Virus record (IMG/VR): IMGVR_UViG_3300028745_000006 | Strand: one strand, 5' to 3' | Source: an uncultured virus (IMG/VR IMGVR_UViG_3300028745_000006) | Taxonomy: Duplodnaviria > Heunggongvirae > Uroviricota > Caudoviricetes | Length of the DNA: 64,000 nt | In this document: in pieces, positions 1 through 64,000 of the stretch | How the letters are laid out: every line of letters starts with the position of its first letter | Numbering within the stretch: the stretch's first letter is position 1 | Translations under genes and position numbers: made by a program | Notes under the pieces: generated by a model | The model's database searches: none | What the model saw: only the letters and a program-made list of their open reading frames with translations | Told to the model about the DNA's origin: nothing

Positions 1-10
1 CTCCGACGCG

Positions 11-703
11 ATGGTCGGTGGCGTCACGTTGACCGGGTTCGTCGCCGGCGGGGATCTCTCCGGGTCGGCATTCGTCCAGACGGTCGTGGGCCTGCAAGGG
101 CATGCGGTCGCGAGCACAGCTCCGTTGGGCGGACAGGTCATCGCATGGAGCAACGTCGACTCCGACTGGGAACCCACAACGATCTCGTCCAGTCCAACAG
201 GACCTTGGAACGCGGCCGAGGCTTCGGCCGCGTATGCCGCCGGAGGCATCGCGCAGGGGCTGGCTACGTCGGTCGCGAACCTGTGCGTCGGCCCTACCTT
301 TCACGTATCTTCGAGCAACATTTCATGCTCGGGGGCCGACTTCTACTGGCGCAACGGTGGCTCCGTCGCGCATTTGCTGAAGGCGACGCTCTGGGACATG
401 TCGACCGCCAGCTCGGTCGCGTCCGGCACGCTGTCCGTCACCGCCGACGGTCGCTACCAGATCCCTTGGTCGTCCGTGGCCCTGGTCGGCGGTCGCTACT
501 ACTGGCTGACCGTGGGGCCGAACGACGGCTCATCCATCTTTGGGTGGACCGTTTTTCCGCCCAACGTGAACGTCAGCGCCCAGCTCTTCGGGCTGATGTC
601 TGTCTACCCGTACCTGTCCAACTACACGACCACCAACGCGGCGGTGGTTGCTGGCAACTATTCCCAATTCGCAAGCGTCTGGCCGATTCTCTCGGGCAAC
701 TGA
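11..703 (+). CDS. C-terminal part of a probable virion/tail-fibre-like protein (likely starts before the window)
   Basis: Gly/Ser/Thr-rich beta-type sequence with a GGDLSG motif; ORF begins at the window edge. Confidence 0.4.
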   Translation: MVGGVTLTGFVAGGDLSGSAFVQTVVGLQGHAVASTAPLGGQVIAWSNVDSDWEPTTISSSPTGPWNAAEASAAYAAGGIAQGLATSVANLCVGPTFHVSSSNISCSGADFYWRNGGSVAHLLKATLWDMSTASSVASGTLSVTADGRYQIPWSSVALVGGRYYWLTVGPNDGSSIFGWTVFPPNVNVSAQLFGLMSVYPYLSNYTTTNAAVVAGNYSQFASVWPILSGN

Positions 704-725
704 TTTCTTGACGTGAATAGCGCAG

Positions 726-1088
726 CTACTTTTGCGCGCGGACGCGACGGATGACCTCAGCGGCGCGTTGGCTGGGGGTCAGGGTAAGGAACCCTCGGCC
801 CCTGGCGATCGCGTAGGGGACCGGCGTCTTGAACTGCGACGAGGTCAGATCAATGAAGCTTCCGTCCTTGAGACGGAGAAACCAGTGCTGGTCGCCCTCG
901 TGCTTCACGTTCATCGGGGTCGCGCCCGTCTTGGCGCCGCCCAGGAGGTGGTAGAGCGCTTCGGTGGCCACGTAGCAGTGCCCCAGGAGCGGGTTTGGAT
1001 CGCCGCGATATTTTGGCTTGCGCAGATCGTCGGAGAGTGCTGCGACCACACGCTGACCTAGCCGCTCGACCTCGCTTCGCGTTTTCAT
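726..1088 (-). CDS. Small hypothetical protein with a putative Cys-His-Asp triad (transglutaminase/papain-like)
   Basis: Motifs GHCYVATEALY, HWFL, IDLTSSQF. Confidence 0.55.
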   Translation of the reverse strand: MKTRSEVERLGQRVVAALSDDLRKPKYRGDPNPLLGHCYVATEALYHLLGGAKTGATPMNVKHEGDQHWFLRLKDGSFIDLTSSQFKTPVPYAIARGRGFLTLTPSQRAAEVIRRVRAQK

Positions 1089-1411
1089 GGCGGATCTTTT
1101 AGCACGCCTTCATGGGCCTGAGGTCAAGGCCGCACGAGGAGGGCGCCCACGCCGTACCTACGCGATCACCGAAAGGGGGAGGAAGATGGCGGAGAAGCAT
1201 CGCGCAACCGCGCTCGCGCTGACCGGCTTCATGCCGGCGGCGCATGGGCTTCGACGAGCCCTTGACCTTCGAGTTCACGCAGCTTCGGGTACACGCTTCC
1301 GTGTCCGAGCACGAGTCTTCCGCGGGTTCGCTCCTTGACGCGCCGAATGAGCTCGAGCCCATGACCAGGACCGGCGAGGAGCACCTGGAGGATGGCGGCC
1401 TCGGCGCTCAC
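1085..1411 (-). pseudogene. PadR-family regulator disrupted by an internal inversion (1111-1246)
   Basis: N-half (ILQVL..GPGHGLEL..GSVYPKLRELEGQGLV) on the minus strand; C-half (GGRPRRTYAITERG) on the plus strand; flipping 1111-1246 gives a 108-aa ORF. Confidence 0.8.
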
Positions 1412-1513
1412 GGGTGCTCGTCCAACGCGCGCAGGCGCGTGGGGCGTGGGGCACTTTTCTTCGAACATCTTCGTTTCTACACTCTTGGTCTTGTCCGTGA
1501 TACGCTCGACGAC

Positions 1514-1939
1514 GTGTCCACACGTACGCAGCTTGACCGGATCGAAGAAAGCCTTCGCATTCTTGCCGATCTGGCGAGCGCCATCCTCTTGACCCTTCAG
1601 GGAGCCCCCATGGCCGATCTCTCGAGTCTCACCGCTGCTGTCGCCGCCGCCCAGGCTGGCGACGCTTCCGCCGTCACCCTCATCCAGGGCCTGGCCGCCC
1701 AGATCGCCGCCTCCGCCACGGACCCCGCGGCCGTCACGGCGCTGGCCAACCAGCTCAACAACAGCACCGCGACGCTCATCGCCGCGCTCAACGTGCCCGG
1801 AACCAACCCGGCGCCCCCCGCCCTCGTGATCCCCGCGCCGGTCGCGGTGACTCCCGTCGCGTCCGCCACGACCCCTGCGCCTTCCTCGACCCCTGCACCG
1901 GCTGCCCCCGCCGCGCCGGCTGCTCCCGCCGCTTCCTGA
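1514..1939 (+). CDS. Ala-rich hypothetical protein with Pro/Ala tail (alternative start ATG 1610)
   Basis: GC3-rich codon usage, GGAG before ATG 1610, followed by a hairpin. Confidence 0.7.
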   Translation: MSTRTQLDRIEESLRILADLASAILLTLQGAPMADLSSLTAAVAAAQAGDASAVTLIQGLAAQIAASATDPAAVTALANQLNNSTATLIAALNVPGTNPAPPALVIPAPVAVTPVASATTPAPSSTPAPAAPAAPAAPAAS

Positions 1940-1954
1940 TCTCCCCGCCTGTAC

Positions 1955-1988
1955 GGGCCTGCCTCTGTCTTTGGACAGTGGCAGGCCC
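1955..1988. terminator. Hairpin between convergent genes
   Basis: GGGCCTGCC-T-CTGTC-TTTG-GACAG-T-GGCAGGCCC inverted repeat. Confidence 0.6.
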
Positions 1989-1997
1989 CGCTTCCCC

Positions 1998-2312
1998 TTA
2001 CTTGTTCATGTCGCGCCAGCAACGAGCGATGACGCTCAAGACGCCTGCCTTTGTGCGCCTGAAGTCCTTCGCCTCGCAGGAGAACGAAATCTCGGGCAAG
2101 GAGCTGGCGGTGCCGTAGACAGCGTTGAACGCGGCAGAAATGCGCTCTGTGTACGCGTAGGCTTCCTTCGATCCGGTGGCGCCGCCCTTGAGGCATCCGT
2201 GCTGGATCCAGTAGAACAAATCGATCGGGACTTGAACCGAGCATGAATAGCCAACGATCTCGACGTTGAGCGCGGGCGTGAGCGGAGGCTTTGCGGTCGA
2301 ACGGAGGCTCAT
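1998..2312 (-). CDS. Hypothetical protein
   Basis: ATG 2312 directly follows the stop of the upstream ORF. Confidence 0.5.
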   Translation of the reverse strand: MSLRSTAKPPLTPALNVEIVGYSCSVQVPIDLFYWIQHGCLKGGATGSKEAYAYTERISAAFNAVYGTASSLPEISFSCEAKDFRRTKAGVLSVIARCWRDMNK

Positions 2313-2314
2313 GC

Positions 2315-2857
2315 TCAGGCTGCCTTGCTCGAGAGAGCGGCGAGAACGGCGTGCCGGTGGCCGCCGCGCGTGCCCACGTGCTGCCCGATCGGCGCGGTCG
2401 CGATGGCGCGCTCGATGGCGGTTCCGGCGGCGAGCACGGCCTCGGTCGAGAGGCAGAGCTCGCCCCGCGACCCGTCGCGGGTGAGATCCAGGTTGCGGCG
2501 GAGCACCACCACGGATCCTGCCGTGCGGATGTTGTAGGCGCGCCGGAAGCTCTCGGGACATCCGGTGGCGTGGTAGGTGAGCGCCGAGGCGATCCGCCGG
2601 ATCTGGAGGACAGCATCCTCCTCGGTCATCTCGCGCACGATGCGCTGGGCCTCCACCTTGTTCTTGGGGCTCCGGTGCGAGAGGCCGCAGTTGCCCATGT
2701 CGTGGATCAAGACCTGCTGGGTCTCCGGGCAGGTCACCGACCAGAAGCACTCGTCTCCGCCGGACGCGCCGCGCCTGTCGTGGGTCGCGTCGATCCATGC
2801 GAACATGGCGGCGTAGACGTCGGTGCGGGCGAGGTTGGCAGCGAATGTTTTTTCCAT
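2315..2857 (-). CDS. Hypothetical protein
   Basis: 180-aa ORF immediately downstream of a TTGACA-N17-TAGGCT promoter. Confidence 0.7.
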   Translation of the reverse strand: MEKTFAANLARTDVYAAMFAWIDATHDRRGASGGDECFWSVTCPETQQVLIHDMGNCGLSHRSPKNKVEAQRIVREMTEEDAVLQIRRIASALTYHATGCPESFRRAYNIRTAGSVVVLRRNLDLTRDGSRGELCLSTEAVLAAGTAIERAIATAPIGQHVGTRGGHRHAVLAALSSKAA

Positions 2858-2863
2858 TCGCTC

Positions 2864-2906
2864 AGCCTAGGGCCTGGATTCAGGAGTGTCAAGATACTTT
2901 TCTTGC
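2864..2906 (-). promoter_or_regulatory. Sigma70-type promoter overlapped by TCAAGA-N6-TCTTGC palindrome
   Basis: Minus strand TTGACA-N17-TAGGCT, 6 nt before ATG 2857; palindrome at 2889-2906. Confidence 0.7.
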
Positions 2907-3191
2907 TAACTCTTCAGAGCGTTGATCTTGTTGAGGATCGCTTGGGAGGACGCGTCGCGAATGGTCCAGAGTCAGTGAGATCTCGGTCACGCTCCACGCT
3001 CCGCGACCGGACGGAGTTGCGTCTGTAGATGCAAAGCTCGGGCCGCGCAACGATCTGAGCCCTTCGTCTTTTGCGGGCCACTCATGCTTGCGCTGTTCGC
3101 AGCGCAGCCCATACGCACGCTCACGAAGGGGTCGATCGCGAGCGCGACGATCGCGATCTCGATGAGCTTTTTGGTGCGGCCCATTGCTTGG

Positions 3192-3770
3192 CTACTTCCG
3201 CGGGAGAGCTGCGCGGCGAACGTTCTCCTTCGCCATGAGCTGGAAGGCTCTGTTGGTGACCTCCTTCGCGGGATCGTAGTCGCCGTGGAACCAAGCGAGA
3301 ACATCGGGCTCGTCGTGGCCTCGCCTGAGCTCTCTCGCTGCCTCGCGCCAGTCCTCCAGGCGCGGGCAGTCGAGCGGCTTGTTCGCCATCGAGAGATCGC
3401 TCAGCTCGCGGTCAGAAATCTTCTTTTTCGTTACGTGGCCCCAGTGGGCTTCTTTCTGGAGCTTCTTCACGCGTTCGAGATCGGCGTGGCGGAACTTGGC
3501 GATGGCCTGGCCCATGCGCTGACAGTGCTTCGGGAGCCAGCTAAAGCTCGACTTGGAGCCGCCGTGGTGCCACGTGTCGGCGTAGATCGCGTACGGTTGA
3601 ATGCCCGCACGCGTGAGAACGTCCCCAAGGGCTCTTTCGGCTTCCGCCTTGGTCTTGGCGTGAACGATCACCGTGCCCTCGTAGGCGTCGACGTTCTTGT
3701 CGAACCTGGCCTCGGCGCCGATCATGGGCTCGGAGAGCGAAAGCGGCTTCATGGTCGACGACCCTACCAC
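3192..3770 (-). CDS. Hypothetical protein
   Basis: 192-aa ORF with coding-like composition, co-oriented with neighbours. Confidence 0.6.
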   Translation of the reverse strand: MVGSSTMKPLSLSEPMIGAEARFDKNVDAYEGTVIVHAKTKAEAERALGDVLTRAGIQPYAIYADTWHHGGSKSSFSWLPKHCQRMGQAIAKFRHADLERVKKLQKEAHWGHVTKKKISDRELSDLSMANKPLDCPRLEDWREAARELRRGHDEPDVLAWFHGDYDPAKEVTNRAFQLMAKENVRRAALPRK

Positions 3771-3851
3771 GAATGGTGGTGGGCGTGCCTCGTCATGAAC
3801 TGCCTTCCGCTAAGCTTGGTTGCGGTGAGCCGCGACGTGGGCGTCCAGCGT

Positions 3852-4052
3852 TCACGGCGAGCCGGCATCGAGTCGGCATTGAGCGCGGCACATCGGCGCC
3901 TTGCATCGGTGCCCATGGCACACGCGCGCAAGCTGCTCGGGGCTCACGATTGGCGCCGCCGTCGGATAGGGGCTGGTTGGCGTTGGCTCGGGGGCCGGTG
4001 TTGGCGACGTGCACGCGGAAATCAGGAGCGCGAAAAGAGCGGTATGTTTCAT
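3852..4052 (-). CDS. Small putative lipoprotein
   Basis: MKHTALFALLISAC lipobox-like signal; start overlaps the upstream stop. Confidence 0.5.
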   Translation of the reverse strand: MKHTALFALLISACTSPTPAPEPTPTSPYPTAAPIVSPEQLARVCHGHRCKAPMCRAQCRLDAGSP

Positions 4053-5581
4053 TGGTGCACCACGATCCCTGCGCCGTTAGCGATATTGTATTGCGGCAGA
4101 GAGCCTGCGGCGCCCCCTCCGTCGAAGATGGATCCTCCGATGCTATACGGACTGTACGCCTGCGTCCCGGTCAGGACGAGCGGGTTGGTCGATGGATACG
4201 TGAGCAGGGATCCGCTGTAGGCCTGCACGGCGTACTGCGTCGATCCGTAGCCGTGGCACCACCCGTAAGATCCCGTGTCGACGATGATCGCGGCGGAGCT
4301 GCCATCCAGCATGATGCACGGGTGAGTGCCGCTCAGAATCGACACGGGGCCGGAGATCTCGAATGTCCCGCGGCCGTCACGGCTGCCCACGTGGATGTAC
4401 CCACCGCCGAGGGTCATGCCCACGATGTTGTTGAATGTTAGCTCGACGAGTCCGTGATCTTGCGCAAAGACGTTGTCGAATAGGCCGCCCCAGCTATCGA
4501 GACGCCCATACCCACCGTATCCGATCCACGCCGAGCCGTACGACTCGACGGCCGATGCACCGTCTTGTGTCTGTGACCCGGCGATGATCGAGGACTGGAA
4601 GACGGTCTCAAAATCGTAGGCTGCGTTTCCGGCGATCTCGACGCTGTTGGGGTAGTTCCCGATCTCCACGTTGTTGAACGTCGTGTAACCATCGAGCACG
4701 ACGAGCGACGTCGCTGCGGTCGTCGACAACTGGGTCAGCGTGCACACCGACACGTTGTCACCCGTGGTCGGCTCGCCCTGGACGTAGCTGCCGGGGATCG
4801 ACCCCCCGGGCGTGAGGAAGGTGCCCGCGTCGATCTGCGGACCGACGAGGATTCCGAGCCCCGCATTCGGGCCGGTGTTGTCCTGCAAGATGTACCCGTT
4901 GGCCGTCGACAGCGCCCCGGCGTCGAGCCCCGATACGTAGGCCGTCCCCTCCTGGTGCGCGCTGCCGTTCCACGGCGTGTAGTGCGTCAGCGTGTACGAC
5001 CCGGCGCACGTGCGGGTCCCGTTGATCGAGATGCCACCGAAAACGTAATTCGAGCCGGGGACGCCGCGCGTGCGGATCAGGTAGCTGTTGTTCGCGAACG
5101 AGCCGGAAAGGTTGATGTTGACCTGCGTGTAGAGGTACTGATCTCCGATGCGGCGGAGCACCTCGGCGAGGTCTTGGCAGGCGCCTGCGCCCGACGTCAG
5201 GCACGCGTTACCGTCGTTGCCGTTGACCGAGTCGACGTACCATTGAGTGACATAGTTGGCTCCAACCACCCCGACCGGGTTGGCCAACCAGCACCCTGCA
5301 CCTCCGTCTGCTCCAGCAGCACTGAGGCATGTTACTCCACCGATGGTGCAGGTGCAGGATGACTGGTACGTGTAGCAGCCCGTCGTGACGACGCAGGCTT
5401 CTGCATCTTGTGCGAGGTAGGCTGTCGAAGCCGCAGAAAGAGCGGCTGGACTCGCGTACACCGGGAAGCTGACGGCAGAGAACGACGCCTGTCCGCTCAC
5501 GATTCCTGAGCTAACGAGAATCGCCGCGACGATAAAAAAGAAAAGAATAGCGACTCGCGCCTTTGCTTTGTCGTGGCTCAT
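4049..5581 (-). CDS. Secreted or virion-associated beta-helix-like protein
   Basis: N-terminal hydrophobic segment, YVDSVNGNDGNAC motif typical of beta-helix protein starts, Gly/Thr/Ser/Asn-rich. Confidence 0.6.
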   Translation of the reverse strand: MSHDKAKARVAILFFFIVAAILVSSGIVSGQASFSAVSFPVYASPAALSAASTAYLAQDAEACVVTTGCYTYQSSCTCTIGGVTCLSAAGADGGAGCWLANPVGVVGANYVTQWYVDSVNGNDGNACLTSGAGACQDLAEVLRRIGDQYLYTQVNINLSGSFANNSYLIRTRGVPGSNYVFGGISINGTRTCAGSYTLTHYTPWNGSAHQEGTAYVSGLDAGALSTANGYILQDNTGPNAGLGILVGPQIDAGTFLTPGGSIPGSYVQGEPTTGDNVSVCTLTQLSTTAATSLVVLDGYTTFNNVEIGNYPNSVEIAGNAAYDFETVFQSSIIAGSQTQDGASAVESYGSAWIGYGGYGRLDSWGGLFDNVFAQDHGLVELTFNNIVGMTLGGGYIHVGSRDGRGTFEISGPVSILSGTHPCIMLDGSSAAIIVDTGSYGWCHGYGSTQYAVQAYSGSLLTYPSTNPLVLTGTQAYSPYSIGGSIFDGGGAAGSLPQYNIANGAGIVVHQ

Positions 5582-5698
5582 GATTTGACAATCATCTCCG
5601 ATGATTGTAGCGGAGTCAAGCTCGCGCTTTTTATTGCAAACCGCGGTTTTCGTTGGCGCCGGAGGAAAGGCCCATGGTGCGCCATGGGCCATGCGTCT

Positions 5699-8600
5699 CT
5701 ATTCCTCCGTGATGGCGAAGTCTCCGACCGTCTCCACGACGCGCACGGCGTGAATCGCGCCAGCATCACGCCGATCGCCGGCGAAGGCGTAGACGGTCCC
5801 CTCCGGCGCCTTGGCCTCGTTGAGCCGGCCCGCCACAGCCAGCTCGGCAAGCTGTCGCTGCTTGTCTTTCGTCGATCGGGCGTTGGCCATCTCGATGTCC
5901 ACGGCCTCGAGGACGCTCTTTTTCCGGACCAGGTGCCCTTGCATGTCGAGCACGAGGAGCTCGCCGAATCCGCCGCGACCTCCGCGTCCTGCCCAGACGA
6001 CGCCGCCGTCAACTTCGTAGGGCTTGACGCGTTCCAGATCGCGGTGGCCCAGCCGCTTGAAGACGGCGAGCGGGGGCACGTGGTCCTCGGGGCCAGCGAC
6101 GCGGATGCGGCCTTCGGCGAGCCAGGCGGCGACGGTCGGGAGGTCAGCCACGATGTCCCCGTTTTCCTCGACGACGTTTGCCTTGGTCGGGTCTTCTGCG
6201 GGCCACCCGCGGACGATTTTGATCGTGCACCAGACGTGCGGATCGCGTCCGCCGACGTGACCGCCGTAGATACCCGGCCGTGACGATGCGCCTGGATCGA
6301 TCAACGAGACGCCTTCGTGGACGATCGCGAGGCATCGCGCCCATTCGACTTCCTTTGCCTTTGCGTCGCGATCCGCGCTTCTTCTGACCTTTTCGGCTCG
6401 CGCATCGTCCCAGGTGATCCCGTGGGCGTTCCAGGCTTCCCAGTTCTCGTCGGTGCCATCGAGCATGCTGTCGCTGACCGTGACGATCCAGCCGAGCCCT
6501 TCTTTCCGACGCGCGTCGTGCTCCTGCTGACGGACGCGCTCGTTTTCAATTTTTGTCGCGTTCCTCTGGTCTTCAACGCGCGGGTCTTCCATCCAGCTAC
6601 CGTCGATTCCGGAGCTGTAGCGCCTCATCTGCCAGTCGAGATGGTCAGGGTTGATCGCGACACGGCGAAGCGCCTTTCCGTGCCACATGCCGCAGTCCTC
6701 GACGGTCTTCGTCCCCATGCCGTCGTAGCCCGCCTGGGCGGTGGTCCACACGCTTTTCCAGGTGGTGCGTACTCCGTCGTGGTATGCGGCCTCGAGCGCG
6801 CGACTGTCGACCCTCACTCTTGCGTTGCGAAGCGCTTCAAGATGAGCGTGGATCTCGTCGCTCTCTTCCCACTCACGAAGCTCTTTCCCTGCCTCGCCTG
6901 CTGCTCGGGCCATGGCGTAAAGCTCGACAGGCGTAACTGCATTCGCAGGAGGAGACGGGAGGCGCGCCTCGACTGCACCTGCGTATTCGATCTTCTCGAT
7001 CTCCTTCTCTGCTTCGAGGAGCACACTCTCAGGCGCGCCTTGCGCGACGGCATCGAGTGCCGTCTTGGCGATTCCTTCTTTCGCGTCGCTGGCCAGCTTG
7101 TACACGATGTTGGGCGCGGAGCGGTCGACGACGATGGCGCCTGCGCGGATCAGCCTCTCCTCGGATGCGCTGTTCTTCGAACGGTCGCGTGACCCGACCT
7201 TGATCAGCGCCTCGGCGAGCTTGAACGGCTCCATGGGACCGTGCCTGCGCAGGAGGTCGAGGACCTTCGCGTCAATCTTCGACTCGAGCGGGTCCACGCT
7301 CGGGGTCGTGGCGGGAGCGCCGGCAGATGCGGTAGATCCAGCGACGCTATCGAGCGCGATTCTGGCGGCTTGCTCGGCGCTTTTGCCTTCCCGGATGGCT
7401 GCGCCGGCAGCCTTCGTAACCTCGGGGAAGTCGTTCACGTCGCCGCGGAAGTAGGCCCGGCCCATCTCGGCGACAGCGGGAGAGTTGAGCACGTCCACGT
7501 AGTGCGCGGCGGCGTTTTTGGTGGCGAATTTTCCCGACGAAAGCCCCGTAGGCTCGTGGGTCACCGAGAACTTCTCGGCGGCTTCGACGTCGCTGGGCTC
7601 GCCGGGCGTCTCGTGGACTGCGTAGTCGCCTGCGCGGTAGAGCGACCTGACCATGCTCACCTTGCCATCAAACCGGATGCGGATTTCGCCTTCTTCGATG
7701 GACGCGTCCTTCGGCAGAGTCGACCTCTTGATGAAGGCGACGCGCGCGCGACCCTCGGCAAGATCGCGTTCGGCCTGTGGCATGGCCATCGCCGCCGCGT
7801 ACGGCTTGAGCTCCTCCACGCTGGCGACAGCCTCGAGAGCCATCGCCTCGGGATCGCGCGGCGTCGCGAGATCCATCTCGAGACTTGCGATCTCTTCTTT
7901 CGCGCTGGCGAGCCTGCCGGCATAGTAGGCGGCGCTTTCTTCGCGGGCCTTGGCTGCGCCGGTGGACTCCTTGGTCTCCAGGGCGTCATGAAGAGCGAGC
8001 CGCAGGCTTGTCTTGAGGCTGTCCTGATCGGCGTCGCGCTGGAGCCGCTGGAGCGATTGCTGTCCGTCGGCGATGCTCTTCGCAGTGACAGCGCGAATCG
8101 TCTCCAGGTTGGAGACGATCTTCTTGGTCACTGCGCGGAAAAGACGCGGCGCCTCGATCAGAACGAAATCGTCGAAGGCGCTTGTGCCGCGACGGATGCG
8201 CTGGCTTTTGATCCTTTGCGCAAGCTGGCTACGCCAGCCCTCGATCATGGATAGCTCGCGTAGATCGTAGGGGTTTTCGTGGTCGCGGTAGTGCCTGCCG
8301 GCGTACGGCTCTTTCCATGTCGTGGCGATTCCGTCCATTGCCCTCGCGATCTGCTCGACGGTGACCTCGCTGGCCTTCATGTGCGCCAGCGGGTCGTGCC
8401 ACATGTCCGCGTAGGCGTTCCCGAGCGGCGTGTTGAAGGGCTTCCGGTAGGGGTCGAGCCGCGGGTCGCTCTCGGGCCACCCCGTGCTCAGCGCGACGGC
8501 GGCCAAGCCCTGGGCGGTGTCCGTGAAGTCATGCGGGTCGCCGCGCTTCTCGCTCGCCTTCTTTGCGGCGCTGCGCATGAGCGCGGTCGCTCGGTCGTCC

Positions 8601-11600
8601 GGCGTTCCTGCGGCCTGCTCGCCGGTGAGCCCCTCGCGCAGCTCGAGCAGCTCGTCGCGGCGAGTCGTTTTCGCGAGACGCCCCGCGTAGGCGCCGTCGG
8701 GCTTGGTGAGCAGCGCGTCGAGACGAGCGACGACCGACGTGACGTCGCCTTCGCGGGGGCTTTGCCCCGTCAGGATGCTCTCGGCGACATGCAGCGCGGC
8801 CGGCGCACTCGTGGTCCCCTCGCAGAGGGCGTAGATTCGCTCTGCGAACGGACGAAGCGGGAGGTTCGCGCCGCCGTCCTTCAACCGGGCCACCAGGGTC
8901 TCGAAGGGCTGGCTAGCGGCTTCGTCGAGGCGCGCCGCTTCGCTCTCTCGCTTCCGTCGTTCGACGGCCCACGCCACCGACCGGAGCGTCGCCTGAGACG
9001 ACGCCAGAATCTTCTGGACGTCCGTCTTGGTGGTCATGTCCGGGAACTTGCCCAGCACGCTCGAGAGCGCTACCTCCATCGTGAACATTGCGTGGCGCAC
9101 GTCGTCGTCGCCGGAGTGGCGCATCTCGTTTGCGTGCTTCCGAACGTCGCTGCGGATCTCGTCGAAGTCATCGCTCGGACCCGCGCTCGCGCCGAGACTC
9201 TTCGCGAGCAGCTTCGTCGCCTCGTCCGCAGGGTGCGTCGTCACGACGGCCTCAACGGCGCGCCTCGCGGCATCCCGTGCGATCCCCACCTCCCCTGACT
9301 GCGCACGCACGTGGGATCCGTACGCCTGGAGCGCTTTCGTCACGACGTCTCGCTTGTGCCCCTCGGCCACGACGAAGGCCCCTTCGCTTTTCGACCAGCC
9401 CACGCCACCATTGTCGAGCGCCTTCAGGAAGCTCTGGGCTGCCTGGTCTTTTTTGTCGGCCTTGCTGGGCGGCCCGAACGGGGTCTTGACGACGACTTTT
9501 TTCCCGCGAAAATCCTCCTTCTCGGTCACCGAGTAGCCTTCGGGGACCTCGATGTTTTCCCACATCGCAGAGGGAGCCACCCGGCGCACCTCGACGTCGC
9601 CGTCCATCGTCACGACCTCGCGCGGGCGCACCGCCGCGCCGAACGAGATCGGTACCCACAGCCACGTCTCCGGCGCGCCGCCGGTGCGGTTGTCGCTCTG
9701 CTCGAACCAGCTCTCGCTGCCACGCTTGAAGATGGCGCTGATCGGGATCAGGCTCTCCCTGACGTCGTCGGGGTCGCGGTCGTCCGTGTAGATCCACGTG
9801 GTGACGGCTCCCGGGTACAGCTCCTTGACGCTCTTCACGCGCCGCAGACCCAGCGCCTTGCCGCGCGCTTCGACGACTTTCTGGCGCGCAGCGTCGACGG
9901 CCGCATCCTTGGAGACCAGACCCACAGGGGGCTCCGCCCCCTGCACCCCTGCCAGGGCCAGGGGCCCTGGACCCTGCGGCTCACGATGTTCGCGGGGGAG
10001 TGGCTTTGACGTCGGCGCCTCGGTCGTGACTTTGTCCTCTGCGACGATGGCGATGAGCTTGGGAGCAGGAGCCTCCACGCCGAGCGTGAGCGCGTCGGCG
10101 CGCACGCCTTCCGCCTTGGCGGCGGCCTCGAGCGCGCCGGCGTCGTTGCCGCCGGCCTCCGCCTGGAGCTCCTCGACCTTGAGCTTTACGAGCTCTTGCG
10201 CCACGCCCTCTGCGGCGGCGCCTTGGGTCAACGCGCCTGCGCGATCTTCGTTGGGCAGAGGCATCGCAGCGGGGTCGACCTTTCCTTGCGCGACGGCGAC
10301 GGCGCGGCACCGGGCAAGGAGGCGCTCTTGTTCCTCGTGCCCGCGCGCGATGGCTTGTTCTCCATCGCGGGTGAGGAGGATGCCGTCGCCGTGCTCAACT
10401 CGCACGGGGTCGATTCGTTCGGCGTAGCCCATCGCTCTGAGCCGGCCCCAGACGATCTGATCGAACTTGAGGGCCAGATCGGTCGCCACGACGCGAGAGC
10501 CCGTCGAAGGCATGCTGAAGTAGCCCTCTCCACCCTTCTGGGCCAGGAGCTGAAGCGCTTCGGCGACCTTCCCGCTGACCTGGGCCCCGACCGAGAAAGC
10601 CTTCTCGTTTCCCTTCTCGGTGAGAAACACGATGTCGGGCCCGCCGGCGACGCCGAACCGCGGCCGGATCGTGTAGAGGCTCTCGTCGGTAGCCAGCGCG
10701 CCGTCCGCCGGCGCCTCTTCGCGAGCGAAGCCCTGAAGGGTCATGGCAGGGGCGGCAGCCGTCATCGGTCGGACGGTGAACCCGGATTCGTCGTAGTAGG
10801 CGCCGTTGTAGAGCTTCCACTTGCGGACGGAGGCCATGTGTCGCTCTTCGGCGTAATTGGTGGCGCCCTGCTTGGCGTCTTTCAGCGTGCCGACGTTGCG
10901 AGCGATGACGCTCTTGTCGTAGAGCACCTCGTAGGGCCCCTTGGACACGAACGGTTGCTTCGTTTCCTCGTCGTACGACTGGGGTCCAACAGCGCGGCCG
11001 AGCATATCGTTGGCCTCACGGATGGCGACCTCGAGCTCGTTGGCGCTGGGGGGCGAGTCTCCGCCGACGTAGCGCTTCGACGACGGCGTGATGCGCGCGA
11101 TCTTCTCGAACTTCACGCGATCGTACGCCGTCCCGCCAACGGGGCATCTCGTCTCCCACGTGTCGAGAACCGCGTCGAGCTTCGCCGCAAGCGGCGCCTC
11201 CGCAGCGAGGTACTCGCGATCCTCATCCTCGTCGATCCCGGGCGCCTGCGCTTCTCCGGCGCGAACATCGTGAGCTGCGGGGTCCAGGGCCGAGGCCCTG
11301 GCGGGGGTGCCGGGGGCGGAGCCCCTGGCGCGGTTCTTCGGCCGTTCGATCTTCATCCCTCCGCCGATGTTGACCTCGAGCAGATCGACCAGCGCGAGAG
11401 GCTTGCCGTCGGGCGTTTGCGAGCGGACGACGCGGAAGGTGAACGCTCGCGCGAAGTCGATCCCGGAGCTGTCGGCGTCGACCTCGACCTTGAGCTCGTC
11501 GACAGGGGCGTCGCCGCGGGCGAGTTGAGCGGCGAGCTGGGTGTTCTCGACGAGCTTCTCGAGGCGGGCGCGGGGGGTTCCCAGCTTGGGGGTGATCGGG

Positions 11601-14600
11601 AAGCCGGGGTCCTCGTAGTAGTGGTCGAACGCGGAGGGCGTCATGGCGACGTGGAGCTTGCGGTGCTCGCCGACCTCGGTCATGTCGCGTGGGTCGAGCG
11701 TGGCCGACGCGCGATCCTGGAGCCTGGGCACGGAGGTCTCGCCGGCGAGCACGGTGACGAGCGGGTCGACGCCGGCGGGGAGCGCTCCAAGGGCGGCGAG
11801 CTCCGGGCTTCGTGAGGCGAGGTCCGCCCAGCGGTCGGCGCGAAGGTAGTCCCGCGCAGCGGCCTTGACGACGGCCTCGGGGTTGGACGAGCCAGCGCGC
11901 GCCAGGTACACGTCGCGGAGGCTTGATCCGCCACTGATATACTCGCCGCGCACGCCGTGGGCAGCGGAAGCAGGGACGTCTTCGAGCTCCTGGTAGGCTC
12001 GGGTGATAGCGGCGCGCTGGGCATCGTCGGTCACGCGCATACTTTCGGCCTTGGTGCGGAGGTAGCTCACGAGGGAGGCGAGGAGCTCGGGGGTTGCGGG
12101 CGTGAGCCTGCGGAGCCGGAGCTCTTCGGCGTTGTCGCTCCCGAGGAAGCGGCGCGCGGCGGCGGAGGCCAGGTCGATGGGCCGCGGGGCATCGGGGTTC
12201 ACGCCGGGGTCGTGAGAGACGAGCTGGAGGAGCCCTTCTTCGTTGAGGAGCTCGGCGATCTTGCCGGCGATGTTGGCGTTGCCGTACTGCTCGACGTAGG
12301 CGTCGAGGCGGCGCAGAAGATCCTCGCTCGGGGTGCCCCAGGTGGCGAGCTTGGCAGCGACCTTGGCGTGACCTGCGCCGGCCTTTTCGGCATCGGTGAA
12401 CCACTCGACGGTGTGCCCGCTCTTGGTGAGCTTGTTGGCCTCCGCCGTGTCGTCGTCGTTGACCTGGAGGACGTCCAGGAGGAGAGGTTGCCAGCCATTC
12501 TCTGCGCGGCCCGGCTGCGTCACCACGAGCCACCGGCGCTTGCTCGCGAGATACGCTTCTTTCTTGGCTTCGGACATCCGCGAGAGCTCGACCTGCTTCG
12601 GGTCGGTCGGGTCGTACGTGAAGATCTCGGACGGGAGCTTGTCGAGCGGATCGAGCTCCACGTGCTCTGCGACAGCGACGCGCAGCGCTTCGTCTCGCGC
12701 AGATTCGTTCACGCTCTCATCCTTCAGCCAGTATACGAGCGCACCACGGCGCGTCTCGGGCGTGGCGATCTTCGTCAGGAACGCATCGGGCTCCGTGTTG
12801 AGCTTCGAGTAGAGCCAGAACGTGTCGAGCGCATGGAAGCAGTCGTGAAGCGCCTTCGGCGTCCAGTGGAAAGGACCTTCTGCCTTGATCGTCTCGAGTT
12901 TCGTGAGCGCGATCGTGGCGCGCACCTCACGGAGAGCGTTCATGTCGCCGTTCGCGGCGCGCTCTACCTCGCGAGTCTGGGCGCCGTAGATTGCGCGCGC
13001 TGCGCGCTCTGCGGCTGCCTGACTCGAGAAGATGTCGAGCATCAGTCCAGTCGGTTCGTGCGACAGGACGCGCACGATGCCGCCAGGCTTGGAACCTGCG
13101 GGAGCGTGCACAAACAGGTTGCCCTCCCGTGCAAGAACAGGAACGCGGATTGCGGTTCCGGTTCCGCCGAGGATCCTCGCCATGTTCGCTGGAAGTGTCG
13201 CGTCGTACGGGAGGATCTTGGCGGAGCCGTTCATCGAGCCTCCCCCTGCATCTGCGGCGGGCTCGTGCGAACCGCCGATCTTCTCTTCTTCATTCGCTGG
13301 CATGAGGATCTCCGCGGCTTTCGTGATCGTGGACTCGTCGGGCATGTCGAGCCCAGCGTGGGTCGCGTCTCTTCGGATCGCTTCGGCCTCGGCGGCGGCC
13401 GTGGCAGAGCCGCCCTGCTCGGCGAGCTTCAGCGCGATGAGCTCCTCGGTCGCTCGCTGCCGCAGGTCGCTCGAAGGCTCCCCGCGAACGTCGTGAGCCG
13501 CGGGGTCCAGGGCTGAGGCCCTGGTGGAGGTTCCGGGGGCGGAGCTTTTGGCGCGGCTCTTCTTCTCGCGGGCGACGCCGAAGGGGCCGATCTGGCGCTT
13601 GTAGCGGTGTGCGAGCTCGACGCAGAGCCTCCACTCCTGGGGGGTGAGCCCGAGGTCGGCGCCCAGGAGGTAGGCCATGGAGTGACCGAGCCCGCCGTCG
13701 GACTGAGAGAAGCCCTCCGCGTTCTTTTCCTTGGCGTGGTCGGGATCGGCTTCGGCGACCGAGACGATGCCGTTGGCGGCCCAGGACTCCTCGTCGGTGA
13801 GGGGGCCGCGACGCACGTCGCTATCCGGCTCCTCTTCTTCGGGCTGGCTCTTGCGGCGCCGGGAGGTGGCCTCGGCGACGTAGCGCTTGATACGATCGGC
13901 CTGAGACGACTTGGCGCGCCCGGCGACTTCGCGCTCGGTGTCGCTCTGCGCGGCGGCCTCCTCGAGCGCCGCCGCGCGTGCGATGGCGATGGCTGGCCTG
14001 GCGTCGGCCTCGAGCTGGTCCCAGTCGACCTCGGCGAGCTTCGCTGGCGCGATGTGGATAACTCGCGCCGCATCGACGCTTTGGTCGATCAAGGACTCTT
14101 TCCCTGCGAGGATGGCGTCGATGCGCTGGTCGAGTCGGTGATCGGCGACGACGCGGGTGATCAGCACGCCGCGAGTCTGACCCAGGCGGTAGGCCCGATC
14201 CTCGGCCTGGTTGTTGAGCGAGGGGTTCCACTCCTGGTCGTTGAAAATGACGTTGGAGGCCCGCGTGAGGGTGATCGCAACGCCTCCGGCGCGGATCGTA
14301 CAGGCGACGCCCTTGTACTCGCCGCGTTGAAAAGCCTCTTCGATCGCGGTGCGTTTTTCGGCATCCGTGTCGCCGGTGATCGCTGCCCACCCGGGGCGCT
14401 TGCCCAGAAGGTCGACAGGGCCGCGGAAGGCGCTGAAGACCAGCACGGGCTCGTTCGCGGCCTCGTACTCCTTGACGAGCTCGAGGGTTGTCGCGAATTT
14501 TGCTTTGGCCAGGGCAGCGCGCGCAGCAGACAGCTCTCGGAAGGTGAGCTTGCTCTCCTCGAGCTTTTCGACGGCCTTCTCGAGATCGATGCCCTTTTGA

Positions 14601-16393
14601 CCAAGGATCGCAAGCGCTTCGTCGCCGGCCTTTGCCGTGGCCCGGTCGATCGGGGCAGAGACGACGCGGTATGTCTTGGGAGGGAGCTGCGGCAGCACCT
14701 CTTTCTTGATCCTGCGGAGCTGGACCCTCTGGAGACACTCGGCGACCTCGGGCTCGGGATCGCCCCAGTGCATGACATCCCACTCGTCTTTTTCTCCGTT
14801 GAAGAGACGAACGAAGTTGTCCCAGTTACCGAAGGCTTCGCGCTCGAGCCCGGCCGCAACGAGGACCGCCCAGAGCTCGGGCGGCTTGTTCTTCATGGGA
14901 GTCGCCGTGAGGATGAAGTTACGGCCCCCTCCTTCGCGCACCACGTCGCGCATCGCGTGGTATTTTTTCGTGCGTGTCGCCTTCCTGTTCGCGAGGTTGT
15001 GCCCCTCGTCAGCCACAAGGATTGTTCCGGGCCGCGCGCCGGCAGGAATGGGGAAGTGATCCTTCGCGCTCTTGATCACGAGCGAGGACTCGACAGCTCC
15101 GACGTTGAGCACCGTCGGGCCTGCCTTGCGGACAACGGCCAGGAAAGGCTTGGATGCCCACTCCTTTGGATCTGTGGTGAAGACGAGCGCGCCGTCTCGG
15201 TTAACGGTCCCGTTCCCAAGGAGATCTCCGGACGTGACAGAAGGGCTTTTCCCGTCGGTCGAGCCGTAGACGGAAAAGCTTTCACCGGGATGAACGACGC
15301 TGCCCTTTTTGGCCCGCTTGACGCTCGCGCTCTCGACGGACGTGATCTCGCTCGGGATCCACGTGACAGGGCCGTTCACGGTCGAAGAGATAGGGAGCAC
15401 CGTGTCGGGTACGTCGCCAGGAAGGATGTCGTAGTTGATCGCGACGATCTCGTTGGCTCCAGGCCAGCGGAAGCTGCCTTCTCCTTCCAGCACAGTCACG
15501 TGAAGGTCAGGGCGCCATCGCTTGGTCTCTCGCTGCCATACGCCCTTTGCGACGGCAGGACACACCACGACGACAGAGGCGTTGTCGGGAAGCATGGTGA
15601 GGATTTGGATCGTCTTGCCGAGCCCCATGTCGTCGGCGAGGAGCCCGCCTTGACGACTCGCGAGCCACGCCGATCCCTCCCGCTGATACTGGAACAGGCC
15701 GAGTCCTCGCTTTTTCAGAATCGCGTCGACCTCGTCCGCGCGTCTTTCTGCGCCGACGATGTTCAGAGCGCGCTCTTTCGCTCGCGCCTCGAGTCGCGTG
15801 GCCACCTCGGGGTCCACGTCGATCGCGAATCCCGATTTCGTGAGGCGCAGGAGGATCTCCGGCGCGAGGTCGACGCCGCTCCGCTGGCTCGCGGTCTCCC
15901 TGTCGTACCGAGACCCGCTGCACGCGTTCTGGTACGCGACGAACGTGTCGTCGAGGTGTGCCGCAGGGGCGATCGAGACCTCGCCCCCGACCATGCGCAC
16001 CAGGATCACGTCCTTCACCGCGGGAGCGTCGGCGGCGGCCTCCATTTTTTCGATCACGTCCGCCGGCGCATCGACCTCGAACCCTGCCTTTTCCAGATTC
16101 GCGATCGTGGCCGCCGCATCCTTCGGCTTGGCCCTCTGGCTCCGGGTGTTCTTGTCGTACCGACACCCCCCGCACGCAGCCTGGTACGCCGCGAACGCCT
16201 CGCTGCCTAGGAACCCCACCGGCGCAAAGGCCACTTCGACGCCGATGAACCGGACGCTGATCGCCTTGACGGCTGTCGCGGCAGGGTTGTGCTTTTTGCA
16301 GAAGATCTTGCGATCTTCTGGGCTGTAGCTTCCCTCTTCGGCGCCGACGCGGGCGCCGCAGGTGGCGCATTTGCCGGGGTATCGGTTGATCAT
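5699..16393 (-). CDS. Giant 3564-aa protein with N-terminal SNF2-family helicase
   Basis: LLADDMGLGKT (motif I), ADEGH (II), LTATP (III), EWNPSLNNQAEDRAYRLGQ (V/VI); N-terminal CxxC; about 2600 aa of unassigned C-terminus. Confidence 0.9.
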   Translation of the reverse strand: MINRYPGKCATCGARVGAEEGSYSPEDRKIFCKKHNPAATAVKAISVRFIGVEVAFAPVGFLGSEAFAAYQAACGGCRYDKNTRSQRAKPKDAAATIANLEKAGFEVDAPADVIEKMEAAADAPAVKDVILVRMVGGEVSIAPAAHLDDTFVAYQNACSGSRYDRETASQRSGVDLAPEILLRLTKSGFAIDVDPEVATRLEARAKERALNIVGAERRADEVDAILKKRGLGLFQYQREGSAWLASRQGGLLADDMGLGKTIQILTMLPDNASVVVVCPAVAKGVWQRETKRWRPDLHVTVLEGEGSFRWPGANEIVAINYDILPGDVPDTVLPISSTVNGPVTWIPSEITSVESASVKRAKKGSVVHPGESFSVYGSTDGKSPSVTSGDLLGNGTVNRDGALVFTTDPKEWASKPFLAVVRKAGPTVLNVGAVESSLVIKSAKDHFPIPAGARPGTILVADEGHNLANRKATRTKKYHAMRDVVREGGGRNFILTATPMKNKPPELWAVLVAAGLEREAFGNWDNFVRLFNGEKDEWDVMHWGDPEPEVAECLQRVQLRRIKKEVLPQLPPKTYRVVSAPIDRATAKAGDEALAILGQKGIDLEKAVEKLEESKLTFRELSAARAALAKAKFATTLELVKEYEAANEPVLVFSAFRGPVDLLGKRPGWAAITGDTDAEKRTAIEEAFQRGEYKGVACTIRAGGVAITLTRASNVIFNDQEWNPSLNNQAEDRAYRLGQTRGVLITRVVADHRLDQRIDAILAGKESLIDQSVDAARVIHIAPAKLAEVDWDQLEADARPAIAIARAAALEEAAAQSDTEREVAGRAKSSQADRIKRYVAEATSRRRKSQPEEEEPDSDVRRGPLTDEESWAANGIVSVAEADPDHAKEKNAEGFSQSDGGLGHSMAYLLGADLGLTPQEWRLCVELAHRYKRQIGPFGVAREKKSRAKSSAPGTSTRASALDPAAHDVRGEPSSDLRQRATEELIALKLAEQGGSATAAAEAEAIRRDATHAGLDMPDESTITKAAEILMPANEEEKIGGSHEPAADAGGGSMNGSAKILPYDATLPANMARILGGTGTAIRVPVLAREGNLFVHAPAGSKPGGIVRVLSHEPTGLMLDIFSSQAAAERAARAIYGAQTREVERAANGDMNALREVRATIALTKLETIKAEGPFHWTPKALHDCFHALDTFWLYSKLNTEPDAFLTKIATPETRRGALVYWLKDESVNESARDEALRVAVAEHVELDPLDKLPSEIFTYDPTDPKQVELSRMSEAKKEAYLASKRRWLVVTQPGRAENGWQPLLLDVLQVNDDDTAEANKLTKSGHTVEWFTDAEKAGAGHAKVAAKLATWGTPSEDLLRRLDAYVEQYGNANIAGKIAELLNEEGLLQLVSHDPGVNPDAPRPIDLASAAARRFLGSDNAEELRLRRLTPATPELLASLVSYLRTKAESMRVTDDAQRAAITRAYQELEDVPASAAHGVRGEYISGGSSLRDVYLARAGSSNPEAVVKAAARDYLRADRWADLASRSPELAALGALPAGVDPLVTVLAGETSVPRLQDRASATLDPRDMTEVGEHRKLHVAMTPSAFDHYYEDPGFPITPKLGTPRARLEKLVENTQLAAQLARGDAPVDELKVEVDADSSGIDFARAFTFRVVRSQTPDGKPLALVDLLEVNIGGGMKIERPKNRARGSAPGTPARASALDPAAHDVRAGEAQAPGIDEDEDREYLAAEAPLAAKLDAVLDTWETRCPVGGTAYDRVKFEKIARITPSSKRYVGGDSPPSANELEVAIREANDMLGRAVGPQSYDEETKQPFVSKGPYEVLYDKSVIARNVGTLKDAKQGATNYAEERHMASVRKWKLYNGAYYDESGFTVRPMTAAAPAMTLQGFAREEAPADGALATDESLYTIRPRFGVAGGPDIVFLTEKGNEKAFSVGAQVSGKVAEALQLLAQKGGEGYFSMPSTGSRVVATDLALKFDQIVWGRLRAMGYAERIDPVRVEHGDGILLTRDGEQAIARGHEEQERLLARCRAVAVAQGKVDPAAMPLPNEDRAGALTQGAAAEGVAQELVKLKVEELQAEAGGNDAGALEAAAKAEGVRADALTLGVEAPAPKLIAIVAEDKVTTEAPTSKPLPREHREPQGPGPLALAGVQGAEPPVGLVSKDAAVDAARQKVVEARGKALGLRRVKSVKELYPGAVTTWIYTDDRDPDDVRESLIPISAIFKRGSESWFEQSDNRTGGAPETWLWVPISFGAAVRPREVVTMDGDVEVRRVAPSAMWENIEVPEGYSVTEKEDFRGKKVVVKTPFGPPSKADKKDQAAQSFLKALDNGGVGWSKSEGAFVVAEGHKRDVVTKALQAYGSHVRAQSGEVGIARDAARRAVEAVVTTHPADEATKLLAKSLGASAGPSDDFDEIRSDVRKHANEMRHSGDDDVRHAMFTMEVALSSVLGKFPDMTTKTDVQKILASSQATLRSVAWAVERRKRESEAARLDEAASQPFETLVARLKDGGANLPLRPFAERIYALCEGTTSAPAALHVAESILTGQSPREGDVTSVVARLDALLTKPDGAYAGRLAKTTRRDELLELREGLTGEQAAGTPDDRATALMRSAAKKASEKRGDPHDFTDTAQGLAAVALSTGWPESDPRLDPYRKPFNTPLGNAYADMWHDPLAHMKASEVTVEQIARAMDGIATTWKEPYAGRHYRDHENPYDLRELSMIEGWRSQLAQRIKSQRIRRGTSAFDDFVLIEAPRLFRAVTKKIVSNLETIRAVTAKSIADGQQSLQRLQRDADQDSLKTSLRLALHDALETKESTGAAKAREESAAYYAGRLASAKEEIASLEMDLATPRDPEAMALEAVASVEELKPYAAAMAMPQAERDLAEGRARVAFIKRSTLPKDASIEEGEIRIRFDGKVSMVRSLYRAGDYAVHETPGEPSDVEAAEKFSVTHEPTGLSSGKFATKNAAAHYVDVLNSPAVAEMGRAYFRGDVNDFPEVTKAAGAAIREGKSAEQAARIALDSVAGSTASAGAPATTPSVDPLESKIDAKVLDLLRRHGPMEPFKLAEALIKVGSRDRSKNSASEERLIRAGAIVVDRSAPNIVYKLASDAKEGIAKTALDAVAQGAPESVLLEAEKEIEKIEYAGAVEARLPSPPANAVTPVELYAMARAAGEAGKELREWEESDEIHAHLEALRNARVRVDSRALEAAYHDGVRTTWKSVWTTAQAGYDGMGTKTVEDCGMWHGKALRRVAINPDHLDWQMRRYSSGIDGSWMEDPRVEDQRNATKIENERVRQQEHDARRKEGLGWIVTVSDSMLDGTDENWEAWNAHGITWDDARAEKVRRSADRDAKAKEVEWARCLAIVHEGVSLIDPGASSRPGIYGGHVGGRDPHVWCTIKIVRGWPAEDPTKANVVEENGDIVADLPTVAAWLAEGRIRVAGPEDHVPPLAVFKRLGHRDLERVKPYEVDGGVVWAGRGGRGGFGELLVLDMQGHLVRKKSVLEAVDIEMANARSTKDKQRQLAELAVAGRLNEAKAPEGTVYAFAGDRRDAGAIHAVRVVETVGDFAITEE
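9927..9994 (+). repeat. 70-bp palindromic repeat, in-frame in the giant protein
   Basis: GGGGGCTCCGCCCCC..CCAGGGCC/GGCCCTGG..CTCACGATGTTCGC; read as REHREPQGPGPLALAGVQGAEPP. Confidence 0.9.
11261..11330 (-). repeat. 70-bp palindromic repeat, in-frame in the giant protein
   Basis: Read as ARGSAPGTPARASALDPAAHDVR. Confidence 0.95.
13483..13553 (-). repeat. 70-bp palindromic repeat, in-frame in the giant protein
   Basis: Read as AKSSAPGTSTRASALDPAAHDVR. Confidence 0.9.
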
Positions 16394-16492
16394 GGGTGGC
16401 GATCCAGAGGCTTGGGTGGGTGGCGCCCGCTCCGGCGCCCCGGGCCATGGCTGGAGCCCGCAGCGGGCGAGGCATGCGAAGAGATCCGAGCC

Positions 16493-16810
16493 TCAGACGA
16501 TGGGGATCGCGTCGCACTTGTCGAGGTTCTCGACGACGACGAAGACGTACTCGCCATGCGGGAGCCCGGCGCGCAGAAGCTGGCCGGTCCACCCAAGCTG
16601 CTTGGCCAGAGCCACGGCGACGGCTGCGTGGTCGTCCTCGTCCCGCCCGCTCATCCTCGTTTCGCCTCTGGCCCGAACCGTCGAGAGGCTCCCTGTTCCT
16701 CCGGGGAGGTTCATGGTGAGGCTCTTCAGGTCGCCGGCCTTCGCCGTGATCTTGGACATCATGCTGCGGCCCGTTGGTCCGGTGCGCTTCGTCGTGATCG
16801 CGATCGCCAT
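16493..16810 (-). CDS. Phage-type hypothetical protein
   Basis: GGAG RBS; start MAIAITTKRTGPT resembles a recurrent small phage family. Confidence 0.65.
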   Translation of the reverse strand: MAIAITTKRTGPTGRSMMSKITAKAGDLKSLTMNLPGGTGSLSTVRARGETRMSGRDEDDHAAVAVALAKQLGWTGQLLRAGLPHGEYVFVVVENLDKCDAIPIV

Positions 16811-16841
16811 CGTCGTCTCCTTGGAGTAGTAGGAGCCGAGC

Positions 16842-17219
16842 TTACCCTGCCTGATGCGCTCCAGGAAGCCTTTCTTGGCCGATCGGGTGCTCGAGACGCT
16901 GGTAGGCGGCAAGGATCTCGCCAGCCAGCGGCCCTGCTGCCCGCGCCCACTCACTTCGGTCGAGCAGGTGCCCGCTTGGCTGCTTCATGCTGCCAGGCGT
17001 CCACACCCAGGCGGCGAGCGCGTCCGTGTCGCCGGTTCGCTCGAGCGTCACCCGAATGTGCTGCGTCAGGTACCCGCGCCAGACGACGATCCTCGGCAGT
17101 GGCTTTTTCCACTGTACAATTCCGATTTCTGGCGAACGTAGCTCGTTGCTCGAAGTGTGCTTGGTGCCGCACCACCCTTCGCGTTCCGGCGCAGACGTCG
17201 CCCCGCACGCGCACTTCAC
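16842..17219 (-). CDS. Hypothetical protein
   Basis: Start overlaps the upstream stop, in an operon-like run. Confidence 0.5.
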   Translation of the reverse strand: MKCACGATSAPEREGWCGTKHTSSNELRSPEIGIVQWKKPLPRIVVWRGYLTQHIRVTLERTGDTDALAAWVWTPGSMKQPSGHLLDRSEWARAAGPLAGEILAAYQRLEHPIGQERLPGAHQAG

Positions 17220-17773
17220 GATGAGCAGAGCTCGATGAGGACGATCCTGCCCATCATCAGGCTGACCTCGCTCGTCCGCGCGTCGTCGGAGAGCGCTTCG
17301 GTGACACGGAGCGCGAGCTCGCGAATCCAGCGCTCTGGATACTTGTTGCCGTATCGCGTCATCCCGCAGCGCTTCATGTTCAAGCGCACCTCACGGATGG
17401 CGGCTGCGCTTGCCGCGCGAGCAAGGCATGATCCGCTCAGCTTCACGTAGGTGAGGCGTCCCATCGAGAGGTAGACGTTGATGGCCAGCGCGTCTTCGGG
17501 AAACGACGCCGGGAGGCGCCCTGCGAGCTCGCGGATCCACGACTCGGGGTCCTTCGCGGCGTCTTTTGAGACGCCGATCTTGTCCAGTAGGCGATCTGCG
17601 CTTGCTTCGTCGACGGTCCAGGAGCACGGGCATACGCCAGCGTTCTTGCAGTGCCCGCAGGTGGAATGGTCGAGCGCGAGCACGGAACCGTTGCACTCGC
17701 AGCACGTCTTGGCGTCCGGATTCGCTTGCGGCGCAGCCTCGTTCGCGGCGACTCTGGCCTCGGTCGTATTCAT
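17216..17773 (-). CDS. Hypothetical protein with Cys cluster
   Basis: GGAGGA RBS, ATGA coupling, CCEC..CGHC..CPC. Confidence 0.55.
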   Translation of the reverse strand: MNTTEARVAANEAAPQANPDAKTCCECNGSVLALDHSTCGHCKNAGVCPCSWTVDEASADRLLDKIGVSKDAAKDPESWIRELAGRLPASFPEDALAINVYLSMGRLTYVKLSGSCLARAASAAAIREVRLNMKRCGMTRYGNKYPERWIRELALRVTEALSDDARTSEVSLMMGRIVLIELCSS

Positions 17774-18453
17774 CGCCCTTCCTCCGGGCAGCACTTTTTG
17801 CAGTTGCAGCCGCCCTCCGGCTCGCCGCTTTCGATGGTCTCGCCTCGCTCTGGACGCCAGGTCCATCTGAACTTGAATGCTCGCGCCGGGATCTGGCTTG
17901 GCTCGTCGCAGAGGCGGAGGAGGATGTCGTCGCGAAGCGCCGTTGCTTCGCTGTCCGGGATCGACCAGTAGGCGGAGGCTCGCTTCACTTCGGCCGCGAC
18001 GCTGTCCCGCTCCTCGACGCTTACGTCGTTCGCGCCAGCGAGGACGTGCAGGAGCGAGTCGCAGCACCGCCGAAGGGCGAGGTAGCGGCGAAAGATGTCG
18101 CCTGCACCAGGTTCGTAGGGGCGGTAGGCGATGTAGGCGTCGGTCGCTGCCTCTTCGTAGTCTCGGAGGGCCGCCCGGAGAATCTCGACGGGAGCCTTGA
18201 CCGGCAGCTTCGGCCCGCAGGTCGGGCACCCACACCACGGACAGCACCTGCGCGTGTCGTCGGGCACGCCCGAGCACATCGCAGAGCATGCGCACCCGTG
18301 ACATGGGCTTCCAGGAGCTGGAGTGACCGTGAGACCTGCTCGGCCAGTTCGGGCAAACTGGGCGAGCCTGGCGTAGTTGTCCCTGTCGCCGCATCCGAGG
18401 GCGTGAAGCCCGCGGATGGCCTGGTCGAGGGGCGACAGCGTGCGCGCTGCCAT
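17770..18453 (-). CDS. Cys-rich hypothetical protein
   Basis: Multiple CxxC; coupled to neighbouring ORFs. Confidence 0.55.
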   Translation of the reverse strand: MAARTLSPLDQAIRGLHALGCGDRDNYARLAQFARTGRAGLTVTPAPGSPCHGCACSAMCSGVPDDTRRCCPWCGCPTCGPKLPVKAPVEILRAALRDYEEAATDAYIAYRPYEPGAGDIFRRYLALRRCCDSLLHVLAGANDVSVEERDSVAAEVKRASAYWSIPDSEATALRDDILLRLCDEPSQIPARAFKFRWTWRPERGETIESGEPEGGCNCKKCCPEEGR

Positions 18454-18455
18454 GG

Positions 18456-18716
18456 TCAGCCGCCGCCCGAAACAGAGAAGCCCTTGGGCTCGGTGACGAT
18501 CTCCGGGTCCTTGTCGAGCTCGATGTCGCTCGAGTCGCGAGCGGGGAGCTTGACGCCAGCCGGCGGACGGACGGAGAGGAAGATCTTGCGATCCCTCCAT
18601 CCGGGCCGGAGGAGCTCGCGGGCCTCGTTGGCATCATGGGCCAGCGCGAACATGACTCCGGCGGAGTGATCGCAGAGGACGTTCTGCCAGACGAAGAGAT
18701 AGAGATTTTTTTCCAT
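18456..18716 (-). CDS. Small phage-type hypothetical protein
   Basis: MEKNLYLFVWQNVLCDHSAGVMFALA; tight packing. Confidence 0.6.
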   Translation of the reverse strand: MEKNLYLFVWQNVLCDHSAGVMFALAHDANEARELLRPGWRDRKIFLSVRPPAGVKLPARDSSDIELDKDPEIVTEPKGFSVSGGG

Positions 18717-18747
18717 GGTTTCGTTGCTTCGCTTTCTCGTGGGCGGA

Positions 18748-19014
18748 TCAGGCTGACGGCGGGATTCTGCCACCCCATGCCCGAATGTTCTTGTTGTAGT
18801 CTCCAGAGCGAATTTTTTCTGAGATCGTGTCGACCTCTACGTCAGAGAGGGCCGCTCCAGAGGAGTGCTTCGATCGCATGGTTTGCCAAAATTCGACATT
18901 TTCTGGACTGGACGCCTCGGCCTTTTTGCTCTCGGAGCGGATCAGCAGAAAAAGAAACGGACGTACCTGCTCCGCTGGGATCTTGTAAGGCGAAAGAGCT
19001 TCCCAGATCGTCAC
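18748..19014 (-). CDS. Hypothetical protein
   Basis: Coupled ORF in a minus-strand run. Confidence 0.45.
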   Translation of the reverse strand: MTIWEALSPYKIPAEQVRPFLFLLIRSESKKAEASSPENVEFWQTMRSKHSSGAALSDVEVDTISEKIRSGDYNKNIRAWGGRIPPSA

Positions 19015-19231
19015 GACGCGGGCCTGAGGGTCTCGAGGAGGAGGCCGGGGGCGGGCGCGAAGCCGTCGGTCTGGCTTTCGCCCGGGGCGAGGAGCTCGAT
19101 GAGCTCGTTGGGCATGGCGCCGATCTCGGCCGCTGCCCGTCGGGCGGATTCTCGCACGCGATCGCGAAGGGGCCCGCCTGCGGCGTGGTGGGCGATCTCG
19201 GTCGGGCTGAGGGTGATCCTGGTGCGTGTGT

Positions 19232-19903
19232 TCATGGCTCGATGTCCTCGATCAGATACCCGAAGCACTGGTTGTATTGCGCGTTCGTGTTGAGCATGTC
19301 GAGGATGGGCTTCAGCGTAGCCTGCGCAGCTTTGCTGTAGCCCGAGAACTCGATGTACTCAGAGCTTGAGACGTTGCGTCCTAGATTGTCGTGCAGATCG
19401 TAGCCGGTCGACTTTGGGTAGAACCAGAAGTCTCCCTGGATGACGGCGAAGCCTAACCTGTGCTTGCGGCACGCAGGTACCATGACCTGCTCGCGATAGC
19501 GTTTAGCGAGAGCGCTTGCGTCATCATCGAGCCTCTTCTGGAATCCTTTGAGCGCTTCGCCGTAGGCTTCCGACGGGGTCTCTTTTGCGGGCTCATGTCC
19601 GTTTTTGGCCAGGCGCGCGGCGGCCATCTCGCGCGTGGTCGCCTCGGTGGTTGCCCACCCCTCGCCGTTCGCTCGCGGAAGCACGCCGAACGCACGCGCC
19701 TCGCTTTCCAGCATCGACGCATCGGTGATCCTCCCAGCGGCACGGTGTGCGGTCGCGGACTCCTTGACGGCCATCGCCGGATTCACAGACAGCACCGCGT
19801 CGCATAGATCGGTGGTCACCCACGCCGGCAGCTTTGCTTTTCGGTGAGCCGCGGTAAGGGTTCGCTCGCGCACCGGGCCGGTGTGGCATACGCCTCGGAT
19901 CAT
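19232..19903 (-). CDS. Hypothetical protein
   Basis: GGAG RBS, 223 aa. Confidence 0.6.
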   Translation of the reverse strand: MIRGVCHTGPVRERTLTAAHRKAKLPAWVTTDLCDAVLSVNPAMAVKESATAHRAAGRITDASMLESEARAFGVLPRANGEGWATTEATTREMAAARLAKNGHEPAKETPSEAYGEALKGFQKRLDDDASALAKRYREQVMVPACRKHRLGFAVIQGDFWFYPKSTGYDLHDNLGRNVSSSEYIEFSGYSKAAQATLKPILDMLNTNAQYNQCFGYLIEDIEP

Positions 19904-19945
19904 GGTCGAATCTCCTCTGTGCTGCGTGCTACGTGCAGTGTAGTG

Positions 19946-20182
19946 TTATGCGGCCTCGTAGCGAGCCGCGAAGCGAGCGCGGAGGACGCCCAGCGACACG
20001 TCGCGCTCTTCCTGGGTCAGGACGTACCGGCCCGTCCCCCTGTAGAAGAGGGACACGCGGCGAAGCGTCGCCGTCTCGTCCAGCGCGGATTTCGCTGTCC
20101 CGTACAGCTCACGCGTGACCGGATCGACGATGGTGACGAGGGTCACGTGGCTGGCGGCGTTCCTGATGGCCTTGATGTCCAT
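19946..20182 (-). CDS. Hypothetical protein, probably leaderless
   Basis: ATG 7 nt after TTGACA-N17-CATTCT. Confidence 0.6.
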   Translation of the reverse strand: MDIKAIRNAASHVTLVTIVDPVTRELYGTAKSALDETATLRRVSLFYRGTGRYVLTQEERDVSLGVLRARFAARYEAA

Positions 20183-20189
20183 GGGCTAC

Positions 20190-20232
20190 AGAATGGGCCC
20201 GCTGCCCAAGGTTGTCAAGATAGTTTTCTTGA
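20190..20232 (-). promoter_or_regulatory. Promoter plus TCAAGA-N6-TCTTGA palindrome
   Basis: TCAAGA TAGTTT TCTTGA at 20215-20232 overlapping minus-strand TTGACA. Confidence 0.75.
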
Positions 20233-20600
20233 CGCCTTCGTCTTCGTGACGATCGCCTGGCGTGAGCTCGCTACGGGCAGAGCGGCGATCGTTCCGGCGT
20301 CAGTCGCCAATCTTGCCTTTCGCCCCCGTGGAGCTCGCACGCGATCGGGCCGTCGCGGTTTGGCGAGCCTTTCGGCGTCGAGCATCGAGGCTGCCACGGC
20401 GAGAGTGTCCCCTCCCGAAAGCGTGACCCCGAGCAAGAAGCACGTCACGGGGGCATGTGGGTCGAGGCAAATCCCCGTTCCACCTCCAAGGTACTTCCGC
20501 ACGAAGTCGAGGACGTCCATCGTGCCGTGCATTGCCCCGAGCGTGAAGTTCGTCTGAGGGGCACCTGGCGTCAGAGAGATCCGCACGATTGATTCTTCTT

Positions 20601-21113
20601 TCAGCCGGCCAGGCCAGCGATCGCCCGACAGGCGCTTGCCACGCGCAGAGCGGCCTCGGCGATCGTGCCGGCGTCAGGCTGGCCCTCTGCGCTGACCGAC
20701 ACACCGCCACGGGCGAAGACGCACCCGTAACTCGCGGCCGTTGCGTGGATGGCCTTCTCGTCCCAGGGCCAGTGGTTCGCGCTGGCGCGCTTCTGGAGCG
20801 CTACGTGGGCGTTGTCGAAGATGTGCTGCTCGCGGAGAACGACGAGCCTTGCCAGCGGAGCGTACAGCACCTCGACGTCGATGGACCCGCGCTTGCCGTC
20901 GTAGCCGCCGTCGACGACGACAAGGACCTCCTTTTCGCCCACGGGCTCCACGCGTCGAATCCCTGGCCATCGCGCGAGCGCAGCGCACTGCTGGGCGTCC
21001 AGGAAACCCATCGGGCCACCCAGAAGGCTCGACAGCTTTTTCTTCGGCCAGAAGAGGATGCCCCTGAGACTGGCGATCAGCATCCACTTTGCAATCCCAT
21101 CGTAATTCGACAC
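20601..21113 (-). CDS. Hypothetical protein
   Basis: AAGGAG RBS before GTG. Confidence 0.6.
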   Translation of the reverse strand: MSNYDGIAKWMLIASLRGILFWPKKKLSSLLGGPMGFLDAQQCAALARWPGIRRVEPVGEKEVLVVVDGGYDGKRGSIDVEVLYAPLARLVVLREQHIFDNAHVALQKRASANHWPWDEKAIHATAASYGCVFARGGVSVSAEGQPDAGTIAEAALRVASACRAIAGLAG

Positions 21114-21207
21114 GGCGTCTCCTTATCGGCGCAGCTCATCAGCTTTTGCGAATGCTCACGTTCGCCACATGCCTTGCCTGTAGCGCGTTGGCTTTTTGTT
21201 TTCGGGC

Positions 21208-21621
21208 TCATTGCCTTGCCGCCTTCAGAGCCTCGTTTTCAGCGCGCAGCGCGCAGATCTCTTTATTCGCCTCGGCGAGGTCGTGTCGGAGTTTAGCGTC
21301 TGCCGCCGCAGCTTCTTCCGAAGCGAGAATAAAGATCCACTCTCCTTGAGCCTGGGCGTGACAGACCTTCTCCTTCCCGTCGTTCACGTGGATCTGGTAG
21401 GCGGGGTAGGAGGTTTGGGCGATCTTGAGATCGCTTCCAGCGCGTTCTCCCATCTCCTCAACGACAGCAACAAGGCGCGGATCGTGACGACAGATATCGT
21501 CCGCGTAAAACGTAGAATCGTCGATGACGATACCTTGTACGCCCTCGGCATGAAGGCGTCGAAGGGCCGCCTGGGAGAGGTTGAAGAGGCCGAAGCGGGA
21601 GTGGTAGACAACCTTGTGCAT
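21208..21621 (-). CDS. Phage-type hypothetical protein with coiled-coil tail
   Basis: KVVY..FGLFNLS..RHDPRLVAVVEEMG; directly downstream of a promoter. Confidence 0.65.
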   Translation of the reverse strand: MHKVVYHSRFGLFNLSQAALRRLHAEGVQGIVIDDSTFYADDICRHDPRLVAVVEEMGERAGSDLKIAQTSYPAYQIHVNDGKEKVCHAQAQGEWIFILASEEAAAADAKLRHDLAEANKEICALRAENEALKAARQ

Positions 21622-21630
21622 GGCTTGCCC

Positions 21631-21672
21631 AGCTTAGGCCCGTCGTTCAGCTTGTCAAGATTATTTTCTTGA
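21631..21672 (-). promoter_or_regulatory. Promoter plus TCAAGA-N6-TCTTGA palindrome
   Basis: TTGACA-N16-TAAGCT; palindrome at 21655-21672. Confidence 0.7.
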
Positions 21673-21727
21673 TGACCGATGTGCGTGCCGGTTCTTCGCG
21701 CTGACTGCTGCGCCAGCGCGCTTTTGG

Positions 21728-21801
21728 CGCGAACATCGTGAGCTGCGGGTCCAGGGAGGGCCTAGGCCCTGGCGGGGGTGCCGGGGGCGGAGCCCCTGGC
21801 G
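21728..21801 (-). repeat. 70-bp repeat supplying the C-terminus and stop of the HTH gene
   Basis: Gene ends ARGSAPGTPARA-TAG inside the repeat. Confidence 0.9.
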
Positions 21802-22274
21802 CTCTTGCTCTTCACGATCTTCTCGAGCGTCTTGCGGTGAGCGGGGGGGAGCGTGCCGTGGCGAGCGCGCGAGAGAACGCTCTCGTGGATCTCGAGGTGG
21901 ACGGCGAGCTCGGCCACGGTGCGGAACCCCAGGCACTGGCGGGCGCGCTCGATCAGCTTGCCGTCAGCAGACGTAGGGGACGCGCCGGTGCGGCCGGGCA
22001 TGGCGCGGCTGCGGAGAAGGGGCAGGAGCGAGCGCGCCTCGTCTTCGGGAAAGACCTCCGACCATCCTTCTTGGAGGGCGGCGTCGTCGGGGATCCATGC
22101 TCCAGGCCGGGCATCGCCCTCGCGATGAACGGCGTACCTGGAGCCGGTGCGAACCAGGCGAAAGAGAGGGATCTGGAGTGGCAGAGGGCTCGTCATTGCC
22201 TCCCACGCAGAAGGTGGCGCGGTGGGCGCAGGAGCCGGTTCGACGAGGATGGTGGTGCGGAGGTCCCTCTTCAT
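21762..22274 (-). CDS. Protein with C-terminal HTH-like domain
   Basis: LIERARQCLGFRTVAELAVHLEIHESVLSRARHG. Confidence 0.6.
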   Translation of the reverse strand: MKRDLRTTILVEPAPAPTAPPSAWEAMTSPLPLQIPLFRLVRTGSRYAVHREGDARPGAWIPDDAALQEGWSEVFPEDEARSLLPLLRSRAMPGRTGASPTSADGKLIERARQCLGFRTVAELAVHLEIHESVLSRARHGTLPPAHRKTLEKIVKSKSARGSAPGTPARA

Positions 22275-22603
22275 GACGGACTCGCGGCGTTGAGAGGTGG
22301 AAATCCTTCCTCTTCTTTTGCATAGTCTTCCGCGCGCCGCTTGTCTCTTGTGAGCTCGTCGGCTCGTTGTCTCCCGAGCCTGTGAATGCCAGCGATGAGC
22401 GCTGGCCGGTGAACCCCTCCACAGCGCTTGTCCATCATCTGGGTGACGCGACCGTAGAAGAGCCCCAGCATGCGAACCCGCGCAGCCTCGCGCTTGCGCG
22501 CACGAGCGCGGCATCCAGCGGCGTTCTGACACTGCGGCGATTTTCCGATCAGCGCGCGCGGCGAGGTCGAGCCGCACGACGGACATTCTTCGGTGCGCTT
22601 CAT
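22271..22603 (-). CDS. Hypothetical protein with Zn-ribbon-like start
   Basis: CPSCG; ATGA coupling at both ends. Confidence 0.5.
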   Translation of the reverse strand: MKRTEECPSCGSTSPRALIGKSPQCQNAAGCRARARKREAARVRMLGLFYGRVTQMMDKRCGGVHRPALIAGIHRLGRQRADELTRDKRRAEDYAKEEEGFPPLNAASPS

Positions 22604-23298
22604 TGCCGCGCCTGGCCTTCTGCGACCGCGACGACGCCCTTGGGCCTTTGGGATCGGTGGACATGCAAGCGCTTGCGCCAAGCGATGACGGGCGGGGCCT
22701 TCGGGCTTGTCGCTTCCAGATCGATGAGGCACGCGAGATCCCCCATGGCATCGCGTAGCGCGTACGGTGGCCCGTCTCCGCGAGCGCAGGTTCCGTGCAG
22801 TGCGCCATGCGGCAGCGCCCACACCTCGACCTTTCCGTCGGGCACGCTTCGTTTCTTTGCGGTGTCAGGCCAGAGCTTGGCGACGATGGCCTTCAGCTCC
22901 TGCAAATCCACGGGCATCACGGCAGGCTTCGTCGAGCCAGAGATCTCATGGGATTCACGAAAACGATCAGCCTCGCCGCTCTCTTCTTTTTCTGCTTGCC
23001 GAGCAGCCATGAGCGCAAGAAGCGCACCTCCTGCGGGAGGCCGAGCCTCGGCCTCTTCGGCGGGTGCCATAGTCGCGCCAACGGGCGCGGCAATGGCCTG
23101 GAGCTTCGCTTTTTCGGCTTCCTTGCACTCGTAACAGCCGCAGCCGATCCCCTTCGCTCTTGCGCGTGCGCCATCCCGGAAAGCCTGCTCGGCCTTGTCT
23201 TTTGCGATTCTGTTCTCGACGAACAGTCGCGCCCAGCCGCGGTGGTCGTCGTGGTACCCCGCGAACACCATCGCGCTCAACGCGTCTTTGCGTTTCAT
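22600..23298 (-). CDS. Hypothetical protein
   Basis: ATGA coupling; CGCYEC. Confidence 0.55.
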   Translation of the reverse strand: MKRKDALSAMVFAGYHDDHRGWARLFVENRIAKDKAEQAFRDGARARAKGIGCGCYECKEAEKAKLQAIAAPVGATMAPAEEAEARPPAGGALLALMAARQAEKEESGEADRFRESHEISGSTKPAVMPVDLQELKAIVAKLWPDTAKKRSVPDGKVEVWALPHGALHGTCARGDGPPYALRDAMGDLACLIDLEATSPKAPPVIAWRKRLHVHRSQRPKGVVAVAEGQARQ

Positions 23299-23693
23299 CG
23301 TGCCCTCTTGGAATCGACGGATGCGTTGGCTCCAACGCGCTTCAGATCCTTGAAGGATCGCAGGGCGACGGAGACCGCGTCTTCGCGACCGGCCGCCTGG
23401 GCAAGGACGGCGATCTCCCGGAGCGCCGACATCGCCACGTAGAGCGGATCGTTCGTGAGCGCGATTTTTGGCCTCTGGAGCGTGGCGAGGGTGGAGTACC
23501 TCCCGCGCCAGATGGCCGGCGTCTGCGGGGTGAAGTCCGAGGGGTCCTCGGGCGAGCTCTTCCATGTGACGCGGATCGCGCTCTCTCTTGAGACCATCCA
23601 GCCATCTTGAGCACAGCCGAAGGTTTTGTAAAGATTAACTTCTTGACGCAAGGCCAGGTCAACCATCAGCCAACCGGCGGCAGGTGCGGCCAT
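23295..23693 (-). CDS. Hypothetical protein
   Basis: Coupled ORF. Confidence 0.4.
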   Translation of the reverse strand: MAAPAAGWLMVDLALRQEVNLYKTFGCAQDGWMVSRESAIRVTWKSSPEDPSDFTPQTPAIWRGRYSTLATLQRPKIALTNDPLYVAMSALREIAVLAQAAGREDAVSVALRSFKDLKRVGANASVDSKRAR

Positions 23694-24046
23694 GACGTAT
23701 CGAGCGACATGAGGACGCTGTTAGCATCGCCCAGGAGGTCACGCGGCCTCACGTGGCGGGCACCCTCAAGCGCTTCAGCGACGCCTGTAACCGTGCCGTC
23801 AATCGCGGTCTCGTCAGAGCAAACGCGAAGGGGCCGATCCGTCACCAGCATGCCGACGACGGTGTAGCGATGAAGCTCGCCTTCGGGCACGCTGACGGGG
23901 TCGCGTCGCCAGAGGACGCCGCGGAAGTGTTCTCGCGTGGGCGACGCTGTCTTCTTTTCCCGAAGAGCGTCCACTTCGCCATCGAGCATGCTGGCCTCCT
24001 CGTGCGGCTGCGACGTCAACCAGCGTAGGGCGACTCTGCCAATTCG

Positions 24047-24064
24047 TCAAGAAAGTTTTCTTGA
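24047..24064. promoter_or_regulatory. TCAAGA-N6-TCTTGA palindrome at a TTGACG-N17-TACGCT promoter (minus strand)
   Basis: TCAAGA AAGTTT TCTTGA. Confidence 0.7.
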
Positions 24065-24354
24065 GCAACCGGGCACAGGTGCCCCTAGCCCCTAGCGCTC
24101 CTTCGGCCAGAGGATGCAGACCGGCGGCGGAGGCGAGCTCTGGGTAGCGCGCTTTGCGGCGCCTTCTTCTCCGGGGCGAGTAGCACGGAGGGTCGGAGGG
24201 GGCGGCGGGATCGTCTCGGTCGTATTCGTCGTCATGGGGTGCCTCACGCGCCCGAGCCCGGCGACCTCGGGGGCCGTCGGGCATGATGCGCGTCTCGCCA
24301 GCAAGGTTACAGTGGGTAGTCGGTGGCCCTTCTCACAGAAGCCTCATGACTGCG

Positions 24355-24699
24355 TCATGCCGCGAGCCCGGCGCTGATGCGGACGAGCTCCGCCCATTTG
24401 TTCGGGTCTGCAAACGCGACCCTGGAGAGCCCGGACAGGACCGCCGCGTAGTCGGGCCGATACGCCTTCATGTGCTCGAGGCACCACGCGACCATCACCT
24501 TCTCGGTCGCGATGTGCACGCCGAAGAGAACCCAGAGGTCTACCTCGGCTTCGATCGCGTCGCGCGCCGACTCGCCGCGCTTGGCGATCTCGAGGATGAC
24601 CTTGGCCTTGGCCGCCTCGTGCGCCTTGGTGGCCACGAGGCAGGCGATCTGCGTTGCGTGGGGAGGTGGGAGGGATCGCTTCGTGGTGGCTCGCTTCAT
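24355..24699 (-). CDS. Hypothetical protein
   Basis: Directly downstream of the promoter/palindrome at 24731. Confidence 0.6.
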   Translation of the reverse strand: MKRATTKRSLPPPHATQIACLVATKAHEAAKAKVILEIAKRGESARDAIEAEVDLWVLFGVHIATEKVMVAWCLEHMKAYRPDYAAVLSGLSRVAFADPNKWAELVRISAGLAA

Positions 24700-24730
24700 G
24701 AGCACCATCTTGGGCCTGGACGGAGAATTG

Positions 24731-24748
24731 TCAAGAAAGTTTTCTTGC
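24731..24748. promoter_or_regulatory. TCAAGA-N6-TCTTGC palindrome overlapping minus-strand TTGACA
   Basis: TCAAGA AAGTTT TCTTGC. Confidence 0.7.
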
Positions 24749-24803
24749 TACCGTCCGACGGCCACTGCGGCATGCGGCAGGCATCTGCCCGCCGGCTCCT
24801 TGG

Positions 24804-25334
24804 CTAGGTGCTGGATTGCCCGACGGCGAGCGACTCGATGAGTCTGACGCACTGCGCGTTCTCCCGCTCCTTCTCCGCGGCCGTTCGGGCATTCTCCTCC
24901 GCCTCCTTCTTCAGCTCGATCGCGACCGCCTCCTCGGCGGCCTTCGTGGTCGACCGCATGGCGTCAGTGAGCGTCCCGCGGTAGCCAGGCGCCTGGAACC
25001 TCGCGAAGCCCTCGACGACGTCGACGGGGCGGCCCGAGTAGATCCGCCCACCGCCCTCGGTCTCGAGATACAGGCACCCGATGGAGTAGGTGCCGCTCAC
25101 GCCTGCTTGGTACCGTCGGGTCGGATCGTAGTGGGTGACGACCTCGTGAGCTGCCTTGGAGACGTACCTGGGGCCCGGGGTGAAGTAGTGCGAGGCGACG
25201 ATCTCGGCATCGGGGAACCGATCGCGCAGCGTGCGCAGCGTCGAGATCTTCTCCTTGGCGCGCTGGGCGACCTCTTCCCAGTCCTTGATCTGTGCGTCGA
25301 TGCTTGGATTTTTGTTTTCTTCGATGGTGTGCAT
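24804..25334 (-). CDS. Hypothetical protein
   Basis: GAGGAG RBS, 176 aa. Confidence 0.65.
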   Translation of the reverse strand: MHTIEENKNPSIDAQIKDWEEVAQRAKEKISTLRTLRDRFPDAEIVASHYFTPGPRYVSKAAHEVVTHYDPTRRYQAGVSGTYSIGCLYLETEGGGRIYSGRPVDVVEGFARFQAPGYRGTLTDAMRSTTKAAEEAVAIELKKEAEENARTAAEKERENAQCVRLIESLAVGQSST

Positions 25335-25423
25335 GGCATCTCCTCGACTCGGAGACTACCACAGCGCGCGCTTTTCGGCGCTGGGCGCTCGCGTCTTTCT
25401 CGCGAACGTTGTAACGTGCACTG

Positions 25424-25780
25424 ATGTTCACACGGCCGAAGGCTGACTTCACGAGTCCCGACGTTCTCACCCTGCTGGAGCGAGATCTTCTTGACGCTTC
25501 GTGGCGATCGCATCCAGACGCGTCGGTGCGAATTCCTCGCGGTGAGCACATGGGGGTTCATGTCCGCCCCTTTGCGCTGATCGAATGGGGCGGCACGCCG
25601 GAAGGCTTCGCGGCGCGCCAGCTTGCTGCCTACGAGCTCGGGACGCTACGCGCTCGCGTCTTCACGATCAACGAGGCCGGGCGGAAGGTCCGTGCAGAGC
25701 TCCTCGCGGAGGGCAAGATCCGCGATACGCCGCGAGACGCAACTCGGCCAGCTCATGATTGTTCTCCGCGAACGCCGTGA
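25424..25780 (+). CDS. Hypothetical protein whose stop lies inside a repeat copy
   Basis: 118 aa, FTINEAGRK wing-like motif. Confidence 0.5.
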   Translation: MFTRPKADFTSPDVLTLLERDLLDASWRSHPDASVRIPRGEHMGVHVRPFALIEWGGTPEGFAARQLAAYELGTLRARVFTINEAGRKVRAELLAEGKIRDTPRDATRPAHDCSPRTP

Positions 25781-25837
25781 GCCGCGGGGTCCAGGGCCCT
25801 GGCCCTGGCGGAGGTGCCGGGGGCAGAGCCCCTGGCG
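25767..25837 (-). repeat. 70-bp repeat between convergent genes
   Basis: GCGAACGCCGTGAGC..CCAGGGCC-CT-GGCCCTGG..GGGGGCAGAGCCCCTG. Confidence 0.9.
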
Positions 25838-25840
25838 GGT

Positions 25841-26311
25841 TCACGACTTCGCGGGCTCTTCGCGCATCTCGCGCTGGAGGGCGAAGAAGGTGCGGTGGAG
25901 CGTCTGAGCGTTGAAGGTGAGGCGCGTCACGATGGTGGCGAACCTGGCCATGGTAGCAAGATCGTCTTCCGACATTGCATCGGACAGAGAGGTCATGCCC
26001 CTGTCGAGGATGCTGAACATAGAGGCGACATGCTCGATGAGTGCGGCGATGCCTGAGCGCGTGAGGACCTCGTCGTCGTCCATGGCGCTGAAGATCGCCA
26101 TGCGCTCGGACGCAGCGCTCGCCCATGGCCTGCACGGAGCCGACAGGTGAGTGAGAGCCGCGCGTGCCTCGTCGAGGTCGATGCGCACGGCGCGGAGGAG
26201 CCTCACCTGCCGCTTGGATCGACAGTGCATTTTCCGGTAGGCCGCGTAGGTGACCGCGGCAAGGAAGATGACGCCGGAAAGGAAGTAGAGAAAGCCGTCG
26301 AAGATCTTCAT
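25841..26311 (-). CDS. Membrane-anchored hypothetical protein
   Basis: N-terminal TM helix, AGGAG RBS. Confidence 0.6.
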   Translation of the reverse strand: MKIFDGFLYFLSGVIFLAAVTYAAYRKMHCRSKRQVRLLRAVRIDLDEARAALTHLSAPCRPWASAASERMAIFSAMDDDEVLTRSGIAALIEHVASMFSILDRGMTSLSDAMSEDDLATMARFATIVTRLTFNAQTLHRTFFALQREMREEPAKS

Positions 26312-26799
26312 GAAGGCTCCTTCGGGAGCGTGGAGCAGGCCGGCGTGACGGAGAATCCTCTTTCGCGAGAGGCGATGACGGGCGTGCAGCCGTGCGGCGC
26401 AAGGACCATCACGAGTCTGCCGCTGAGTGCCGCGACCGTGATCGCCATTCCTTGCTTTCCGCGCAGCTCGCGGGCGAGAGCCGAGATGTCCCTTGCAAAA
26501 AACGTGAGCTTTTTATTGGAGCCGATCTCGCTCTCGAGCACCACGAGGGCATGCCGTGAGGTGTCGTGGTGCTCGACGAACATGGCTGTTCCTTGGTCGA
26601 TGGCCACTCTTCGGTCGTTCATCCACTTGAGAACGGCATTGTTGTCGCCCTGCGGCAGCTCGCCGGTCTCTTCTACCTCGACGCTCCAGTCTGTCGATGG
26701 CGGCCGGCGTACCGCCTGAATCAGCCTCTCCTGGAGGTTCAACTCGGCGCTTGTGCGTCGCCGGCGGGACTCTTCTCGTCTTCTTTGGTCTCGATTCAT
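26308..26799 (-). CDS. Hypothetical protein
   Basis: ATGA-coupled ORF. Confidence 0.55.
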   Translation of the reverse strand: MNRDQRRREESRRRRTSAELNLQERLIQAVRRPPSTDWSVEVEETGELPQGDNNAVLKWMNDRRVAIDQGTAMFVEHHDTSRHALVVLESEIGSNKKLTFFARDISALARELRGKQGMAITVAALSGRLVMVLAPHGCTPVIASRERGFSVTPACSTLPKEPS

Positions 26800-26807
26800 G
26801 TCTTCCT

Positions 26808-26871
26808 CGCGAACGGCAGTGAGCTGAAGGGTCGAGGGCTCAGGCCCTGGCGGTGGCAGAGCCCCTGGCGC
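26808..26871 (-). repeat. Internally deleted repeat copy supplying the BtpA stop
   Basis: Gene ends ARGSATARA-TGA within the repeat. Confidence 0.8.
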
Positions 26872-27592
26872 GGCTCTCGATCCCGTGGATCGCGTCAGCC
26901 GTGGCGCGGACGCGAGACGCGTCGAGAATGCCGTGGGCCGTCTCGAGGCTGGACGCGATGATGAAGACGTCCGTGAGGTCGAGGAACAGGGCCACGTTTT
27001 CCGGACCTACGCCCGACGCGATGGCGAGGGGCGCGTCGGGGCCAAGGGCCTCGCGCATGGCGGCGATCTTGGCGCGCGTCGGAGGCGCCCCGGTGCGCGG
27101 TCCACTGGTGGTGACGATGTCGACGCCCGAGTCGCGAGCGAGCCTGGCGGTGGCACCCAGCGCCTCGTGGGGCACCCCGCGGCCGCCCTTGAACGCGATG
27201 CCGCCGAAGTAGAGGCCGTCCCAGGCGAAGTCCTGGCGCAAGCGGCGAAACTCGGAGGCGTGGAGAAGGGTGTGTAGCCTGTCATGGTCCCTCACGACCG
27301 CATCGTCACACCAGAGGCCGTGCACGAGAGAGCTCCCGATGGCGCCAAGAGACTCGAGCGCGGTGAGGCCCAGCAGGTTCACGCCGACGAAAGATACGCC
27401 GGCGCGCACCGCGCCGTCTGCGAGCTGCACGACGTGGTCGCTGGAGAGATCACCATGCGAGATCAGAAAGACCCCGTCCGCTCCGTTCGTCATGGCGACG
27501 TGAACGGCCTCCTGGGCCTGTCGCGCCTCCAGGCAGTGGACAACGACCAGGAAGACTTTCGGCCGGCTGAAGCGCTGAAGAAGTGCGTTCAT
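26840..27592 (-). CDS. BtpA/SgcQ-like TIM-barrel protein
   Basis: GADGVFLI, GVNLL, TTSGPRTG..P, ASGVGPENV. Confidence 0.7.
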   Translation of the reverse strand: MNALLQRFSRPKVFLVVVHCLEARQAQEAVHVAMTNGADGVFLISHGDLSSDHVVQLADGAVRAGVSFVGVNLLGLTALESLGAIGSSLVHGLWCDDAVVRDHDRLHTLLHASEFRRLRQDFAWDGLYFGGIAFKGGRGVPHEALGATARLARDSGVDIVTTSGPRTGAPPTRAKIAAMREALGPDAPLAIASGVGPENVALFLDLTDVFIIASSLETAHGILDASRVRATADAIHGIESRARGSATARA

Positions 27593-27969
27593 TGTTGACC
27601 CTTTTTCTGATCCTTGTTTTTGGCGTGTAGCTTGAGCGACGCGATCACATTCGCGTTCTCCTCTGGAGAAAGCGCGGTCACAACGAAGTAGACGTGCCCG
27701 ATCCTCGCGCAGTGCTGGGGCCCGAACGCGTGCGCGTCGGCCCGCTCAGCGTAGAACCCGTCGGCCATGCTCGGGCCGCTTGCGTTGCGTCGCCACGGAG
27801 CCCAGTAAGCGCCATCCGACCTCCACTGGACGATGCTAAAGGCGCAACTCTTCCGTGCGTCCTCTTCGCAGTGGACACATGGGCAGATCTCGATCGTTGG
27901 CATGATATCCTTCAGCAGCGCCACGGACCTGGAATCCGTACGCTCGCAGGCGGCTTCCGCTTGTTTCAT
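27589..27969 (-). CDS. Hypothetical protein
   Basis: Coupled ORF. Confidence 0.5.
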   Translation of the reverse strand: MKQAEAACERTDSRSVALLKDIMPTIEICPCVHCEEDARKSCAFSIVQWRSDGAYWAPWRRNASGPSMADGFYAERADAHAFGPQHCARIGHVYFVVTALSPEENANVIASLKLHAKNKDQKKGQQ

Positions 27970-27970
27970 G

Positions 27971-28204
27971 TCAGCCTCCCATCCGGCTCGTGTCGAGTCC
28001 CGTCAGGCGCCCGATGGTGGCCAGGGCAGCTTTCGTCATGCGCAAAGAGCTGCTTCGTGAAGTGCCCTTCTGCAAGAGGGCTTCGGGGACCTGGAGAGCA
28101 ATCGCGGCGTTCTTTCGCGAGCTGTAGTTCTCCATGACGCGCTCGAGCGCGTCGGCGATCGTATTCGACTCTGACCTGAAGAGCTCGACGAGCGTGTTTT
28201 TCAT
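27971..28204 (-). CDS. Small Fis-like HTH protein
   Basis: IADALER...SRKNAAIALQVPEALL; GAGGA RBS. Confidence 0.5.
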   Translation of the reverse strand: MKNTLVELFRSESNTIADALERVMENYSSRKNAAIALQVPEALLQKGTSRSSSLRMTKAALATIGRLTGLDTSRMGG

Positions 28205-28303
28205 GTTACGTCCTCGTCATGCAACGTCCGCGCGCGTTGTCATCGACAAACGAGATCCTTCGGAGCTCGATTCGCAGGACGCTCGTCGCGTTCACGTCGG
28301 CGC

Positions 28304-29119
28304 CTACTCGAACCGAACGACGACGGCCGTGACGTTGTCCGGCCCGCCGGCGGCGTTTGCGGCGTCGACGAGACCTTCTGCGGCCGAGGTAGCATCCGGC
28401 GTGAACATGAGGAGCTCGAGGATCTCGTCGTCCGAAAGGGGACCGTGGAGCCCGTCGGAGCAAAGAAGAACTTGATCGCCAGGCTGGAGATCAAAGATCG
28501 CTACATCGGCGTAGGCAGACCGTGTGCCGGTGCCTAGCGCCTTGGAGATCACGTGGCTAAACAGAAAGTCCTTCCTGTCTCTCTCTTCCAGCTTGCCCTG
28601 GCTGACCAGCTCGTTGAAGAGGCTGTGGTCCTTCGTGACGAGACGAAGGTTGCCGTCGCGGACATGGTAAACGCGGCTGTCTCCCAGGTGAGCCACGACA
28701 GCGCCGTCCTGGCAAACAAGCAGGCAGACGACCGTCGTGCCCATCTTGTCGATTTTCTTGTCCAGCCTCGCGGCCTTGCAAATCTCGTCATTCGCAACGT
28801 TGATGGCGTCGCGAACGCGGTAGGCGTCACGCTCCGCGTTCCCGGCCAGGGGCCGCTTGGCGATCTCTCTGGCGATGGTCTCCACCGCGATCTCGGCGGC
28901 GATCTCGCCTCCCGTGTGTCCTCCCATCCCGTCCGCGACCAGGAAGAGCCGGCGCTCGGAATCGATGCCGAAACGATCCTGGTTTCCTTGCCGGATGCGT
29001 CCCGCGTGGGATGCTCCGTGCCAGGCGAGGGTGCGGTGGGTTGACGCAACGCGTGGTTCCTTTCTCCTCGGAACCGTGGACGGTGCGAGATCCGGCTCTT
29101 CGTTGGGGTCTAGGCTCAT
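28304..29119 (-). CDS. PP2C/PPM-family Ser/Thr protein phosphatase
   Basis: NQD, VADGMGGH, MGTT, HLGDSRVY, TKDHS, LCSDGL, GGPDNVT. Confidence 0.95.
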   Translation of the reverse strand: MSLDPNEEPDLAPSTVPRRKEPRVASTHRTLAWHGASHAGRIRQGNQDRFGIDSERRLFLVADGMGGHTGGEIAAEIAVETIAREIAKRPLAGNAERDAYRVRDAINVANDEICKAARLDKKIDKMGTTVVCLLVCQDGAVVAHLGDSRVYHVRDGNLRLVTKDHSLFNELVSQGKLEERDRKDFLFSHVISKALGTGTRSAYADVAIFDLQPGDQVLLCSDGLHGPLSDDEILELLMFTPDATSAAEGLVDAANAAGGPDNVTAVVVRFE

Positions 29120-29400
29120 GACAGCTCTCCCTTCTCGGGACGAGGAGTCAGGGTCACGCCTTCTCGTCTCGCGATTTCGAGGAGCCCGAGACGGAGCGCC
29201 TCTACCGCGATGTTCTGCCACGCGGGTCGCATCGCGTCGGTCCTGACTGGAGAAGCCTCCCTGAGCTCGTTGATCATCCGAAGCATGTGCCTCGGGACGC
29301 TCAAGTTTCTCGCCTTCGGCGATTCGCTCGCCGAATCGGACGTTGCCTGGCGCTTGCGCGCGGGCTTCTTCGCGGTTGCTCTCTCCATGATGTCTACCAT
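29116..29400 (-). CDS. Putative ribbon-helix-helix DNA-binding protein
   Basis: RNLSVPRHMLRMINELR..WQNIAVEALRLGL; coupled to the phosphatase. Confidence 0.5.
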   Translation of the reverse strand: MVDIMERATAKKPARKRQATSDSASESPKARNLSVPRHMLRMINELREASPVRTDAMRPAWQNIAVEALRLGLLEIARREGVTLTPRPEKGELS

Positions 29401-29427
29401 AGTCGCTTGCCCGCGAACGCGCAAGAT

Positions 29428-29480
29428 GTTACGGGGTAGGTTACGGTGTTCGTAACAGTCGGCGTAACGAAGAGCGTAAC
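29428..29480. promoter_or_regulatory. Phased GTTACG/CGTAAC hexamer array in a divergent intergenic region
   Basis: GTTACG at 29428 and 29440; CGTAAC at 29451, 29463 and 29475. Confidence 0.7.
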
Positions 29481-29569
29481 AAAGCGAGAATGTAGCCGTG
29501 TTCGATTCTGAGAATCTTCGTTTCGATGAAAGCGATGCGTTGGCGCGGGTCGTGCAGGAGGATCCTGGC

Positions 29570-30235
29570 ATGAACGACTTTCAGACCACGGGCCCGATGC
29601 TCCTCCAGGTTCCCGCGCTCGACGTTCGCACCCGCAACGCGGTGATCGCTCACACGACGGCCGGGTGCTTCGACCCCACGATGACGGAGAAGAAGGCTCT
29701 CCTGGCGGGGCGTGCGGTCGCGCGCCTGGCCATCGGCGCGAAGCGCCTCGGGCCTCGGCAGGCGGAGGCGTGTGACACGCTGGTCGCCCAGGTGCTCCGT
29801 GCTCGCGGAAACGCGGCTCGCTACATGGCGGCCCCCGGATACGCGCCGTCCCTCCCGGCGCAGCAGGAGTCGCTCAGCTATGCGCCGGCGCAGGTCATGC
29901 CCGGCTACGCGCCGGCGCAGGTCATGTCGCAGGCTGCATCGGGCCTCAGCCCTCGTCAGGAGGGGATCCTCGTCCGGATCGAGCAGATCCTCACCATGAT
30001 CCTGGCGCTCCTCATGCGGCGGGCGCCCGGCGTGTCAGTCGACGCGACATCGCTCTCGAGCCAGGCGAGTCACGGAGCGCTGGGGGGTGTCAGCTCGGCC
30101 TACCAGCTCCCGTCGGCTTCGAACGGTCTGGTTTCGTGGTCGCCCTCCGCGGCAACGGCCAACGACTACGCCCCCGCGCCTTCCGCGGCCCCGCAGCTCG
30201 CGAGCGGTTCGCGCTACGCCATGGTGCGCACGTGA
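29570..30235 (+). CDS. Hypothetical protein with YAPAQVM duplication
   Basis: GGAGGA RBS; 27-nt tandem duplication near 29878-29930. Confidence 0.65.
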   Translation: MNDFQTTGPMLLQVPALDVRTRNAVIAHTTAGCFDPTMTEKKALLAGRAVARLAIGAKRLGPRQAEACDTLVAQVLRARGNAARYMAAPGYAPSLPAQQESLSYAPAQVMPGYAPAQVMSQAASGLSPRQEGILVRIEQILTMILALLMRRAPGVSVDATSLSSQASHGALGGVSSAYQLPSASNGLVSWSPSAATANDYAPAPSAAPQLASGSRYAMVRT

Positions 30236-30412
30236 TCCCGGCGGCAACCAAGACGGCCGCGGTGGAGCTCGACGAGCGCAGCCTTCGCGTCCTCGATACG
30301 GCCGCGGTCGCGCTCAAGGCGTGGATGCTCTCAGGAAAGCTTCCGGACGTGTCGTGGATGAGCGAGCAGGACTGGGCGTTTGCGGAAAAGTTCTTCGAAG
30401 GATCGAAAGACG

Positions 30413-31552
30413 ATGACAACTGAAGATTGTGCGGTCGTCGATGCCGCTGACTACTCGCGCGACAGTGCGCCATCCGAGGTGCAGAGCGTGTGCGGCGCGT
30501 GCGGGGGCCTCGGGAAGCTCCGGGTCATGGACGACGACGGCAAGCGCCGCGCTTCCGACGGCTGGCGGAAGTGCCTCGACTGCAACGGAACGGGACAGGT
30601 ACTCGACGGCGCCGCGACGGATGACGGCGCAGTCGGCGCGGCCGAGGGCGCAAAATCTCTCTCCAGCGAACGCAGTGAGCCCGGGGTCCAGGGCTCAGGC
30701 CCTGGCGCGGGGGTCGGGGGCGCGCAGCCCCCGAGCGGTCTCGAGCTCGTCCGCCTGGCGGTCGAGGACGGCTGCCTCGAGAACCAGGCAGCGCTGGACA
30801 TGGTGCCCAGGACGACGTGGATCGCCACGGTGACCCCGGATCGTAGGAGCCCCGGCGGCCTTACCCGCCGCTTCTGGAACAAGGGGATGCGCGGCTGGTA
30901 CGAGCGCCCTGGCGTGGTCGTGCCGGGTGACGTTCTCGAGATGGCCGGAGATCTCAGGAACCCGCGGAAAAAATTCGCTGGCCGCGATCGTGTGTACTGG
31001 TTTGTGACGAGTGTCTCCGCGGCATGCCTTGAGGTCGTGTCGCTTGGAACGACCCCGCCTGGGCGCAGGCGGATTGAACGCGTTCGCGACGAGGTTGCGC
31101 GCGCGTACGCCAAGGATGTCTCGGACGTCGTAGGCGCAGTGGTAGTGCACGAGGGGCGAGTTCTTTTGACGCAGCGCCCCGCCGGCAAGACGTTCGCGTT
31201 CGCCTGGGAGTTTCCCGGCGGGAAGGTCGAGCCTGAAGAGGAGCCGCGCGAAGCGCTCCGGCGTGAGCTTGGAGAAGAGATCGAGTGCGCTGACGCCGAG
31301 GTTGAGGAGCTCCCGATCTGGTCGGGGCACGTCCACTCGGCCGGCGTGACGGTGTCGTTCTACCTGGCGACGCTTCGTGGCGTGCCCGTGCCGAAGGAGG
31401 GCCAAGGCATCGGTTGGTTCGCGCCCGAGGAGCTCGAGAGGCAGACCCTCACGCCGGGCAACCAAGTCGCCTTGCCCGCCGTGCTCGGGTACCTGACCGC
31501 GCGCTGCTTGCCGGTCGTCCGCAGCAGCTTGATCGATCTCGATATTCCTTAG
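30413..31552 (+). CDS. Multidomain protein: CxxCxGxG zinc finger, repeat-derived linker, C-terminal Nudix hydrolase
   Basis: CGACGGLG/CLDCNGTG; Nudix box WEFPGGKVEPEEEPREALRRELGEE. Confidence 0.85.
   Translation: MTTEDCAVVDAADYSRDSAPSEVQSVCGACGGLGKLRVMDDDGKRRASDGWRKCLDCNGTGQVLDGAATDDGAVGAAEGAKSLSSERSEPGVQGSGPGAGVGGAQPPSGLELVRLAVEDGCLENQAALDMVPRTTWIATVTPDRRSPGGLTRRFWNKGMRGWYERPGVVVPGDVLEMAGDLRNPRKKFAGRDRVYWFVTSVSAACLEVVSLGTTPPGRRRIERVRDEVARAYAKDVSDVVGAVVVHEGRVLLTQRPAGKTFAFAWEFPGGKVEPEEEPREALRRELGEEIECADAEVEELPIWSGHVHSAGVTVSFYLATLRGVPVPKEGQGIGWFAPEELERQTLTPGNQVALPAVLGYLTARCLPVVRSSLIDLDIP
30666..30733 (-). repeat. 70-bp repeat in-frame in the Nudix fusion
   Basis: Read as SERSEPGVQGSGPGAGVGGAQPP. 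Confidence 0.9.
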
Positions 31553-31615
31553 GGCCCCCTAAGGAGAATGTTGACATTTTCTAGCAAAGTGAGAAAGTGA
31601 CCCGAACGGGCGCAC

Positions 31616-31657
31616 TCAAGAATAGTTTCTTGACAGTTCAGCTCCCGTCCTTACGGT
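31616..31657 (+). promoter_or_regulatory. Palindrome plus promoter upstream of the ParB-like gene
   Basis: TCAAGA ATAGTT TCTTGA overlapping TTGACA-N16-TACGGT. Confidence 0.65.
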
Positions 31658-31680
31658 AGAGCGAGGAGCAAGAGAAAAAG

Positions 31681-32736
31681 ATGTCGTACAGCGATCTCAA
31701 GAAAGACGGAATGAGTGCGGGGCCAGGGTCCAACGCGGTGGACCCCCTCCGGCTGTTCGTGATCGGTCTCGACGGCGTGGGGGTCACGGAGGAGGATCGG
31801 ATCGACTGGCTGAAGGACATCTTCCCGAAGCTCTCGGCCCGGATCGATGCGCTCCGCGACGTCCGCGCCTGCGAGGAGATCGAGGAGACCAAGATTGTCT
31901 GCTTCCGTCCCGAGGAGGCGCGCCCGGTCATCTACCTGAACGCTCACTGCTCGTTCCCCGAGGGGGAGGGGTACGGGCAGTGGTCCGGGCTGAAGTTCCT
32001 TCCGGTCGTCACGGGCCGGCAGACGACCAAGGTCTACCGCGCGCTGGGGGCGAGGCGCGAAGCGAAGGGCGCGCCGGCGCTCAAGATGCTGGCGCGCAGC
32101 CGTCTCTTCGAGACCGATCTCGAGCTCGAGGAGGCGGTCGCCATCGAGAACTCCAGGATCCTCGACTGGAAGCCCTCGGCGCGCGCCTGGACGGCTCATC
32201 GTCTGATGGAGAAGGGCTCCCCCGAGGAGCACGTGATGGCCTGGGTCGGCATCAAGAGCCGGGGCGGGCTGAAGAAGCTGATCTCTATCTTGAAGTGCAG
32301 TCCGACCGTGCTGAAGGCGCTCGACGACCGAAGGATCGTCCAGCGGGTCGCGCTCGACGTCGCCAAGAAGGGCGACCACGACAAGCAGGACGTGGAGCTG
32401 GAGAAGCGCTTCGCCGCCGCCAAGGGGCAGAAGGGGCACACTCGCTCCCGGACGATGAACGGCGTGACTCCCGGCACCCCCTCGCCGGTGCGGCCCGGTC
32501 GCATCCGGGAGATGGTCAAGCTCCTGACGGCTCGCGCCGCCACGCCGAACGCCCCCAAGGATCCGCAGCGCGACGACGCGCTCATTCTCCTGCGCGCGAT
32601 CGCAGGCGAGGCCAGCGCGGTCGCCTTGCTCCCGGCCAGCGTTCGCGAGGTTCTCGCGATCGTCCAGGCCCCCAAGAAGCCCGCTCTGCCGCCCGTCGCG
32701 CCGTCTCTCCCGGGACACGTCGCCGACGCCGAGTGA
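31681..32736 (+). CDS. ParB-like protein
   Basis: VVTGRQT (degenerate GxxR box), AIENSR, HTH-like region, ILKCSPTVLKALDDRRI. Confidence 0.6.
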   Translation: MSYSDLKKDGMSAGPGSNAVDPLRLFVIGLDGVGVTEEDRIDWLKDIFPKLSARIDALRDVRACEEIEETKIVCFRPEEARPVIYLNAHCSFPEGEGYGQWSGLKFLPVVTGRQTTKVYRALGARREAKGAPALKMLARSRLFETDLELEEAVAIENSRILDWKPSARAWTAHRLMEKGSPEEHVMAWVGIKSRGGLKKLISILKCSPTVLKALDDRRIVQRVALDVAKKGDHDKQDVELEKRFAAAKGQKGHTRSRTMNGVTPGTPSPVRPGRIREMVKLLTARAATPNAPKDPQRDDALILLRAIAGEASAVALLPASVREVLAIVQAPKKPALPPVAPSLPGHVADAE

Positions 32737-32745
32737 AGATCGCGC

Positions 32746-32809
32746 AGGGGCTCTGCCCCTGCACCCCGCCAGGGCCTGGGCCCTGGACCCTGTAGCTCAC
32801 GATGTTCGC
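32746..32809 (+). repeat. 70-bp repeat, intergenic
   Basis: AGGGGCTCTGCCCCT..CCAGGGCC-TG-GGCCCTGG..CTCACGATGTTCGC. Confidence 0.9.
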
Positions 32810-33153
32810 ATCGGAGGAGTTCACCATGACGAAGATCGATGTGCACACGAAGGTCAAGACCAAGGTCTATGCGGGGAAGCTCCGCGCGCGACTCGCGGAG
32901 CTGAAGAAGAGGCGCCCGGCGGAGCTCGAGAAGTACAGGAAGGACATCGCGCTGTGGAAGAAGGCGGGTAATGGCTGTCCTAGGACACGACCTAGGACAA
33001 TCCCCCTCGGATCAGCCGGAGGCGCGGCCCCGTGAATTGTGAGGTTTTCGACAACTCGGGGCCCGCCTCCGGGGCAGCCTGCGGCCGGGAACCCACGAAG
33101 ATTCAGTCGCTCTCTCTAGACTTTCTCGGCCTGGCTGAAGTAGCGTAGGTCGC

Positions 33154-33426
33154 ATGTCCAAGCTCAACGCCGATCTGATCGCTCGCGCCAATCTCGCTCT
33201 CGAAGCCTCCGGCTTCGACGGAAGCATCGACGAGAACACGACCGAGACCGATGTCTCGATCCTGATGGCCCTGGCGGCCGACGGGTACGCCGGCGACAAC
33301 GAGATCGAGGCGCAGGCCGTCGACATGATGACCGAGGTCTGGCGTGTGATGCGCGGGATCCACCAGGCAAGCGACACTCTCCCCGGCCCCATCCCGCCGC
33401 CGCCGCCGCCCCACACCGAGAGCTGA
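33154..33426 (+). CDS. Acidic hypothetical protein
   Basis: 90 aa, GC3-rich codons. Confidence 0.6.
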   Translation: MSKLNADLIARANLALEASGFDGSIDENTTETDVSILMALAADGYAGDNEIEAQAVDMMTEVWRVMRGIHQASDTLPGPIPPPPPPHTES

Positions 33427-33447
33427 CCGCCACGCACGAGATCGTTC

Positions 33448-33900
33448 GTGGCGCGGTCTTCGACCTGGTGCAGCTTGCGCAGGTTCGGCCCTGCGCATCG
33501 CTGCGCATTCGTGATTCGGAGCCGTGGCTACTGCACGTGGTGTCGGTGCGTGCTCACCAAGGACACGTTCCAGGTCGATCACGTTGTGCCGCGCCGAGAT
33601 GGGGGCAAGCACGCCGACGACAACCTGGTCGCGTCATGCCCCGACTGCAACATCGTTCGGCCTGAAGGTGTCCCGTTTCCGGCCGAGCAGCTCGCCGAAC
33701 CGCTCGACCTGGGCGCCGGGCAGCAGCTCGCCCTCATCTGGTACAACTGGATGTTCGCTCGCTTGCGCGCCAAGACGGTCAAGAATCGCGAGCGGCGCCA
33801 GTGCCTTGCCAAAGAAAACCGAGATGCTTGCGCCGCTGGCCTTGGTGGAAACGCGTTTCCGTTTCGCGTCGTCGAAGGCTCCTCCTCGTGTGCAGCCTGA
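33448..33900 (+). CDS. HNH endonuclease
   Basis: CTWC..DHVVPRRDGG..NLVASCPDCN. Confidence 0.85.
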   Translation: MARSSTWCSLRRFGPAHRCAFVIRSRGYCTWCRCVLTKDTFQVDHVVPRRDGGKHADDNLVASCPDCNIVRPEGVPFPAEQLAEPLDLGAGQQLALIWYNWMFARLRAKTVKNRERRQCLAKENRDACAAGLGGNAFPFRVVEGSSSCAA

Positions 33901-33940
33901 GCCATTCACCTCTCACCTCTCACCTCTTTGAGGAAAAGCC

Positions 33941-34519
33941 ATGAGCTCTCGCGCCCATACGTGTCCGCGCTGCAATGAGGCATGGAATTGCTACGGATGC
34001 GAGAGCGCCGAGATCGCGAAGCTGTGCGGCTCGTGCGCTATCGAGTCGACCCGATCGCAGGCTTTACCGCAGATGGACCTGACCGCATGGGCTCTTGTTC
34101 TTATCTGCTGTTTCGTCAATCTCGTCTCGTCAGCGACTCGGCGCGCGCGCCGCAAGAAGAGCGCCGTACTGGAGCCCTATCCGCGCGTCATGATCACCTA
34201 CCGATCTACGAGCTCGTTGCCGCGCATCGCGCCGCGTACGCGATGGCTCCGACTCTTCTGGGGATGGCTTCGTGGCGTACCGCAACGGTGGCGCGCCCGC
34301 ACTCCGGTGTGGATTTCCACCGATGGTGGCGCTGGTTGGATGCGGCCCGACGGTCGCCCGATTCCGCGAAGCTTCTACGGTCCACCGTATGGCCCGAACC
34401 ACGATCCGTTCGCCGGAAGCGGAGACAGCGGCGCTGGCCGCTCGCCTCTTTCCGGTGTCACGGTTGGCGGCAGGCGCCGAGAGAAGTCCACGATCACCGA
34501 GCCGGGCCAGGATCCGTGA
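33941..34519 (+). CDS. Hypothetical protein (Cys cluster plus TM segment)
   Basis: GAGGA RBS; CPRC..CYGC..CGSC. Confidence 0.5.
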   Translation: MSSRAHTCPRCNEAWNCYGCESAEIAKLCGSCAIESTRSQALPQMDLTAWALVLICCFVNLVSSATRRARRKKSAVLEPYPRVMITYRSTSSLPRIAPRTRWLRLFWGWLRGVPQRWRARTPVWISTDGGAGWMRPDGRPIPRSFYGPPYGPNHDPFAGSGDSGAGRSPLSGVTVGGRRREKSTITEPGQDP

Positions 34520-35220
34520 ACGCGTCGCACTTCGAGCTCTGCGCGCTCCTGAGCGCTGCCTTCGCGGGCCCGCTTCTCGCCCGGCGCGCGCCGCTGTGCG
34601 AGCCGCATGCGCGCGTGGCGACGGCGTGTCTCGCGCTCTACCTGGTGCGGGCGCTGCGGCCGCATGACGTGTCGCTAGGCGTCTTTCTGTTCGTCGTGTG
34701 GCCGGGGCTCGCCGGCGCGCTCGTGGTGCACGTCCTGCCCATGGATCCGCCAGCTTCGCCGGAGGCTCCCCTCGCGAACGCAGTGAGCTGCGGGGCCGAG
34801 GGCCCAGGCCCTGGCCCAGGGTTTGGGGGCGGGCAGCCCCCGAGCTTCTTGAGCTCTCGGGTTATGTGCGTGCTCGCAAGCTTCATGGTCGCGGCAACGG
34901 CCCTTGCGACGGAGGGGCATCGCCTGTGCGTGGTGTGGCCGTGGCCGCTGTTTACGGCGCAGGCGGCGTCTGTCGTGCTTGCGGTTGAGGCGTGGGGGAG
35001 ACGAGCGAGGAGCGGGATCTCGAGATCAGAGCGGTGGGCGCAGGTGGGGGCGGTGGTGTTGCCTGCGGGGACGCTTGCCGACCTGGCGACGGTCTGGGCA
35101 GGGGCTCCGGATACCGTTCGGGCGGTACTTGGAGGGGTGACGTGGCTCCTGTTTGGTGCGACCATGGCGGCATGTTCGAGGACTGCGCAGACCCCACCGG
35201 CGGCACGGGCGGGTGGATAG
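34516..35220 (+). CDS. Multi-pass membrane protein with an in-frame repeat in a loop
   Basis: GTGA coupling; several hydrophobic segments interrupted by ANAVSCGAEGPGPGPGFGGGQPP. Confidence 0.55.
   Translation: MNASHFELCALLSAAFAGPLLARRAPLCEPHARVATACLALYLVRALRPHDVSLGVFLFVVWPGLAGALVVHVLPMDPPASPEAPLANAVSCGAEGPGPGPGFGGGQPPSFLSSRVMCVLASFMVAATALATEGHRLCVVWPWPLFTAQAASVVLAVEAWGRRARSGISRSERWAQVGAVVLPAGTLADLATVWAGAPDTVRAVLGGVTWLLFGATMAACSRTAQTPPAARAGG
34773..34843 (-). repeat. 70-bp repeat in-frame in the membrane protein
   Basis: GCGAACGCAGTGAGC..AGGGCC-CA-GGCCCT..GGGGGCGGGCAGCCCCC. Confidence 0.85.
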
Positions 35221-35358
35221 GCGTGGGCTTCGTCATTTTGGGGGCCGCGCTGGGGGCTGCCTTCTGCGGAGCCGGGCTCGCAGTCGGAATCCGGTGTGCG
35301 GTGTCGGGGATCCGCCTCCGGCTCGACGCGATCCGTGACGCGGCGGCGACGCGGCTCT

Positions 35359-35844
35359 CTACTGCTGACTCGCGCGAATCCCAGCCCCCGTCCGAGACCG
35401 GGTAGGTCGAGCCTCCTCGGGGTCGACCTGGCTGGTGGCCGCGACGATGGTCGCCGTCTCTCGCATCGCATCGGTCGCCTCCGAGAGGCGGCGGTCGGAG
35501 ATCAAGGTGCGGGTGACCTCGCCGTCTTCGCCCAGCGATTTCACCACGGTGTGGGTGCCGGACTCGACCTGCTGCCTCACCCCGTCGACCTTGCTGTGCA
35601 GCCCGTCGATTTTCACACTGAACTCGGTCCGAACGGTCTCGATCTTGGCGCGCGTCTCGACGTGCTCGGCGACCTGCTTTTTCGCCTGGTCGGACCAGTC
35701 GATCCGGATCCCCTCGACGGCGATGGCGCCTCGCGTGGCCGCTGCCGTGAGTCGGATCATCCCGACCGCGACGACCGCGACGAGGACGAAGAAAGCTCCA
35801 GCGGCTGTTGGGTTCCTGAAAAACGCGTCGAGGAGAGTGATCAT
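35359..35844 (-). CDS. Single-TM coiled-coil protein
   Basis: N-terminal TM followed by a heptad-like region. Confidence 0.55.
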   Translation of the reverse strand: MITLLDAFFRNPTAAGAFFVLVAVVAVGMIRLTAAATRGAIAVEGIRIDWSDQAKKQVAEHVETRAKIETVRTEFSVKIDGLHSKVDGVRQQVESGTHTVVKSLGEDGEVTRTLISDRRLSEATDAMRETATIVAATSQVDPEEARPTRSRTGAGIRASQQ

Positions 35845-36064
35845 GAGCCTAAAGATACCGCCAAGACCGTCCGCTCCACAAGATCACTCGGTGCGCAGGC
35901 ACACCCAGACCTCTCGCGAGAGACGCGCCCCACGATCTTGGTTGACGCGATAGCATTGGGTGAGATATTCGCGCGAGACTAGCAGCAGCGCGTCGCCACG
36001 ACGAGCTACCCGATCCTTCGGCGGCGGCAATTGCAATTCCTGCTGCCGTGCCTAAGATTATCTC

Positions 36065-36454
36065 ATGAAGAATTTGATGGTCCTGGTAGCTCTGTCGATT
36101 CTTGGAATCATGGCAGGGTGCAGAGGCGGAGGCACCACGATCCTCTGTGACGCCGGCGCGATTCGCATGGGGGCGGACGTTCCAAGACTCGAGGTGAGCG
36201 ACGAAGGCGCATGCTGCTCGCGCTGCCTGGACGTCACGGGGGAGTGCGTCGACTGCAAGGAGGAGGACGCGGGGGCAGGAGTCGGCGCCAGCACCGACGC
36301 TGGCGAAGACGCGGGATCGGCCGCGGACGCGGGCGAGGACGCAGGAGACGAAGAGGACGCTGGAAGTGGCTTCGCGACGTGCGGCGATCCCGATCCTTGC
36401 AATCCGACGCGATGCAGGGTGGTCGGTGAGCCTGCGTGCGACGCCGGCCCCTGA
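36065..36454 (+). CDS. Cys-rich lipoprotein with DAG repeats
   Basis: Lipobox MAGC; repeated DAGEDAG. Confidence 0.7.
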   Translation: MKNLMVLVALSILGIMAGCRGGGTTILCDAGAIRMGADVPRLEVSDEGACCSRCLDVTGECVDCKEEDAGAGVGASTDAGEDAGSAADAGEDAGDEEDAGSGFATCGDPDPCNPTRCRVVGEPACDAGP

Positions 36455-37351
36455 CTTCACGGCCACCTCGAGCGCGGCCTTTGCGAAAATCGAGGCGTAG
36501 AGCTCGACGGCGTACTCGAGCGAAGTCCCTTCCTGAATGAGCTCGTGGCGATCTGGGTCACAGCCAGCCTCGCCATGGGTGAGGTAGAGCCGCTGGGTGG
36601 GCCACGCTCCGCCGGGTCCCGGGCCATTCACGCCTTCGCGGAACTCGTCCCGGAGGACGAGGTAGCGCGAGAAGATGGTGCGAGCAACGACCTCGTCGGG
36701 CGTGGGAGGCAGTGAAGGCTTGGTCGACAAGGCAAGGTGGCACGGGAGAGGAAGCTCGCCGACGAGAGCATCCGCCGTGGCGCGGCTTTGCCCACAGAAT
36801 GCCCGCTGCCCACAAAGGGCTCGGTCGTCCACGCCTCGGTTGCCCGAGACACCGGGCCATATCCCGGTGCTTTTGGCGGAAACCCGCCCGGCGGGGTGGC
36901 TTGTTCGTCCAGAGCCCCGAACATCTATAGCGCTTCGCGCTGGGTTTGCTAGCTGCTGCCCACAAGAAAGTTGTTTTCCTGTGTTCTATGGGCAAGGTCC
37001 CGTGGCGCCTTTCTTGAACGGCGGCCACCCGTTCGACCATGCCAGAGTGGTGAAGAACAGGGTGAGCCACGAGGCGGCAACGACGACGCGGATTCCGATC
37101 GAGTCGACAGGCCCCGGCGAGACGTGATGGCCAGCGAGGAGGCCGATCGCCAGGGCGTTGGCGGCGCAGCATGCAATCTGCGTGAAGAGGGCTCGGTTGA
37201 AGGCGGGTCTACGCATGGACAGACAGTTACTGCAAGTTCTCGTGAATGTCTATTCGTAGCCCTTGACTCACCTCTCGCATGAGCCTAGGTTCCACGTGCC
37301 CGTCACGAAGCGATTGCGACGCGTCGGGCAGCATGGCTTCGTTTACAGAAC

Positions 37352-37702
37352 GGGGGCGTCACGGCTTCGACGTGGCTCTTTGAGAATCCTCTGCATGTGG
37401 GCGGCGCTCGATCCGACTCAACCAATCGAGCCGTACCAACCGCGAACGACAACGCACTCCTCGATTTCGACCTGACGGGTTGACCGAGTGTCCGGCCGGA
37501 AGATCGTCCTTGTACCGGGGCAGGGCATAATTACCAGGGCTGGACCGATACGCGTGCTACGCGGCGCATCGGTCGAGATGAACAGCGAAGATAGGTCACA
37601 GCCGAATCTGTGAGCTCAGCCGCCGGGGATACGGCGGATAAGCATGTGAACGAAGGGGTTTCAAGAAAGTTGCGGACCCGGGTTCGACTCCCGGCGCCTC
37701 CA
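37352..37702 (+). ncRNA. ssrA: tmRNA
   Basis: 5' GGGGGCGTCACGGCTTCGAC; 3' GACCCGGGTTCGACTCCCGGCGCCTCCA with G3-U70 alanyl stem; tag ORF starts ANDN at 37442; about 350 nt; CCA not encoded (CGA follows). Confidence 0.93.
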
Positions 37703-37810
37703 CGATTCGTTGGCACAAATAGAACGGCACGGAGTCCCGATAGCTTCGGGGAACGCCATGCAAGACCCTTCGGGTAGCCTCTAGAGACGGGAGGTCCAAG
37801 GGGTACGGCG

Positions 37811-37848
37811 AACGGCCCGGTCGCAGAGATGCGACCGGGCCGTTTTGC
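37811..37848. terminator. Strong hairpin terminator
   Basis: AACGGCCCGGTCGCA-GAGA-TGCGACCGGGCCGTT followed by TT. Confidence 0.8.
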
Positions 37849-37894
37849 TGTCACGGTCGACAGCGCCGCCGCGGGCGACGGAACCGGCTGAGGT

Positions 37895-38317
37895 TCACCG
37901 ACCGGAAGCCGCCGCCGGCGCCGGCACTGACCGCACGATCGCGATGACGCCGCCGAAGGAGTCGAGCCGGTACCGGATCCCGCCTTGGGAAAACGATCCG
38001 TCGACGTTGGCGGTCGCCCCCTGCACGGTCTTGAACGCGAGCTCGGTCAGCCGCATCCCCTGCGCGACTCCTGGTGCGCCCAGCTCCCAGGCGCCGCTTC
38101 CACCGATCACCAGCCGGCACGGAGCCTTCTGCGCAGAGTTGGCCGACGTCGCGCCGATCAGCCCGCCGCGCCACCAGATCTTCCCCTTCATCGCGTCGAG
38201 GAACGTCTGCACGACCGGGATGATCGGCTCCGGCGCCTTCGCCGCAAGGGCTGGCGCAGGGGTGACGATCGTCTTGGGCTTCGGTTTGCGAGGGCGAGGC
38301 ATCTGGAGCGGCATCAT
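37895..38317 (-). CDS. Hypothetical protein
   Basis: 140-aa ORF converging on the terminator. Confidence 0.5.
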   Translation of the reverse strand: MMPLQMPRPRKPKPKTIVTPAPALAAKAPEPIIPVVQTFLDAMKGKIWWRGGLIGATSANSAQKAPCRLVIGGSGAWELGAPGVAQGMRLTELAFKTVQGATANVDGSFSQGGIRYRLDSFGGVIAIVRSVPAPAAASGR

Positions 38318-38674
38318 GCTCGCGATCCTACGCCCTCTCAGGCGGGCGGGCCAGCGATCCGGCTACGGCAGACCAGCATCGCTTGCGAGGCCGTCGTCGA
38401 TGCCCGCAAGAAGGCATGGATGTCGTTCACCCATGCCTTCTGCCCAGGCTTCGGCTTTGTAGCTGACAGTGACTTCTTCGTCGTCATACGGTGATCTTGT
38501 TGGCGTGATGAGAAAACCAGGCAACGCGCACGGAGATCTTCGGGCCGTACTTGATCTGGAGCTCGGGGTGGTGGTTGTAGTGCTGGGCCAGTAAGATTCT
38601 TCTTTCGTGTCGCACTCGTTAACATCCGTAGAGTCTACCCGATCCTCGCGATTTCGTGATAGGAGCATCTTGTC

Positions 38675-39052
38675 ATGGCAGCAAAATCAAGCAGGTCTTT
38701 CTTGGGCAAGTGCAGGGGCTGCAAGCGAACGGTCCAGGTCTCTTGCAACGCCGCGGACACGGTGGAGGCCAGGCGCACAAGCGTCGGCAAGCTCATCTCC
38801 GCCAAGCGCATCGCGTGGCAGATCGTCGGAGGTGCGCTCGACGGTACCCGGACGCCCCTTGCGGCCGCGTGGAACGGCAAGTGGCAGCTCAGCCTTGTCT
38901 GCCCTCACTGCGCGGTCCCGATGATGGTCCAGGCCGTCGCCGGAACGTACTCCGCGAATCATCCGTGCGGCGCCCGCTGCCTCGCCTCGAAGGGGCCGAC
39001 GTGCGAGTGCTCCTGCGGCGGCAAGAACCACGGCGCCTTGCACGCGGTGTGA
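38675..39052 (+). CDS. Cys-rich Zn-binding hypothetical protein
   Basis: AGGAG RBS; CRGC, CPHC, CGARC..CECSCGGKNHG. Confidence 0.7.
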   Translation: MAAKSSRSFLGKCRGCKRTVQVSCNAADTVEARRTSVGKLISAKRIAWQIVGGALDGTRTPLAAAWNGKWQLSLVCPHCAVPMMVQAVAGTYSANHPCGARCLASKGPTCECSCGGKNHGALHAV

Positions 39053-39386
39053 GATGGGAATGCACCTGGGCCCCCTTTCGGTCGACGACGCCCACTTCTG
39101 CGACTGCTCTTCGTGCCGGGCCTGCGTTGCTGCGAACGAGCTCCGCCCCGCGATGGACTACCGAAACCCGCCCGTGCTCGCAGGGATCCCGGCGCCGGTC
39201 GCCGTTACGGGCAGGCTCGATCGTATCAAGAAAGTCTTTCGGACTATCTTTTTTTAGCATCACGAGCGAAGTTCGGATCGAAGATCGAAGCGCGAAGAGC
39301 CTCATGCGCGTCGCGCGTGGCGCATGCGACTTCAAGGAGCCGAGGACACGATGGACGAGATGGAAGAGGTCGAGAGAAGGGTTCAG

Positions 39387-39641
39387 ATGACGACGGACGA
39401 GACCCCCGAGTGGCCCACGGATCTGGCCGTAGCCGTCTGCTTGCGCCAGATCTCCGCCGACCTGGAGAACGGCACCGCAGAGGTCTTCTGCGCCAACTGC
39501 GCCGCGGTGGAGACCCTGTCGGACGACACCAGCCCCTTCTGGCCCGGGAGCGAGACCGGCTTCCGCGCATGGCTCAACCACTTCGGCGGCCTGTCGTCCG
39601 AGGAGATCGACGCGGCCGTTCTCCCGCTCAAAAACACATGA
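39387..39641 (+). CDS. Hypothetical protein
   Basis: 84 aa, coding-like codon usage. Confidence 0.5.
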   Translation: MTTDETPEWPTDLAVAVCLRQISADLENGTAEVFCANCAAVETLSDDTSPFWPGSETGFRAWLNHFGGLSSEEIDAAVLPLKNT

Positions 39642-39658
39642 GCCGAAGTCGTGAGCAA

Positions 39659-40120
39659 ATGAAAAATCGCGTGAGAGATCTCGCTGCCGTTCTTCTGGTG
39701 TTTCTTTCCGCGTGCAGCAACCCGCTGGTGGACATCGGGGACCAGGAGTGCGCCGACTCTCCCAGCTCTTGCGTGGCGCCGGCCCCTTCGTGCGGAGGGA
39801 TGGTGGTGCCCGCGTGTCCGGCTGGATGCCAGCCAAAGTGCTATTCCCCGACGCACGAGATGGTGCTCAAGGGAGCGCTGGCGGAGTGGGAGTGCGACCC
39901 CACCGACCCCCAGGCGACCGGCTACGGCATCTGCGTGATCGATGCTGGCCCGAGTTCGTGTTTCGCGAACGAAGGCGCGTGCGGCCAGGACGCGTACTGC
40001 TGCTCGGGCCTGTGCTCCGAGCAGGGTGTATGCGAGGCATGCCGTGCGCCGCTCGAGGGGTGCACGACGGACCTGGAGTGCTGCGCCGGCGTGTGCAGCC
40101 TCAACGCCTGCGGAGGATAA
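39659..40120 (+). CDS. Cys-rich lipoprotein
   Basis: Lipobox LSAC; repeated C..CC.G.C modules. Confidence 0.7.
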   Translation: MKNRVRDLAAVLLVFLSACSNPLVDIGDQECADSPSSCVAPAPSCGGMVVPACPAGCQPKCYSPTHEMVLKGALAEWECDPTDPQATGYGICVIDAGPSSCFANEGACGQDAYCCSGLCSEQGVCEACRAPLEGCTTDLECCAGVCSLNACGG

Positions 40121-40230
40121 ATGAGCGACAAGAAAGACGAGAAACTGCGCGAATGGTGGGAGCTCGCCAAGCTCTCGCCATCGAAGAAAGTGCGTCGTCG
40201 GGCTCTCTCTCTTTCGCAGAAGAGGTAACG

Positions 40231-40323
40231 ATGCCGAGATCGGCCAATACAGAAGCCAAGGTCCGGCTCAACCTGGAACTGCCCGAGCGAGTCCGCGAAG
40301 AGCGTGAACTGATCATCAAGTAG
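40231..40323 (+). pseudogene. Truncated RHH-like regulator fragment
   Basis: GAGGT RBS; KVRLNLELPERVRE stops after 30 aa, just upstream of a half repeat. Confidence 0.4.
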
Positions 40324-40366
40324 AGGTTCGACGACGGCCCACCGTCGGGGATCCCGGGGTGGGACA

Positions 40367-40397
40367 CTGGTGGGGGTGCCGGGGGCGAAGCCCCTGG
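40367..40397 (-). repeat. Half copy of the 70-bp repeat
   Basis: CTGGTGGGGGTGCCGGGGGCGAAGCCCCTGG. Confidence 0.75.
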
Positions 40398-40443
40398 TAC
40401 GATCCCGGTGTCAGATCTCGTGCGGCTCACGCGTCGTAGGTCC

Positions 40444-41025
40444 ATGACCCCTACCGAACGTGTTCACCTCGCCTTCGCCACCACCCGCCAGATCCTTCCT
40501 GGCCACCTCGAGCGCTGCTTGACGCAAAGGGCCGCGGGGCCGCGCGCGGCCGGCTCGACCTACATCCTGTCCACCGAGGCGCTCGAGCGCGCGCTCCTTG
40601 GCGCGACCTGGGAGACGTACGAGCACCCGGCGATCGAGGAGGACTGCGCGGGCTTCACCGCGCCCATCGCGGGCCGCCTGGGGGTGGTTGCGCTGGCGAG
40701 CCTTCCGCCGTGGGAGCTCGTCACGCTCGACGATCCCAAGGGCGAGGGGGAGACCGACGTGCTCCTTCGCCGGCGCAACATCCCCGGCCGCGACCGCGTC
40801 GACTTCACCGTCATCCTCCTGGGCCCCGTCGACGATACCGGCGCCTCTCCGCACGGCGCCGAGCCTCGCCTTCGCCTCCACGAGGTAGTCTACACCTTCC
40901 ACCCCGGCGCGCCCATCGTCCCCGCCCGCGTCTGCCCGACCGTCTGCGGCCCCGACGGACGCACGATCCGCGTCGACCAGGCTCTCCGCTTCGGCTTCAC
41001 CCACGCCAAGATCGTCGCCGGGTAG
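40444..41025 (+). CDS. Hypothetical protein
   Basis: 193 aa, VYTFHPG motif. Confidence 0.65.
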   Translation: MTPTERVHLAFATTRQILPGHLERCLTQRAAGPRAAGSTYILSTEALERALLGATWETYEHPAIEEDCAGFTAPIAGRLGVVALASLPPWELVTLDDPKGEGETDVLLRRRNIPGRDRVDFTVILLGPVDDTGASPHGAEPRLRLHEVVYTFHPGAPIVPARVCPTVCGPDGRTIRVDQALRFGFTHAKIVAG

Positions 41026-41032
41026 CGGACCG

Positions 41033-41106
41033 CTCGGGGGCTGCGCGCCCCCGACCCCCGCGCCAGGGCCTACCGGCCCTGGACCCTGCGGCTCACGATG
41101 TTCGCG
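41033..41106 (+). repeat. 70-bp repeat, intergenic
   Basis: GGGGGCTGCGCGCCCCC..CCAGGGCC-TACC-GGCCCTGG..CTCACGATGTTCGC. Confidence 0.9.
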
Positions 41107-41136
41107 AAGAGGGCCTTCGGCGAGCTGAAATGGAGG

Positions 41137-41169
41137 AAAGGGCCGGACCCTTTCGAGTCCGGCCCCTTC
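41137..41169. terminator. Hairpin between convergent units
   Basis: GGGCCGGAC-CCTTTCGA-GTCCGGCCC. Confidence 0.6.
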
Positions 41170-41462
41170 AGGCACATTCACCCGCTTGCCCGGGTGCCCC
41201 TTCGACTTTCACTTCGACGTGCTTGGGGCGCGCAACTGGCAGAGGAAGAATCTACAATCTCTGACGTCGACCGGCAAGCTTTTACATGCTGTCCTCAGTC
41301 GAAATCGCCTGGCTCGCCGCGAGTTACGTGGACCTTGTGGTCCTTGTCGTCGAGGAGCGAGCCGAGGGCGCCCATCATCATTTTCTCCCGGGTTCCCTGG
41401 TCGGCCTCCATGAACTTCCGGCGCTTCTCCGGCGGCCATGTGGTTGAGGGCCCCGTGGTTCT

Positions 41463-41984
41463 TCATTCGCTCGCTCCTCTTGCCGCAACGATGGCCACCT
41501 GCTCGTTGTGCCGCGTGGCGTCCCTTGGCGAGATGGCACGGATCGCGACATGGACGGTTTCGAGCTCGCGAAGAGCGACCGCGAATCTGGCTTCAGCTTC
41601 AGCGAGTGCTCGGAGGCTTGGCTCGCCCTTCCAGCCACCTTTCGGGCTCTGGGCGCGAGCGAGCGCCTCACAAGCGACCACCGCGGCCGCGCCGGCGTCT
41701 GCGCGTGCCACGAGAAGACCTCCGAGCTCGTGTCCTGCGTGTCCTGCCATGGGTACGCCGCCGCCGGCCTTGATCACGGCGACGATGCGCCTTGCCTCTG
41801 CTGCGCAGTGTTGCACCGTCTCGTGCCCATGGGCGTCGCAGCCGTGTTCCTTGAGCAGGTGGTCTGCGGCGTTGGCGAGCTGAGCGAGCACGTCCCAGAG
41901 CGGCCACGGGTTGGCCGCGTTCAGCACCTCGACGAGGCGTGCTTCCGACGCCTCCGCGCGTGACTTCCAGTCGGGCACGTTCAT
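41463..41984 (-). CDS. Hypothetical protein
   Basis: GAGGAG RBS. Confidence 0.55.
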   Translation of the reverse strand: MNVPDWKSRAEASEARLVEVLNAANPWPLWDVLAQLANAADHLLKEHGCDAHGHETVQHCAAEARRIVAVIKAGGGVPMAGHAGHELGGLLVARADAGAAAVVACEALARAQSPKGGWKGEPSLRALAEAEARFAVALRELETVHVAIRAISPRDATRHNEQVAIVAARGASE

Positions 41985-41998
41985 GTTGGCGAGTCTCC

Positions 41999-42304
41999 TC
42001 AGCGTGCGTGATGGAGACAATAGGCCATCACCAAGACGGCGATCATGGGCAGAACCCCACCCAACCACCACCAGCAAGCTCGTGTCCATTCGGTGCCGGC
42101 GGGGTCGGCCATGCCGCGTCGGGTGACGCGCACCAGCGCGACAATCGTCGCGATCGCGAGTAGCGATGACGCGCTGCCGCGCAGCTCCTCGATCGGCTCG
42201 TGCTCTTTGATGACGAGGATCGCCTCCGCGCAAAAGGCCACGAACGTGAGGGCCAGGCAGAGGACATCCGCGCCTACGATGACGCGGAACGGTTTGATTT
42301 TCAT
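41999..42304 (-). CDS. Small 3-TM membrane protein
   Basis: Three hydrophobic segments, GGAGGAG RBS, ATGA coupling. Confidence 0.6.
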   Translation of the reverse strand: MKIKPFRVIVGADVLCLALTFVAFCAEAILVIKEHEPIEELRGSASSLLAIATIVALVRVTRRGMADPAGTEWTRACWWWLGGVLPMIAVLVMAYCLHHAR

Positions 42305-43353
42305 GACTCCTCCGTGCTGGAGACGACGCTCGGCGCCACGTTGATCTCGCCGGTGACGATGATCTCTGAAGGCTCAGCAATCCAGCCAGTGAGCTGGCAG
42401 CCATGCGAGCACCCGGTCCCGTCAAAGTCGATACCTTGCCAGCGACCCTTGTGATCCGGGCACATGCGCGTGCGCAGCGCTTCGCCTTGGTAGAGAAGCC
42501 GCAGAAGAAGATTGGACTTGCTGATGCTAAAGAACGTGCGCTCGGCGGCATCCGCCTCAGCCTTGAAGCTCCCGAGTTCCTGAATCGCGTGATCGCGTGG
42601 CGTCCGCTCGGTGTCGTGGGTACTCTGCGCGGTCGCCGTTTCAATGCGCGATCGGGCGTAAACGCCGAGCTCTTTGTCGATGCCAGGCCACAGCGCATAG
42701 CGCGCTCGATGGGCGCCCCGTCGCGCGCGAGCCGAGTCTGCGACGGCCGGCGTCAGCGGCGCACCACCGGGCCGATGGCCTCGTAGCCTGGAGCCAGCGA
42801 TCGACATCGGGTCATCCGAGCCTTGCCACAGGTATGTCGCGGTGTTCGCACGAAGGGCGCGGATCCAGTCGATCCACCACCCCTCAACCGTGCCTGGTCG
42901 AACGCTGTCGAGATCGTCGAAAAAGCTGCGAACGATGATTGATGCGGGGTGTGAATCCGCATACACTACCGCGGCTCTGGTCCAGATCGTCGCGTGGCTT
43001 GAGTGTTGCTTCAGCGAAGCGACAACGGCGTCGCGTGCGTTGTCGTAGCGTGGCGCGTGACTGTCGAAGCCGTCGACGTCTCGCGTCGACTGGCCTGGCC
43101 AGTACCACTGCCCCGTGTGCGCGCGCGCAGGAAGCCCGCGCACGAGCTCGAAGTCGATGCCACCGATGGAGTCGGATTCGCGCTGGCGGTAGAACGTGAG
43201 GCTTGGCCACTTGAAGCTCTTGCCGAGAAGGCACGCGAGGAGGAAGTCCAGCGGGTCACGCACGGGGACGTACGTCGTGCTGTCCAACTGACCCCTGATC
43301 ACGACGCGCTTTGGGAGGCTATTCAAAATCTTATGTGCCACGAACCGCTCCAT
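42301..43353 (-). CDS. Hypothetical protein with C-terminal Cys/His cluster
   Basis: 350 aa; CPDHKG..CSHGC. Confidence 0.55.
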   Translation of the reverse strand: MERFVAHKILNSLPKRVVIRGQLDSTTYVPVRDPLDFLLACLLGKSFKWPSLTFYRQRESDSIGGIDFELVRGLPARAHTGQWYWPGQSTRDVDGFDSHAPRYDNARDAVVASLKQHSSHATIWTRAAVVYADSHPASIIVRSFFDDLDSVRPGTVEGWWIDWIRALRANTATYLWQGSDDPMSIAGSRLRGHRPGGAPLTPAVADSARARRGAHRARYALWPGIDKELGVYARSRIETATAQSTHDTERTPRDHAIQELGSFKAEADAAERTFFSISKSNLLLRLLYQGEALRTRMCPDHKGRWQGIDFDGTGCSHGCQLTGWIAEPSEIIVTGEINVAPSVVSSTEES

Positions 43354-44160
43354 TTCATGCCTGCTAGGCCATGATCGCTACCGTAACACAGAACACAGAG
43401 CTGTTACTGTCCACACGCCGGACAGATCACAGGCTCACGATCGCGGCCCTGCGGGTCGCCTCGTTGTTCGTCGGGGCCCACGTGAGCGGGCGCCCGTCCT
43501 CGGCGGCGTGGGTCACGAGGGCGACCTCGACGGGGATGTCGCCGAAGCGCGGACCGGCGCCGGCGCTGACGCGGTAGCGCGCGCCGTTGACATGGGTGAG
43601 CCCGGCGGCGTCCCGAAGCGAGACCACGGGGGCGGCGGCGTCGATAGTCTTGGGGCGGCTCACCCGTCCATCCCGTTGACCGCCTCGTCCTCGGCGATGG
43701 CGGCGGCGTCCTCGTTGTTCATGGTCTGGGATCTCCTGTCGGCGAAGCCCCCAGGGCCGGGCGGCCGAGGGGTCGGGATGGGAGCGGCGGGCGGCGTCAG
43801 CGAGGTATGAACACCAGATCCCTCGACGGGACGTGGGGCTCCACGACGACGCGCTTGCCGGTGCCGTTGCAGTGGATGCACGGCTGCCACCCGTGGCCCC
43901 ACCCGACGAAGATGTGCCCGACGACGTGGTTGACGGCGCCATTGCTCTGCTTGCAGTCGGGGCACTCCACGGCGTTGACGGAGCCCCCGGGGATGGGGAC
44001 GAACAGCGAACAAGAGGGGACGTGCTCGCGCGATGCCCAGCCGTTGCAGTGGGGATAGCCTACGCACTTGGGGTCGGTCGTGTTCATGTTCATGGTGGGC
44101 TGCTTTCTCCCGGGTTCGTCGCCCCGGTGAGAAACATCATGAGACCTGAATCGCACGCCG

Positions 44161-44178
44161 TCAAGATTTGTTTCTTGA
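44161..44178. promoter_or_regulatory. TCAAGA-N6-TCTTGA palindrome at a TTGACG-N17-CATGAT promoter (minus strand)
   Basis: TCAAGA TTTGTT TCTTGA. Confidence 0.65.
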
Positions 44179-44222
44179 TTTCTTGGAGTGTCCTAGGACA
44201 GCCGCACGCCGTACTCGTTCCC

Positions 44223-44290
44223 CGCGAACATCGTGAGCCGCGGGGTCCAGGGCCCAGGCCCTGGCGGGGGTGTCGGGGGCGGAGCCCCTG
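44223..44290 (-). repeat. 70-bp repeat directly after the dnaE stop
   Basis: Full consensus copy ending 6 nt from the stop codon. Confidence 0.95.
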
Positions 44291-44296
44291 ACGCTT

Positions 44297-47566
<3,270 letters not shown>

Positions 47567-47598
47567 GGCGAAGGCTCCTGTAGAAGTCCAGAGAGCGT

Positions 47599-47667
47599 CA
47601 GGGGCTTCGCCCCCGACACCCCCACCAGGGCCAAAGGGCCCTGGACCCTACGGCTCACGATGTTCGC
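47599..47667 (+). repeat. 70-bp repeat directly upstream of dnaE
   Basis: Near reverse complement of the 44223 copy. Confidence 0.95.
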
Positions 47668-47789
47668 AAAGGAGAGGGCCGCCGTCTTATGGGTCTTTTG
47701 CACTTTTCACGTGCGATGGGGCGCCTTCGAAGTGTCTGTGTCATCCATGCGATCGCGATCAGTCTCCACGCTTGCCGCCTTTTTGTGCG

Positions 47790-48701
47790 TTACTGGCCTT
47801 CGATGATTGCATCGAGCGAATAGATGGCTGCTCTATTCGCGTAAGAAATCTCGACAACGCTGCCAGACGTTGTCTTCTGGTCGAAGTCCATATCTTTGTC
47901 CATGACCCTTCTCGCCTGTGCGAGCCATTCCTCCCTGTTGCTGGCCATGCTCCGCCCATAGGCGGAAAAAAAGAGCCGGCGCCCTTCGCACAGTACAGTC
48001 TCGAGCTCGTCAATCGTGAGAAAAACAGCGTTGTCGCGCTCTTCCACATGGTTGTCGACGACGCCGATCGTAACTCCTCCCAAGCTCCCCTGGACAACCA
48101 GGTGGTCTACGCTGTCGTAGCGCGGCCAGATCGTGACCTGCTCGCGGTCGAATCGCTGGAACGTCTCGATGGTTCCGCGCTTCCCTTCGCCGTCGAGAGG
48201 TGGATCGCGCACGATTGCGGGCTCCCGCATGCGGGCAACGTTGGCCTCGAGCGCCAGGACACGTGCCTGGGCCTTTTCCAGGCTAGCTTGATCTCTCGCG
48301 ATGGCGCCGAACAGCCGGTCGAGCGCCGCCTGCGTCGGACGACACGGGGTGACCGGATAGTCGACTCCCCTAGACTCAGCGACGGCGAGCTCTTCGCAGA
48401 GGAGGCAGACGTCATCCAGGCCAGCGCCTTGCGCCCATCGGTGGCGGATCGCGGTAGTCCCGTTCCGTTTTGCCATCTTGGCATCTTCAATCTCGACCAC
48501 TCTACGTGCGGCGATCTGACGTCCGTCCGGCGCGATCTCGAACGTGATGTGGCGACGGCCCCTGCGCCTCTCGATCCCGTATCCATTCCGAAGGATTGCA
48601 TTGACCGTAGGAACGGGACCCGTAGCAACTCCGCGCGGATTCTCGTAAGCCTTTGCCAGGAGATCGGCCTGTGCGCTCGACAGCTTCTCTGATCTCGTCA
48701 T
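47790..48701 (-). CDS. Hypothetical protein
   Basis: About 303 aa from MTRSEK. Confidence 0.55.
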   Translation of the reverse strand: MTRSEKLSSAQADLLAKAYENPRGVATGPVPTVNAILRNGYGIERRRGRRHITFEIAPDGRQIAARRVVEIEDAKMAKRNGTTAIRHRWAQGAGLDDVCLLCEELAVAESRGVDYPVTPCRPTQAALDRLFGAIARDQASLEKAQARVLALEANVARMREPAIVRDPPLDGEGKRGTIETFQRFDREQVTIWPRYDSVDHLVVQGSLGGVTIGVVDNHVEERDNAVFLTIDELETVLCEGRRLFFSAYGRSMASNREEWLAQARRVMDKDMDFDQKTTSGSVVEISYANRAAIYSLDAIIEGQ

Positions 48702-49149
48702 TGAACGACTCAAAAATCCTTGAAGGCGCCCATCGCAGCAGAGAAGCGAGTGGCCATCAGGCGCTCCTCGCGGGTCGCTTCGTCGTGTTCGCTTGCGGCG
48801 TGGAGCGCCCAGGCGGCCAGGGACTTCATCAGCCGCTCGGCCCCGTAGCGTCGCACGGCTTCCCGAAGACCTACCTTGCGCGGCGCGCCGTGCAGCCACG
48901 CCTTCGACCATCCCTCTCGGTCCCCCCCTGCGCTCGACGTAGTCGTAGGTACCGTCCTTCTCCTGCGTCCTGTGCTTCGGGAGCTCGCGCGCCTCTGCGG
49001 CGAGCATCGGCTGCGCCACCCGAAGCGCCTCACGGAGGAGGTTTGCGCCGGCGCGCCTGGAGAGGCGAAGCGCGTGTCCGTGGCGAGCACGGGCCGAAGA
49101 GAGCGACCTCATTGAGGAGGAGATCATGTCGAGCATGGGAGCCAACTTT

Positions 49150-49617
49150 CTACGCCTTGCGGCGCGTTCTGACGCCGCGGAGCAAGCCCTGTTCCACAGC
49201 TCCGCCGAACACGTCCACGAACGCCTCCGCCGAGTCGACGAGGATGCCGCCTTCGGCCGGCCCGTCGTTGAGGGTGGCCCGCACGGGCGGCCAGTCCCGA
49301 CGCACGAGGCGCCACGCGGTCGCCATCGTCGCCTTGTTGACCCACCGATCGCTGGCGAGGTTGACCCGTTCGCCGTCCACGTCGGCGACCGTGCGCTGGA
49401 TGGTCGGATCGTCGATGCGCGCCCAGACGTCGCCCTCTTGTACGTCGACCTCGATCGTCTCCAGCTCGGCGACCCGAACAAGCGCGGCGACGAGCGCGCT
49501 ATGGTGGCGGTCCGCATAGCCAGCGGGCCAGTCCACCCCGTGTCGCCTCGCGGCGACCATCTGGCCGTCGTCGATGTCGAACGCGTATTTCCCGTCGGCA
49601 AGGCTCACCGTCTTCAT
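49150..49617 (-). CDS. Hypothetical protein
   Basis: 155 aa. Confidence 0.55.
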   Translation of the reverse strand: MKTVSLADGKYAFDIDDGQMVAARRHGVDWPAGYADRHHSALVAALVRVAELETIEVDVQEGDVWARIDDPTIQRTVADVDGERVNLASDRWVNKATMATAWRLVRRDWPPVRATLNDGPAEGGILVDSAEAFVDVFGGAVEQGLLRGVRTRRKA

Positions 49618-49773
49618 CGCTTCTCTGCCTCCTCGCACGCGCCGAAGGCCGGCGCCGCGGTTGCAGCGTCGGCCATGTAGGCGTCATCCGGGGAGGGGGT
49701 GAGCTCGGGTCCTGTCGCTAGGCCCGAGCCTGGGCCGCGGCCTCTCTACCCGCCGCGGCTTGGTCTTGGGCCG

Positions 49774-50286
49774 CTACGCGGTCGCGCGCGGCGTCCCCCC
49801 GGCGGTGGGAGCGCTCGCGGTGCCTTGCCCCCCGGCGGCGTCTTGCGCTGGGCGCGCGGGCGTGGGCGCCGGGCGCGCCGGACGCGTCGGGGCGCTCGGC
49901 TGGACGCAGCGGATCTCACCGTAGTCGTAGCGCTGGCGGCCCCCGCCGATCTCGACCAGCCCTCCGCGCATGGTCGCGCGCAACTTGCTCCCGAGCTTGC
50001 GGCTCCACACCATCGCGCTCGGCGTGTCGAGCTGGTAGGCGAACACGCCCGCGATCGACGTACCCGCCTGGATGACCTCGCTCCTCGCGGCCGATCGTGA
50101 GGCCCGCCAGGATCGAACCCATCCTCGTTTGCGAGCGGCGTCTCTCAGCGTCGCCTCCGCGGAGGCGGCTCGACCGAGCCCGCGCCTGTCCAGCTCCCGG
50201 CGGATGTCGGCCGGCCTGACGTCGCGATCGCCCCCACCGTACCGAACGGCAGCGGTAAGCAGAACAGAGTACAAGATCGCGTCCAT
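49774..50286 (-). CDS. Hypothetical protein
   Basis: AAGG RBS, downstream of a promoter/palindrome. Confidence 0.55.
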   Translation of the reverse strand: MDAILYSVLLTAAVRYGGGDRDVRPADIRRELDRRGLGRAASAEATLRDAARKRGWVRSWRASRSAARSEVIQAGTSIAGVFAYQLDTPSAMVWSRKLGSKLRATMRGGLVEIGGGRQRYDYGEIRCVQPSAPTRPARPAPTPARPAQDAAGGQGTASAPTAGGTPRATA

Positions 50287-50361
50287 GGCCTTCTTTCGCG
50301 AGTGGCCAGCCTTTGGCCGCGCGCAGTTGACGTTGGGAGGGTACGTCTTGGATTCGCGCTG

Positions 50362-50379
50362 TCAAGATAGCTTTCTTGT
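50362..50379. promoter_or_regulatory. TCAAGA-N6-TCTTGT palindrome overlapping minus-strand TTGACA
   Basis: TCAAGA TAGCTT TCTTGT. Confidence 0.65.
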
Positions 50380-50842
50380 CAACGCCGCGTCGGCGGTCCG
50401 GCGTAGATCCCGGACGTCAACAGGCCCGCGATCAGAAGAGCGTTGCGCGCGGCGTTCGCTGCGGGGCGCGCTTGCGGAAGATCGGCCTCCGGATCGGCTT
50501 CTGGAAGCTTGAAAGGTTGAGGCGCAGGGCGACCGGGGAGCACGATCGGCCACTGCTCGGTGACGTAACGAGCGCTGCCGCGCTGCGCCACTCGTTGCAG
50601 CACGTTGTGGTCGAAGCAGGCGAGCTCGAACATGGGCACGTGGGCGATGCCGTCGCCGTCTTGGCGCCGAACGAAGATGAAGGGGAAGCCGCTTCGCCTT
50701 CTCGTGCCAGGTTCCTCCGCTCGCCACTGCCCGAGCTCGATCGGCTCTGGCATCGGATCCCGGTGCGGCTTCCCGCGGACAGAGAATCGACAGCACGCCG
50801 GCATGCGCGGCGGAAACGGACAAGCGACTCGATCGGAAGAAC

Positions 50843-52162
50843 TCATGTTGGTTGCCTCGACTCCCGAAGTGAAGTGCGACTGACGTGCTCGAAATTTCGA
50901 TGAACGAACGCATCTGCCCACGCGATCGCACTTTCTCGATTCATTGGAAGGGTCGTGAGCACATCATACGGCCCCAAACGATACGAGACAGCTCCTTCTC
51001 CGATCGTTCTGTCAAGCCTATCGAGAGCAGAGCTCGACATGGCAGCCGCGATGCGCTTGGCCATGAAAGCAGAAAGAAAAGACAGGAAACCAGCCCGAGC
51101 CAAGCTGACCTCAAAGACGAGGCACTCGACGATTTCGACAGGAGAAATAGCCATTCCGAATCCAATCTCACGCTCTCGTGGAGACAAGCCGCCAAGGAAG
51201 CTCCACGCCCCGTTGCTGCTCGCGCCAAACGACTCTTTTGCTCTGTAGTCGTCGACACTCCACACTTGCGCTTTTTCTTTTCCGACGCGGATTTCCCCCA
51301 TGTGCCGCACCCGAACTCCAGCGGCAGCTCCTGCGAATCCATAGGCCGCCCTCTGACCGCGCCGGAGAGGCGAGTCCTCGTCGCTGTCTTTCTTCTCGAG
51401 CTCGCTCTCCATCGTCGCGCTGGGAAGCCACAGCGCCATTCCGGATCGGTTCTCCATCTTGAGCTCCGTGGCTCGTCGCCGGTCGACCTCGCCCATCTCG
51501 CGTGAAATGGCCACTGCCGATCCGAGGGCGTACTCCTCTCGTGTCTCCCACGGCTCCTCTCCCGCTTGTGCTGCCACTCGAAAGGAGAGCCCCGCGTAGA
51601 GCAAGCGCGCCGCTGCCACGGCGGTGCGGGTTCCAAGAACGCGCATCTCGAGATCCGGCATGGGAACCCGGACGATCGTAGGCTGCGCAGCCTCGATGCT
51701 CGCATCATGGCCGCACGCGAAAGAATCAGCAAAGGGGCCCAGCGAAGAGAGCGAAGGGTCCAGCTCCAGCTTCTCCTCCATCGAGGCCATCGCGTCTTCT
51801 ACGTTGACATCGATCTCGACCCAAGGACGGTGGCCGGAGAAGCCGGAGAACGTGACGGCCGTCGTGGCAAGAAGGCCGCGCCACCACGGCATGCCAGCCC
51901 GCGTGACGATCCCGTCGTCCGTTGCCGCACGAGCCCCAGGAGGGGCGTAGGCGCGGATGCGCGTTTCGGCGAGACGCCACTGGCCCATCGTGTCCTCGAT
52001 CGCCTGCTCGAGCGTGGCGCGCTCCCCTTCGCTCGAGGTCATCGTCTCCGCGCGCAAGAGCATCCGAGCAACCTTCTCCACCGCATCGAGCGTCGGTTGG
52101 CTCGCGAGGCTGGTCTGGAGAACGAAGGGCCGATCGTTTTTCATCTCCGCATTGACTATCAC
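50843..52162 (-). CDS. Hypothetical protein, about 435 aa
   Basis: Long ORF; GGAG near MKNDR; no family recognised. Confidence 0.65.
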   Translation of the reverse strand: MIVNAEMKNDRPFVLQTSLASQPTLDAVEKVARMLLRAETMTSSEGERATLEQAIEDTMGQWRLAETRIRAYAPPGARAATDDGIVTRAGMPWWRGLLATTAVTFSGFSGHRPWVEIDVNVEDAMASMEEKLELDPSLSSLGPFADSFACGHDASIEAAQPTIVRVPMPDLEMRVLGTRTAVAAARLLYAGLSFRVAAQAGEEPWETREEYALGSAVAISREMGEVDRRRATELKMENRSGMALWLPSATMESELEKKDSDEDSPLRRGQRAAYGFAGAAAGVRVRHMGEIRVGKEKAQVWSVDDYRAKESFGASSNGAWSFLGGLSPREREIGFGMAISPVEIVECLVFEVSLARAGFLSFLSAFMAKRIAAAMSSSALDRLDRTIGEGAVSYRLGPYDVLTTLPMNRESAIAWADAFVHRNFEHVSRTSLRESRQPT

Positions 52163-52776
52163 GATAAAGTGTCGCGGACAAAGCGAGAAAAGAAAAAGGC
52201 CCGACGCTCACGCGCAGGGCCTATCCGGGGGATCTTCGCGGGTCGCTCACCCCCTTGCGCCGCTCTACTCGAGAGCCTGTCCACCAAACCACGAGGGCGA
52301 ACCTTCCGTGATTGAAGCAGCGAAGGTATCGGTAAGACGCCTCGTAGCGCTGACGCTGATTCTATGGCTACAATGGCTCCCACGTCAACACTCGACCAGA
52401 TACCGCTGCACTTTCTTCCCACGCGGCCCGATGCTCTGCGCACGAGCACAGCGATAGGCCAGTGGCTACATGCGTCGCCCTGCGCTGGCACCGAAGGGCA
52501 GGATTTGGGCTATTGATGCCGAAGTCGCACGGCAGACGACGAACGATTCCGAGAAGCTCGGGCAGGTTCGGCGAAACAGCGCTCACCGAAGGACCTTCAC
52601 GATCTCTCCTGCGGGCGATTCGCCAGAATCAACAAGCGCACCGTAGAGGCTCTCGCACATTACGATACCTCTTTTCTTCCACTTGGCAGCGTCTCTGCCG
52701 CAGTAGTTCATGCGCGGGACGCTGTCCTTCTGGTAGTGCGTCGCCGGCTTGTCGCAGTCTTCGCAGATAGGGCGAC

Positions 52777-53193
52777 TCACGTCTTTTGCCTTGTGCTTTG
52801 CCTGACGCCCATCGCCACCAGCATCGCGTCGAGGTGATCGAGGCAAACCGCGATATTTTCCGCCACGTCCGTAGACGGATTCCGGATTGGCTCTTCGAGA
52901 ATGCGACGTCGAAAATCCTCCGTGTCGAACACGGGCTCGAATCGAATGCGCGATGCCGTGTTCCCGGTTTGCACAGCGGGCTCCAGCAAATCGCTCTCGT
53001 CGAGAAACAAGAGGCAGTACCCGTCGATCGTCCCCGCGGTCCTGCGCTTCCGGATCTCGGTCAGCGCGGCCTCCCAGGCCATGTCTCCCAGAAGCGAGTC
53101 CACCGAGCAGTGCAAAAGAGCGCGTCGGGCCCCAGCAAGCCGCGGACCGTCTTGTCCCCATGGATGACCGGAAACCGGAAGCTGATTCGTCAT
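52777..53193 (-). CDS. Hypothetical protein
   Basis: 138 aa. Confidence 0.5.
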   Translation of the reverse strand: MTNQLPVSGHPWGQDGPRLAGARRALLHCSVDSLLGDMAWEAALTEIRKRRTAGTIDGYCLLFLDESDLLEPAVQTGNTASRIRFEPVFDTEDFRRRILEEPIRNPSTDVAENIAVCLDHLDAMLVAMGVRQSTRQKT

Positions 53194-53547
53194 GATCGGC
53201 TGGCCTCGAGCCCATGGCTCATTTTCGGAAGATGGAAGCGCGTACCCTCGCGAGGAAGGTGCCGATGGGACTGCGGACGGAGCTCTCGAAAGCGTCTACG
53301 GCGCGCTTCCATCGGCGTCCGTGCCGTCACTCGTAGCGTGACGGTCACGTTCTCTCTTTTCGCTCGCGCTTGCGGCGATTCCGCAGGCGCCTCGCAGCAT
53401 CCGCATCGTGCGCCTCGGGAACCGTAAGGGTTGAGGCTAGAGCGGTACGCGTGCGCGGGACATGCTCATGGCACCGATCTTGAGCGAGAAGCATCAGGCT
53501 CAAGCTCACGAGTGGGCTCGAGATGAGCCCGCCGAAGTGACGGTGGA

Positions 53548-53889
53548 TCATGCGCTTTTTTCGGAGCCCTTCGTCTTCGACTTCGCGTCCTCGATCTCCT
53601 TGAGACTCGCTCGGAGCGCGCCCAGGATGACCTGGGCGACCTTCTCCCCGTGGCTCTCCGGGAAGGTCGAGATGTCGAGCTCGACGGGCCCGCTCGCGAG
53701 AGCCTCGTGCGTCAAGCGCTCGAGGTCTGTGCCGATCGCGTGAGTGAGCCGAGGGAGCAAACGAAGGCCGGCGTTTCGCCGCCCTGCCTCCATGTCGCGG
53801 ATCATCGTGTCCGAGACGCCCAGCTCCCGAGCGAGCTCGGCGACGCTGAGCTTTGCCTTCTTGCGGTCTCTCTTGATGTCGATCGTCAT
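53548..53889 (-). CDS. XRE/Cro-C1 HTH regulator
   Basis: IKRDRKKAKLSVAELARELGVSDTMIRDMEAGRR. Confidence 0.85.
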   Translation of the reverse strand: MTIDIKRDRKKAKLSVAELARELGVSDTMIRDMEAGRRNAGLRLLPRLTHAIGTDLERLTHEALASGPVELDISTFPESHGEKVAQVILGALRASLKEIEDAKSKTKGSEKSA

Positions 53890-53923
53890 GCCGGCTCAGC
53901 GTAGCTCGGTCGAGCCTGGAGCG

Positions 53924-54223
53924 TCAAGCTCTACGCGCGAAAGGCGCCCGTCCTGTCCATGCCAGGTAGACCCCCTGAAGGAGCGGCAAGTCTGCCTTGT
54001 CGAGGTAGAGAAGGTCGGCCTCCGACGTGCCCAGGCCCGTGTCGATCATGACGAACCCGGTGAGCGAAGAGAACGTGGCTCGAGAGACCTTCCGACTTCC
54101 GAGCTGAATCTCGTCGAACGCGAGAACCACCCCGTAATCTGACAAAATGTCCATGTGCGCGATCCATGCGCGAATCTCGCTCCCCTGCATGGGGCCTGAA
54201 CCATGAAGAATAAACGTCGTCAC
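53924..54223 (-). CDS. Hypothetical protein
   Basis: 99 aa in a minus-strand run. Confidence 0.45.
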   Translation of the reverse strand: MTTFILHGSGPMQGSEIRAWIAHMDILSDYGVVLAFDEIQLGSRKVSRATFSSLTGFVMIDTGLGTSEADLLYLDKADLPLLQGVYLAWTGRAPFARRA

Positions 54224-55072
54224 CTTGTCAACTCCATTCTTCGTTCGTTAGGCGCACCATGTTGGCCAACAATGCGCGCGCAGCTTCGATGTCGGCCATG
54301 GTGAACGCAACAGATGGCGCGGAGCTGTGGGCGAACCACTGCTCGCACGGAATCACGATGGCAGCGTCGAGCGTTCCGGTTGCCTGCTCCGCGGGAGCTG
54401 AAAGGGTGTCTCGGTGGTGGTTCATCGGCGCCCGAGAAAGACCCGTGCGATAAGTCCGAAAACGAGTACCAGAACGAACGGCCAGATCAGGGCACCTGAG
54501 GTCACGACACAGATCGTTCCAAGGATAGACATGTGCCGCCTCTCTTCGGGCTGAGCGCTTGACCAGATGCGAAAGAAGTCGACCGTCAGCACCAGCGACG
54601 AGGCGACGGCGCCAAAGTTGTAGACCGGCACCAGGAGCGAGAAGATAGTGCCGGAGCAGACGGTCGCGAGCGTCACGGGTCTACCTCTGCGCGCTTCAGA
54701 TCCTTCAGGTCGTAGGCATCCACGCCGGCCTTCTTCGCCGTACGGAGAGTGATGCCAGAGGCCGCAGCAATCCGGCGGACGGTGGTCGCGGCACATCCGG
54801 ACCGGACCGCTTCGGCCAAGGCGACGGAGAATCCAGCGATCCATGCTTCGGCAGGCGACCGTACCTTCTTCGCATTTCGTCGAGGCTTCGCCTTCCGAAG
54901 GTTCAGCTTGAAGAGGACGCAGTCCTCAAGCCTGTAGTCGTGTGTGCACGACGCGTCGTACCCGCCAGCCACGCTTGCGGCGGCGACAGCTCCGCGTACG
55001 AAGTCACTCGTGACGCTGGCGGCGTTTGTCTCTTTGCTTTTCTTCATGCGAACATTTCCTTCTGTGATCTGA

Positions 55073-55642
55073 CTAGTCATCCCACGGGTAGGAAACCAGC
55101 TCGAGCAGGTCACTGCGCTCGATTCGATCTCCGACGCGTCTCGCGATCTCGGACGCGATCACGGCGTCGACGCAGTCGCGCATCGCTTCGGCGCCGGCGT
55201 TCTCAACGAGGTAGAATCTGCGATCGGAATGTCCCGCTGGCAGGTGCACGATGGGGCATTTTGCAAACTCATGGAATTGAGTCGCGGTGACATCAAGCAC
55301 CGATCCAAGCGCCTCGAGATCGGCGATCCTGTCTGCCTCGGTCTCGTCCTCACAAGGCGGAGGGGCGCCAACAACGGCCCAGCAGTGGCCCAGGCAGCGC
55401 CCGATCTTCTGCCGGAACCGGCCGCAGACGAACTCCACGTCAAGGCGCAAACTGCGCACGGCCGCGACAAGGACAACCGAAGCTTCTCCGCACCACCCGC
55501 CAAGTTTTTCCGCCTGCGATAGCTCTCCCGCAAAACCCGCGTACGTTTCCAGCGCATAGCGCTGCGTCTCTTCGCGTACGATACGCGCGACGCCGAGGAG
55601 CCTGTCGCCCGTGGCTTGGCTGGCGTACGTTGTTTGCACCAT
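55073..55642 (-). CDS. Putative transglutaminase-like (Cys-His-Asp) protein
   Basis: GWCGEAS, GHCWAV, LDVTATQF. Confidence 0.55.
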   Translation of the reverse strand: MVQTTYASQATGDRLLGVARIVREETQRYALETYAGFAGELSQAEKLGGWCGEASVVLVAAVRSLRLDVEFVCGRFRQKIGRCLGHCWAVVGAPPPCEDETEADRIADLEALGSVLDVTATQFHEFAKCPIVHLPAGHSDRRFYLVENAGAEAMRDCVDAVIASEIARRVGDRIERSDLLELVSYPWDD

Positions 55643-55745
55643 GATCAGGCCACTCTTCATCATCGCGCGCGGAATGTCAAGCGACACGCGTCGCGCTCGA
55701 CGTTTGACACGAAGCCGGGTGTGAAAGTCGCCGGCGAGGAGTAAG

Positions 55746-56075
55746 ATGCTGCGCATGCCAAGCACAGACCAGATCCTCGTCGGGGCAGCCTTGGGCATCT
55801 TCGGGCTGCTCGGAGGAGCGGCTTACGCGACGGCGCGACACGCTCACACGTGCCCGCGCTGCGCAAGGCGCTGGGTCCACAGCAGCCTCCTGATCCTCTC
55901 CAAGGCGCAGGAAGACCGGGCCCACGCGTGCCCAGGCTGCGGCACGGACTGGCGCTGGAAGGATGGCCATCTAAGCTGCGCTACCTCCGAGGCCGCGCGA
56001 GCCGACGACGCCCAGCGCGTCCGGCGTGGCCAGCCCGCACGGTACGTCGTCGCCCCTCACGTTCACGCGATCTGA
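55746..56075 (+). CDS. TM-anchored Zn-ribbon protein
   Basis: GAGGAG RBS, TM segment, CPRC..CPGC. Confidence 0.55.
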   Translation: MLRMPSTDQILVGAALGIFGLLGGAAYATARHAHTCPRCARRWVHSSLLILSKAQEDRAHACPGCGTDWRWKDGHLSCATSEAARADDAQRVRRGQPARYVVAPHVHAI

Positions 56076-56393
56076 TCAGATCTTTTTCGCTGCCGCTTCG
56101 CGCGCGATGCGGCGGACGGCTGCCTCGGTCACCTGCTTGGTGCCGTGGCACTCCATGCACCTGCCTGCGCCGGGCGCTCTCACCAGGCAGAATGGGCAGG
56201 CCACGATCGCGCAGTGGAGCGCGCAGTCCTCGCGGGCCTTGCCGCTCCGGCAGTGGCCGCACTCCTCCGGCGCGCACACGCCATAGTCGAACACCGCGGG
56301 CTCCGTGGTTGCCTTTGCGAGATACGCCGTCGCCGGCGCCCCATCGTCATCCATCCGCGCATGCTCGAGCTCCACGTCGCTACCTTTCTTCAT
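56076..56393 (-). CDS. Cys-rich hypothetical protein
   Basis: Multiple CxxC. Confidence 0.45.
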   Translation of the reverse strand: MKKGSDVELEHARMDDDGAPATAYLAKATTEPAVFDYGVCAPEECGHCRSGKAREDCALHCAIVACPFCLVRAPGAGRCMECHGTKQVTEAAVRRIAREAAAKKI

Positions 56394-56403
56394 GTTCGAT
56401 CCA

Positions 56404-57135
56404 TCACTGCATGCAAGCCTGCGCGCAGTACACGTTCATGCACCCGACGAACGTCGAGTCACTCGGACCGACGACCACCCCAGAGCACGGCGCGCCCGTC
56501 TCGCCGAAGCACGTCAACTGATCGGTCGCGTCCGCCAGGCTCGGGCTTGCGGTGAAGGCGTCGCAGCACTGCGCGATGAAGCATCCGCCGCATGCGTCGA
56601 GGTCGACCGCGCTTCCGGCGTTCGCCGCGAGCTGGGCTTGTGCCTGCTGGCAGGCCGAAGCTGCGACACCGCCGTCTGCCGCGAGGTTGACGACCGTCGG
56701 AGGAAGCTCCGTCCCGCAGTCATTGCGGCCGTACAGGTTCCATCCCGAGATGATCGGGAAGTCCTGAGGCTGAAACGTCGGGTCGACATCCTCGTCCTGC
56801 CGACTGTACCCGCCCGAGAGCGATGGCGGAACGCAGTCGTACAGCACCGAGCCGTTGTCGAGATCGGGCTGAATTCTGATCACGGACTGGACGAGCGCCT
56901 CGGTCTCGTAGATCGCCGTCGAACGCGACCACGAGCAGATCCATCGGCTTTGCCGAGCCGTGCAGTCGAGCAAGGTCGGCTCGACACCGGGAGGAAACCA
57001 CATGACCGTGCAAAAGAACGGAGCCTGATCCTCCGCGCAGATGGGGATGTCCTGTCCGTTTCTGCTGCAAGCCAGCGGCACAGCCGAGAGCAAAGAAACG
57101 GATACGGCCGCCGCAAGGAACGTCACTTTTCTCAT
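56404..57135 (-). CDS. Cys-rich lipoprotein
   Basis: Lipobox PLAC; C-terminal CGGCFIAQCC..CMNVYCAQAC. Confidence 0.7.
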   Translation of the reverse strand: MRKVTFLAAAVSVSLLSAVPLACSRNGQDIPICAEDQAPFFCTVMWFPPGVEPTLLDCTARQSRWICSWSRSTAIYETEALVQSVIRIQPDLDNGSVLYDCVPPSLSGGYSRQDEDVDPTFQPQDFPIISGWNLYGRNDCGTELPPTVVNLAADGGVAASACQQAQAQLAANAGSAVDLDACGGCFIAQCCDAFTASPSLADATDQLTCFGETGAPCSGVVVGPSDSTFVGCMNVYCAQACMQ

Positions 57136-57144
57136 GCTCGCGTC

Positions 57145-57435
57145 CTACCAGAGATTTTCTGAGAAAAGAAGACCCGCTACGATCCTGCTACCTTCTCTGA
57201 TCTGGTTGTGGAGACGAGCGCTCAAGATCGCTTGCTGTCGGTTCAGGAAGCGCCCCGTCTCGTCAAGAAACCCTTGCTCGTCGTTGTCGACCGAATCCAC
57301 GCCCGTGAGGCGCACGATCTCGCGAATGACGTCGTGGTGTCTGTTCGGCGGCGGAAGCGAATACACCTTGCCTTGAAACCGGATTGCGACGTGCGTGATC
57401 TTCGTCCGAGCCATGGATCGGGTGGCACGGCTCAC
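57145..57435 (-). CDS. Phage-type hypothetical protein
   Basis: RHHDVI..QGFLDETGRFLNRQQA..LFSENLW. Confidence 0.65.
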   Translation of the reverse strand: MSRATRSMARTKITHVAIRFQGKVYSLPPPNRHHDVIREIVRLTGVDSVDNDEQGFLDETGRFLNRQQAILSARLHNQIREGSRIVAGLLFSENLW

Positions 57436-57676
57436 GAGGGGTTGGCCGGCTCAAAGAGCGTCCAGAAATACGCCTCGGGCCCGCAAACGCGGTAGCCTCC
57501 ACCCACCTCCACCGCTACGTCACCAACGAACATGCAGAGACGCGCACACGGCAGGTCCAGCGTCGCCACCTCGACGATCTCGCAGAGGGCATCGGTCGCG
57601 AGCTCACGCACGATCATGCCTTCCGCCGCTCCAGCGACCCTTGGGCCGATGTCCACCAGAGGAAGCTGAGCGTAGC

Positions 57677-58039
57677 TCACGACCGGCTCCGCGTGGCGAC
57701 AGGAGCCGACGCCATCGGCTTGACGAGCCCCTCCAGTGGATCGCCAAGGCCCGCGTCGACCGCTTTCCGGCGGTACTCTTCAGACGCCATGAGATAGGGA
57801 GCCGACGCGCGCGCCGCCGCTTCGTTGTTCGGTCTGAACGCGACCTCTCCGATCGCGCGCTGCTGGACGGCGAGGTAGCGGAGGCTCGGGTTCTTGTCGT
57901 TCTCCTGGCCTGGTCTGTACTCGTGCCAGATGGCGTTCTGCATGGGCTTGCGCACCTTGGCCCAGTGAGATCGGCACATGAACATCGACGGAGGCACGCC
58001 GGCGTTGCATCCATGCGCATGGCAAGTGTGGTAACCCAT
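57677..58039 (-). CDS. Phage-type Zn-binding hypothetical protein
   Basis: HTCHAHGC..MFMCRSHW; GAGGA RBS. Confidence 0.65.
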   Translation of the reverse strand: MGYHTCHAHGCNAGVPPSMFMCRSHWAKVRKPMQNAIWHEYRPGQENDKNPSLRYLAVQQRAIGEVAFRPNNEAAARASAPYLMASEEYRRKAVDAGLGDPLEGLVKPMASAPVATRSRS

Positions 58040-58348
58040 CGTCAGTCATCCTCTAGGCATTTTGCCATCATCCGACCATCCTGCGCTCTTGCGCGCGCCT
58101 GCGCCGTCTACCGCGCCGCGCGCCAACTCCCGCCCGGACGGAGACGCCCTTCGTCACCACGACAATAGGCCGTTCGTCCCGCCACGCCCGCTTGAACGCG
58201 GCGCGGAACGATGCATCTCGCAGCTCGTCGCCGAGCCATGCGCCGGCGGCAGCCTGCCTACGTGCGGTCTTGCTCACTTCGGTCATTCTGCACTTATAGC
58301 CCATCCGGCACAGGCCGGTCTTCACCGTGTCGCTTTCGCTCGTCTCCT

Positions 58349-58418
58349 GCGAACATCGTGAGCTGAAGGGTCCAGGGCCCTTTGGCCCTGGCGGGGGTGC
58401 AGGGGGCGGAGCCCCCTG
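58349..58418 (-). repeat. 70-bp repeat directly after the DinG-like gene stop
   Basis: Full consensus copy. Confidence 0.95.
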
Positions 58419-58428
58419 CGGGTCTCGC

Positions 58429-61400
58429 TCACTCTCTACCGAGAAAGTCCCCGATGTCGTTGATGTTCTGCATTGGCTCGCCCATGCCCAGCGCGTCGAC
58501 GACCCGCGCGCCGTACTTGGACTCATCGGTGAGGCGCCGGTCGAGAATGACGACGACGCCGCGATCGTCTTTGGCCCGAACGAGCCGGCCTACGCCCTGG
58601 CGGAGGGCGATGATGGCCTTGGGGAGCATATAGTCGTAGAAGATGTTGATCTTCCGTGCGCGAGGGTCGCGCTTTGGGTTGAGGAGCTCGCGGGCAGCGG
58701 CCTCTTCAAGCCAGCTCACGATCGGGTCGTCCTTGGGAGGGAAGGGAAGCCGGTCGATGACGACGCAGCTCAGGCTCCGGCCTGGCACGTCGACGCCGGC
58801 CCAGAAGCTCTTGGTGCCCAAAAGGACGCTGGATTCGTCCTCTTTGAAGCGGCGGATCAGGTGCTGGCGCGGGGCTTCGCCCTGAACGAGGATCGTGTAG
58901 GTCGAGCCCAACTTTTCCCGAACGAGCTCGGCGACGATGTCGAGGCGCTTTTTTGACGCGAAGAGGCCGAGGGTGCGGCCGCGAGATTGCTCGATCGACT
59001 GGACGACGAGCTTGCCGATCCCGTTCTCGAAAGCGCGCAGATCCTTCGGGTCAGGGGAGTTCCACGGGATCACGAGCCTGGACTGCTTCTTCAGGTCGAA
59101 GGGGCTTGAGACGATGAGCCGAGAGGCTCTCCAGGCGCCGACCGAGCGAACGAAGAAATCGAGTCGCCCGCCGCCGCCGTTGGGGACGACCGTCGACAGC
59201 GTTGCGCTGGTCGCGATGACGCTGGCGAAGTTCTCCGAGTCGAAGAGCAGCCGTTGCAGGTGCGGGCCCACTTCGATCGGGAGCGAGCCCAGGGTGACGG
59301 ATTTGGTGTCTCCCGCGTGCTCGACGAAGTAGACGCTTTTTGTGGACTCGGTCAGGTTGATCACCCGCTCGATGTCGTCCGCGAGCTTTCTGGCGCGCCC
59401 TGCGGCGTTGACCAGCATGTCGAGCTCGGGCCCCGAGCCACCTTCGCGTCCTTCTTCCTCGCGCTTCTCGTCGTCCTTGGTGCGAAACTCGTCGGCCGCC
59501 CCGTCGTACAGATTCGCCGTACGCCGCAAGAGACCCGTGAGGTTCGACGGGTCGACCATCTTGGGCCCCTTGATCCGGAGTCTGTTCTCGGATGCGCGCA
59601 CGACCGCGTCGATGGCGTTCGGCTCGGCGAACGCCGGCCTGTCGTCCCAGCGCACATCGACGACGCCGTCGCTGTCGACGACAACGTTTTGACTTTGTGG
59701 CGAATCTTCCTTCTTCGGCTCCTGAAAGAAGACTTCCTCGACCTGCATGAAGAAATCCGACCCTGCCTGGTTGAGGCCCATCTGGAGATCCTCGTCGATC
59801 ACGCCGAGGCGTGTCTTGGCGCGCCGGGCGCCCGAAGGCGCGAGGAGGCGACCCGCATAGCGGACCGCGCCCTGGGTGAGGCGCAGGCCCAAGAACTCGC
59901 GGGCGATGTCGGCCGCCTCGTGGCAGTTGTGGACCACGACGTTCTCCACCAGGTAGGTGTGCGTTGACTCGATCTCCAGGTTGTAGACGACACCCCCTGG
60001 ACACGCGCCACCAAAGGTGCCGTCGGGCGTCGGCTCGATGACCTCCACGTCGAGCACCGATGAGAACCATCGCTTTTCGGCGCCTGGGCTGACATCGCCA
60101 CGGTCTCGGATCACGCGATCGGCCATCTTCTTGGCCTGGTGGTAGCCCTTGAAGTGGCGGGGGGAACGAAGCGCGAATGCAGGGACCCAGCCGCGCTCAG
60201 TGAGAAAGGGATGCCACGGCGTGCACACCAACACGACGTCATGATCGCCGTCTCCGTCGCCCTCGACACGTACTCGAACCAGGCTGCTAGGCCGACTCGA
60301 TAGCACCTGGCAGACAGTGGCAAGAACAAAGCTCCGCGTCGTCTCGTTGTACGACCGCACCTTGTCGCCTACGCAAACGCGCTCGATCGGAACGCGGCCG
60401 ACCATCGTCCCGGCGACGAAGCACTCGTCGAGGATCGCGATGTCGAACGGGGGCAGCACATTCCCAAGGGTCAAGTGCGCGAAGAGTAGGTGGTAGTTGG
60501 TCACCATGATGTTCGCGTCGTGCCACGCCGTCTTGGCCTTCTCGGAGTAGCAGGAGCCGTGGTTCGGGCAGCTCTTTCCCAAGCAGTCGTCCGCCGAGAC
60601 GCTCACCCTTGGCTTCAGGGCGCGGCCGAGCTCAAAGGGCAGCTCCGAAAGGTCGCCCGTCCTGGTCTCCCTCGACCAGCGCCGGATCTCGGTCCAGAGC
60701 CGAGTCAGCTCTGCGTCGCGAAACGGCTGGCGCTCGAGCTCCGCGTTCGTCCCCTCGATTCGGTCAAGGCAGGCGTACTGCTGTCGGCCCTTCGCGATCG
60801 CTGCCGTGAACTCCCATGGCAACACCGTCTGGAGCCGCGGGACGTCGCTCGAGATCAACTGCGACTGTAGTGCGATGTTCGCGGTCACAATCAGCGCCCT
60901 GGGTGGTCCATCGTTTTCCGCAGAGGGCGACCGCGCTGCCATGAGCTCATCGGCCCGCTGCGTCACGTGGTAGATCGCCGGCACCATGTAGGCGACCGAC
61001 TTGCCCGTGTTGTGCGTCACCGTGAGATCGTCGAGGAGGTAGCGACCATCCCCATCGAGCGAGAAGCCGTAGTAGCGTCCAGTCTCTCCGTGTCGCTCGA
61101 CGCGAAACGAGAAAAAGTGCCGCTGCATGAAGTCCCATCCCGCGGATGGGTGGTTGTACTGGAACAGCACAAATTGCCGCTTGAGCGCTTCGGGCCACTC
61201 GAGCCACGCTCGCACAGTGACATCGACGACGCTGTCACCGCAGCCGTACGACTGAACCCGCTGAAGCGTCTTCAAAGTATCGACGTACCAGGCCGTCGCG
61301 GCATCCCCATTGGCGGTGATGTCCTCCTGCTGGCGCGACGTGCGCGCGCGCAGGAGCGTCAGCACATGGTCCAGGTTCACCCGCCACGGGCGAAGCCGCG

Positions 61401-61734
61401 CCAGGTCCGGCACGATGTCCACCAGCTCGGCCTCGCCTCGCACGAGCTCGACGACCCGACGAGGCTCGCGGCTGGGTCCTGCAAGCAGGTCGCCGACGAC
61501 GATGTCCTCGACTCGCTTCGTGTTCTCAAAGAACCTGAGCGACCCGTCGAACATCAGGATCCCTTGCCCCGCCGCATGGCACCCCGTCGGCGCCTCGATC
61601 ATCGCCGGCCGGCGATCCAAGATCGCCTGATCCACCGCGCGCGCCATCTCGACCTGCCCCTCGCGCGGCACGTACCCCGCGTAAGCCTGGCCAAGGTAGC
61701 CGTCAGGGCCAAAAACATCGTCGATGTAGGTCAC
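58429..61734 (-). CDS. DinG/YoaA-like Fe-S helicase precursor with two inteins
   Basis: REGQ, APTG|TGKS, Cys cluster YAC..DCLGKSCPNHGSC, ILDE|CH, TSATL, FWAGVDVPG, QGVGRLVR; AGAAGG before GTG 61734. Confidence 0.92.
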   Translation of the reverse strand: MTYIDDVFGPDGYLGQAYAGYVPREGQVEMARAVDQAILDRRPAMIEAPTGCHAAGQGILMFDGSLRFFENTKRVEDIVVGDLLAGPSREPRRVVELVRGEAELVDIVPDLARLRPWRVNLDHVLTLLRARTSRQQEDITANGDAATAWYVDTLKTLQRVQSYGCGDSVVDVTVRAWLEWPEALKRQFVLFQYNHPSAGWDFMQRHFFSFRVERHGETGRYYGFSLDGDGRYLLDDLTVTHNTGKSVAYMVPAIYHVTQRADELMAARSPSAENDGPPRALIVTANIALQSQLISSDVPRLQTVLPWEFTAAIAKGRQQYACLDRIEGTNAELERQPFRDAELTRLWTEIRRWSRETRTGDLSELPFELGRALKPRVSVSADDCLGKSCPNHGSCYSEKAKTAWHDANIMVTNYHLLFAHLTLGNVLPPFDIAILDECFVAGTMVGRVPIERVCVGDKVRSYNETTRSFVLATVCQVLSSRPSSLVRVRVEGDGDGDHDVVLVCTPWHPFLTERGWVPAFALRSPRHFKGYHQAKKMADRVIRDRGDVSPGAEKRWFSSVLDVEVIEPTPDGTFGGACPGGVVYNLEIESTHTYLVENVVVHNCHEAADIAREFLGLRLTQGAVRYAGRLLAPSGARRAKTRLGVIDEDLQMGLNQAGSDFFMQVEEVFFQEPKKEDSPQSQNVVVDSDGVVDVRWDDRPAFAEPNAIDAVVRASENRLRIKGPKMVDPSNLTGLLRRTANLYDGAADEFRTKDDEKREEEGREGGSGPELDMLVNAAGRARKLADDIERVINLTESTKSVYFVEHAGDTKSVTLGSLPIEVGPHLQRLLFDSENFASVIATSATLSTVVPNGGGGRLDFFVRSVGAWRASRLIVSSPFDLKKQSRLVIPWNSPDPKDLRAFENGIGKLVVQSIEQSRGRTLGLFASKKRLDIVAELVREKLGSTYTILVQGEAPRQHLIRRFKEDESSVLLGTKSFWAGVDVPGRSLSCVVIDRLPFPPKDDPIVSWLEEAAARELLNPKRDPRARKINIFYDYMLPKAIIALRQGVGRLVRAKDDRGVVVILDRRLTDESKYGARVVDALGMGEPMQNINDIGDFLGRE
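59926..60423 (-). mobile_element. Mini-intein (166 aa) in Walker B
   Basis: Starts CFVAGT, has CTPWHPF (block B), ends VYNLEI..VVHN then +1 Cys. Confidence 0.92.
61009..61581 (-). mobile_element. Mini-intein (191 aa) in Walker A
   Basis: Starts CHAAGQ, has VNLDHVL, ends YYGFSLDGDGRYLL..THN then +1 Thr. Confidence 0.92.
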
Positions 61735-61785
61735 GTAGATCCTTCTGTGGAAAGATGCTTGGGGGCTGCCAGCACCCAACTGGGG

Positions 61786-62163
61786 CTAACTTCGTAGCGT
61801 GTTGAGATAGCCGAAGAAATGGCGCCAAAGATCCGGCGCCAAAGCCTGGTGCCTACGAAACTCGTCCATCGCAACATCATCTTCGAGGATCTTGATAAGA
61901 AAATCCTTCGGAAGAGTTTCCGGGTGTGTGCGGATTACGTGACCACGCATCAAGGTAAGAGCAACGCTATGATGGAAGTGACAATGCCCGTAGCACTTTC
62001 CGCATACTTTGCAGCGGATGGCCCCGCAGCTAGGCTCGGCGCAACTATTTCCTTCGCAGGGAGGATGCGCCGATGATGCTGCGACAGAAGCGCATGATGT
62101 TCCGCAGCAGCGCTTGAATTTCTTGCCAGATCCACACCGGCAAAGCCCATTGCGTCCGTTCAT
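61786..62163 (-). CDS. SEC-C motif protein
   Basis: GRNGLCRCGSGKKFKRCCG. Confidence 0.7.
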   Translation of the reverse strand: MNGRNGLCRCGSGKKFKRCCGTSCASVAASSAHPPCEGNSCAEPSCGAIRCKVCGKCYGHCHFHHSVALTLMRGHVIRTHPETLPKDFLIKILEDDVAMDEFRRHQALAPDLWRHFFGYLNTLRS

Positions 62164-62226
62164 CTGTGTTTCGTATCAGTACCGAGCATCAAGCGTCAAG
62201 CTACACGAGAGTGCGTTGCTACCTCG

Positions 62227-62520
62227 CTATCTCGCGCGAATGATTCTGGCTCCGCTCCTGTACGCCTTCTTCATGCTCTGGGCGATCGTTCTCCACGACT
62301 CGTTGGTCGCGGCTTTTTCGCTCGCGTCTTCGATGATGACAAGGTCGTCAAGAGCCTTCGCGCACCCCTCTCGCTCGACCAGCGCGGCAGATTTTGCCAT
62401 CTCCTCGAAGAACGCACCAAGGATCGGAACGAGGAGCTCCCGGATCATTTCCTTCTGGTCCGGGTTTGCTTCACAGAGCTTGGACACCAACTCGGGCGGC
62501 AACTTTTGGCTATTCGGCAT
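62227..62520 (-). CDS. Hypothetical protein
   Basis: 97 aa, AAGGA RBS. Confidence 0.55.
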   Translation of the reverse strand: MPNSQKLPPELVSKLCEANPDQKEMIRELLVPILGAFFEEMAKSAALVEREGCAKALDDLVIIEDASEKAATNESWRTIAQSMKKAYRSGARIIRAR

Positions 62521-62544
62521 TGCCGCTTTTCCTTTCGCGCACGC

Positions 62545-63318
62545 TCAACACATGCAGTTGTACTCGGTCTTGCCACAGATCGTGAGTGGCTTCACCGTCT
62601 TGCCGCAGGAGTGGCACATCTCTCCGACGTCAGAAGCCAACCATGCCCGCACGCCGCCCTTCGTGGCAGATTGAGCTGCCGCCGTGACCGTTGACGGCGC
62701 GGCTTTTGCGCCCGAAACACCACGGGTCGTGAAAGGAAGGAACTCGACGATCGAAACGCGCTGGAAGCCTTGCCTCGGCGCAAGACTGCACTGTTGCAGG
62801 CGGAGAATGTCGGCCTTGGTCTTGACGGGACCGAGCGGCGGCGCACATGAAATGTGCACCGTGTCACAGGCATAGAGCGCTGGATCCAGCATGCCAGGGT
62901 CGTCAGGCATGGCAAGTCGAGCGCGGAACGCCTGCACGAGGAGGTCGACGTCCTTGGCGCCACCGTGGTTGCGCGAGCCGTCAACGAGGAACAGGCCGTC
63001 TCCGTAGTATGCCACGCTCAGCCAGAAACCAGCCCCTGACGCGTGGTAACCGCTGAACGCCCAGCGGTAGCCGCGAACCGCACGAATATGAGCCGACAGC
63101 TCCTGTGCGAGCGTGTAATGCGTCATCCCCGACGGGAGGATGCTCCTGAGCGCGCCGACGTAGAAAAGCAGGCAGTCCTGGCACTTGGCATGAAAGACAG
63201 CGACGGGCGCGCGAACGGGATCGATGCAGAGAGAAACCGGAGTCTCGTGGCTATAACAGCCCGAGAAGCACGCGTGCTCTTCGATGGCCAGGAGGAGCGA
63301 TGCAGGGAGAGCCATCAC
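62545..63318 (-). CDS. Cys-rich hypothetical protein
   Basis: 257 aa, coupled to the upstream ORF. Confidence 0.55.
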   Translation of the reverse strand: MMALPASLLLAIEEHACFSGCYSHETPVSLCIDPVRAPVAVFHAKCQDCLLFYVGALRSILPSGMTHYTLAQELSAHIRAVRGYRWAFSGYHASGAGFWLSVAYYGDGLFLVDGSRNHGGAKDVDLLVQAFRARLAMPDDPGMLDPALYACDTVHISCAPPLGPVKTKADILRLQQCSLAPRQGFQRVSIVEFLPFTTRGVSGAKAAPSTVTAAAQSATKGGVRAWLASDVGEMCHSCGKTVKPLTICGKTEYNCMC

Positions 63319-63671
63319 CAGCCTCCCAGGAGGTGGAGCGCCGCCACCACCTCGAGCGCGTCGCTCACGGCGAAGAGCGACATGCCACGAACCTGCCAGG
63401 TGCAGCCGGGGTGGGCTCCACGCACGAGATCGGTCAAGATCTTTGGGACGTTCGCCACATCATGGCCCGTCTTGAAGATCTCCCACGCGACGTTGCTCCG
63501 CGTGACGATGGTGCCAAGACCGATGCCGCGCGCCGGATCGTAGTTCGGGGGGAAGTACGACGGGTCCTCGGCCCTCGTGATCAGGGCGCGCCGCTGAATG
63601 TGAGCGACGGCGGACCCGATCCTCACGGTCGGCGGACACGTGGCAAGCCCAGGCACATCTTTGACAATCAT
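63315..63671 (-). CDS. Hypothetical protein
   Basis: AGGAG RBS before ATG 63671. Confidence 0.5.
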   Translation of the reverse strand: MIVKDVPGLATCPPTVRIGSAVAHIQRRALITRAEDPSYFPPNYDPARGIGLGTIVTRSNVAWEIFKTGHDVANVPKILTDLVRGAHPGCTWQVRGMSLFAVSDALEVVAALHLLGGW

Positions 63672-63675
63672 GGTC

Positions 63676-63734
63676 TGCAAGCTCCTGCGCCAGGATGGCG
63701 CGATGATGCAAGCTCCTGCGCCAGGATGGCGCGA
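63676..63734. repeat. 28-bp direct repeat, 31-bp period
   Basis: TGCAAGCTCCTGCGCCAGGATGGCGCGA twice. Confidence 0.85.
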
Positions 63735-64000
63735 GATCTCATTAGAAGAAGGCGTTGGCCGCATCCGAGACACCGAAGTAGCTATGGCGCTCGAGGTCGT
63801 AGTTGGACATGCGGCGGTGCGCGTCTTCGCGGCTGTCGTACACGGCATCGTGCGACGAGTAGACGCCGGCGACATGGGGCGGGTAAGCTTACCTCGAGCT
63901 CGTTGCTGGGCGCCTGGCGGTAGCTCAGCGCCTCGGCGAAAACGCGATCCAAAGCAATCTTTTGCTCAGGCTTGAGGGGTGATCTGCTGAACGTCAACAT

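Follow-up and report, generated by a model that had tools for sequence, protein, structure and literature searches.

We found a family of short, G+C-rich palindromic repeats in a phage-like genome of at least 154 kb from peat. The repeats lie between genes and also inside them, where the reading frame is maintained. They probably represent a lineage-restricted, small selfish element of the REP/RPE type residing in a large phage-like genome, which would be translated where it is located in genes. The repeat family itself and the regularities of its structure, frame and orientation are described in the following for a stretch of 64,000 nucleotides, which was analysed as a whole (the window).

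Searches with nhmmer and with the covariance model (CM) R1 yielded the same number of 18 copies between positions 9917 and 58426 of the window. Sixteen copies are full; hairpin 1 is degraded in another (46552-46625), and the last is a hairpin-2 half (40338-40405). Taking into account an additional hairpin-2-like fragment at about 46365-46396, this is in agreement with the first-pass annotation, which had reported about 19 copies, two of them halves, and had proposed a covariance-model scan. On other pieces of the same genome, R1 recovered nine further copies at seven sites, so that 27 copies are known. The palindrome core CCAGGGCC-N(2-6)-GGCCCTGG occurred 11 times in the window and was absent from 100 shuffles.

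The repeat unit has a length of about 85 bases. On the G-rich strand it is composed of a pyrimidine-rich flank, a head, hairpin 1, a G-rich linker, hairpin 2 and a second pyrimidine-rich flank. The head GCGAAC-NNN-GTGAGC is conserved and may form a mini-hairpin; each element contains two or three hairpins. All 25 copies tested harbored GTGA(G/A)C eight bases before the hairpin-1 stem. Hairpin 1 is nearly invariant, while the base of hairpin 2 co-varies, and the earlier observation that stems are kept and loops vary was reproduced across the window copies. Of the pair cells, 98.5% were paired and both-sided changes were detected in eight pairs, which was equalled by none of 500 shuffles; the compensatory changes back hairpin 2. 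In 26 of the 27 copies folding was better on the G-rich strand. Pairwise identity between copies reaches 0.93 at most, the median being 0.69, and nearest neighbours by identity mix coding and intergenic copies.

Terminal inverted repeats are absent, as the first 12 bases and the reverse complement of the last 12 bases shared on average 3.5 matches. For 25 of the 27 copies the similarity of the two flanks was determined. Own pairs (4.40) exceeded cross pairs (3.94) with a permutation p = 0.006, a weak signal that could be generated by subfamily structure, and no fixed length of duplicated flanks emerged among these copies. The head flank exhibited CTC or TCC in 22 of 25 copies compared to a background of 25%, at a spacing varying from 0 to 3 bases. 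The tail flank is likewise pyrimidine-rich.

The copies found in the window and the best characterized carrier genes are the following:

Copy 1: 9917..10000, minus strand, within the giant SNF2 ORF, sense reading, residues 2132-2159; CM 91.2 bits; the same frame and a high third-position G+C continue on either side.
Copy 2: 11254..11336, plus strand, within the giant SNF2 ORF, antisense reading, shared frame ending ..AAHDVR, residues 1686-1714; CM 90.3 bits; its flanks gave the top duplication-like score of 25 copies tested (8.0; 8 of 9 bases match by eye).
Copy 3: 13477..13559, plus strand, within the giant SNF2 ORF, antisense, frame as copy 2, residues 945-973; CM 77 bits.
Copy 4: 21722..21807, plus strand, gene boundary; the hairpin-1 loop contains the TAG stop of ORF 21762-22808 (minus strand).
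Copy 5: 25761..25843, plus strand, gene boundary; adjoins the TGA of the upstream minus-strand ORF; the head is followed by GGAG and then ATG.
Copy 6: 26802..26876, plus strand, gene boundary, short linker; the hairpin-1 loop contains the TGA stop of ORF 26840-27592 (minus strand); GAGGAAG at the head, with ATG after it.
Copy 7: 30659..30743, plus strand, within the Nudix fusion ORF, the N-terminal CxxC part on one side and the Nudix domain on the other.
Copy 8: 32735..32816, minus strand, gene boundary; adjoins the TGA of ORF 31681-32736 (plus strand); the head is followed by GGAGGAG and then ATG.
Copy 9: 34767..34851, plus strand, within the hydrophobic ORF 33982-35220 (plus strand).
Copy 10: 40338..40405, plus strand, partial (3' arm of hairpin 1 and hairpin 2), upstream of ORF 40408-41025 (plus strand); CM 29 bits, E 5e-4.
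Copy 11: 41027..41112, minus strand, gene boundary, one base past the TAG of ORF 40408-41025 (plus strand).
Copy 12: 44217..44299, plus strand; its tail end coincides with the TGA stop of dnaE, where cellular homologues run on into the OB domain; CM 99.9 bits.
Copy 13: 45367..45454, minus strand, dnaE insert B, sense reading, half of a head-to-head doublet.
Copy 14: 45484..45566, plus strand, dnaE insert B, antisense reading, doublet partner of copy 13 with a 29-base spacer.
Hairpin-2-like fragment: about 46365..46396, minus strand, adjoins copy 15 within dnaE insert A.
Copy 15: 46397..46477, minus strand, dnaE insert A, sense reading.
Copy 16: 46552..46625, plus strand, dnaE insert A, antisense, degraded hairpin 1, head-to-head with copy 15, 74-base spacer; CM 46.3 bits.
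Copy 17: 47590..47674, minus strand, intergenic, tail 23 bases upstream of the dnaE ATG.
Copy 18: 58342..58426, plus strand, gene boundary, two bases past the stop of the intein-bearing helicase ORF 58429-61779 (minus strand).
Giant ORF: 5699..16393, minus strand, 3564 aa, N-terminal SNF2-type helicase (Pfam; PHROG phrog_62), carries copies 1-3.
Nudix (MutT-like) fusion ORF: 30380..31552, plus strand (Pfam), carries copy 7.
dnaE: 44297..47566, minus strand, 1089 aa, with PHP, Pol III alpha, finger and HHH domains, C-terminal OB part missing (Pfam, homologues).

The element is not an assembly artefact, since 13 metagenome loci from four differently numbered contig sets matched the window by 99.7-100% with the element present, and contigs of the runs X2 and X13 span copies 8 and 9. 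The 13 loci were retrieved via the element's own pattern, and all of them carry it. Altogether, the stretch is present in 24 runs, none of which is an RNA run. At copy 10, run X2 disclosed 105 different letters in place of 40300-40371. A site occurring both empty and filled was not found, and contigs of four runs over 27801-47800 contained no clean copy-removing joint. Joints between copies and loop letter variants seen in these contigs resemble cross-mapping of repeats.

Nine of the 18 window copies and the fragment lie within open frames. The ten intragenic copies of the first-pass annotation could be retraced in the SNF2 gene (three), the Nudix fusion (one) and ORF 33982-35220 (one), while dnaE contains four copies plus the fragment instead of five copies. 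The remaining nine copies are situated at gene boundaries, where only six intergenic copies near gene ends had been counted before. As to the supposed membrane protein gene, a copy indeed lies within ORF 33982-35220, but the third-position G+C of this ORF backs coding only for the part between about 34400 and 35000. With five of the nine copies on the other pieces of the genome also residing in open frames, the number of coding copies amounts to 14 of 27. They occur in both orientations, and every one of the 14 keeps the reading frame. Reading in both orientations had been proposed previously and was borne out by the frame analysis; the peptides quoted at that time were reproduced as well. All six antisense-read copies use one codon phase though three frames are open ((1/3)^5 = 0.004), an outcome to be expected only when the peptide is produced. 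Coding DNA is depleted in copies (9 of 18 versus 80% coding, p = 0.004).

When the element consensus was read by hand, five of its six frames were open, the chance estimate being about 0.69 per frame at 75% G+C. Stop-free frames were rejected as a sign of adaptation, because G+C-rich DNA is expected to be mostly open.

The carriers differ in what their relatives disclose. For the giant ORF, no relatives were found in IMG/VR and tblastn gave no match in 50,697 phage records. The Nudix ORF has 141 relatives, none of which covers the N-terminal part holding copy 7. Judged from the alignments, in-frame insertion is demonstrated through homologues without the insert for dnaE alone.

DnaE is 67-81% identical to 41 cellular homologues, among them proteins of Polyangiaceae and Sorangium. 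The protein has two private runs, residues 319-404 (86) and 675-728 (54), which are its only ones, are occupied in less than 10% of the 41 homologues and match exactly the positions where copies 13-16 sit. A comparison with homologues lacking the insert, as suggested by the first-pass annotation, thus proved feasible: in 41 of 41 aligned DnaE proteins the element is absent at the insert sites. The alignment with Pol III alpha of E. coli (4jom) resulted in three blocks and was broken only at query residues 310-405 (versus 11 residues) and 672-732 (versus 5), each insert taking the place of a short variable linker between two of the blocks. Among the homologues, the alignment columns of the catalytic motifs around D491/D493 and D646 are invariant, and the 1089 codons contain neither a stop nor a frameshift. 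The conserved dnaE gene is interrupted in frame at two linker sites, as these alignments show. The gene is moreover flanked by the inverted copies 12 and 17. The enrichment in dnaE weakens if a doublet is regarded as one event (about p = 0.07 for dnaE alone, calculated by hand).

Pairs of copies closer than 200 bases were head-to-head in four of four cases (0.004), with spacers of 29, 74, 73 and 133 bases. The insert-B doublet of dnaE folds into one long hairpin (-77.6 kcal/mol, z -5.5). By eye the doublet spacers are unlike one another, and the 133-base spacer resembles native protein.

Attempts were also made to identify an enzyme that moves the element and to find relatives of it. Transposase domains, be it Y1/RAYT or any other, were detected neither in the 82 + 61 predicted proteins of the window nor in 248 further open frames of at least 110 aa, in accordance with the earlier statement that no transposase is visible. 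Likewise, a TnpA or TnpB gene was not seen in the window, and none of five related viral records contained a Y1 transposase. The sole Rfam match was a tmRNA; no Rfam family, self-splicing introns included, matched the element, which agrees with the earlier remark that it was not recognised as a described family. The exact head pattern gave no match in IMG/VR, the covariance model none in 34 DnaE-bearing loci of IMG/VR and blastn of the element none in the phage collection. For the insert peptide, the only match among 1.84 billion representatives was a protein of the same genome, and the 4435 candidates in a set of 5.8 billion again led to this genome only. Among the collections searched, the complete element with its head is found only in this genome. 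Double hairpins without the head exist on a bacterial plasmid as well as on a few contigs of viral origin, where they lie between genes. A blastn search with the loci of the viral contigs G004 and G002 for a host of these head-less relatives gave no informative match.

We favour the interpretation of the repeat as a selfish element. It would have reached numerous places in either orientation, frequently in the form of head-to-head doublets like those of REPINs. Most likely, this would have proceeded through a single-stranded DNA intermediate, with an enzyme acting in trans that recognises its hairpins. Between genes, insertions may survive mainly right behind stop codons; inside genes, survival would require that the frame is kept and that the linker is tolerant. 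The in-gene copies would be translated to Gly/Pro/Ala-rich stretches of roughly 25-30 residues. We infer that the element is mobile, moves in a manner of this kind and is translated; its copies presumably arose by transposition of a non-autonomous element, and the inserts are likely to be retained in mRNA and protein.

A regulatory role would fit some of the data too, namely the single orientation of the copies at stop codons and the intergenic location of the head-less double hairpins. The repeat might be a functional intercistronic cassette, whose hairpins stabilise, process or terminate RNA and whose end is followed by an RBS-like GGAG. It would be reused between genes and spread by recombination, the in-gene copies being accidental. 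Seven of the nine boundary copies of the window directly adjoin the stop codon of the preceding gene or overlap with it, all seven antisense to the transcript, and three of these seven have GGAG-like bases at the head and an ATG within about 2-10 bases. Moreover, two plasmids of Acidibrevibacterium fodinaquatile harbor a double hairpin with near-identical stems between genes (CM 35.7 bits), and this plasmid relative is located about 30 bases past the end of a gene, to which it is oriented like the boundary copies. Viral contig G002 carries this double hairpin fused to another conserved upstream sequence. However, the orientation bias by itself is weak (7 of 9, p = 0.09), and 14 of 27 copies lie within open frames in both orientations. 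In the region 20000-39999, where terminator-like sites occur at chance level (14 versus 13.0 expected), none of the six copies is among these sites or fits the consensus of intrinsic terminators, and no T run follows downstream. Furthermore, the G-rich strand folds better, yet the boundary transcripts carry the C-rich strand. We consider such a cassette rather unlikely, though it would be compatible with a selfish element. An explanation to which we assign a similarly small chance is a REP family of the host, which entered with host DNA or is moved by a RAYT-type enzyme of the host, the phage being a bystander. It would account for the apparently host-derived dnaE, close to that of Polyangiaceae and Sorangium and bracketed by inverted copies, and for the stems on the Acidibrevibacterium plasmids; REPs and RAYTs are cellular according to PMC3337134. 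Against it, the head-plus-hairpin-1 pattern gave one chance match without palindrome in 185,579 species genomes in a scan confined to exact matches, the aligned cellular DnaE proteins are free of the inserts, and the insert peptide leads back to this one genome.

That the inserts are untranslated, be it by excision from the mRNA, by ribosomes passing over them or because their carriers are decaying pseudogenes, is highly improbable. The missing C-terminal part of dnaE in comparison to cellular homologues would suit this assumption, but the preserved frame of all coding copies, the one phase chosen by the antisense-read copies out of three open frames, the intact and well conserved DnaE with its catalytic columns, and the lack of a match to any known RNA family, self-splicing introns included, argue against it. 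Readings as intein, intron or ribosomal bypass were rejected in view of the shortness of the unit, its consistent in-frame position and the lack of any RNA family matching it. Finally, the element could be a phage-borne, coding-compatible parasite without a transposase of its own, which the phage replication machinery copies through template switching or hairpin-primed synthesis. We regard this as improbable, even if it would account for the pile-up in dnaE, the SNF2 helicase and the Nudix gene, for the head-to-head doublets, for the fact that no transposase was seen and for the bracketing of a host-like dnaE by inverted copies, which would make the element a gene-capturing vehicle at the same time. 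If so, the fixed antisense frame would mark peptides that the phage tolerates or uses.

Returning to the selfish element, a dense viral genome carries about 140 extra residues in the gene of its replicative polymerase as well as insertions in six or more other genes. Provided that the inserted stretches are translated, this would be a compact natural experiment on proteins absorbing insertions, and the element may serve as a marker for phage lineages in peat. It would also offer the chance to find a REP-like mover enzyme in about 150 kb and not in several megabases. Concrete handles for testing the mechanism would be provided by the same-frame rule and by the head-to-head doublets.

Several known systems share single properties with the repeat. 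It differs from classical MITEs by its missing terminal inverted repeats (see above). Miniature elements derived from IS200/IS605 (PATE type) have asymmetric ends, hairpins near both of them, no terminal inverted repeats and no clear target duplication. The element may resemble them in its asymmetric ends, its hairpins, its missing terminal inverted repeats, the lack of a clear target duplication and the short flank motif class CTC/TCC, but the spacing of this motif varies, the tail flank is pyrimidine-rich as well and neither TnpA nor TnpB was seen. GC clusters of yeast and double-hairpin elements of fungal mitochondria are short, G+C-rich and located in genes and spacers of small dense genomes; the double-hairpin elements of Allomyces mitochondria were reportedly described by Paquin, Laforest and Lang in 2000. 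To our knowledge, no enzyme of their own is known. Their carriers are organelles whereas ours is phage-like, and we saw no sequence relation. Repeats of phages comprise the promoter-stem-loop cassettes of T4-type phages as well as the MPMEs (about 440 bases) and stoperators (about 13 bases) of mycobacteriophages. They are similar in being dispersed, short and placed at gene boundaries with an orientation bias; we know of no report on any of them as an in-frame insert in conserved proteins. In the open-access literature we found no precedent for such an element in a phage genome.

For Rickettsia, selfish palindromes within reading frames are textbook knowledge, and the likeness to Rickettsia palindromic elements (RPEs) and REP/REPINs noticed in the first-pass annotation is apt according to PMC10969869 and PMC3733652. 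The former describes RPEs, citing Ogata et al. 2000 and 2002, as dispersed palindromic repeats of about 100-150 bases, which reside in frame in unrelated conserved protein genes and between genes, encode a family-specific peptide and have no known transposase. Our element is likewise a dispersed palindromic repeat, inserted in frame in a DnaE whose homologues lack the insert, with no transposase found in the window. Its carrier, however, is a phage-like genome and not an alphaproteobacterial chromosome, and its unit is shorter (about 85 bases), very G+C-rich and built of a head and two hairpins; in its sequence it resembles none of the records searched. The RPE end tag CGTC mentioned in PMC3733652 occurs in the head of two of 25 copies, the RPEs being compared here by their description. 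Tagged REPs are units of 20-40 bases with a GTAG tag, moved by RAYT transposases (PMC3733652, PMC3337134). The present unit is longer, half of its window copies lie in genes, no RAYT was found in the 64-kb window, and GTAG was found in two of 25 copies, the place of the tag being taken by the invariant GTGAGC eight bases before hairpin 1. On the other hand, both kinds of repeats possess G+C-rich hairpins and form doublets. REP dimers are head-to-head or tail-to-tail with a spacer allowing one long hairpin, and most intragenic REPs are reported from genes of replication and repair, DnaE and DnaE2 among them, the DnaE of R. conorii being named (Di Nocera et al., PMC3733652). Since such intragenic REPs have already been published for bacteria, the kind of element is known, and the copies in dnaE, the SNF2 helicase and the MutT-like Nudix gene as well as the spaced head-to-head arrangement of all close pairs correspond to it.

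The palindromic core of the repeat occurred 11 times in the window and not once in 100 shuffles. Eighteen copies, numbered 1-18 along the coordinates and lying between positions 9917 and 58426, were recovered by an HMM built from the core copies and likewise by the covariance model R1, whose training set comprised 17 of the 18 copies (the half copy was omitted). The double-hairpin repeat proposed in the first-pass annotation was thus confirmed. On the G-rich strand, its consensus unit starts with a pyrimidine-rich flank, followed by GCGAAC-NNN-GTGAGC, YGCGGGGT and hairpin 1, which consists of CCAGGGCC, a loop of 2-4 bases and GGCCCTGG. The sequence CGGGGGTGY leads to hairpin 2 (CGGGGGC, a loop of 3-5 bases, GCCCCYG), and 3′ of it GCGSGG and a second pyrimidine-rich flank are found.

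The claim of conserved stems also held. Aligned to the model, 27 copies showed 98.5% of the pair cells paired versus 23-53% in slid controls, and eight pairs had changes on both sides, a number reached by none of 500 shuffles; as the alignment was fitted to the model, this test somewhat favors the structure. Most compensatory changes resided at the base of hairpin 2, while hairpin 1 is nearly invariant and therefore permits no covariation verdict either way. The G-rich strand gave the better fold in 26 of the 27 copies, which is partly a general trait of G-rich strands. The median pairwise identity was 0.69, the extremes being 0.16 (fragments) and 0.93. Since coding and intergenic copies were each other's nearest neighbors, a single family occupies both settings.

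Features referred to in the text (position, strand, description)
33448-33900, HNH gene, the sole nuclease seen in the window
37352-37705, plus strand, tmRNA gene (Rfam RF00023, 101 bits)
44297-47566, minus strand, dnaE (1089 aa)
about 46365-46396, extra hairpin-2 fragment
58429-61779, minus strand, helicase ORF (1116 aa) with Hint-type (intein-like) domains: Hom_end_hint at residues 67-165, PT-HINT at 458-539
21654-21662 and 44160-44168, both minus strand, also 2888, 20214 and 50361, promoter-like motif
Metagenome loci L017 (two), L024 (protein P0121; two) and L013 (one), extra in-frame copies
Locus L119, 1480-1562, plasmid NZ_CP029178.1, and also plasmid NZ_CP029179.1, head-less double hairpin with nearly identical stems

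The decisive case for in-frame copies was dnaE. Its closest relatives among 5.8 billion proteins were the cellular DnaE proteins of Polyangiaceae, Sorangium and Chondromyces. The query was aligned with 41 homologues chosen from 120 listed (top ranks and named ones; n = 42), whose identities to it were 67-81%; P0086 was excluded because of an apparent frameshift. Only two query runs of at least five residues were occupied in less than 10% of the 41 homologues, namely residues 319-404 (86 aa), corresponding to copies 16 and 15 plus the hairpin-2 fragment, and residues 675-728 (54 aa), corresponding to copies 14 and 13 (insert B). Comparison with homologues lacking the inserts thus demonstrated in-frame insertion into this gene. 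DnaE matched E. coli Pol III alpha (4jom) in three blocks (4-309/6-305, 406-671/317-579 and 733-1069/585-907), so that the inserts stand in place of linkers 11 and 5 residues long. The reading frame is unbroken through both inserts, and the catalytic columns are invariant among the 41 homologues. The end of the gene coincides exactly with the tail of copy 12, a point beyond which the cellular homologues continue into the OB domain; copy 17 lies 23 bases upstream of the dnaE ATG. Within 44217-47674, dnaE is flanked on both sides by inverted copies whose tails point toward the gene. Judged by its identity to cellular proteins, its truncation before the OB domain and the bracketing copies, dnaE looks recently acquired from a cell. 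The dnaE stretch was present in 24 peat-metagenome DNA runs.

For copies 1-3 in the giant SNF2 ORF, copy 7 in the Nudix ORF and copy 9 in the ORF 33982-35220, the in-frame evidence is weaker than for dnaE. The frame is unbroken through each of them and third-position G+C is of the coding type on both sides; no homologue spanning these sites was found. The earlier claim for the SNF2, Nudix and membrane ORFs therefore stood as far as an open, coding-type frame is concerned, but the ORF 33982-35220 has a coding look only from about 34400 to 35000. Outside the window, five more copies reside within three open frames, each extending through the whole 630-base locus.

Coding copies were read in both orientations, as had been proposed. 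All six antisense-read copies share one codon phase, reading ..SAPGTPARASALDPAAHDVR.., with all three antisense frames open, while the eight sense-read copies are distributed four and four over two open frames, the third containing TGA. As a frame preference would be senseless if no peptide were made, we regard it as an indirect sign that the inserts are translated.

Coding DNA is depleted of copies (9/18 versus 80% coding, p = 0.004), and the coding copies cluster in dnaE and the giant ORF (7/9 versus a 27% share, p = 0.002; about 0.02 by hand calculation with each doublet taken as a single event). All four pairs of copies less than 200 bases apart are arranged head-to-head, with spacers of 29, 74, 73 and 133 bases; the insert-B doublet of dnaE folds into a single long hairpin (-77.6 kcal/mol, z -5.5). 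By eye, the spacers are dissimilar among themselves and the one of 133 bases resembles native protein sequence, so that some doublets, at least, may represent two separate insertions. Of nine boundary copies, seven directly adjoin or overlap the stop codon of the gene upstream, all antisense to the transcript, and for two genes the stop itself lies within the loop of hairpin 1. Three of the seven have a purine-rich, GGAG-like head flank with an ATG no more than a few bases beyond it. Flanks were analyzed for 25 of the 27 copies, as no anchor was available in the half copy or in the truncated one of L022. The 10 bases 5′ of the head are 78% pyrimidine and contain CTC or TCC in 22/25 copies (background 25%), the tail flank is 70% pyrimidine, and terminal inverted repeats are absent. 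Flanks of the same copy were slightly more similar than those of different copies (p = 0.006), with copy 2 scoring best.

The G+C content of the window is 62-69%, and its genes are mainly small and without known families. It also encodes an HNH endonuclease, a PP2C phosphatase and helix-turn-helix regulators, and the SNF2 helicase ORF (3564 aa) matches the phage helicase family phrog_62. No structural phage gene was found in the window, for which reason we term the genome phage-like. With the Hint domains of the helicase ORF, this genome has selfish inserts of a second kind in a replication gene. The tmRNA tag peptide was given as ANDNALLDFDLTG* by ARAGORN. A promoter-like motif, an A-rich run followed by AATCTTGAC, recurs downstream of some copies; allowing one mismatch, it had 14 matches versus 6.95 expected, and no shuffle reached 14. 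The window corresponded to 13 metagenome loci at 99.7-100%; positions 1 to about 49400 are contained in a single 90.7-kb contig, and the surroundings of 58 kb lie on another of 56.8 kb. The stretch 40300-42715 is a variable cassette adjoining element copies: in the dominant strain of the peat-metagenome run X2, 2116 other letters replace 40513-42715 including copy 11, and 105 letters replace 40300-40371 at the half copy.

In the collections searched, no genome other than this one contained the complete element with its head. The exact head pattern had no match in IMG/VR, and 185,579 species genomes yielded a single chance match without the palindrome. A metagenome scan returned 30 loci, all from one numbered series and 13 of them the window itself; on 14 others, R1 detected a copy in 13 (none in L019). 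Searching 1.84 billion representatives with the insert-B peptide (74 residues; E up to 0.001) retrieved one protein, P0121, which is encoded in L024 and belongs to the same genome, on a 154,533-base contig. A word-based search of 4435 candidates with its residues 140-262 disclosed nothing besides P0121. A head-less double hairpin occurs intergenically on two plasmids of Acidibrevibacterium fodinaquatile (35.7 bits with the covariance model) and, in one to three weaker copies each, in four of five IMG/VR records examined. In IMG/VR, the hairpin-1 pattern matched only seven loci on four contigs and the joined two-hairpin pattern only once; on one such viral contig, another conserved sequence precedes the hairpins. 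In view of these head-less forms, the hairpin module may predate the head-bearing family and be more widely distributed. The plasmid hairpin is flanked by genes for an integrase and a WGR-domain protein, its host being an acidophilic species of Acetobacteraceae. Five loci (L121, L125, L127, L124 and L130) of three IMG/VR records (G002, G003, G005) carry a hairpin-1-like palindrome within open frames whose downstream third-position G+C is of the coding type; in all except L130 the palindrome is read as ..SRASGPG... Among these other phages, hairpins within reading frames may be more widespread.

In accordance with the first-pass annotation, Y1/RAYT and other transposase domains were absent from the window, and no Y1 domain was detected in five related viral records (positive controls were positive in 6 of 14 genomes). 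The anatomy fits single-strand transposition of the REP/REPIN and IS200/IS605 type better than a cut-and-paste MITE, given the hairpins near both ends, the asymmetry of these ends and their lack of inverted terminal repeats, the head-to-head dimers, the motif in the flank and a duplication that is weak at most. The open-access literature contained no relevant account of such elements in phage genomes. According to passages of the cited articles, RPEs form in-frame inserts in many Rickettsia genes (PMC10969869, a MITE review), and intragenic REPs occur in several species, many in replication and global repair genes, with DnaE2 genes and DnaE of R. conorii among the carriers (PMC3733652). Head-to-head or tail-to-tail dimers are described there as typical of REPs; a REPIN is defined in PMC3337134 as an inverted REP pair with a spacer. 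Of 25 copies, only two had GTAG and only two CGTC, the defining tags; since these tags are rare and the window lacks a transposase domain, we liken the element to REPs and RPEs, whose way of working it may share, and assign it to neither family. The reading as a non-autonomous element inserted in frame remains the best-supported one. The kind of element is already known; what is new is its occurrence in a phage-like genome, an architecture of three parts, the same-frame rule and the load carried by a single polymerase gene.

Follow-up and report, generated by a model that had tools for sequence, protein, structure and literature searches.

The window, by which we mean the whole 64-kb stretch of DNA analyzed here, appears to encode a working tmRNA of Myxococcota type, carried on a large, probably viral element from peat, that would rescue stalled ribosomes without adding the usual disposal signal; we give this reading a probability of roughly 0.55. 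A tmRNA has two jobs, freeing stalled ribosomes and marking the unfinished protein for destruction, and laboratory mutants separate them. The tag encoded by the window ends in Leu-Thr-Gly (DFDLTG-stop) and not in Ala-Ala, and the typical nonpolar end is absent.

A complete one-piece tmRNA gene

ARAGORN reported a single tmRNA at 37352-37703 on the plus strand as the sole RNA gene of the 64-kb window. Rfam matched family RF00023 at 37352-37705 (+) over the full model (positions 1-374 of 374), with 101.3 bits against a gathering score of 47 and an E value of 1.9e-38. The two programs concur that the tmRNA is genuine and has an alanine-type tRNA-like domain, as a preliminary description of this DNA had proposed. 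That description placed the RNA at 37442-37483, an interval that covers the tag frame and its stop and not the entire gene. The features of the gene are as follows.

37352-37705, plus strand: one-piece tmRNA gene (ARAGORN; Rfam RF00023, full length; direct reading)
37352-37358, plus strand: 5′ strand of the acceptor stem, GGGGGCG, pairing with CGCCUCC at 37695-37701 (direct reading)
37406-37431, plus strand: pseudoknot 1 hairpin, GCUCGAU...AUCGAGC (Rfam alignment; RNAalifold columns 55-60/75-80)
37442-37483, plus strand: tag frame, with resume codon GCG at 37442-37444, 13 codons encoding ANDNALLDFDLTG, and stop codon TGA at 37481-37483 (ARAGORN, Rfam, alignments)
37467-37483, plus strand: helix 5, UCGACC at 37467-37472 with GGUUGA at 37478-37483, loop UGACG (MFE fold; RNAalifold columns 117-120/130-133)
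37673-37703, plus strand: T-arm and 3′ acceptor strand, 31 nucleotides shared without change by tmRNA genes of other organisms from these peat samples

By direct reading, all seven pairs of the acceptor stem (GGGGGCG/CGCCUCC) are formed, including the G3.U pair (G3.U70), with the discriminator A next to them. A G3.U pair is the mark of alanine acceptors, and both this G.U alanine identity pair (RNAalifold columns 4-358) and the T-arm pairs were kept in all eight aligned sequences. The mature RNA probably ends at the discriminator A, 37702. Positions 37703-37705 read CGA, so that CCA is not encoded in the gene and would have to be added posttranscriptionally by a host enzyme. Upstream of the pseudoknot 1 hairpin, GGGCGG at 37399-37404 can pair with the loop CCGACU with one G.A mismatch; the pseudoknot cross-pairings were read by eye only. 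The minimum free energy of the single sequence was no better than that of shuffled sequences (z = -0.48), which is as expected because a tmRNA is a pseudoknotted RNA. At relaxed thresholds, Rfam found nothing else beside the tmRNA gene except one subthreshold match in the trailer, described below.

In contigs from four further peat runs, the gene is identical letter for letter. Across 5 kb, these contigs showed five substitutions and one insertion, none of them within 37352-37705, which makes an assembly slip in the tag unlikely. The stretch is contained in 24 peat metagenome runs from 24 studies, nine of which could be its source, with no RNA run among them. The contigs of the four runs are near-identical and so have no power on the conservation of the tag. 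In all four peat runs compared, read depth over 37673-37703 rose to 18-41 against ∼5 for this bin, and the loose ends flanking this peak differed from the window on both sides. Tmrna genes of other, more abundant peat organisms share this stretch and encode CCA where the window has CGA.

The tag frame

Direct reading of the frame and ARAGORN bore out the earlier statement that the tag begins with ANDN and finishes with DFDLTG: ARAGORN gave the tag as ANDNALLDFDLTG*, with the coding part at gene positions 91-132. The preliminary description had suggested confirming the resume codon with ARAGORN and Rfam, and GCG indeed aligns with the resume codon of the RF00023 model. The resume G (column G91) and the A at -4 (column A87) did not vary among the seven Myxococcota tmRNAs aligned. 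Read in the two other frames, the sequence from the resume position gives RTTTHSSIST* and ERQRTPRFRPDGLTECPAGRSSLYRGRA*, neither with an Ala-Ala end. The stop codon TGA at 37481-37483 sits in the 3′ strand of helix 5, and an out-of-frame TGA at 37473-37475, in the helix 5 loop, occupies the stop-codon site of the Myxococcota relatives.

The exact tag string was absent from IMG/VR, and a back-translated DFDLTG-stop pattern matched 10 IMG/VR stretches, none of which was a tmRNA. The LTG end is unique among all tmRNAs examined here. No relative with an LTG end was found, and the peat runs represent one near-identical population; the end may be a neutral or a recent lineage-specific change.

Bacterial relatives of the RNA

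We compared the whole window RNA by BLAST with genomes grouped by phylum or order, at a cutoff of E <= 1e-11. The numbers of genomes matched were as follows.

Phylum of the Haliangiales MAG (Myxococcota): 4 of 401 genomes
Order of the best match (includes those four Myxococcota genomes): 17 of 281 genomes
Phylum of the Wenzhouxiangella genome: 0 of 401 genomes
Phylum of the Desulfobulbaceae MAG: 0 of 301 genomes
Phylum of the Phycisphaerales MAG: 0 of 301 genomes
Phylum of the Mobilicoccus genome: 0 of 281 genomes

Long alignments were thus confined to Myxococcota (4/401, against 0/1,284 across the four other phyla), and the best match at the order level had 70% identity over bases 1-352 of the window RNA. 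By this comparison the RNA is of Myxococcota type among the five phyla compared (Acidobacteriota and many others lay outside the comparison). A Myxococcota host for the element is likely, but not certain, because phage tmRNAs can outlast a host switch (PMC9004378); the same source argues for phage Melnitz that a phage tmRNA may derive from a former host (PMC9004378).

The chromosomal tmRNAs of Myxococcota (L334-L356) align with the window RNA over its full length and have in common with it the tRNA-like domain, the hairpins of the pseudoknots, and helix 5, in which the stop codon has the same position. Identity between the window and these RNAs is 56 to 65%, compared with 64 to 85% among themselves. 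Unlike them, the window RNA has no encoded CCA and no chromosome-like surroundings. The tags differ as well, with mostly 10 codons and, in 23 of 23 cases, an LAA end in Myxococcota against 13 codons and LTG in the window. The 23 closest bacterial tags (12/12 and 11/11 in two sets) all end in AA, mostly in the form ANDNA(L/I/Y)ALAA (ANDNALALAA, ANDNAIALAA, ANDNAYALAA). The preliminary description had left room for a host tag ending as the window's does; in the probable host lineage it does not. Further bacterial tmRNAs that share the 5′ motif gave tags ending in A in 58 of 58 cases and in AA in 55, which brings the bacterial comparators to 81 of 81 tags ending in A.

Phage-borne tmRNAs with the same tag start

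IMG/VR was scanned for the ANDNA-type tag start, which yielded 75 stretches, 8 of them tmRNAs. Their tags were as follows.

L357 and L403: ANDNALVPMQMAA
L365: ANDNAIADVGIAA
L396: ANDNAISHAAKAA
L402: ANDNALAHDRIAA
L392, L406, and L413: ANDNAIPEQFAQAA twice and ANDNAIRAAA once

All eight of these phage-borne tags end in AA, and the window alone ends in LTG, so the comparison with other phage tags proposed in the preliminary description sets the window apart. For two of the eight, the carrier is a complete genome with terminal repeats (160 kb in one case and 393 kb in the other). The phage tags are lengthened to 13 to 14 residues in seven of the eight cases, against 10 residues in 17 of the 23 closest bacterial relatives, and the length of 13 residues is common to the window tag and five of the eight. 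On the contig of the ANDNAIADVGIAA tmRNA (L434, G1916:C1:40001-60000), a tRNA with a UUA anticodon, labeled "tRNA-Stop" by ARAGORN, lies ∼5 kb away; a UUA-anticodon "tRNA-Stop" also adjoins the tmRNA of Bacillus phage G (L320).

Scans with the 3′ 29-mer and the 5′ 21-mer of the window RNA retrieved marine one-piece tmRNAs, two-piece tmRNAs of huge phages, and tmRNAs from genomes of many phyla. The 29-mer, from the T-arm and acceptor strand, occurs in 25 IMG/VR contigs. We rejected the tmRNAs found in this way as kin, as their BLAST similarity was restricted to the ends. L103 (tag ANDNAMLAAA) and three other 29-mer contigs were also rejected; three of the contigs had no relative of the window's DnaE, and G009 had only a distant one (30 to 34% identity). 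L104, L105, and L106 (IMG/VR; 332, 463, and 109 kb) carry two-piece permuted tmRNAs (RF04321, 70 to 93 bits) whose first 21 bases equal those of the window and whose tags are ANAPKAMAAHA, ATAPKALAMAAAA, and ...QLSVAA. ARAGORN assigned odd tags to LR756508 (L319; GRRKPLSW) and to L098 from IMG/VR (...KLSIWGC), in both cases with the coding part starting from about position 150. The resume codons of these two look mis-set by ARAGORN; in L098, an alternative frame, GCC AAC GAT near position 90, would yield a long tag.

Two possible histories of the LTG end

The first six codons of the window tag (ANDNAL) are identical to the codons of the bacterial relatives. Set beside the 10-codon bacterial tags, the window shows 31 bases, not 30, ahead of the homologous stop, and the frame then continues for three codons. 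Set beside L365, whose phage tag has 13 codons, the window can be aligned one codon to one codon with coinciding stops, and the last two codons are GCC GCG in L365 and ACG GGT in the window. A +1 frameshift of a 10-codon bacterial tag fits the first alignment, and an in-frame change within a 13-codon phage-type tag fits the second equally well. Identity over this stretch is ∼50% in either alignment, so that neither history is favored. Under both histories, as far as these alignments tell, the Ala-Ala end is lost.

The element that carries the gene

The window has a G+C content of 65%. We called 84 ORFs crudely by third-position G+C and a further 47 over the gaps, for a total of 131. Genes are short and tightly packed, with frequent 4-base overlaps. 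Only 10 of the 84 ORFs have a Pfam family, and ten ORFs match PHROGs at 1e-5; several small ORFs fall into families that are confined to phages and have no known function. The larger annotated genes are as follows.

5699-16393, minus strand: SNF2 helicase-core protein of 3,563 residues (Pfam SNF2-rel_dom and Helicase_C at residues ∼205-820; phrog_62, "DNA helicase")
30380-31552, plus strand: NUDIX protein of 390 residues (C-terminal NUDIX; N-terminal 230 residues unexplained)
44297-47566, minus strand: DnaE-type polymerase (Pfam; PHROGs phrog_405, E = 3.7e-284)
58429-61779, minus strand: DinG/Rad3-like helicase of 1,115 residues (Helicase_C_2; Hint matches at residues 66-165 and 457-538)

The other ∼2,700 residues of the SNF2 ORF match nothing. 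The Hint matches suggest one or two inteins in the DinG/Rad3-like helicase. The remaining Pfam-positive ORFs are a PP2C, an HNH, an HTH protein, a YunG, and two weak matches. A "portal protein" PHROG match of the 390-residue ORF was discarded, being confined to the NUDIX domain. Pfam and PHROGs revealed no family of capsid, portal, terminase, or tail proteins among the 84 ORFs, and a search of 68 unexplained ORFs against PHROGs at a relaxed threshold likewise found no structural family. None of the 131 ORFs belongs to the SmpB, Clp, protease, adaptor, integrase, relaxase, partition, or transposase families. The remark in the preliminary description that the window has no smpB holds for the 84 ORFs and for the 47 further ORFs alike.

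Of ten window proteins looked up, two had records. One of these, neighboring the tmRNA, is present on 22 contigs, the longest of 154,533 bp, so the element is at least 154 kb. The window tmRNA had no match in the phage collection, and positions 30000-50000 matched the phage and plasmid collections in short DnaE pieces only. Two neighbor proteins had no relatives in IMG/VR, and a 546-residue ORF had just two relatives. DnaE relatives were found at 76 viral loci (best identity, 56%) and 80 metagenome loci (best identity, 65 to 68%, on contigs of up to 421 kb). ARAGORN found no tmRNA in the 24 of 76 viral loci scanned, and in the 80 of 80 metagenome loci it found none within 10 kb of the DnaE relative. 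Among the 84 window ORFs, PP2C is the only one besides DnaE with a match at these 156 loci, which leaves no synteny. An Rfam scan of five complete viral records turned up one unrelated tmRNA of low G+C content. For two large ORFs, the closest clusters in the Atlas consist mostly or wholly of viral members, which we treat as weak leads.

Taken together, the gene content, rich in ORFs that lack known relatives, points to a large, novel element of phage-like character that is likely a phage. We regard it as doubtful that the carrier is instead a megaplasmid, another extrachromosomal element, or a Myxococcota-like island, with the tmRNA as a second, diverged cellular copy. Such a carrier would suit the lack of any virion gene in 64 kb and the lack of matches beyond DnaE in the phage, plasmid, and IMG/VR collections; PMC7162821 mentions putative plasmids of large size that carry genes for translation, and PMC4131195 speaks of extra ssrA copies in some bacteria, sometimes on plasmids. 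Set against this are the scarcity of Pfam families, the missing relaxase, partition, transposase, and integrase families, the strength of the phrog_405 match together with the small ORFs in phage-only families, the tight gene packing, and, as leads only, the viral Atlas clusters.

Conservation of structure outside the tag

From eight sequences including the window, RNAalifold predicted 90 pairs, of which 44 show covariation. Despite the 56 to 65% identity to the relatives, 81 of these 90 consensus pairs are retained in the window, 25 of them through double changes; the consensus was built from an alignment containing the window, which biases this count slightly in the window's favor. Three of the nine missed pairs are accounted for by the acceptor stem, which is itself perfect but is displaced by one base in the alignment. 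Of the 109 columns outside the tag that do not vary among 16 bacterial tmRNAs, the window agrees at 93, and within the first six codons it agrees at 12 of 12. Helix 5 has been rebuilt with different letters (UCGACC/GGUUGA). Free decay is improbable because the pairing and the invariant columns are retained, and by these measures the tmRNA looks to be under selection while its tag end changed.

This bears on the possibility that the tag frame is decaying, with the RNA kept for another purpose, such as titration of SmpB or blocking of host trans-translation, or with the whole gene disappearing. The 31 bases in place of 30 before the homologous stop are readable as a frameshift, CCA is not encoded, and LTG is unique among everything examined. 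A possible precedent comes from mycobacteriophage DS6A, for which a molecule consisting of only the tRNA-like domain is described and such a role is proposed, a similar molecule being cited as inhibiting tmRNA (Hudson et al., PMC4131195). However, the window keeps all helices outside the tRNA-like domain, helix 5 and the later pseudoknot hairpins included, and its 25 compensatory pairs are counted among them; a role confined to the tRNA-like domain is disfavored because it would not need these helices. The frame also stays open through 13 codons to a stop that lies in helix 5 and aligns with that of L365. We consider a decaying tag unlikely.

Transcription context

The tmRNA lies on the plus strand, alone between two minus-strand ORFs, and is best explained as its own transcription unit. 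Two candidate signals flank it.

37263-37291, plus strand: possible promoter, TTGACT-17 nt-TAGGTT, ∼60 nt upstream of the mature 5′ end (by eye, weak)
37812-37846, plus strand: terminator-like hairpin with a 14-bp G+C-rich stem, loop GAGA, then TTTT, ∼105 nt past the tmRNA (fold)

A consensus promoter scan found no promoter upstream of the tmRNA, and a simple terminator scan did not list the hairpin at 37812-37846. Folding of 37700-37860 gave -78.2 kcal/mol (z = -5.3), with none of 200 shuffles as good. The intervening trailer of ∼105 nt (37706-37811, plus strand) contains several small G+C-rich hairpins, and the sole Rfam match there, below threshold, is with the model for permuted tmRNA (21.9 bits, E = 0.026).

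Proposed working and the fate of tagged proteins

We propose that the host alanyl-tRNA synthetase would charge the window tmRNA and that host SmpB and EF-Tu would bring it to ribosomes stalled on broken mRNAs. Translation would resume at GCG 37442 and stop at TGA 37481, whereupon the ribosome would be released and the nascent chain would gain ANDNALLDFDLTG. The tagged products would probably not be passed to a ClpXP-type route that reads the Ala-Ala end, because the Ala-Ala of all bacterial and phage-borne relatives has been lost. In Escherichia coli, nonpolar residues at the C terminus of the tag are described as critical for recognition by the protease (PMC2584231), and tags normally end in hydrophobic residues according to PMC4131195. 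In Helicobacter pylori, changing the last two alanines to aspartates stabilized a reporter only about 2-fold, and the variant was still degraded (PMC2584231). Loss of Ala-Ala is therefore no guarantee that degradation is lost, and the window tag could still be degraded.

A more specific version of this proposal, which we put forward tentatively, is that a large Myxococcota phage remodeled a tmRNA it had captured, producing a natural equivalent of the laboratory variant SsrA-DD, keeping rescue and withholding the ClpXP signal, whether to spare the protease or the products or to block host tagging through competition for SmpB. Ribosome turnover would then be maintained during infection, for example when host defenses or phage nucleases cut mRNAs.

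Alternatively, the tag may still be a degradation signal by another route, with disposal rerouted to Lon or FtsH acting on the hydrophobic and acidic residues of LLDFDL, to an adaptor reading ANDN, or to a protease encoded by the element. Mycoplasma tags are read by Lon, and the ANDNAL codons are the same as in the bacterial relatives, although these first codons may be conserved for frame selection and not for the peptide. To our knowledge, DFDLTG matches no known degron, and protease, Clp, and adaptor families are absent from the 131 window ORFs. In H. pylori, the last two alanines are portrayed as not central to proteolysis (PMC2584231), which speaks for rerouted disposal. On balance, we judge it quite unlikely. 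It is very improbable that the tag was simply misread, with resumption elsewhere or read-through of the stop and a canonical true tag, even though ARAGORN sets odd frames in other tmRNAs (L098, L355, and LR756508, with the coding part far from position 90 or the tag extended), since GCG falls on the consensus resume codon of the Rfam alignment, every relative retains GCGAACGACAACGC and the A at -4, the alternative frames end in ...SIST and ...RGRA and so do not supply the AA end that the preliminary description had considered, and read-through of the stop would give a long peptide unlike a tag.

If rescue without the usual mark is what this tmRNA provides, a natural, structured tmRNA of this kind would mean that mobile elements exploit the separation of rescue from proteolysis, and it would offer a ready-made nondegron tag for Myxococcota genetics. 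Should LTG prove to be a neutral accident, the window would just add another case to the phage-borne tmRNAs. The comparison also adds a Myxococcota-type lineage to the known phage tmRNAs, and in phage copies of this type the tag is lengthened from 10 to 13-14 residues.

Comparison with known systems

The nearest engineered parallel is SsrA-DD, which, like the window, combines an intact tmRNA with a change in only the last tag residues, so that rescue is expected to remain (PMC2584231). SsrA-DD is a laboratory construct with an Asp-Asp end and a small effect in H. pylori, whereas the window tag is natural and has a Thr-Gly end.

Carriage of a tmRNA by a phage is itself familiar, with 402 of 18,146 phage genomes reported to have one (PMC9004378) and phage tmRNAs listed in PMC4131195 and PMC7162821. 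Mycobacteriophage Bxz1, Bacillus phage G, and the huge phages LR756511 and LR756500 resemble the window in having a complete tmRNA on a large genome with no smpB nearby. Their tags end in hydrophobic residues, ...AAALV in Bxz1, ...ELQVA in phage G, and ...AMAA and ...RMAA in LR756511 and LR756500, in contrast to LTG in the window. These cultured or curated phage tmRNAs belong to other bacterial lineages and often lie in tRNA clusters, whereas the window has no tRNA. Phrase searches on phage tmRNA, with subscription journals outside their coverage, found no paper on degron-less phage tags.

The eight phage-borne ANDNA-type tmRNAs, which lie on large viral contigs, are like the window in their tag start and in lengthening beyond the bacterial 10-mers. 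Over the 12 bases that precede the resume codon, L365 agrees with the window at 11. They differ from it in the AA end, and RNA identity is only 49 to 66%. Their genomes share no DnaE with the window, and the L365 contig has no gene in common with it except for one weak HNH match. Phage tmRNAs were thus already known; what is new here is a Myxococcota-type tmRNA with a tag ending in LTG, an outlier among its phage-borne kin.
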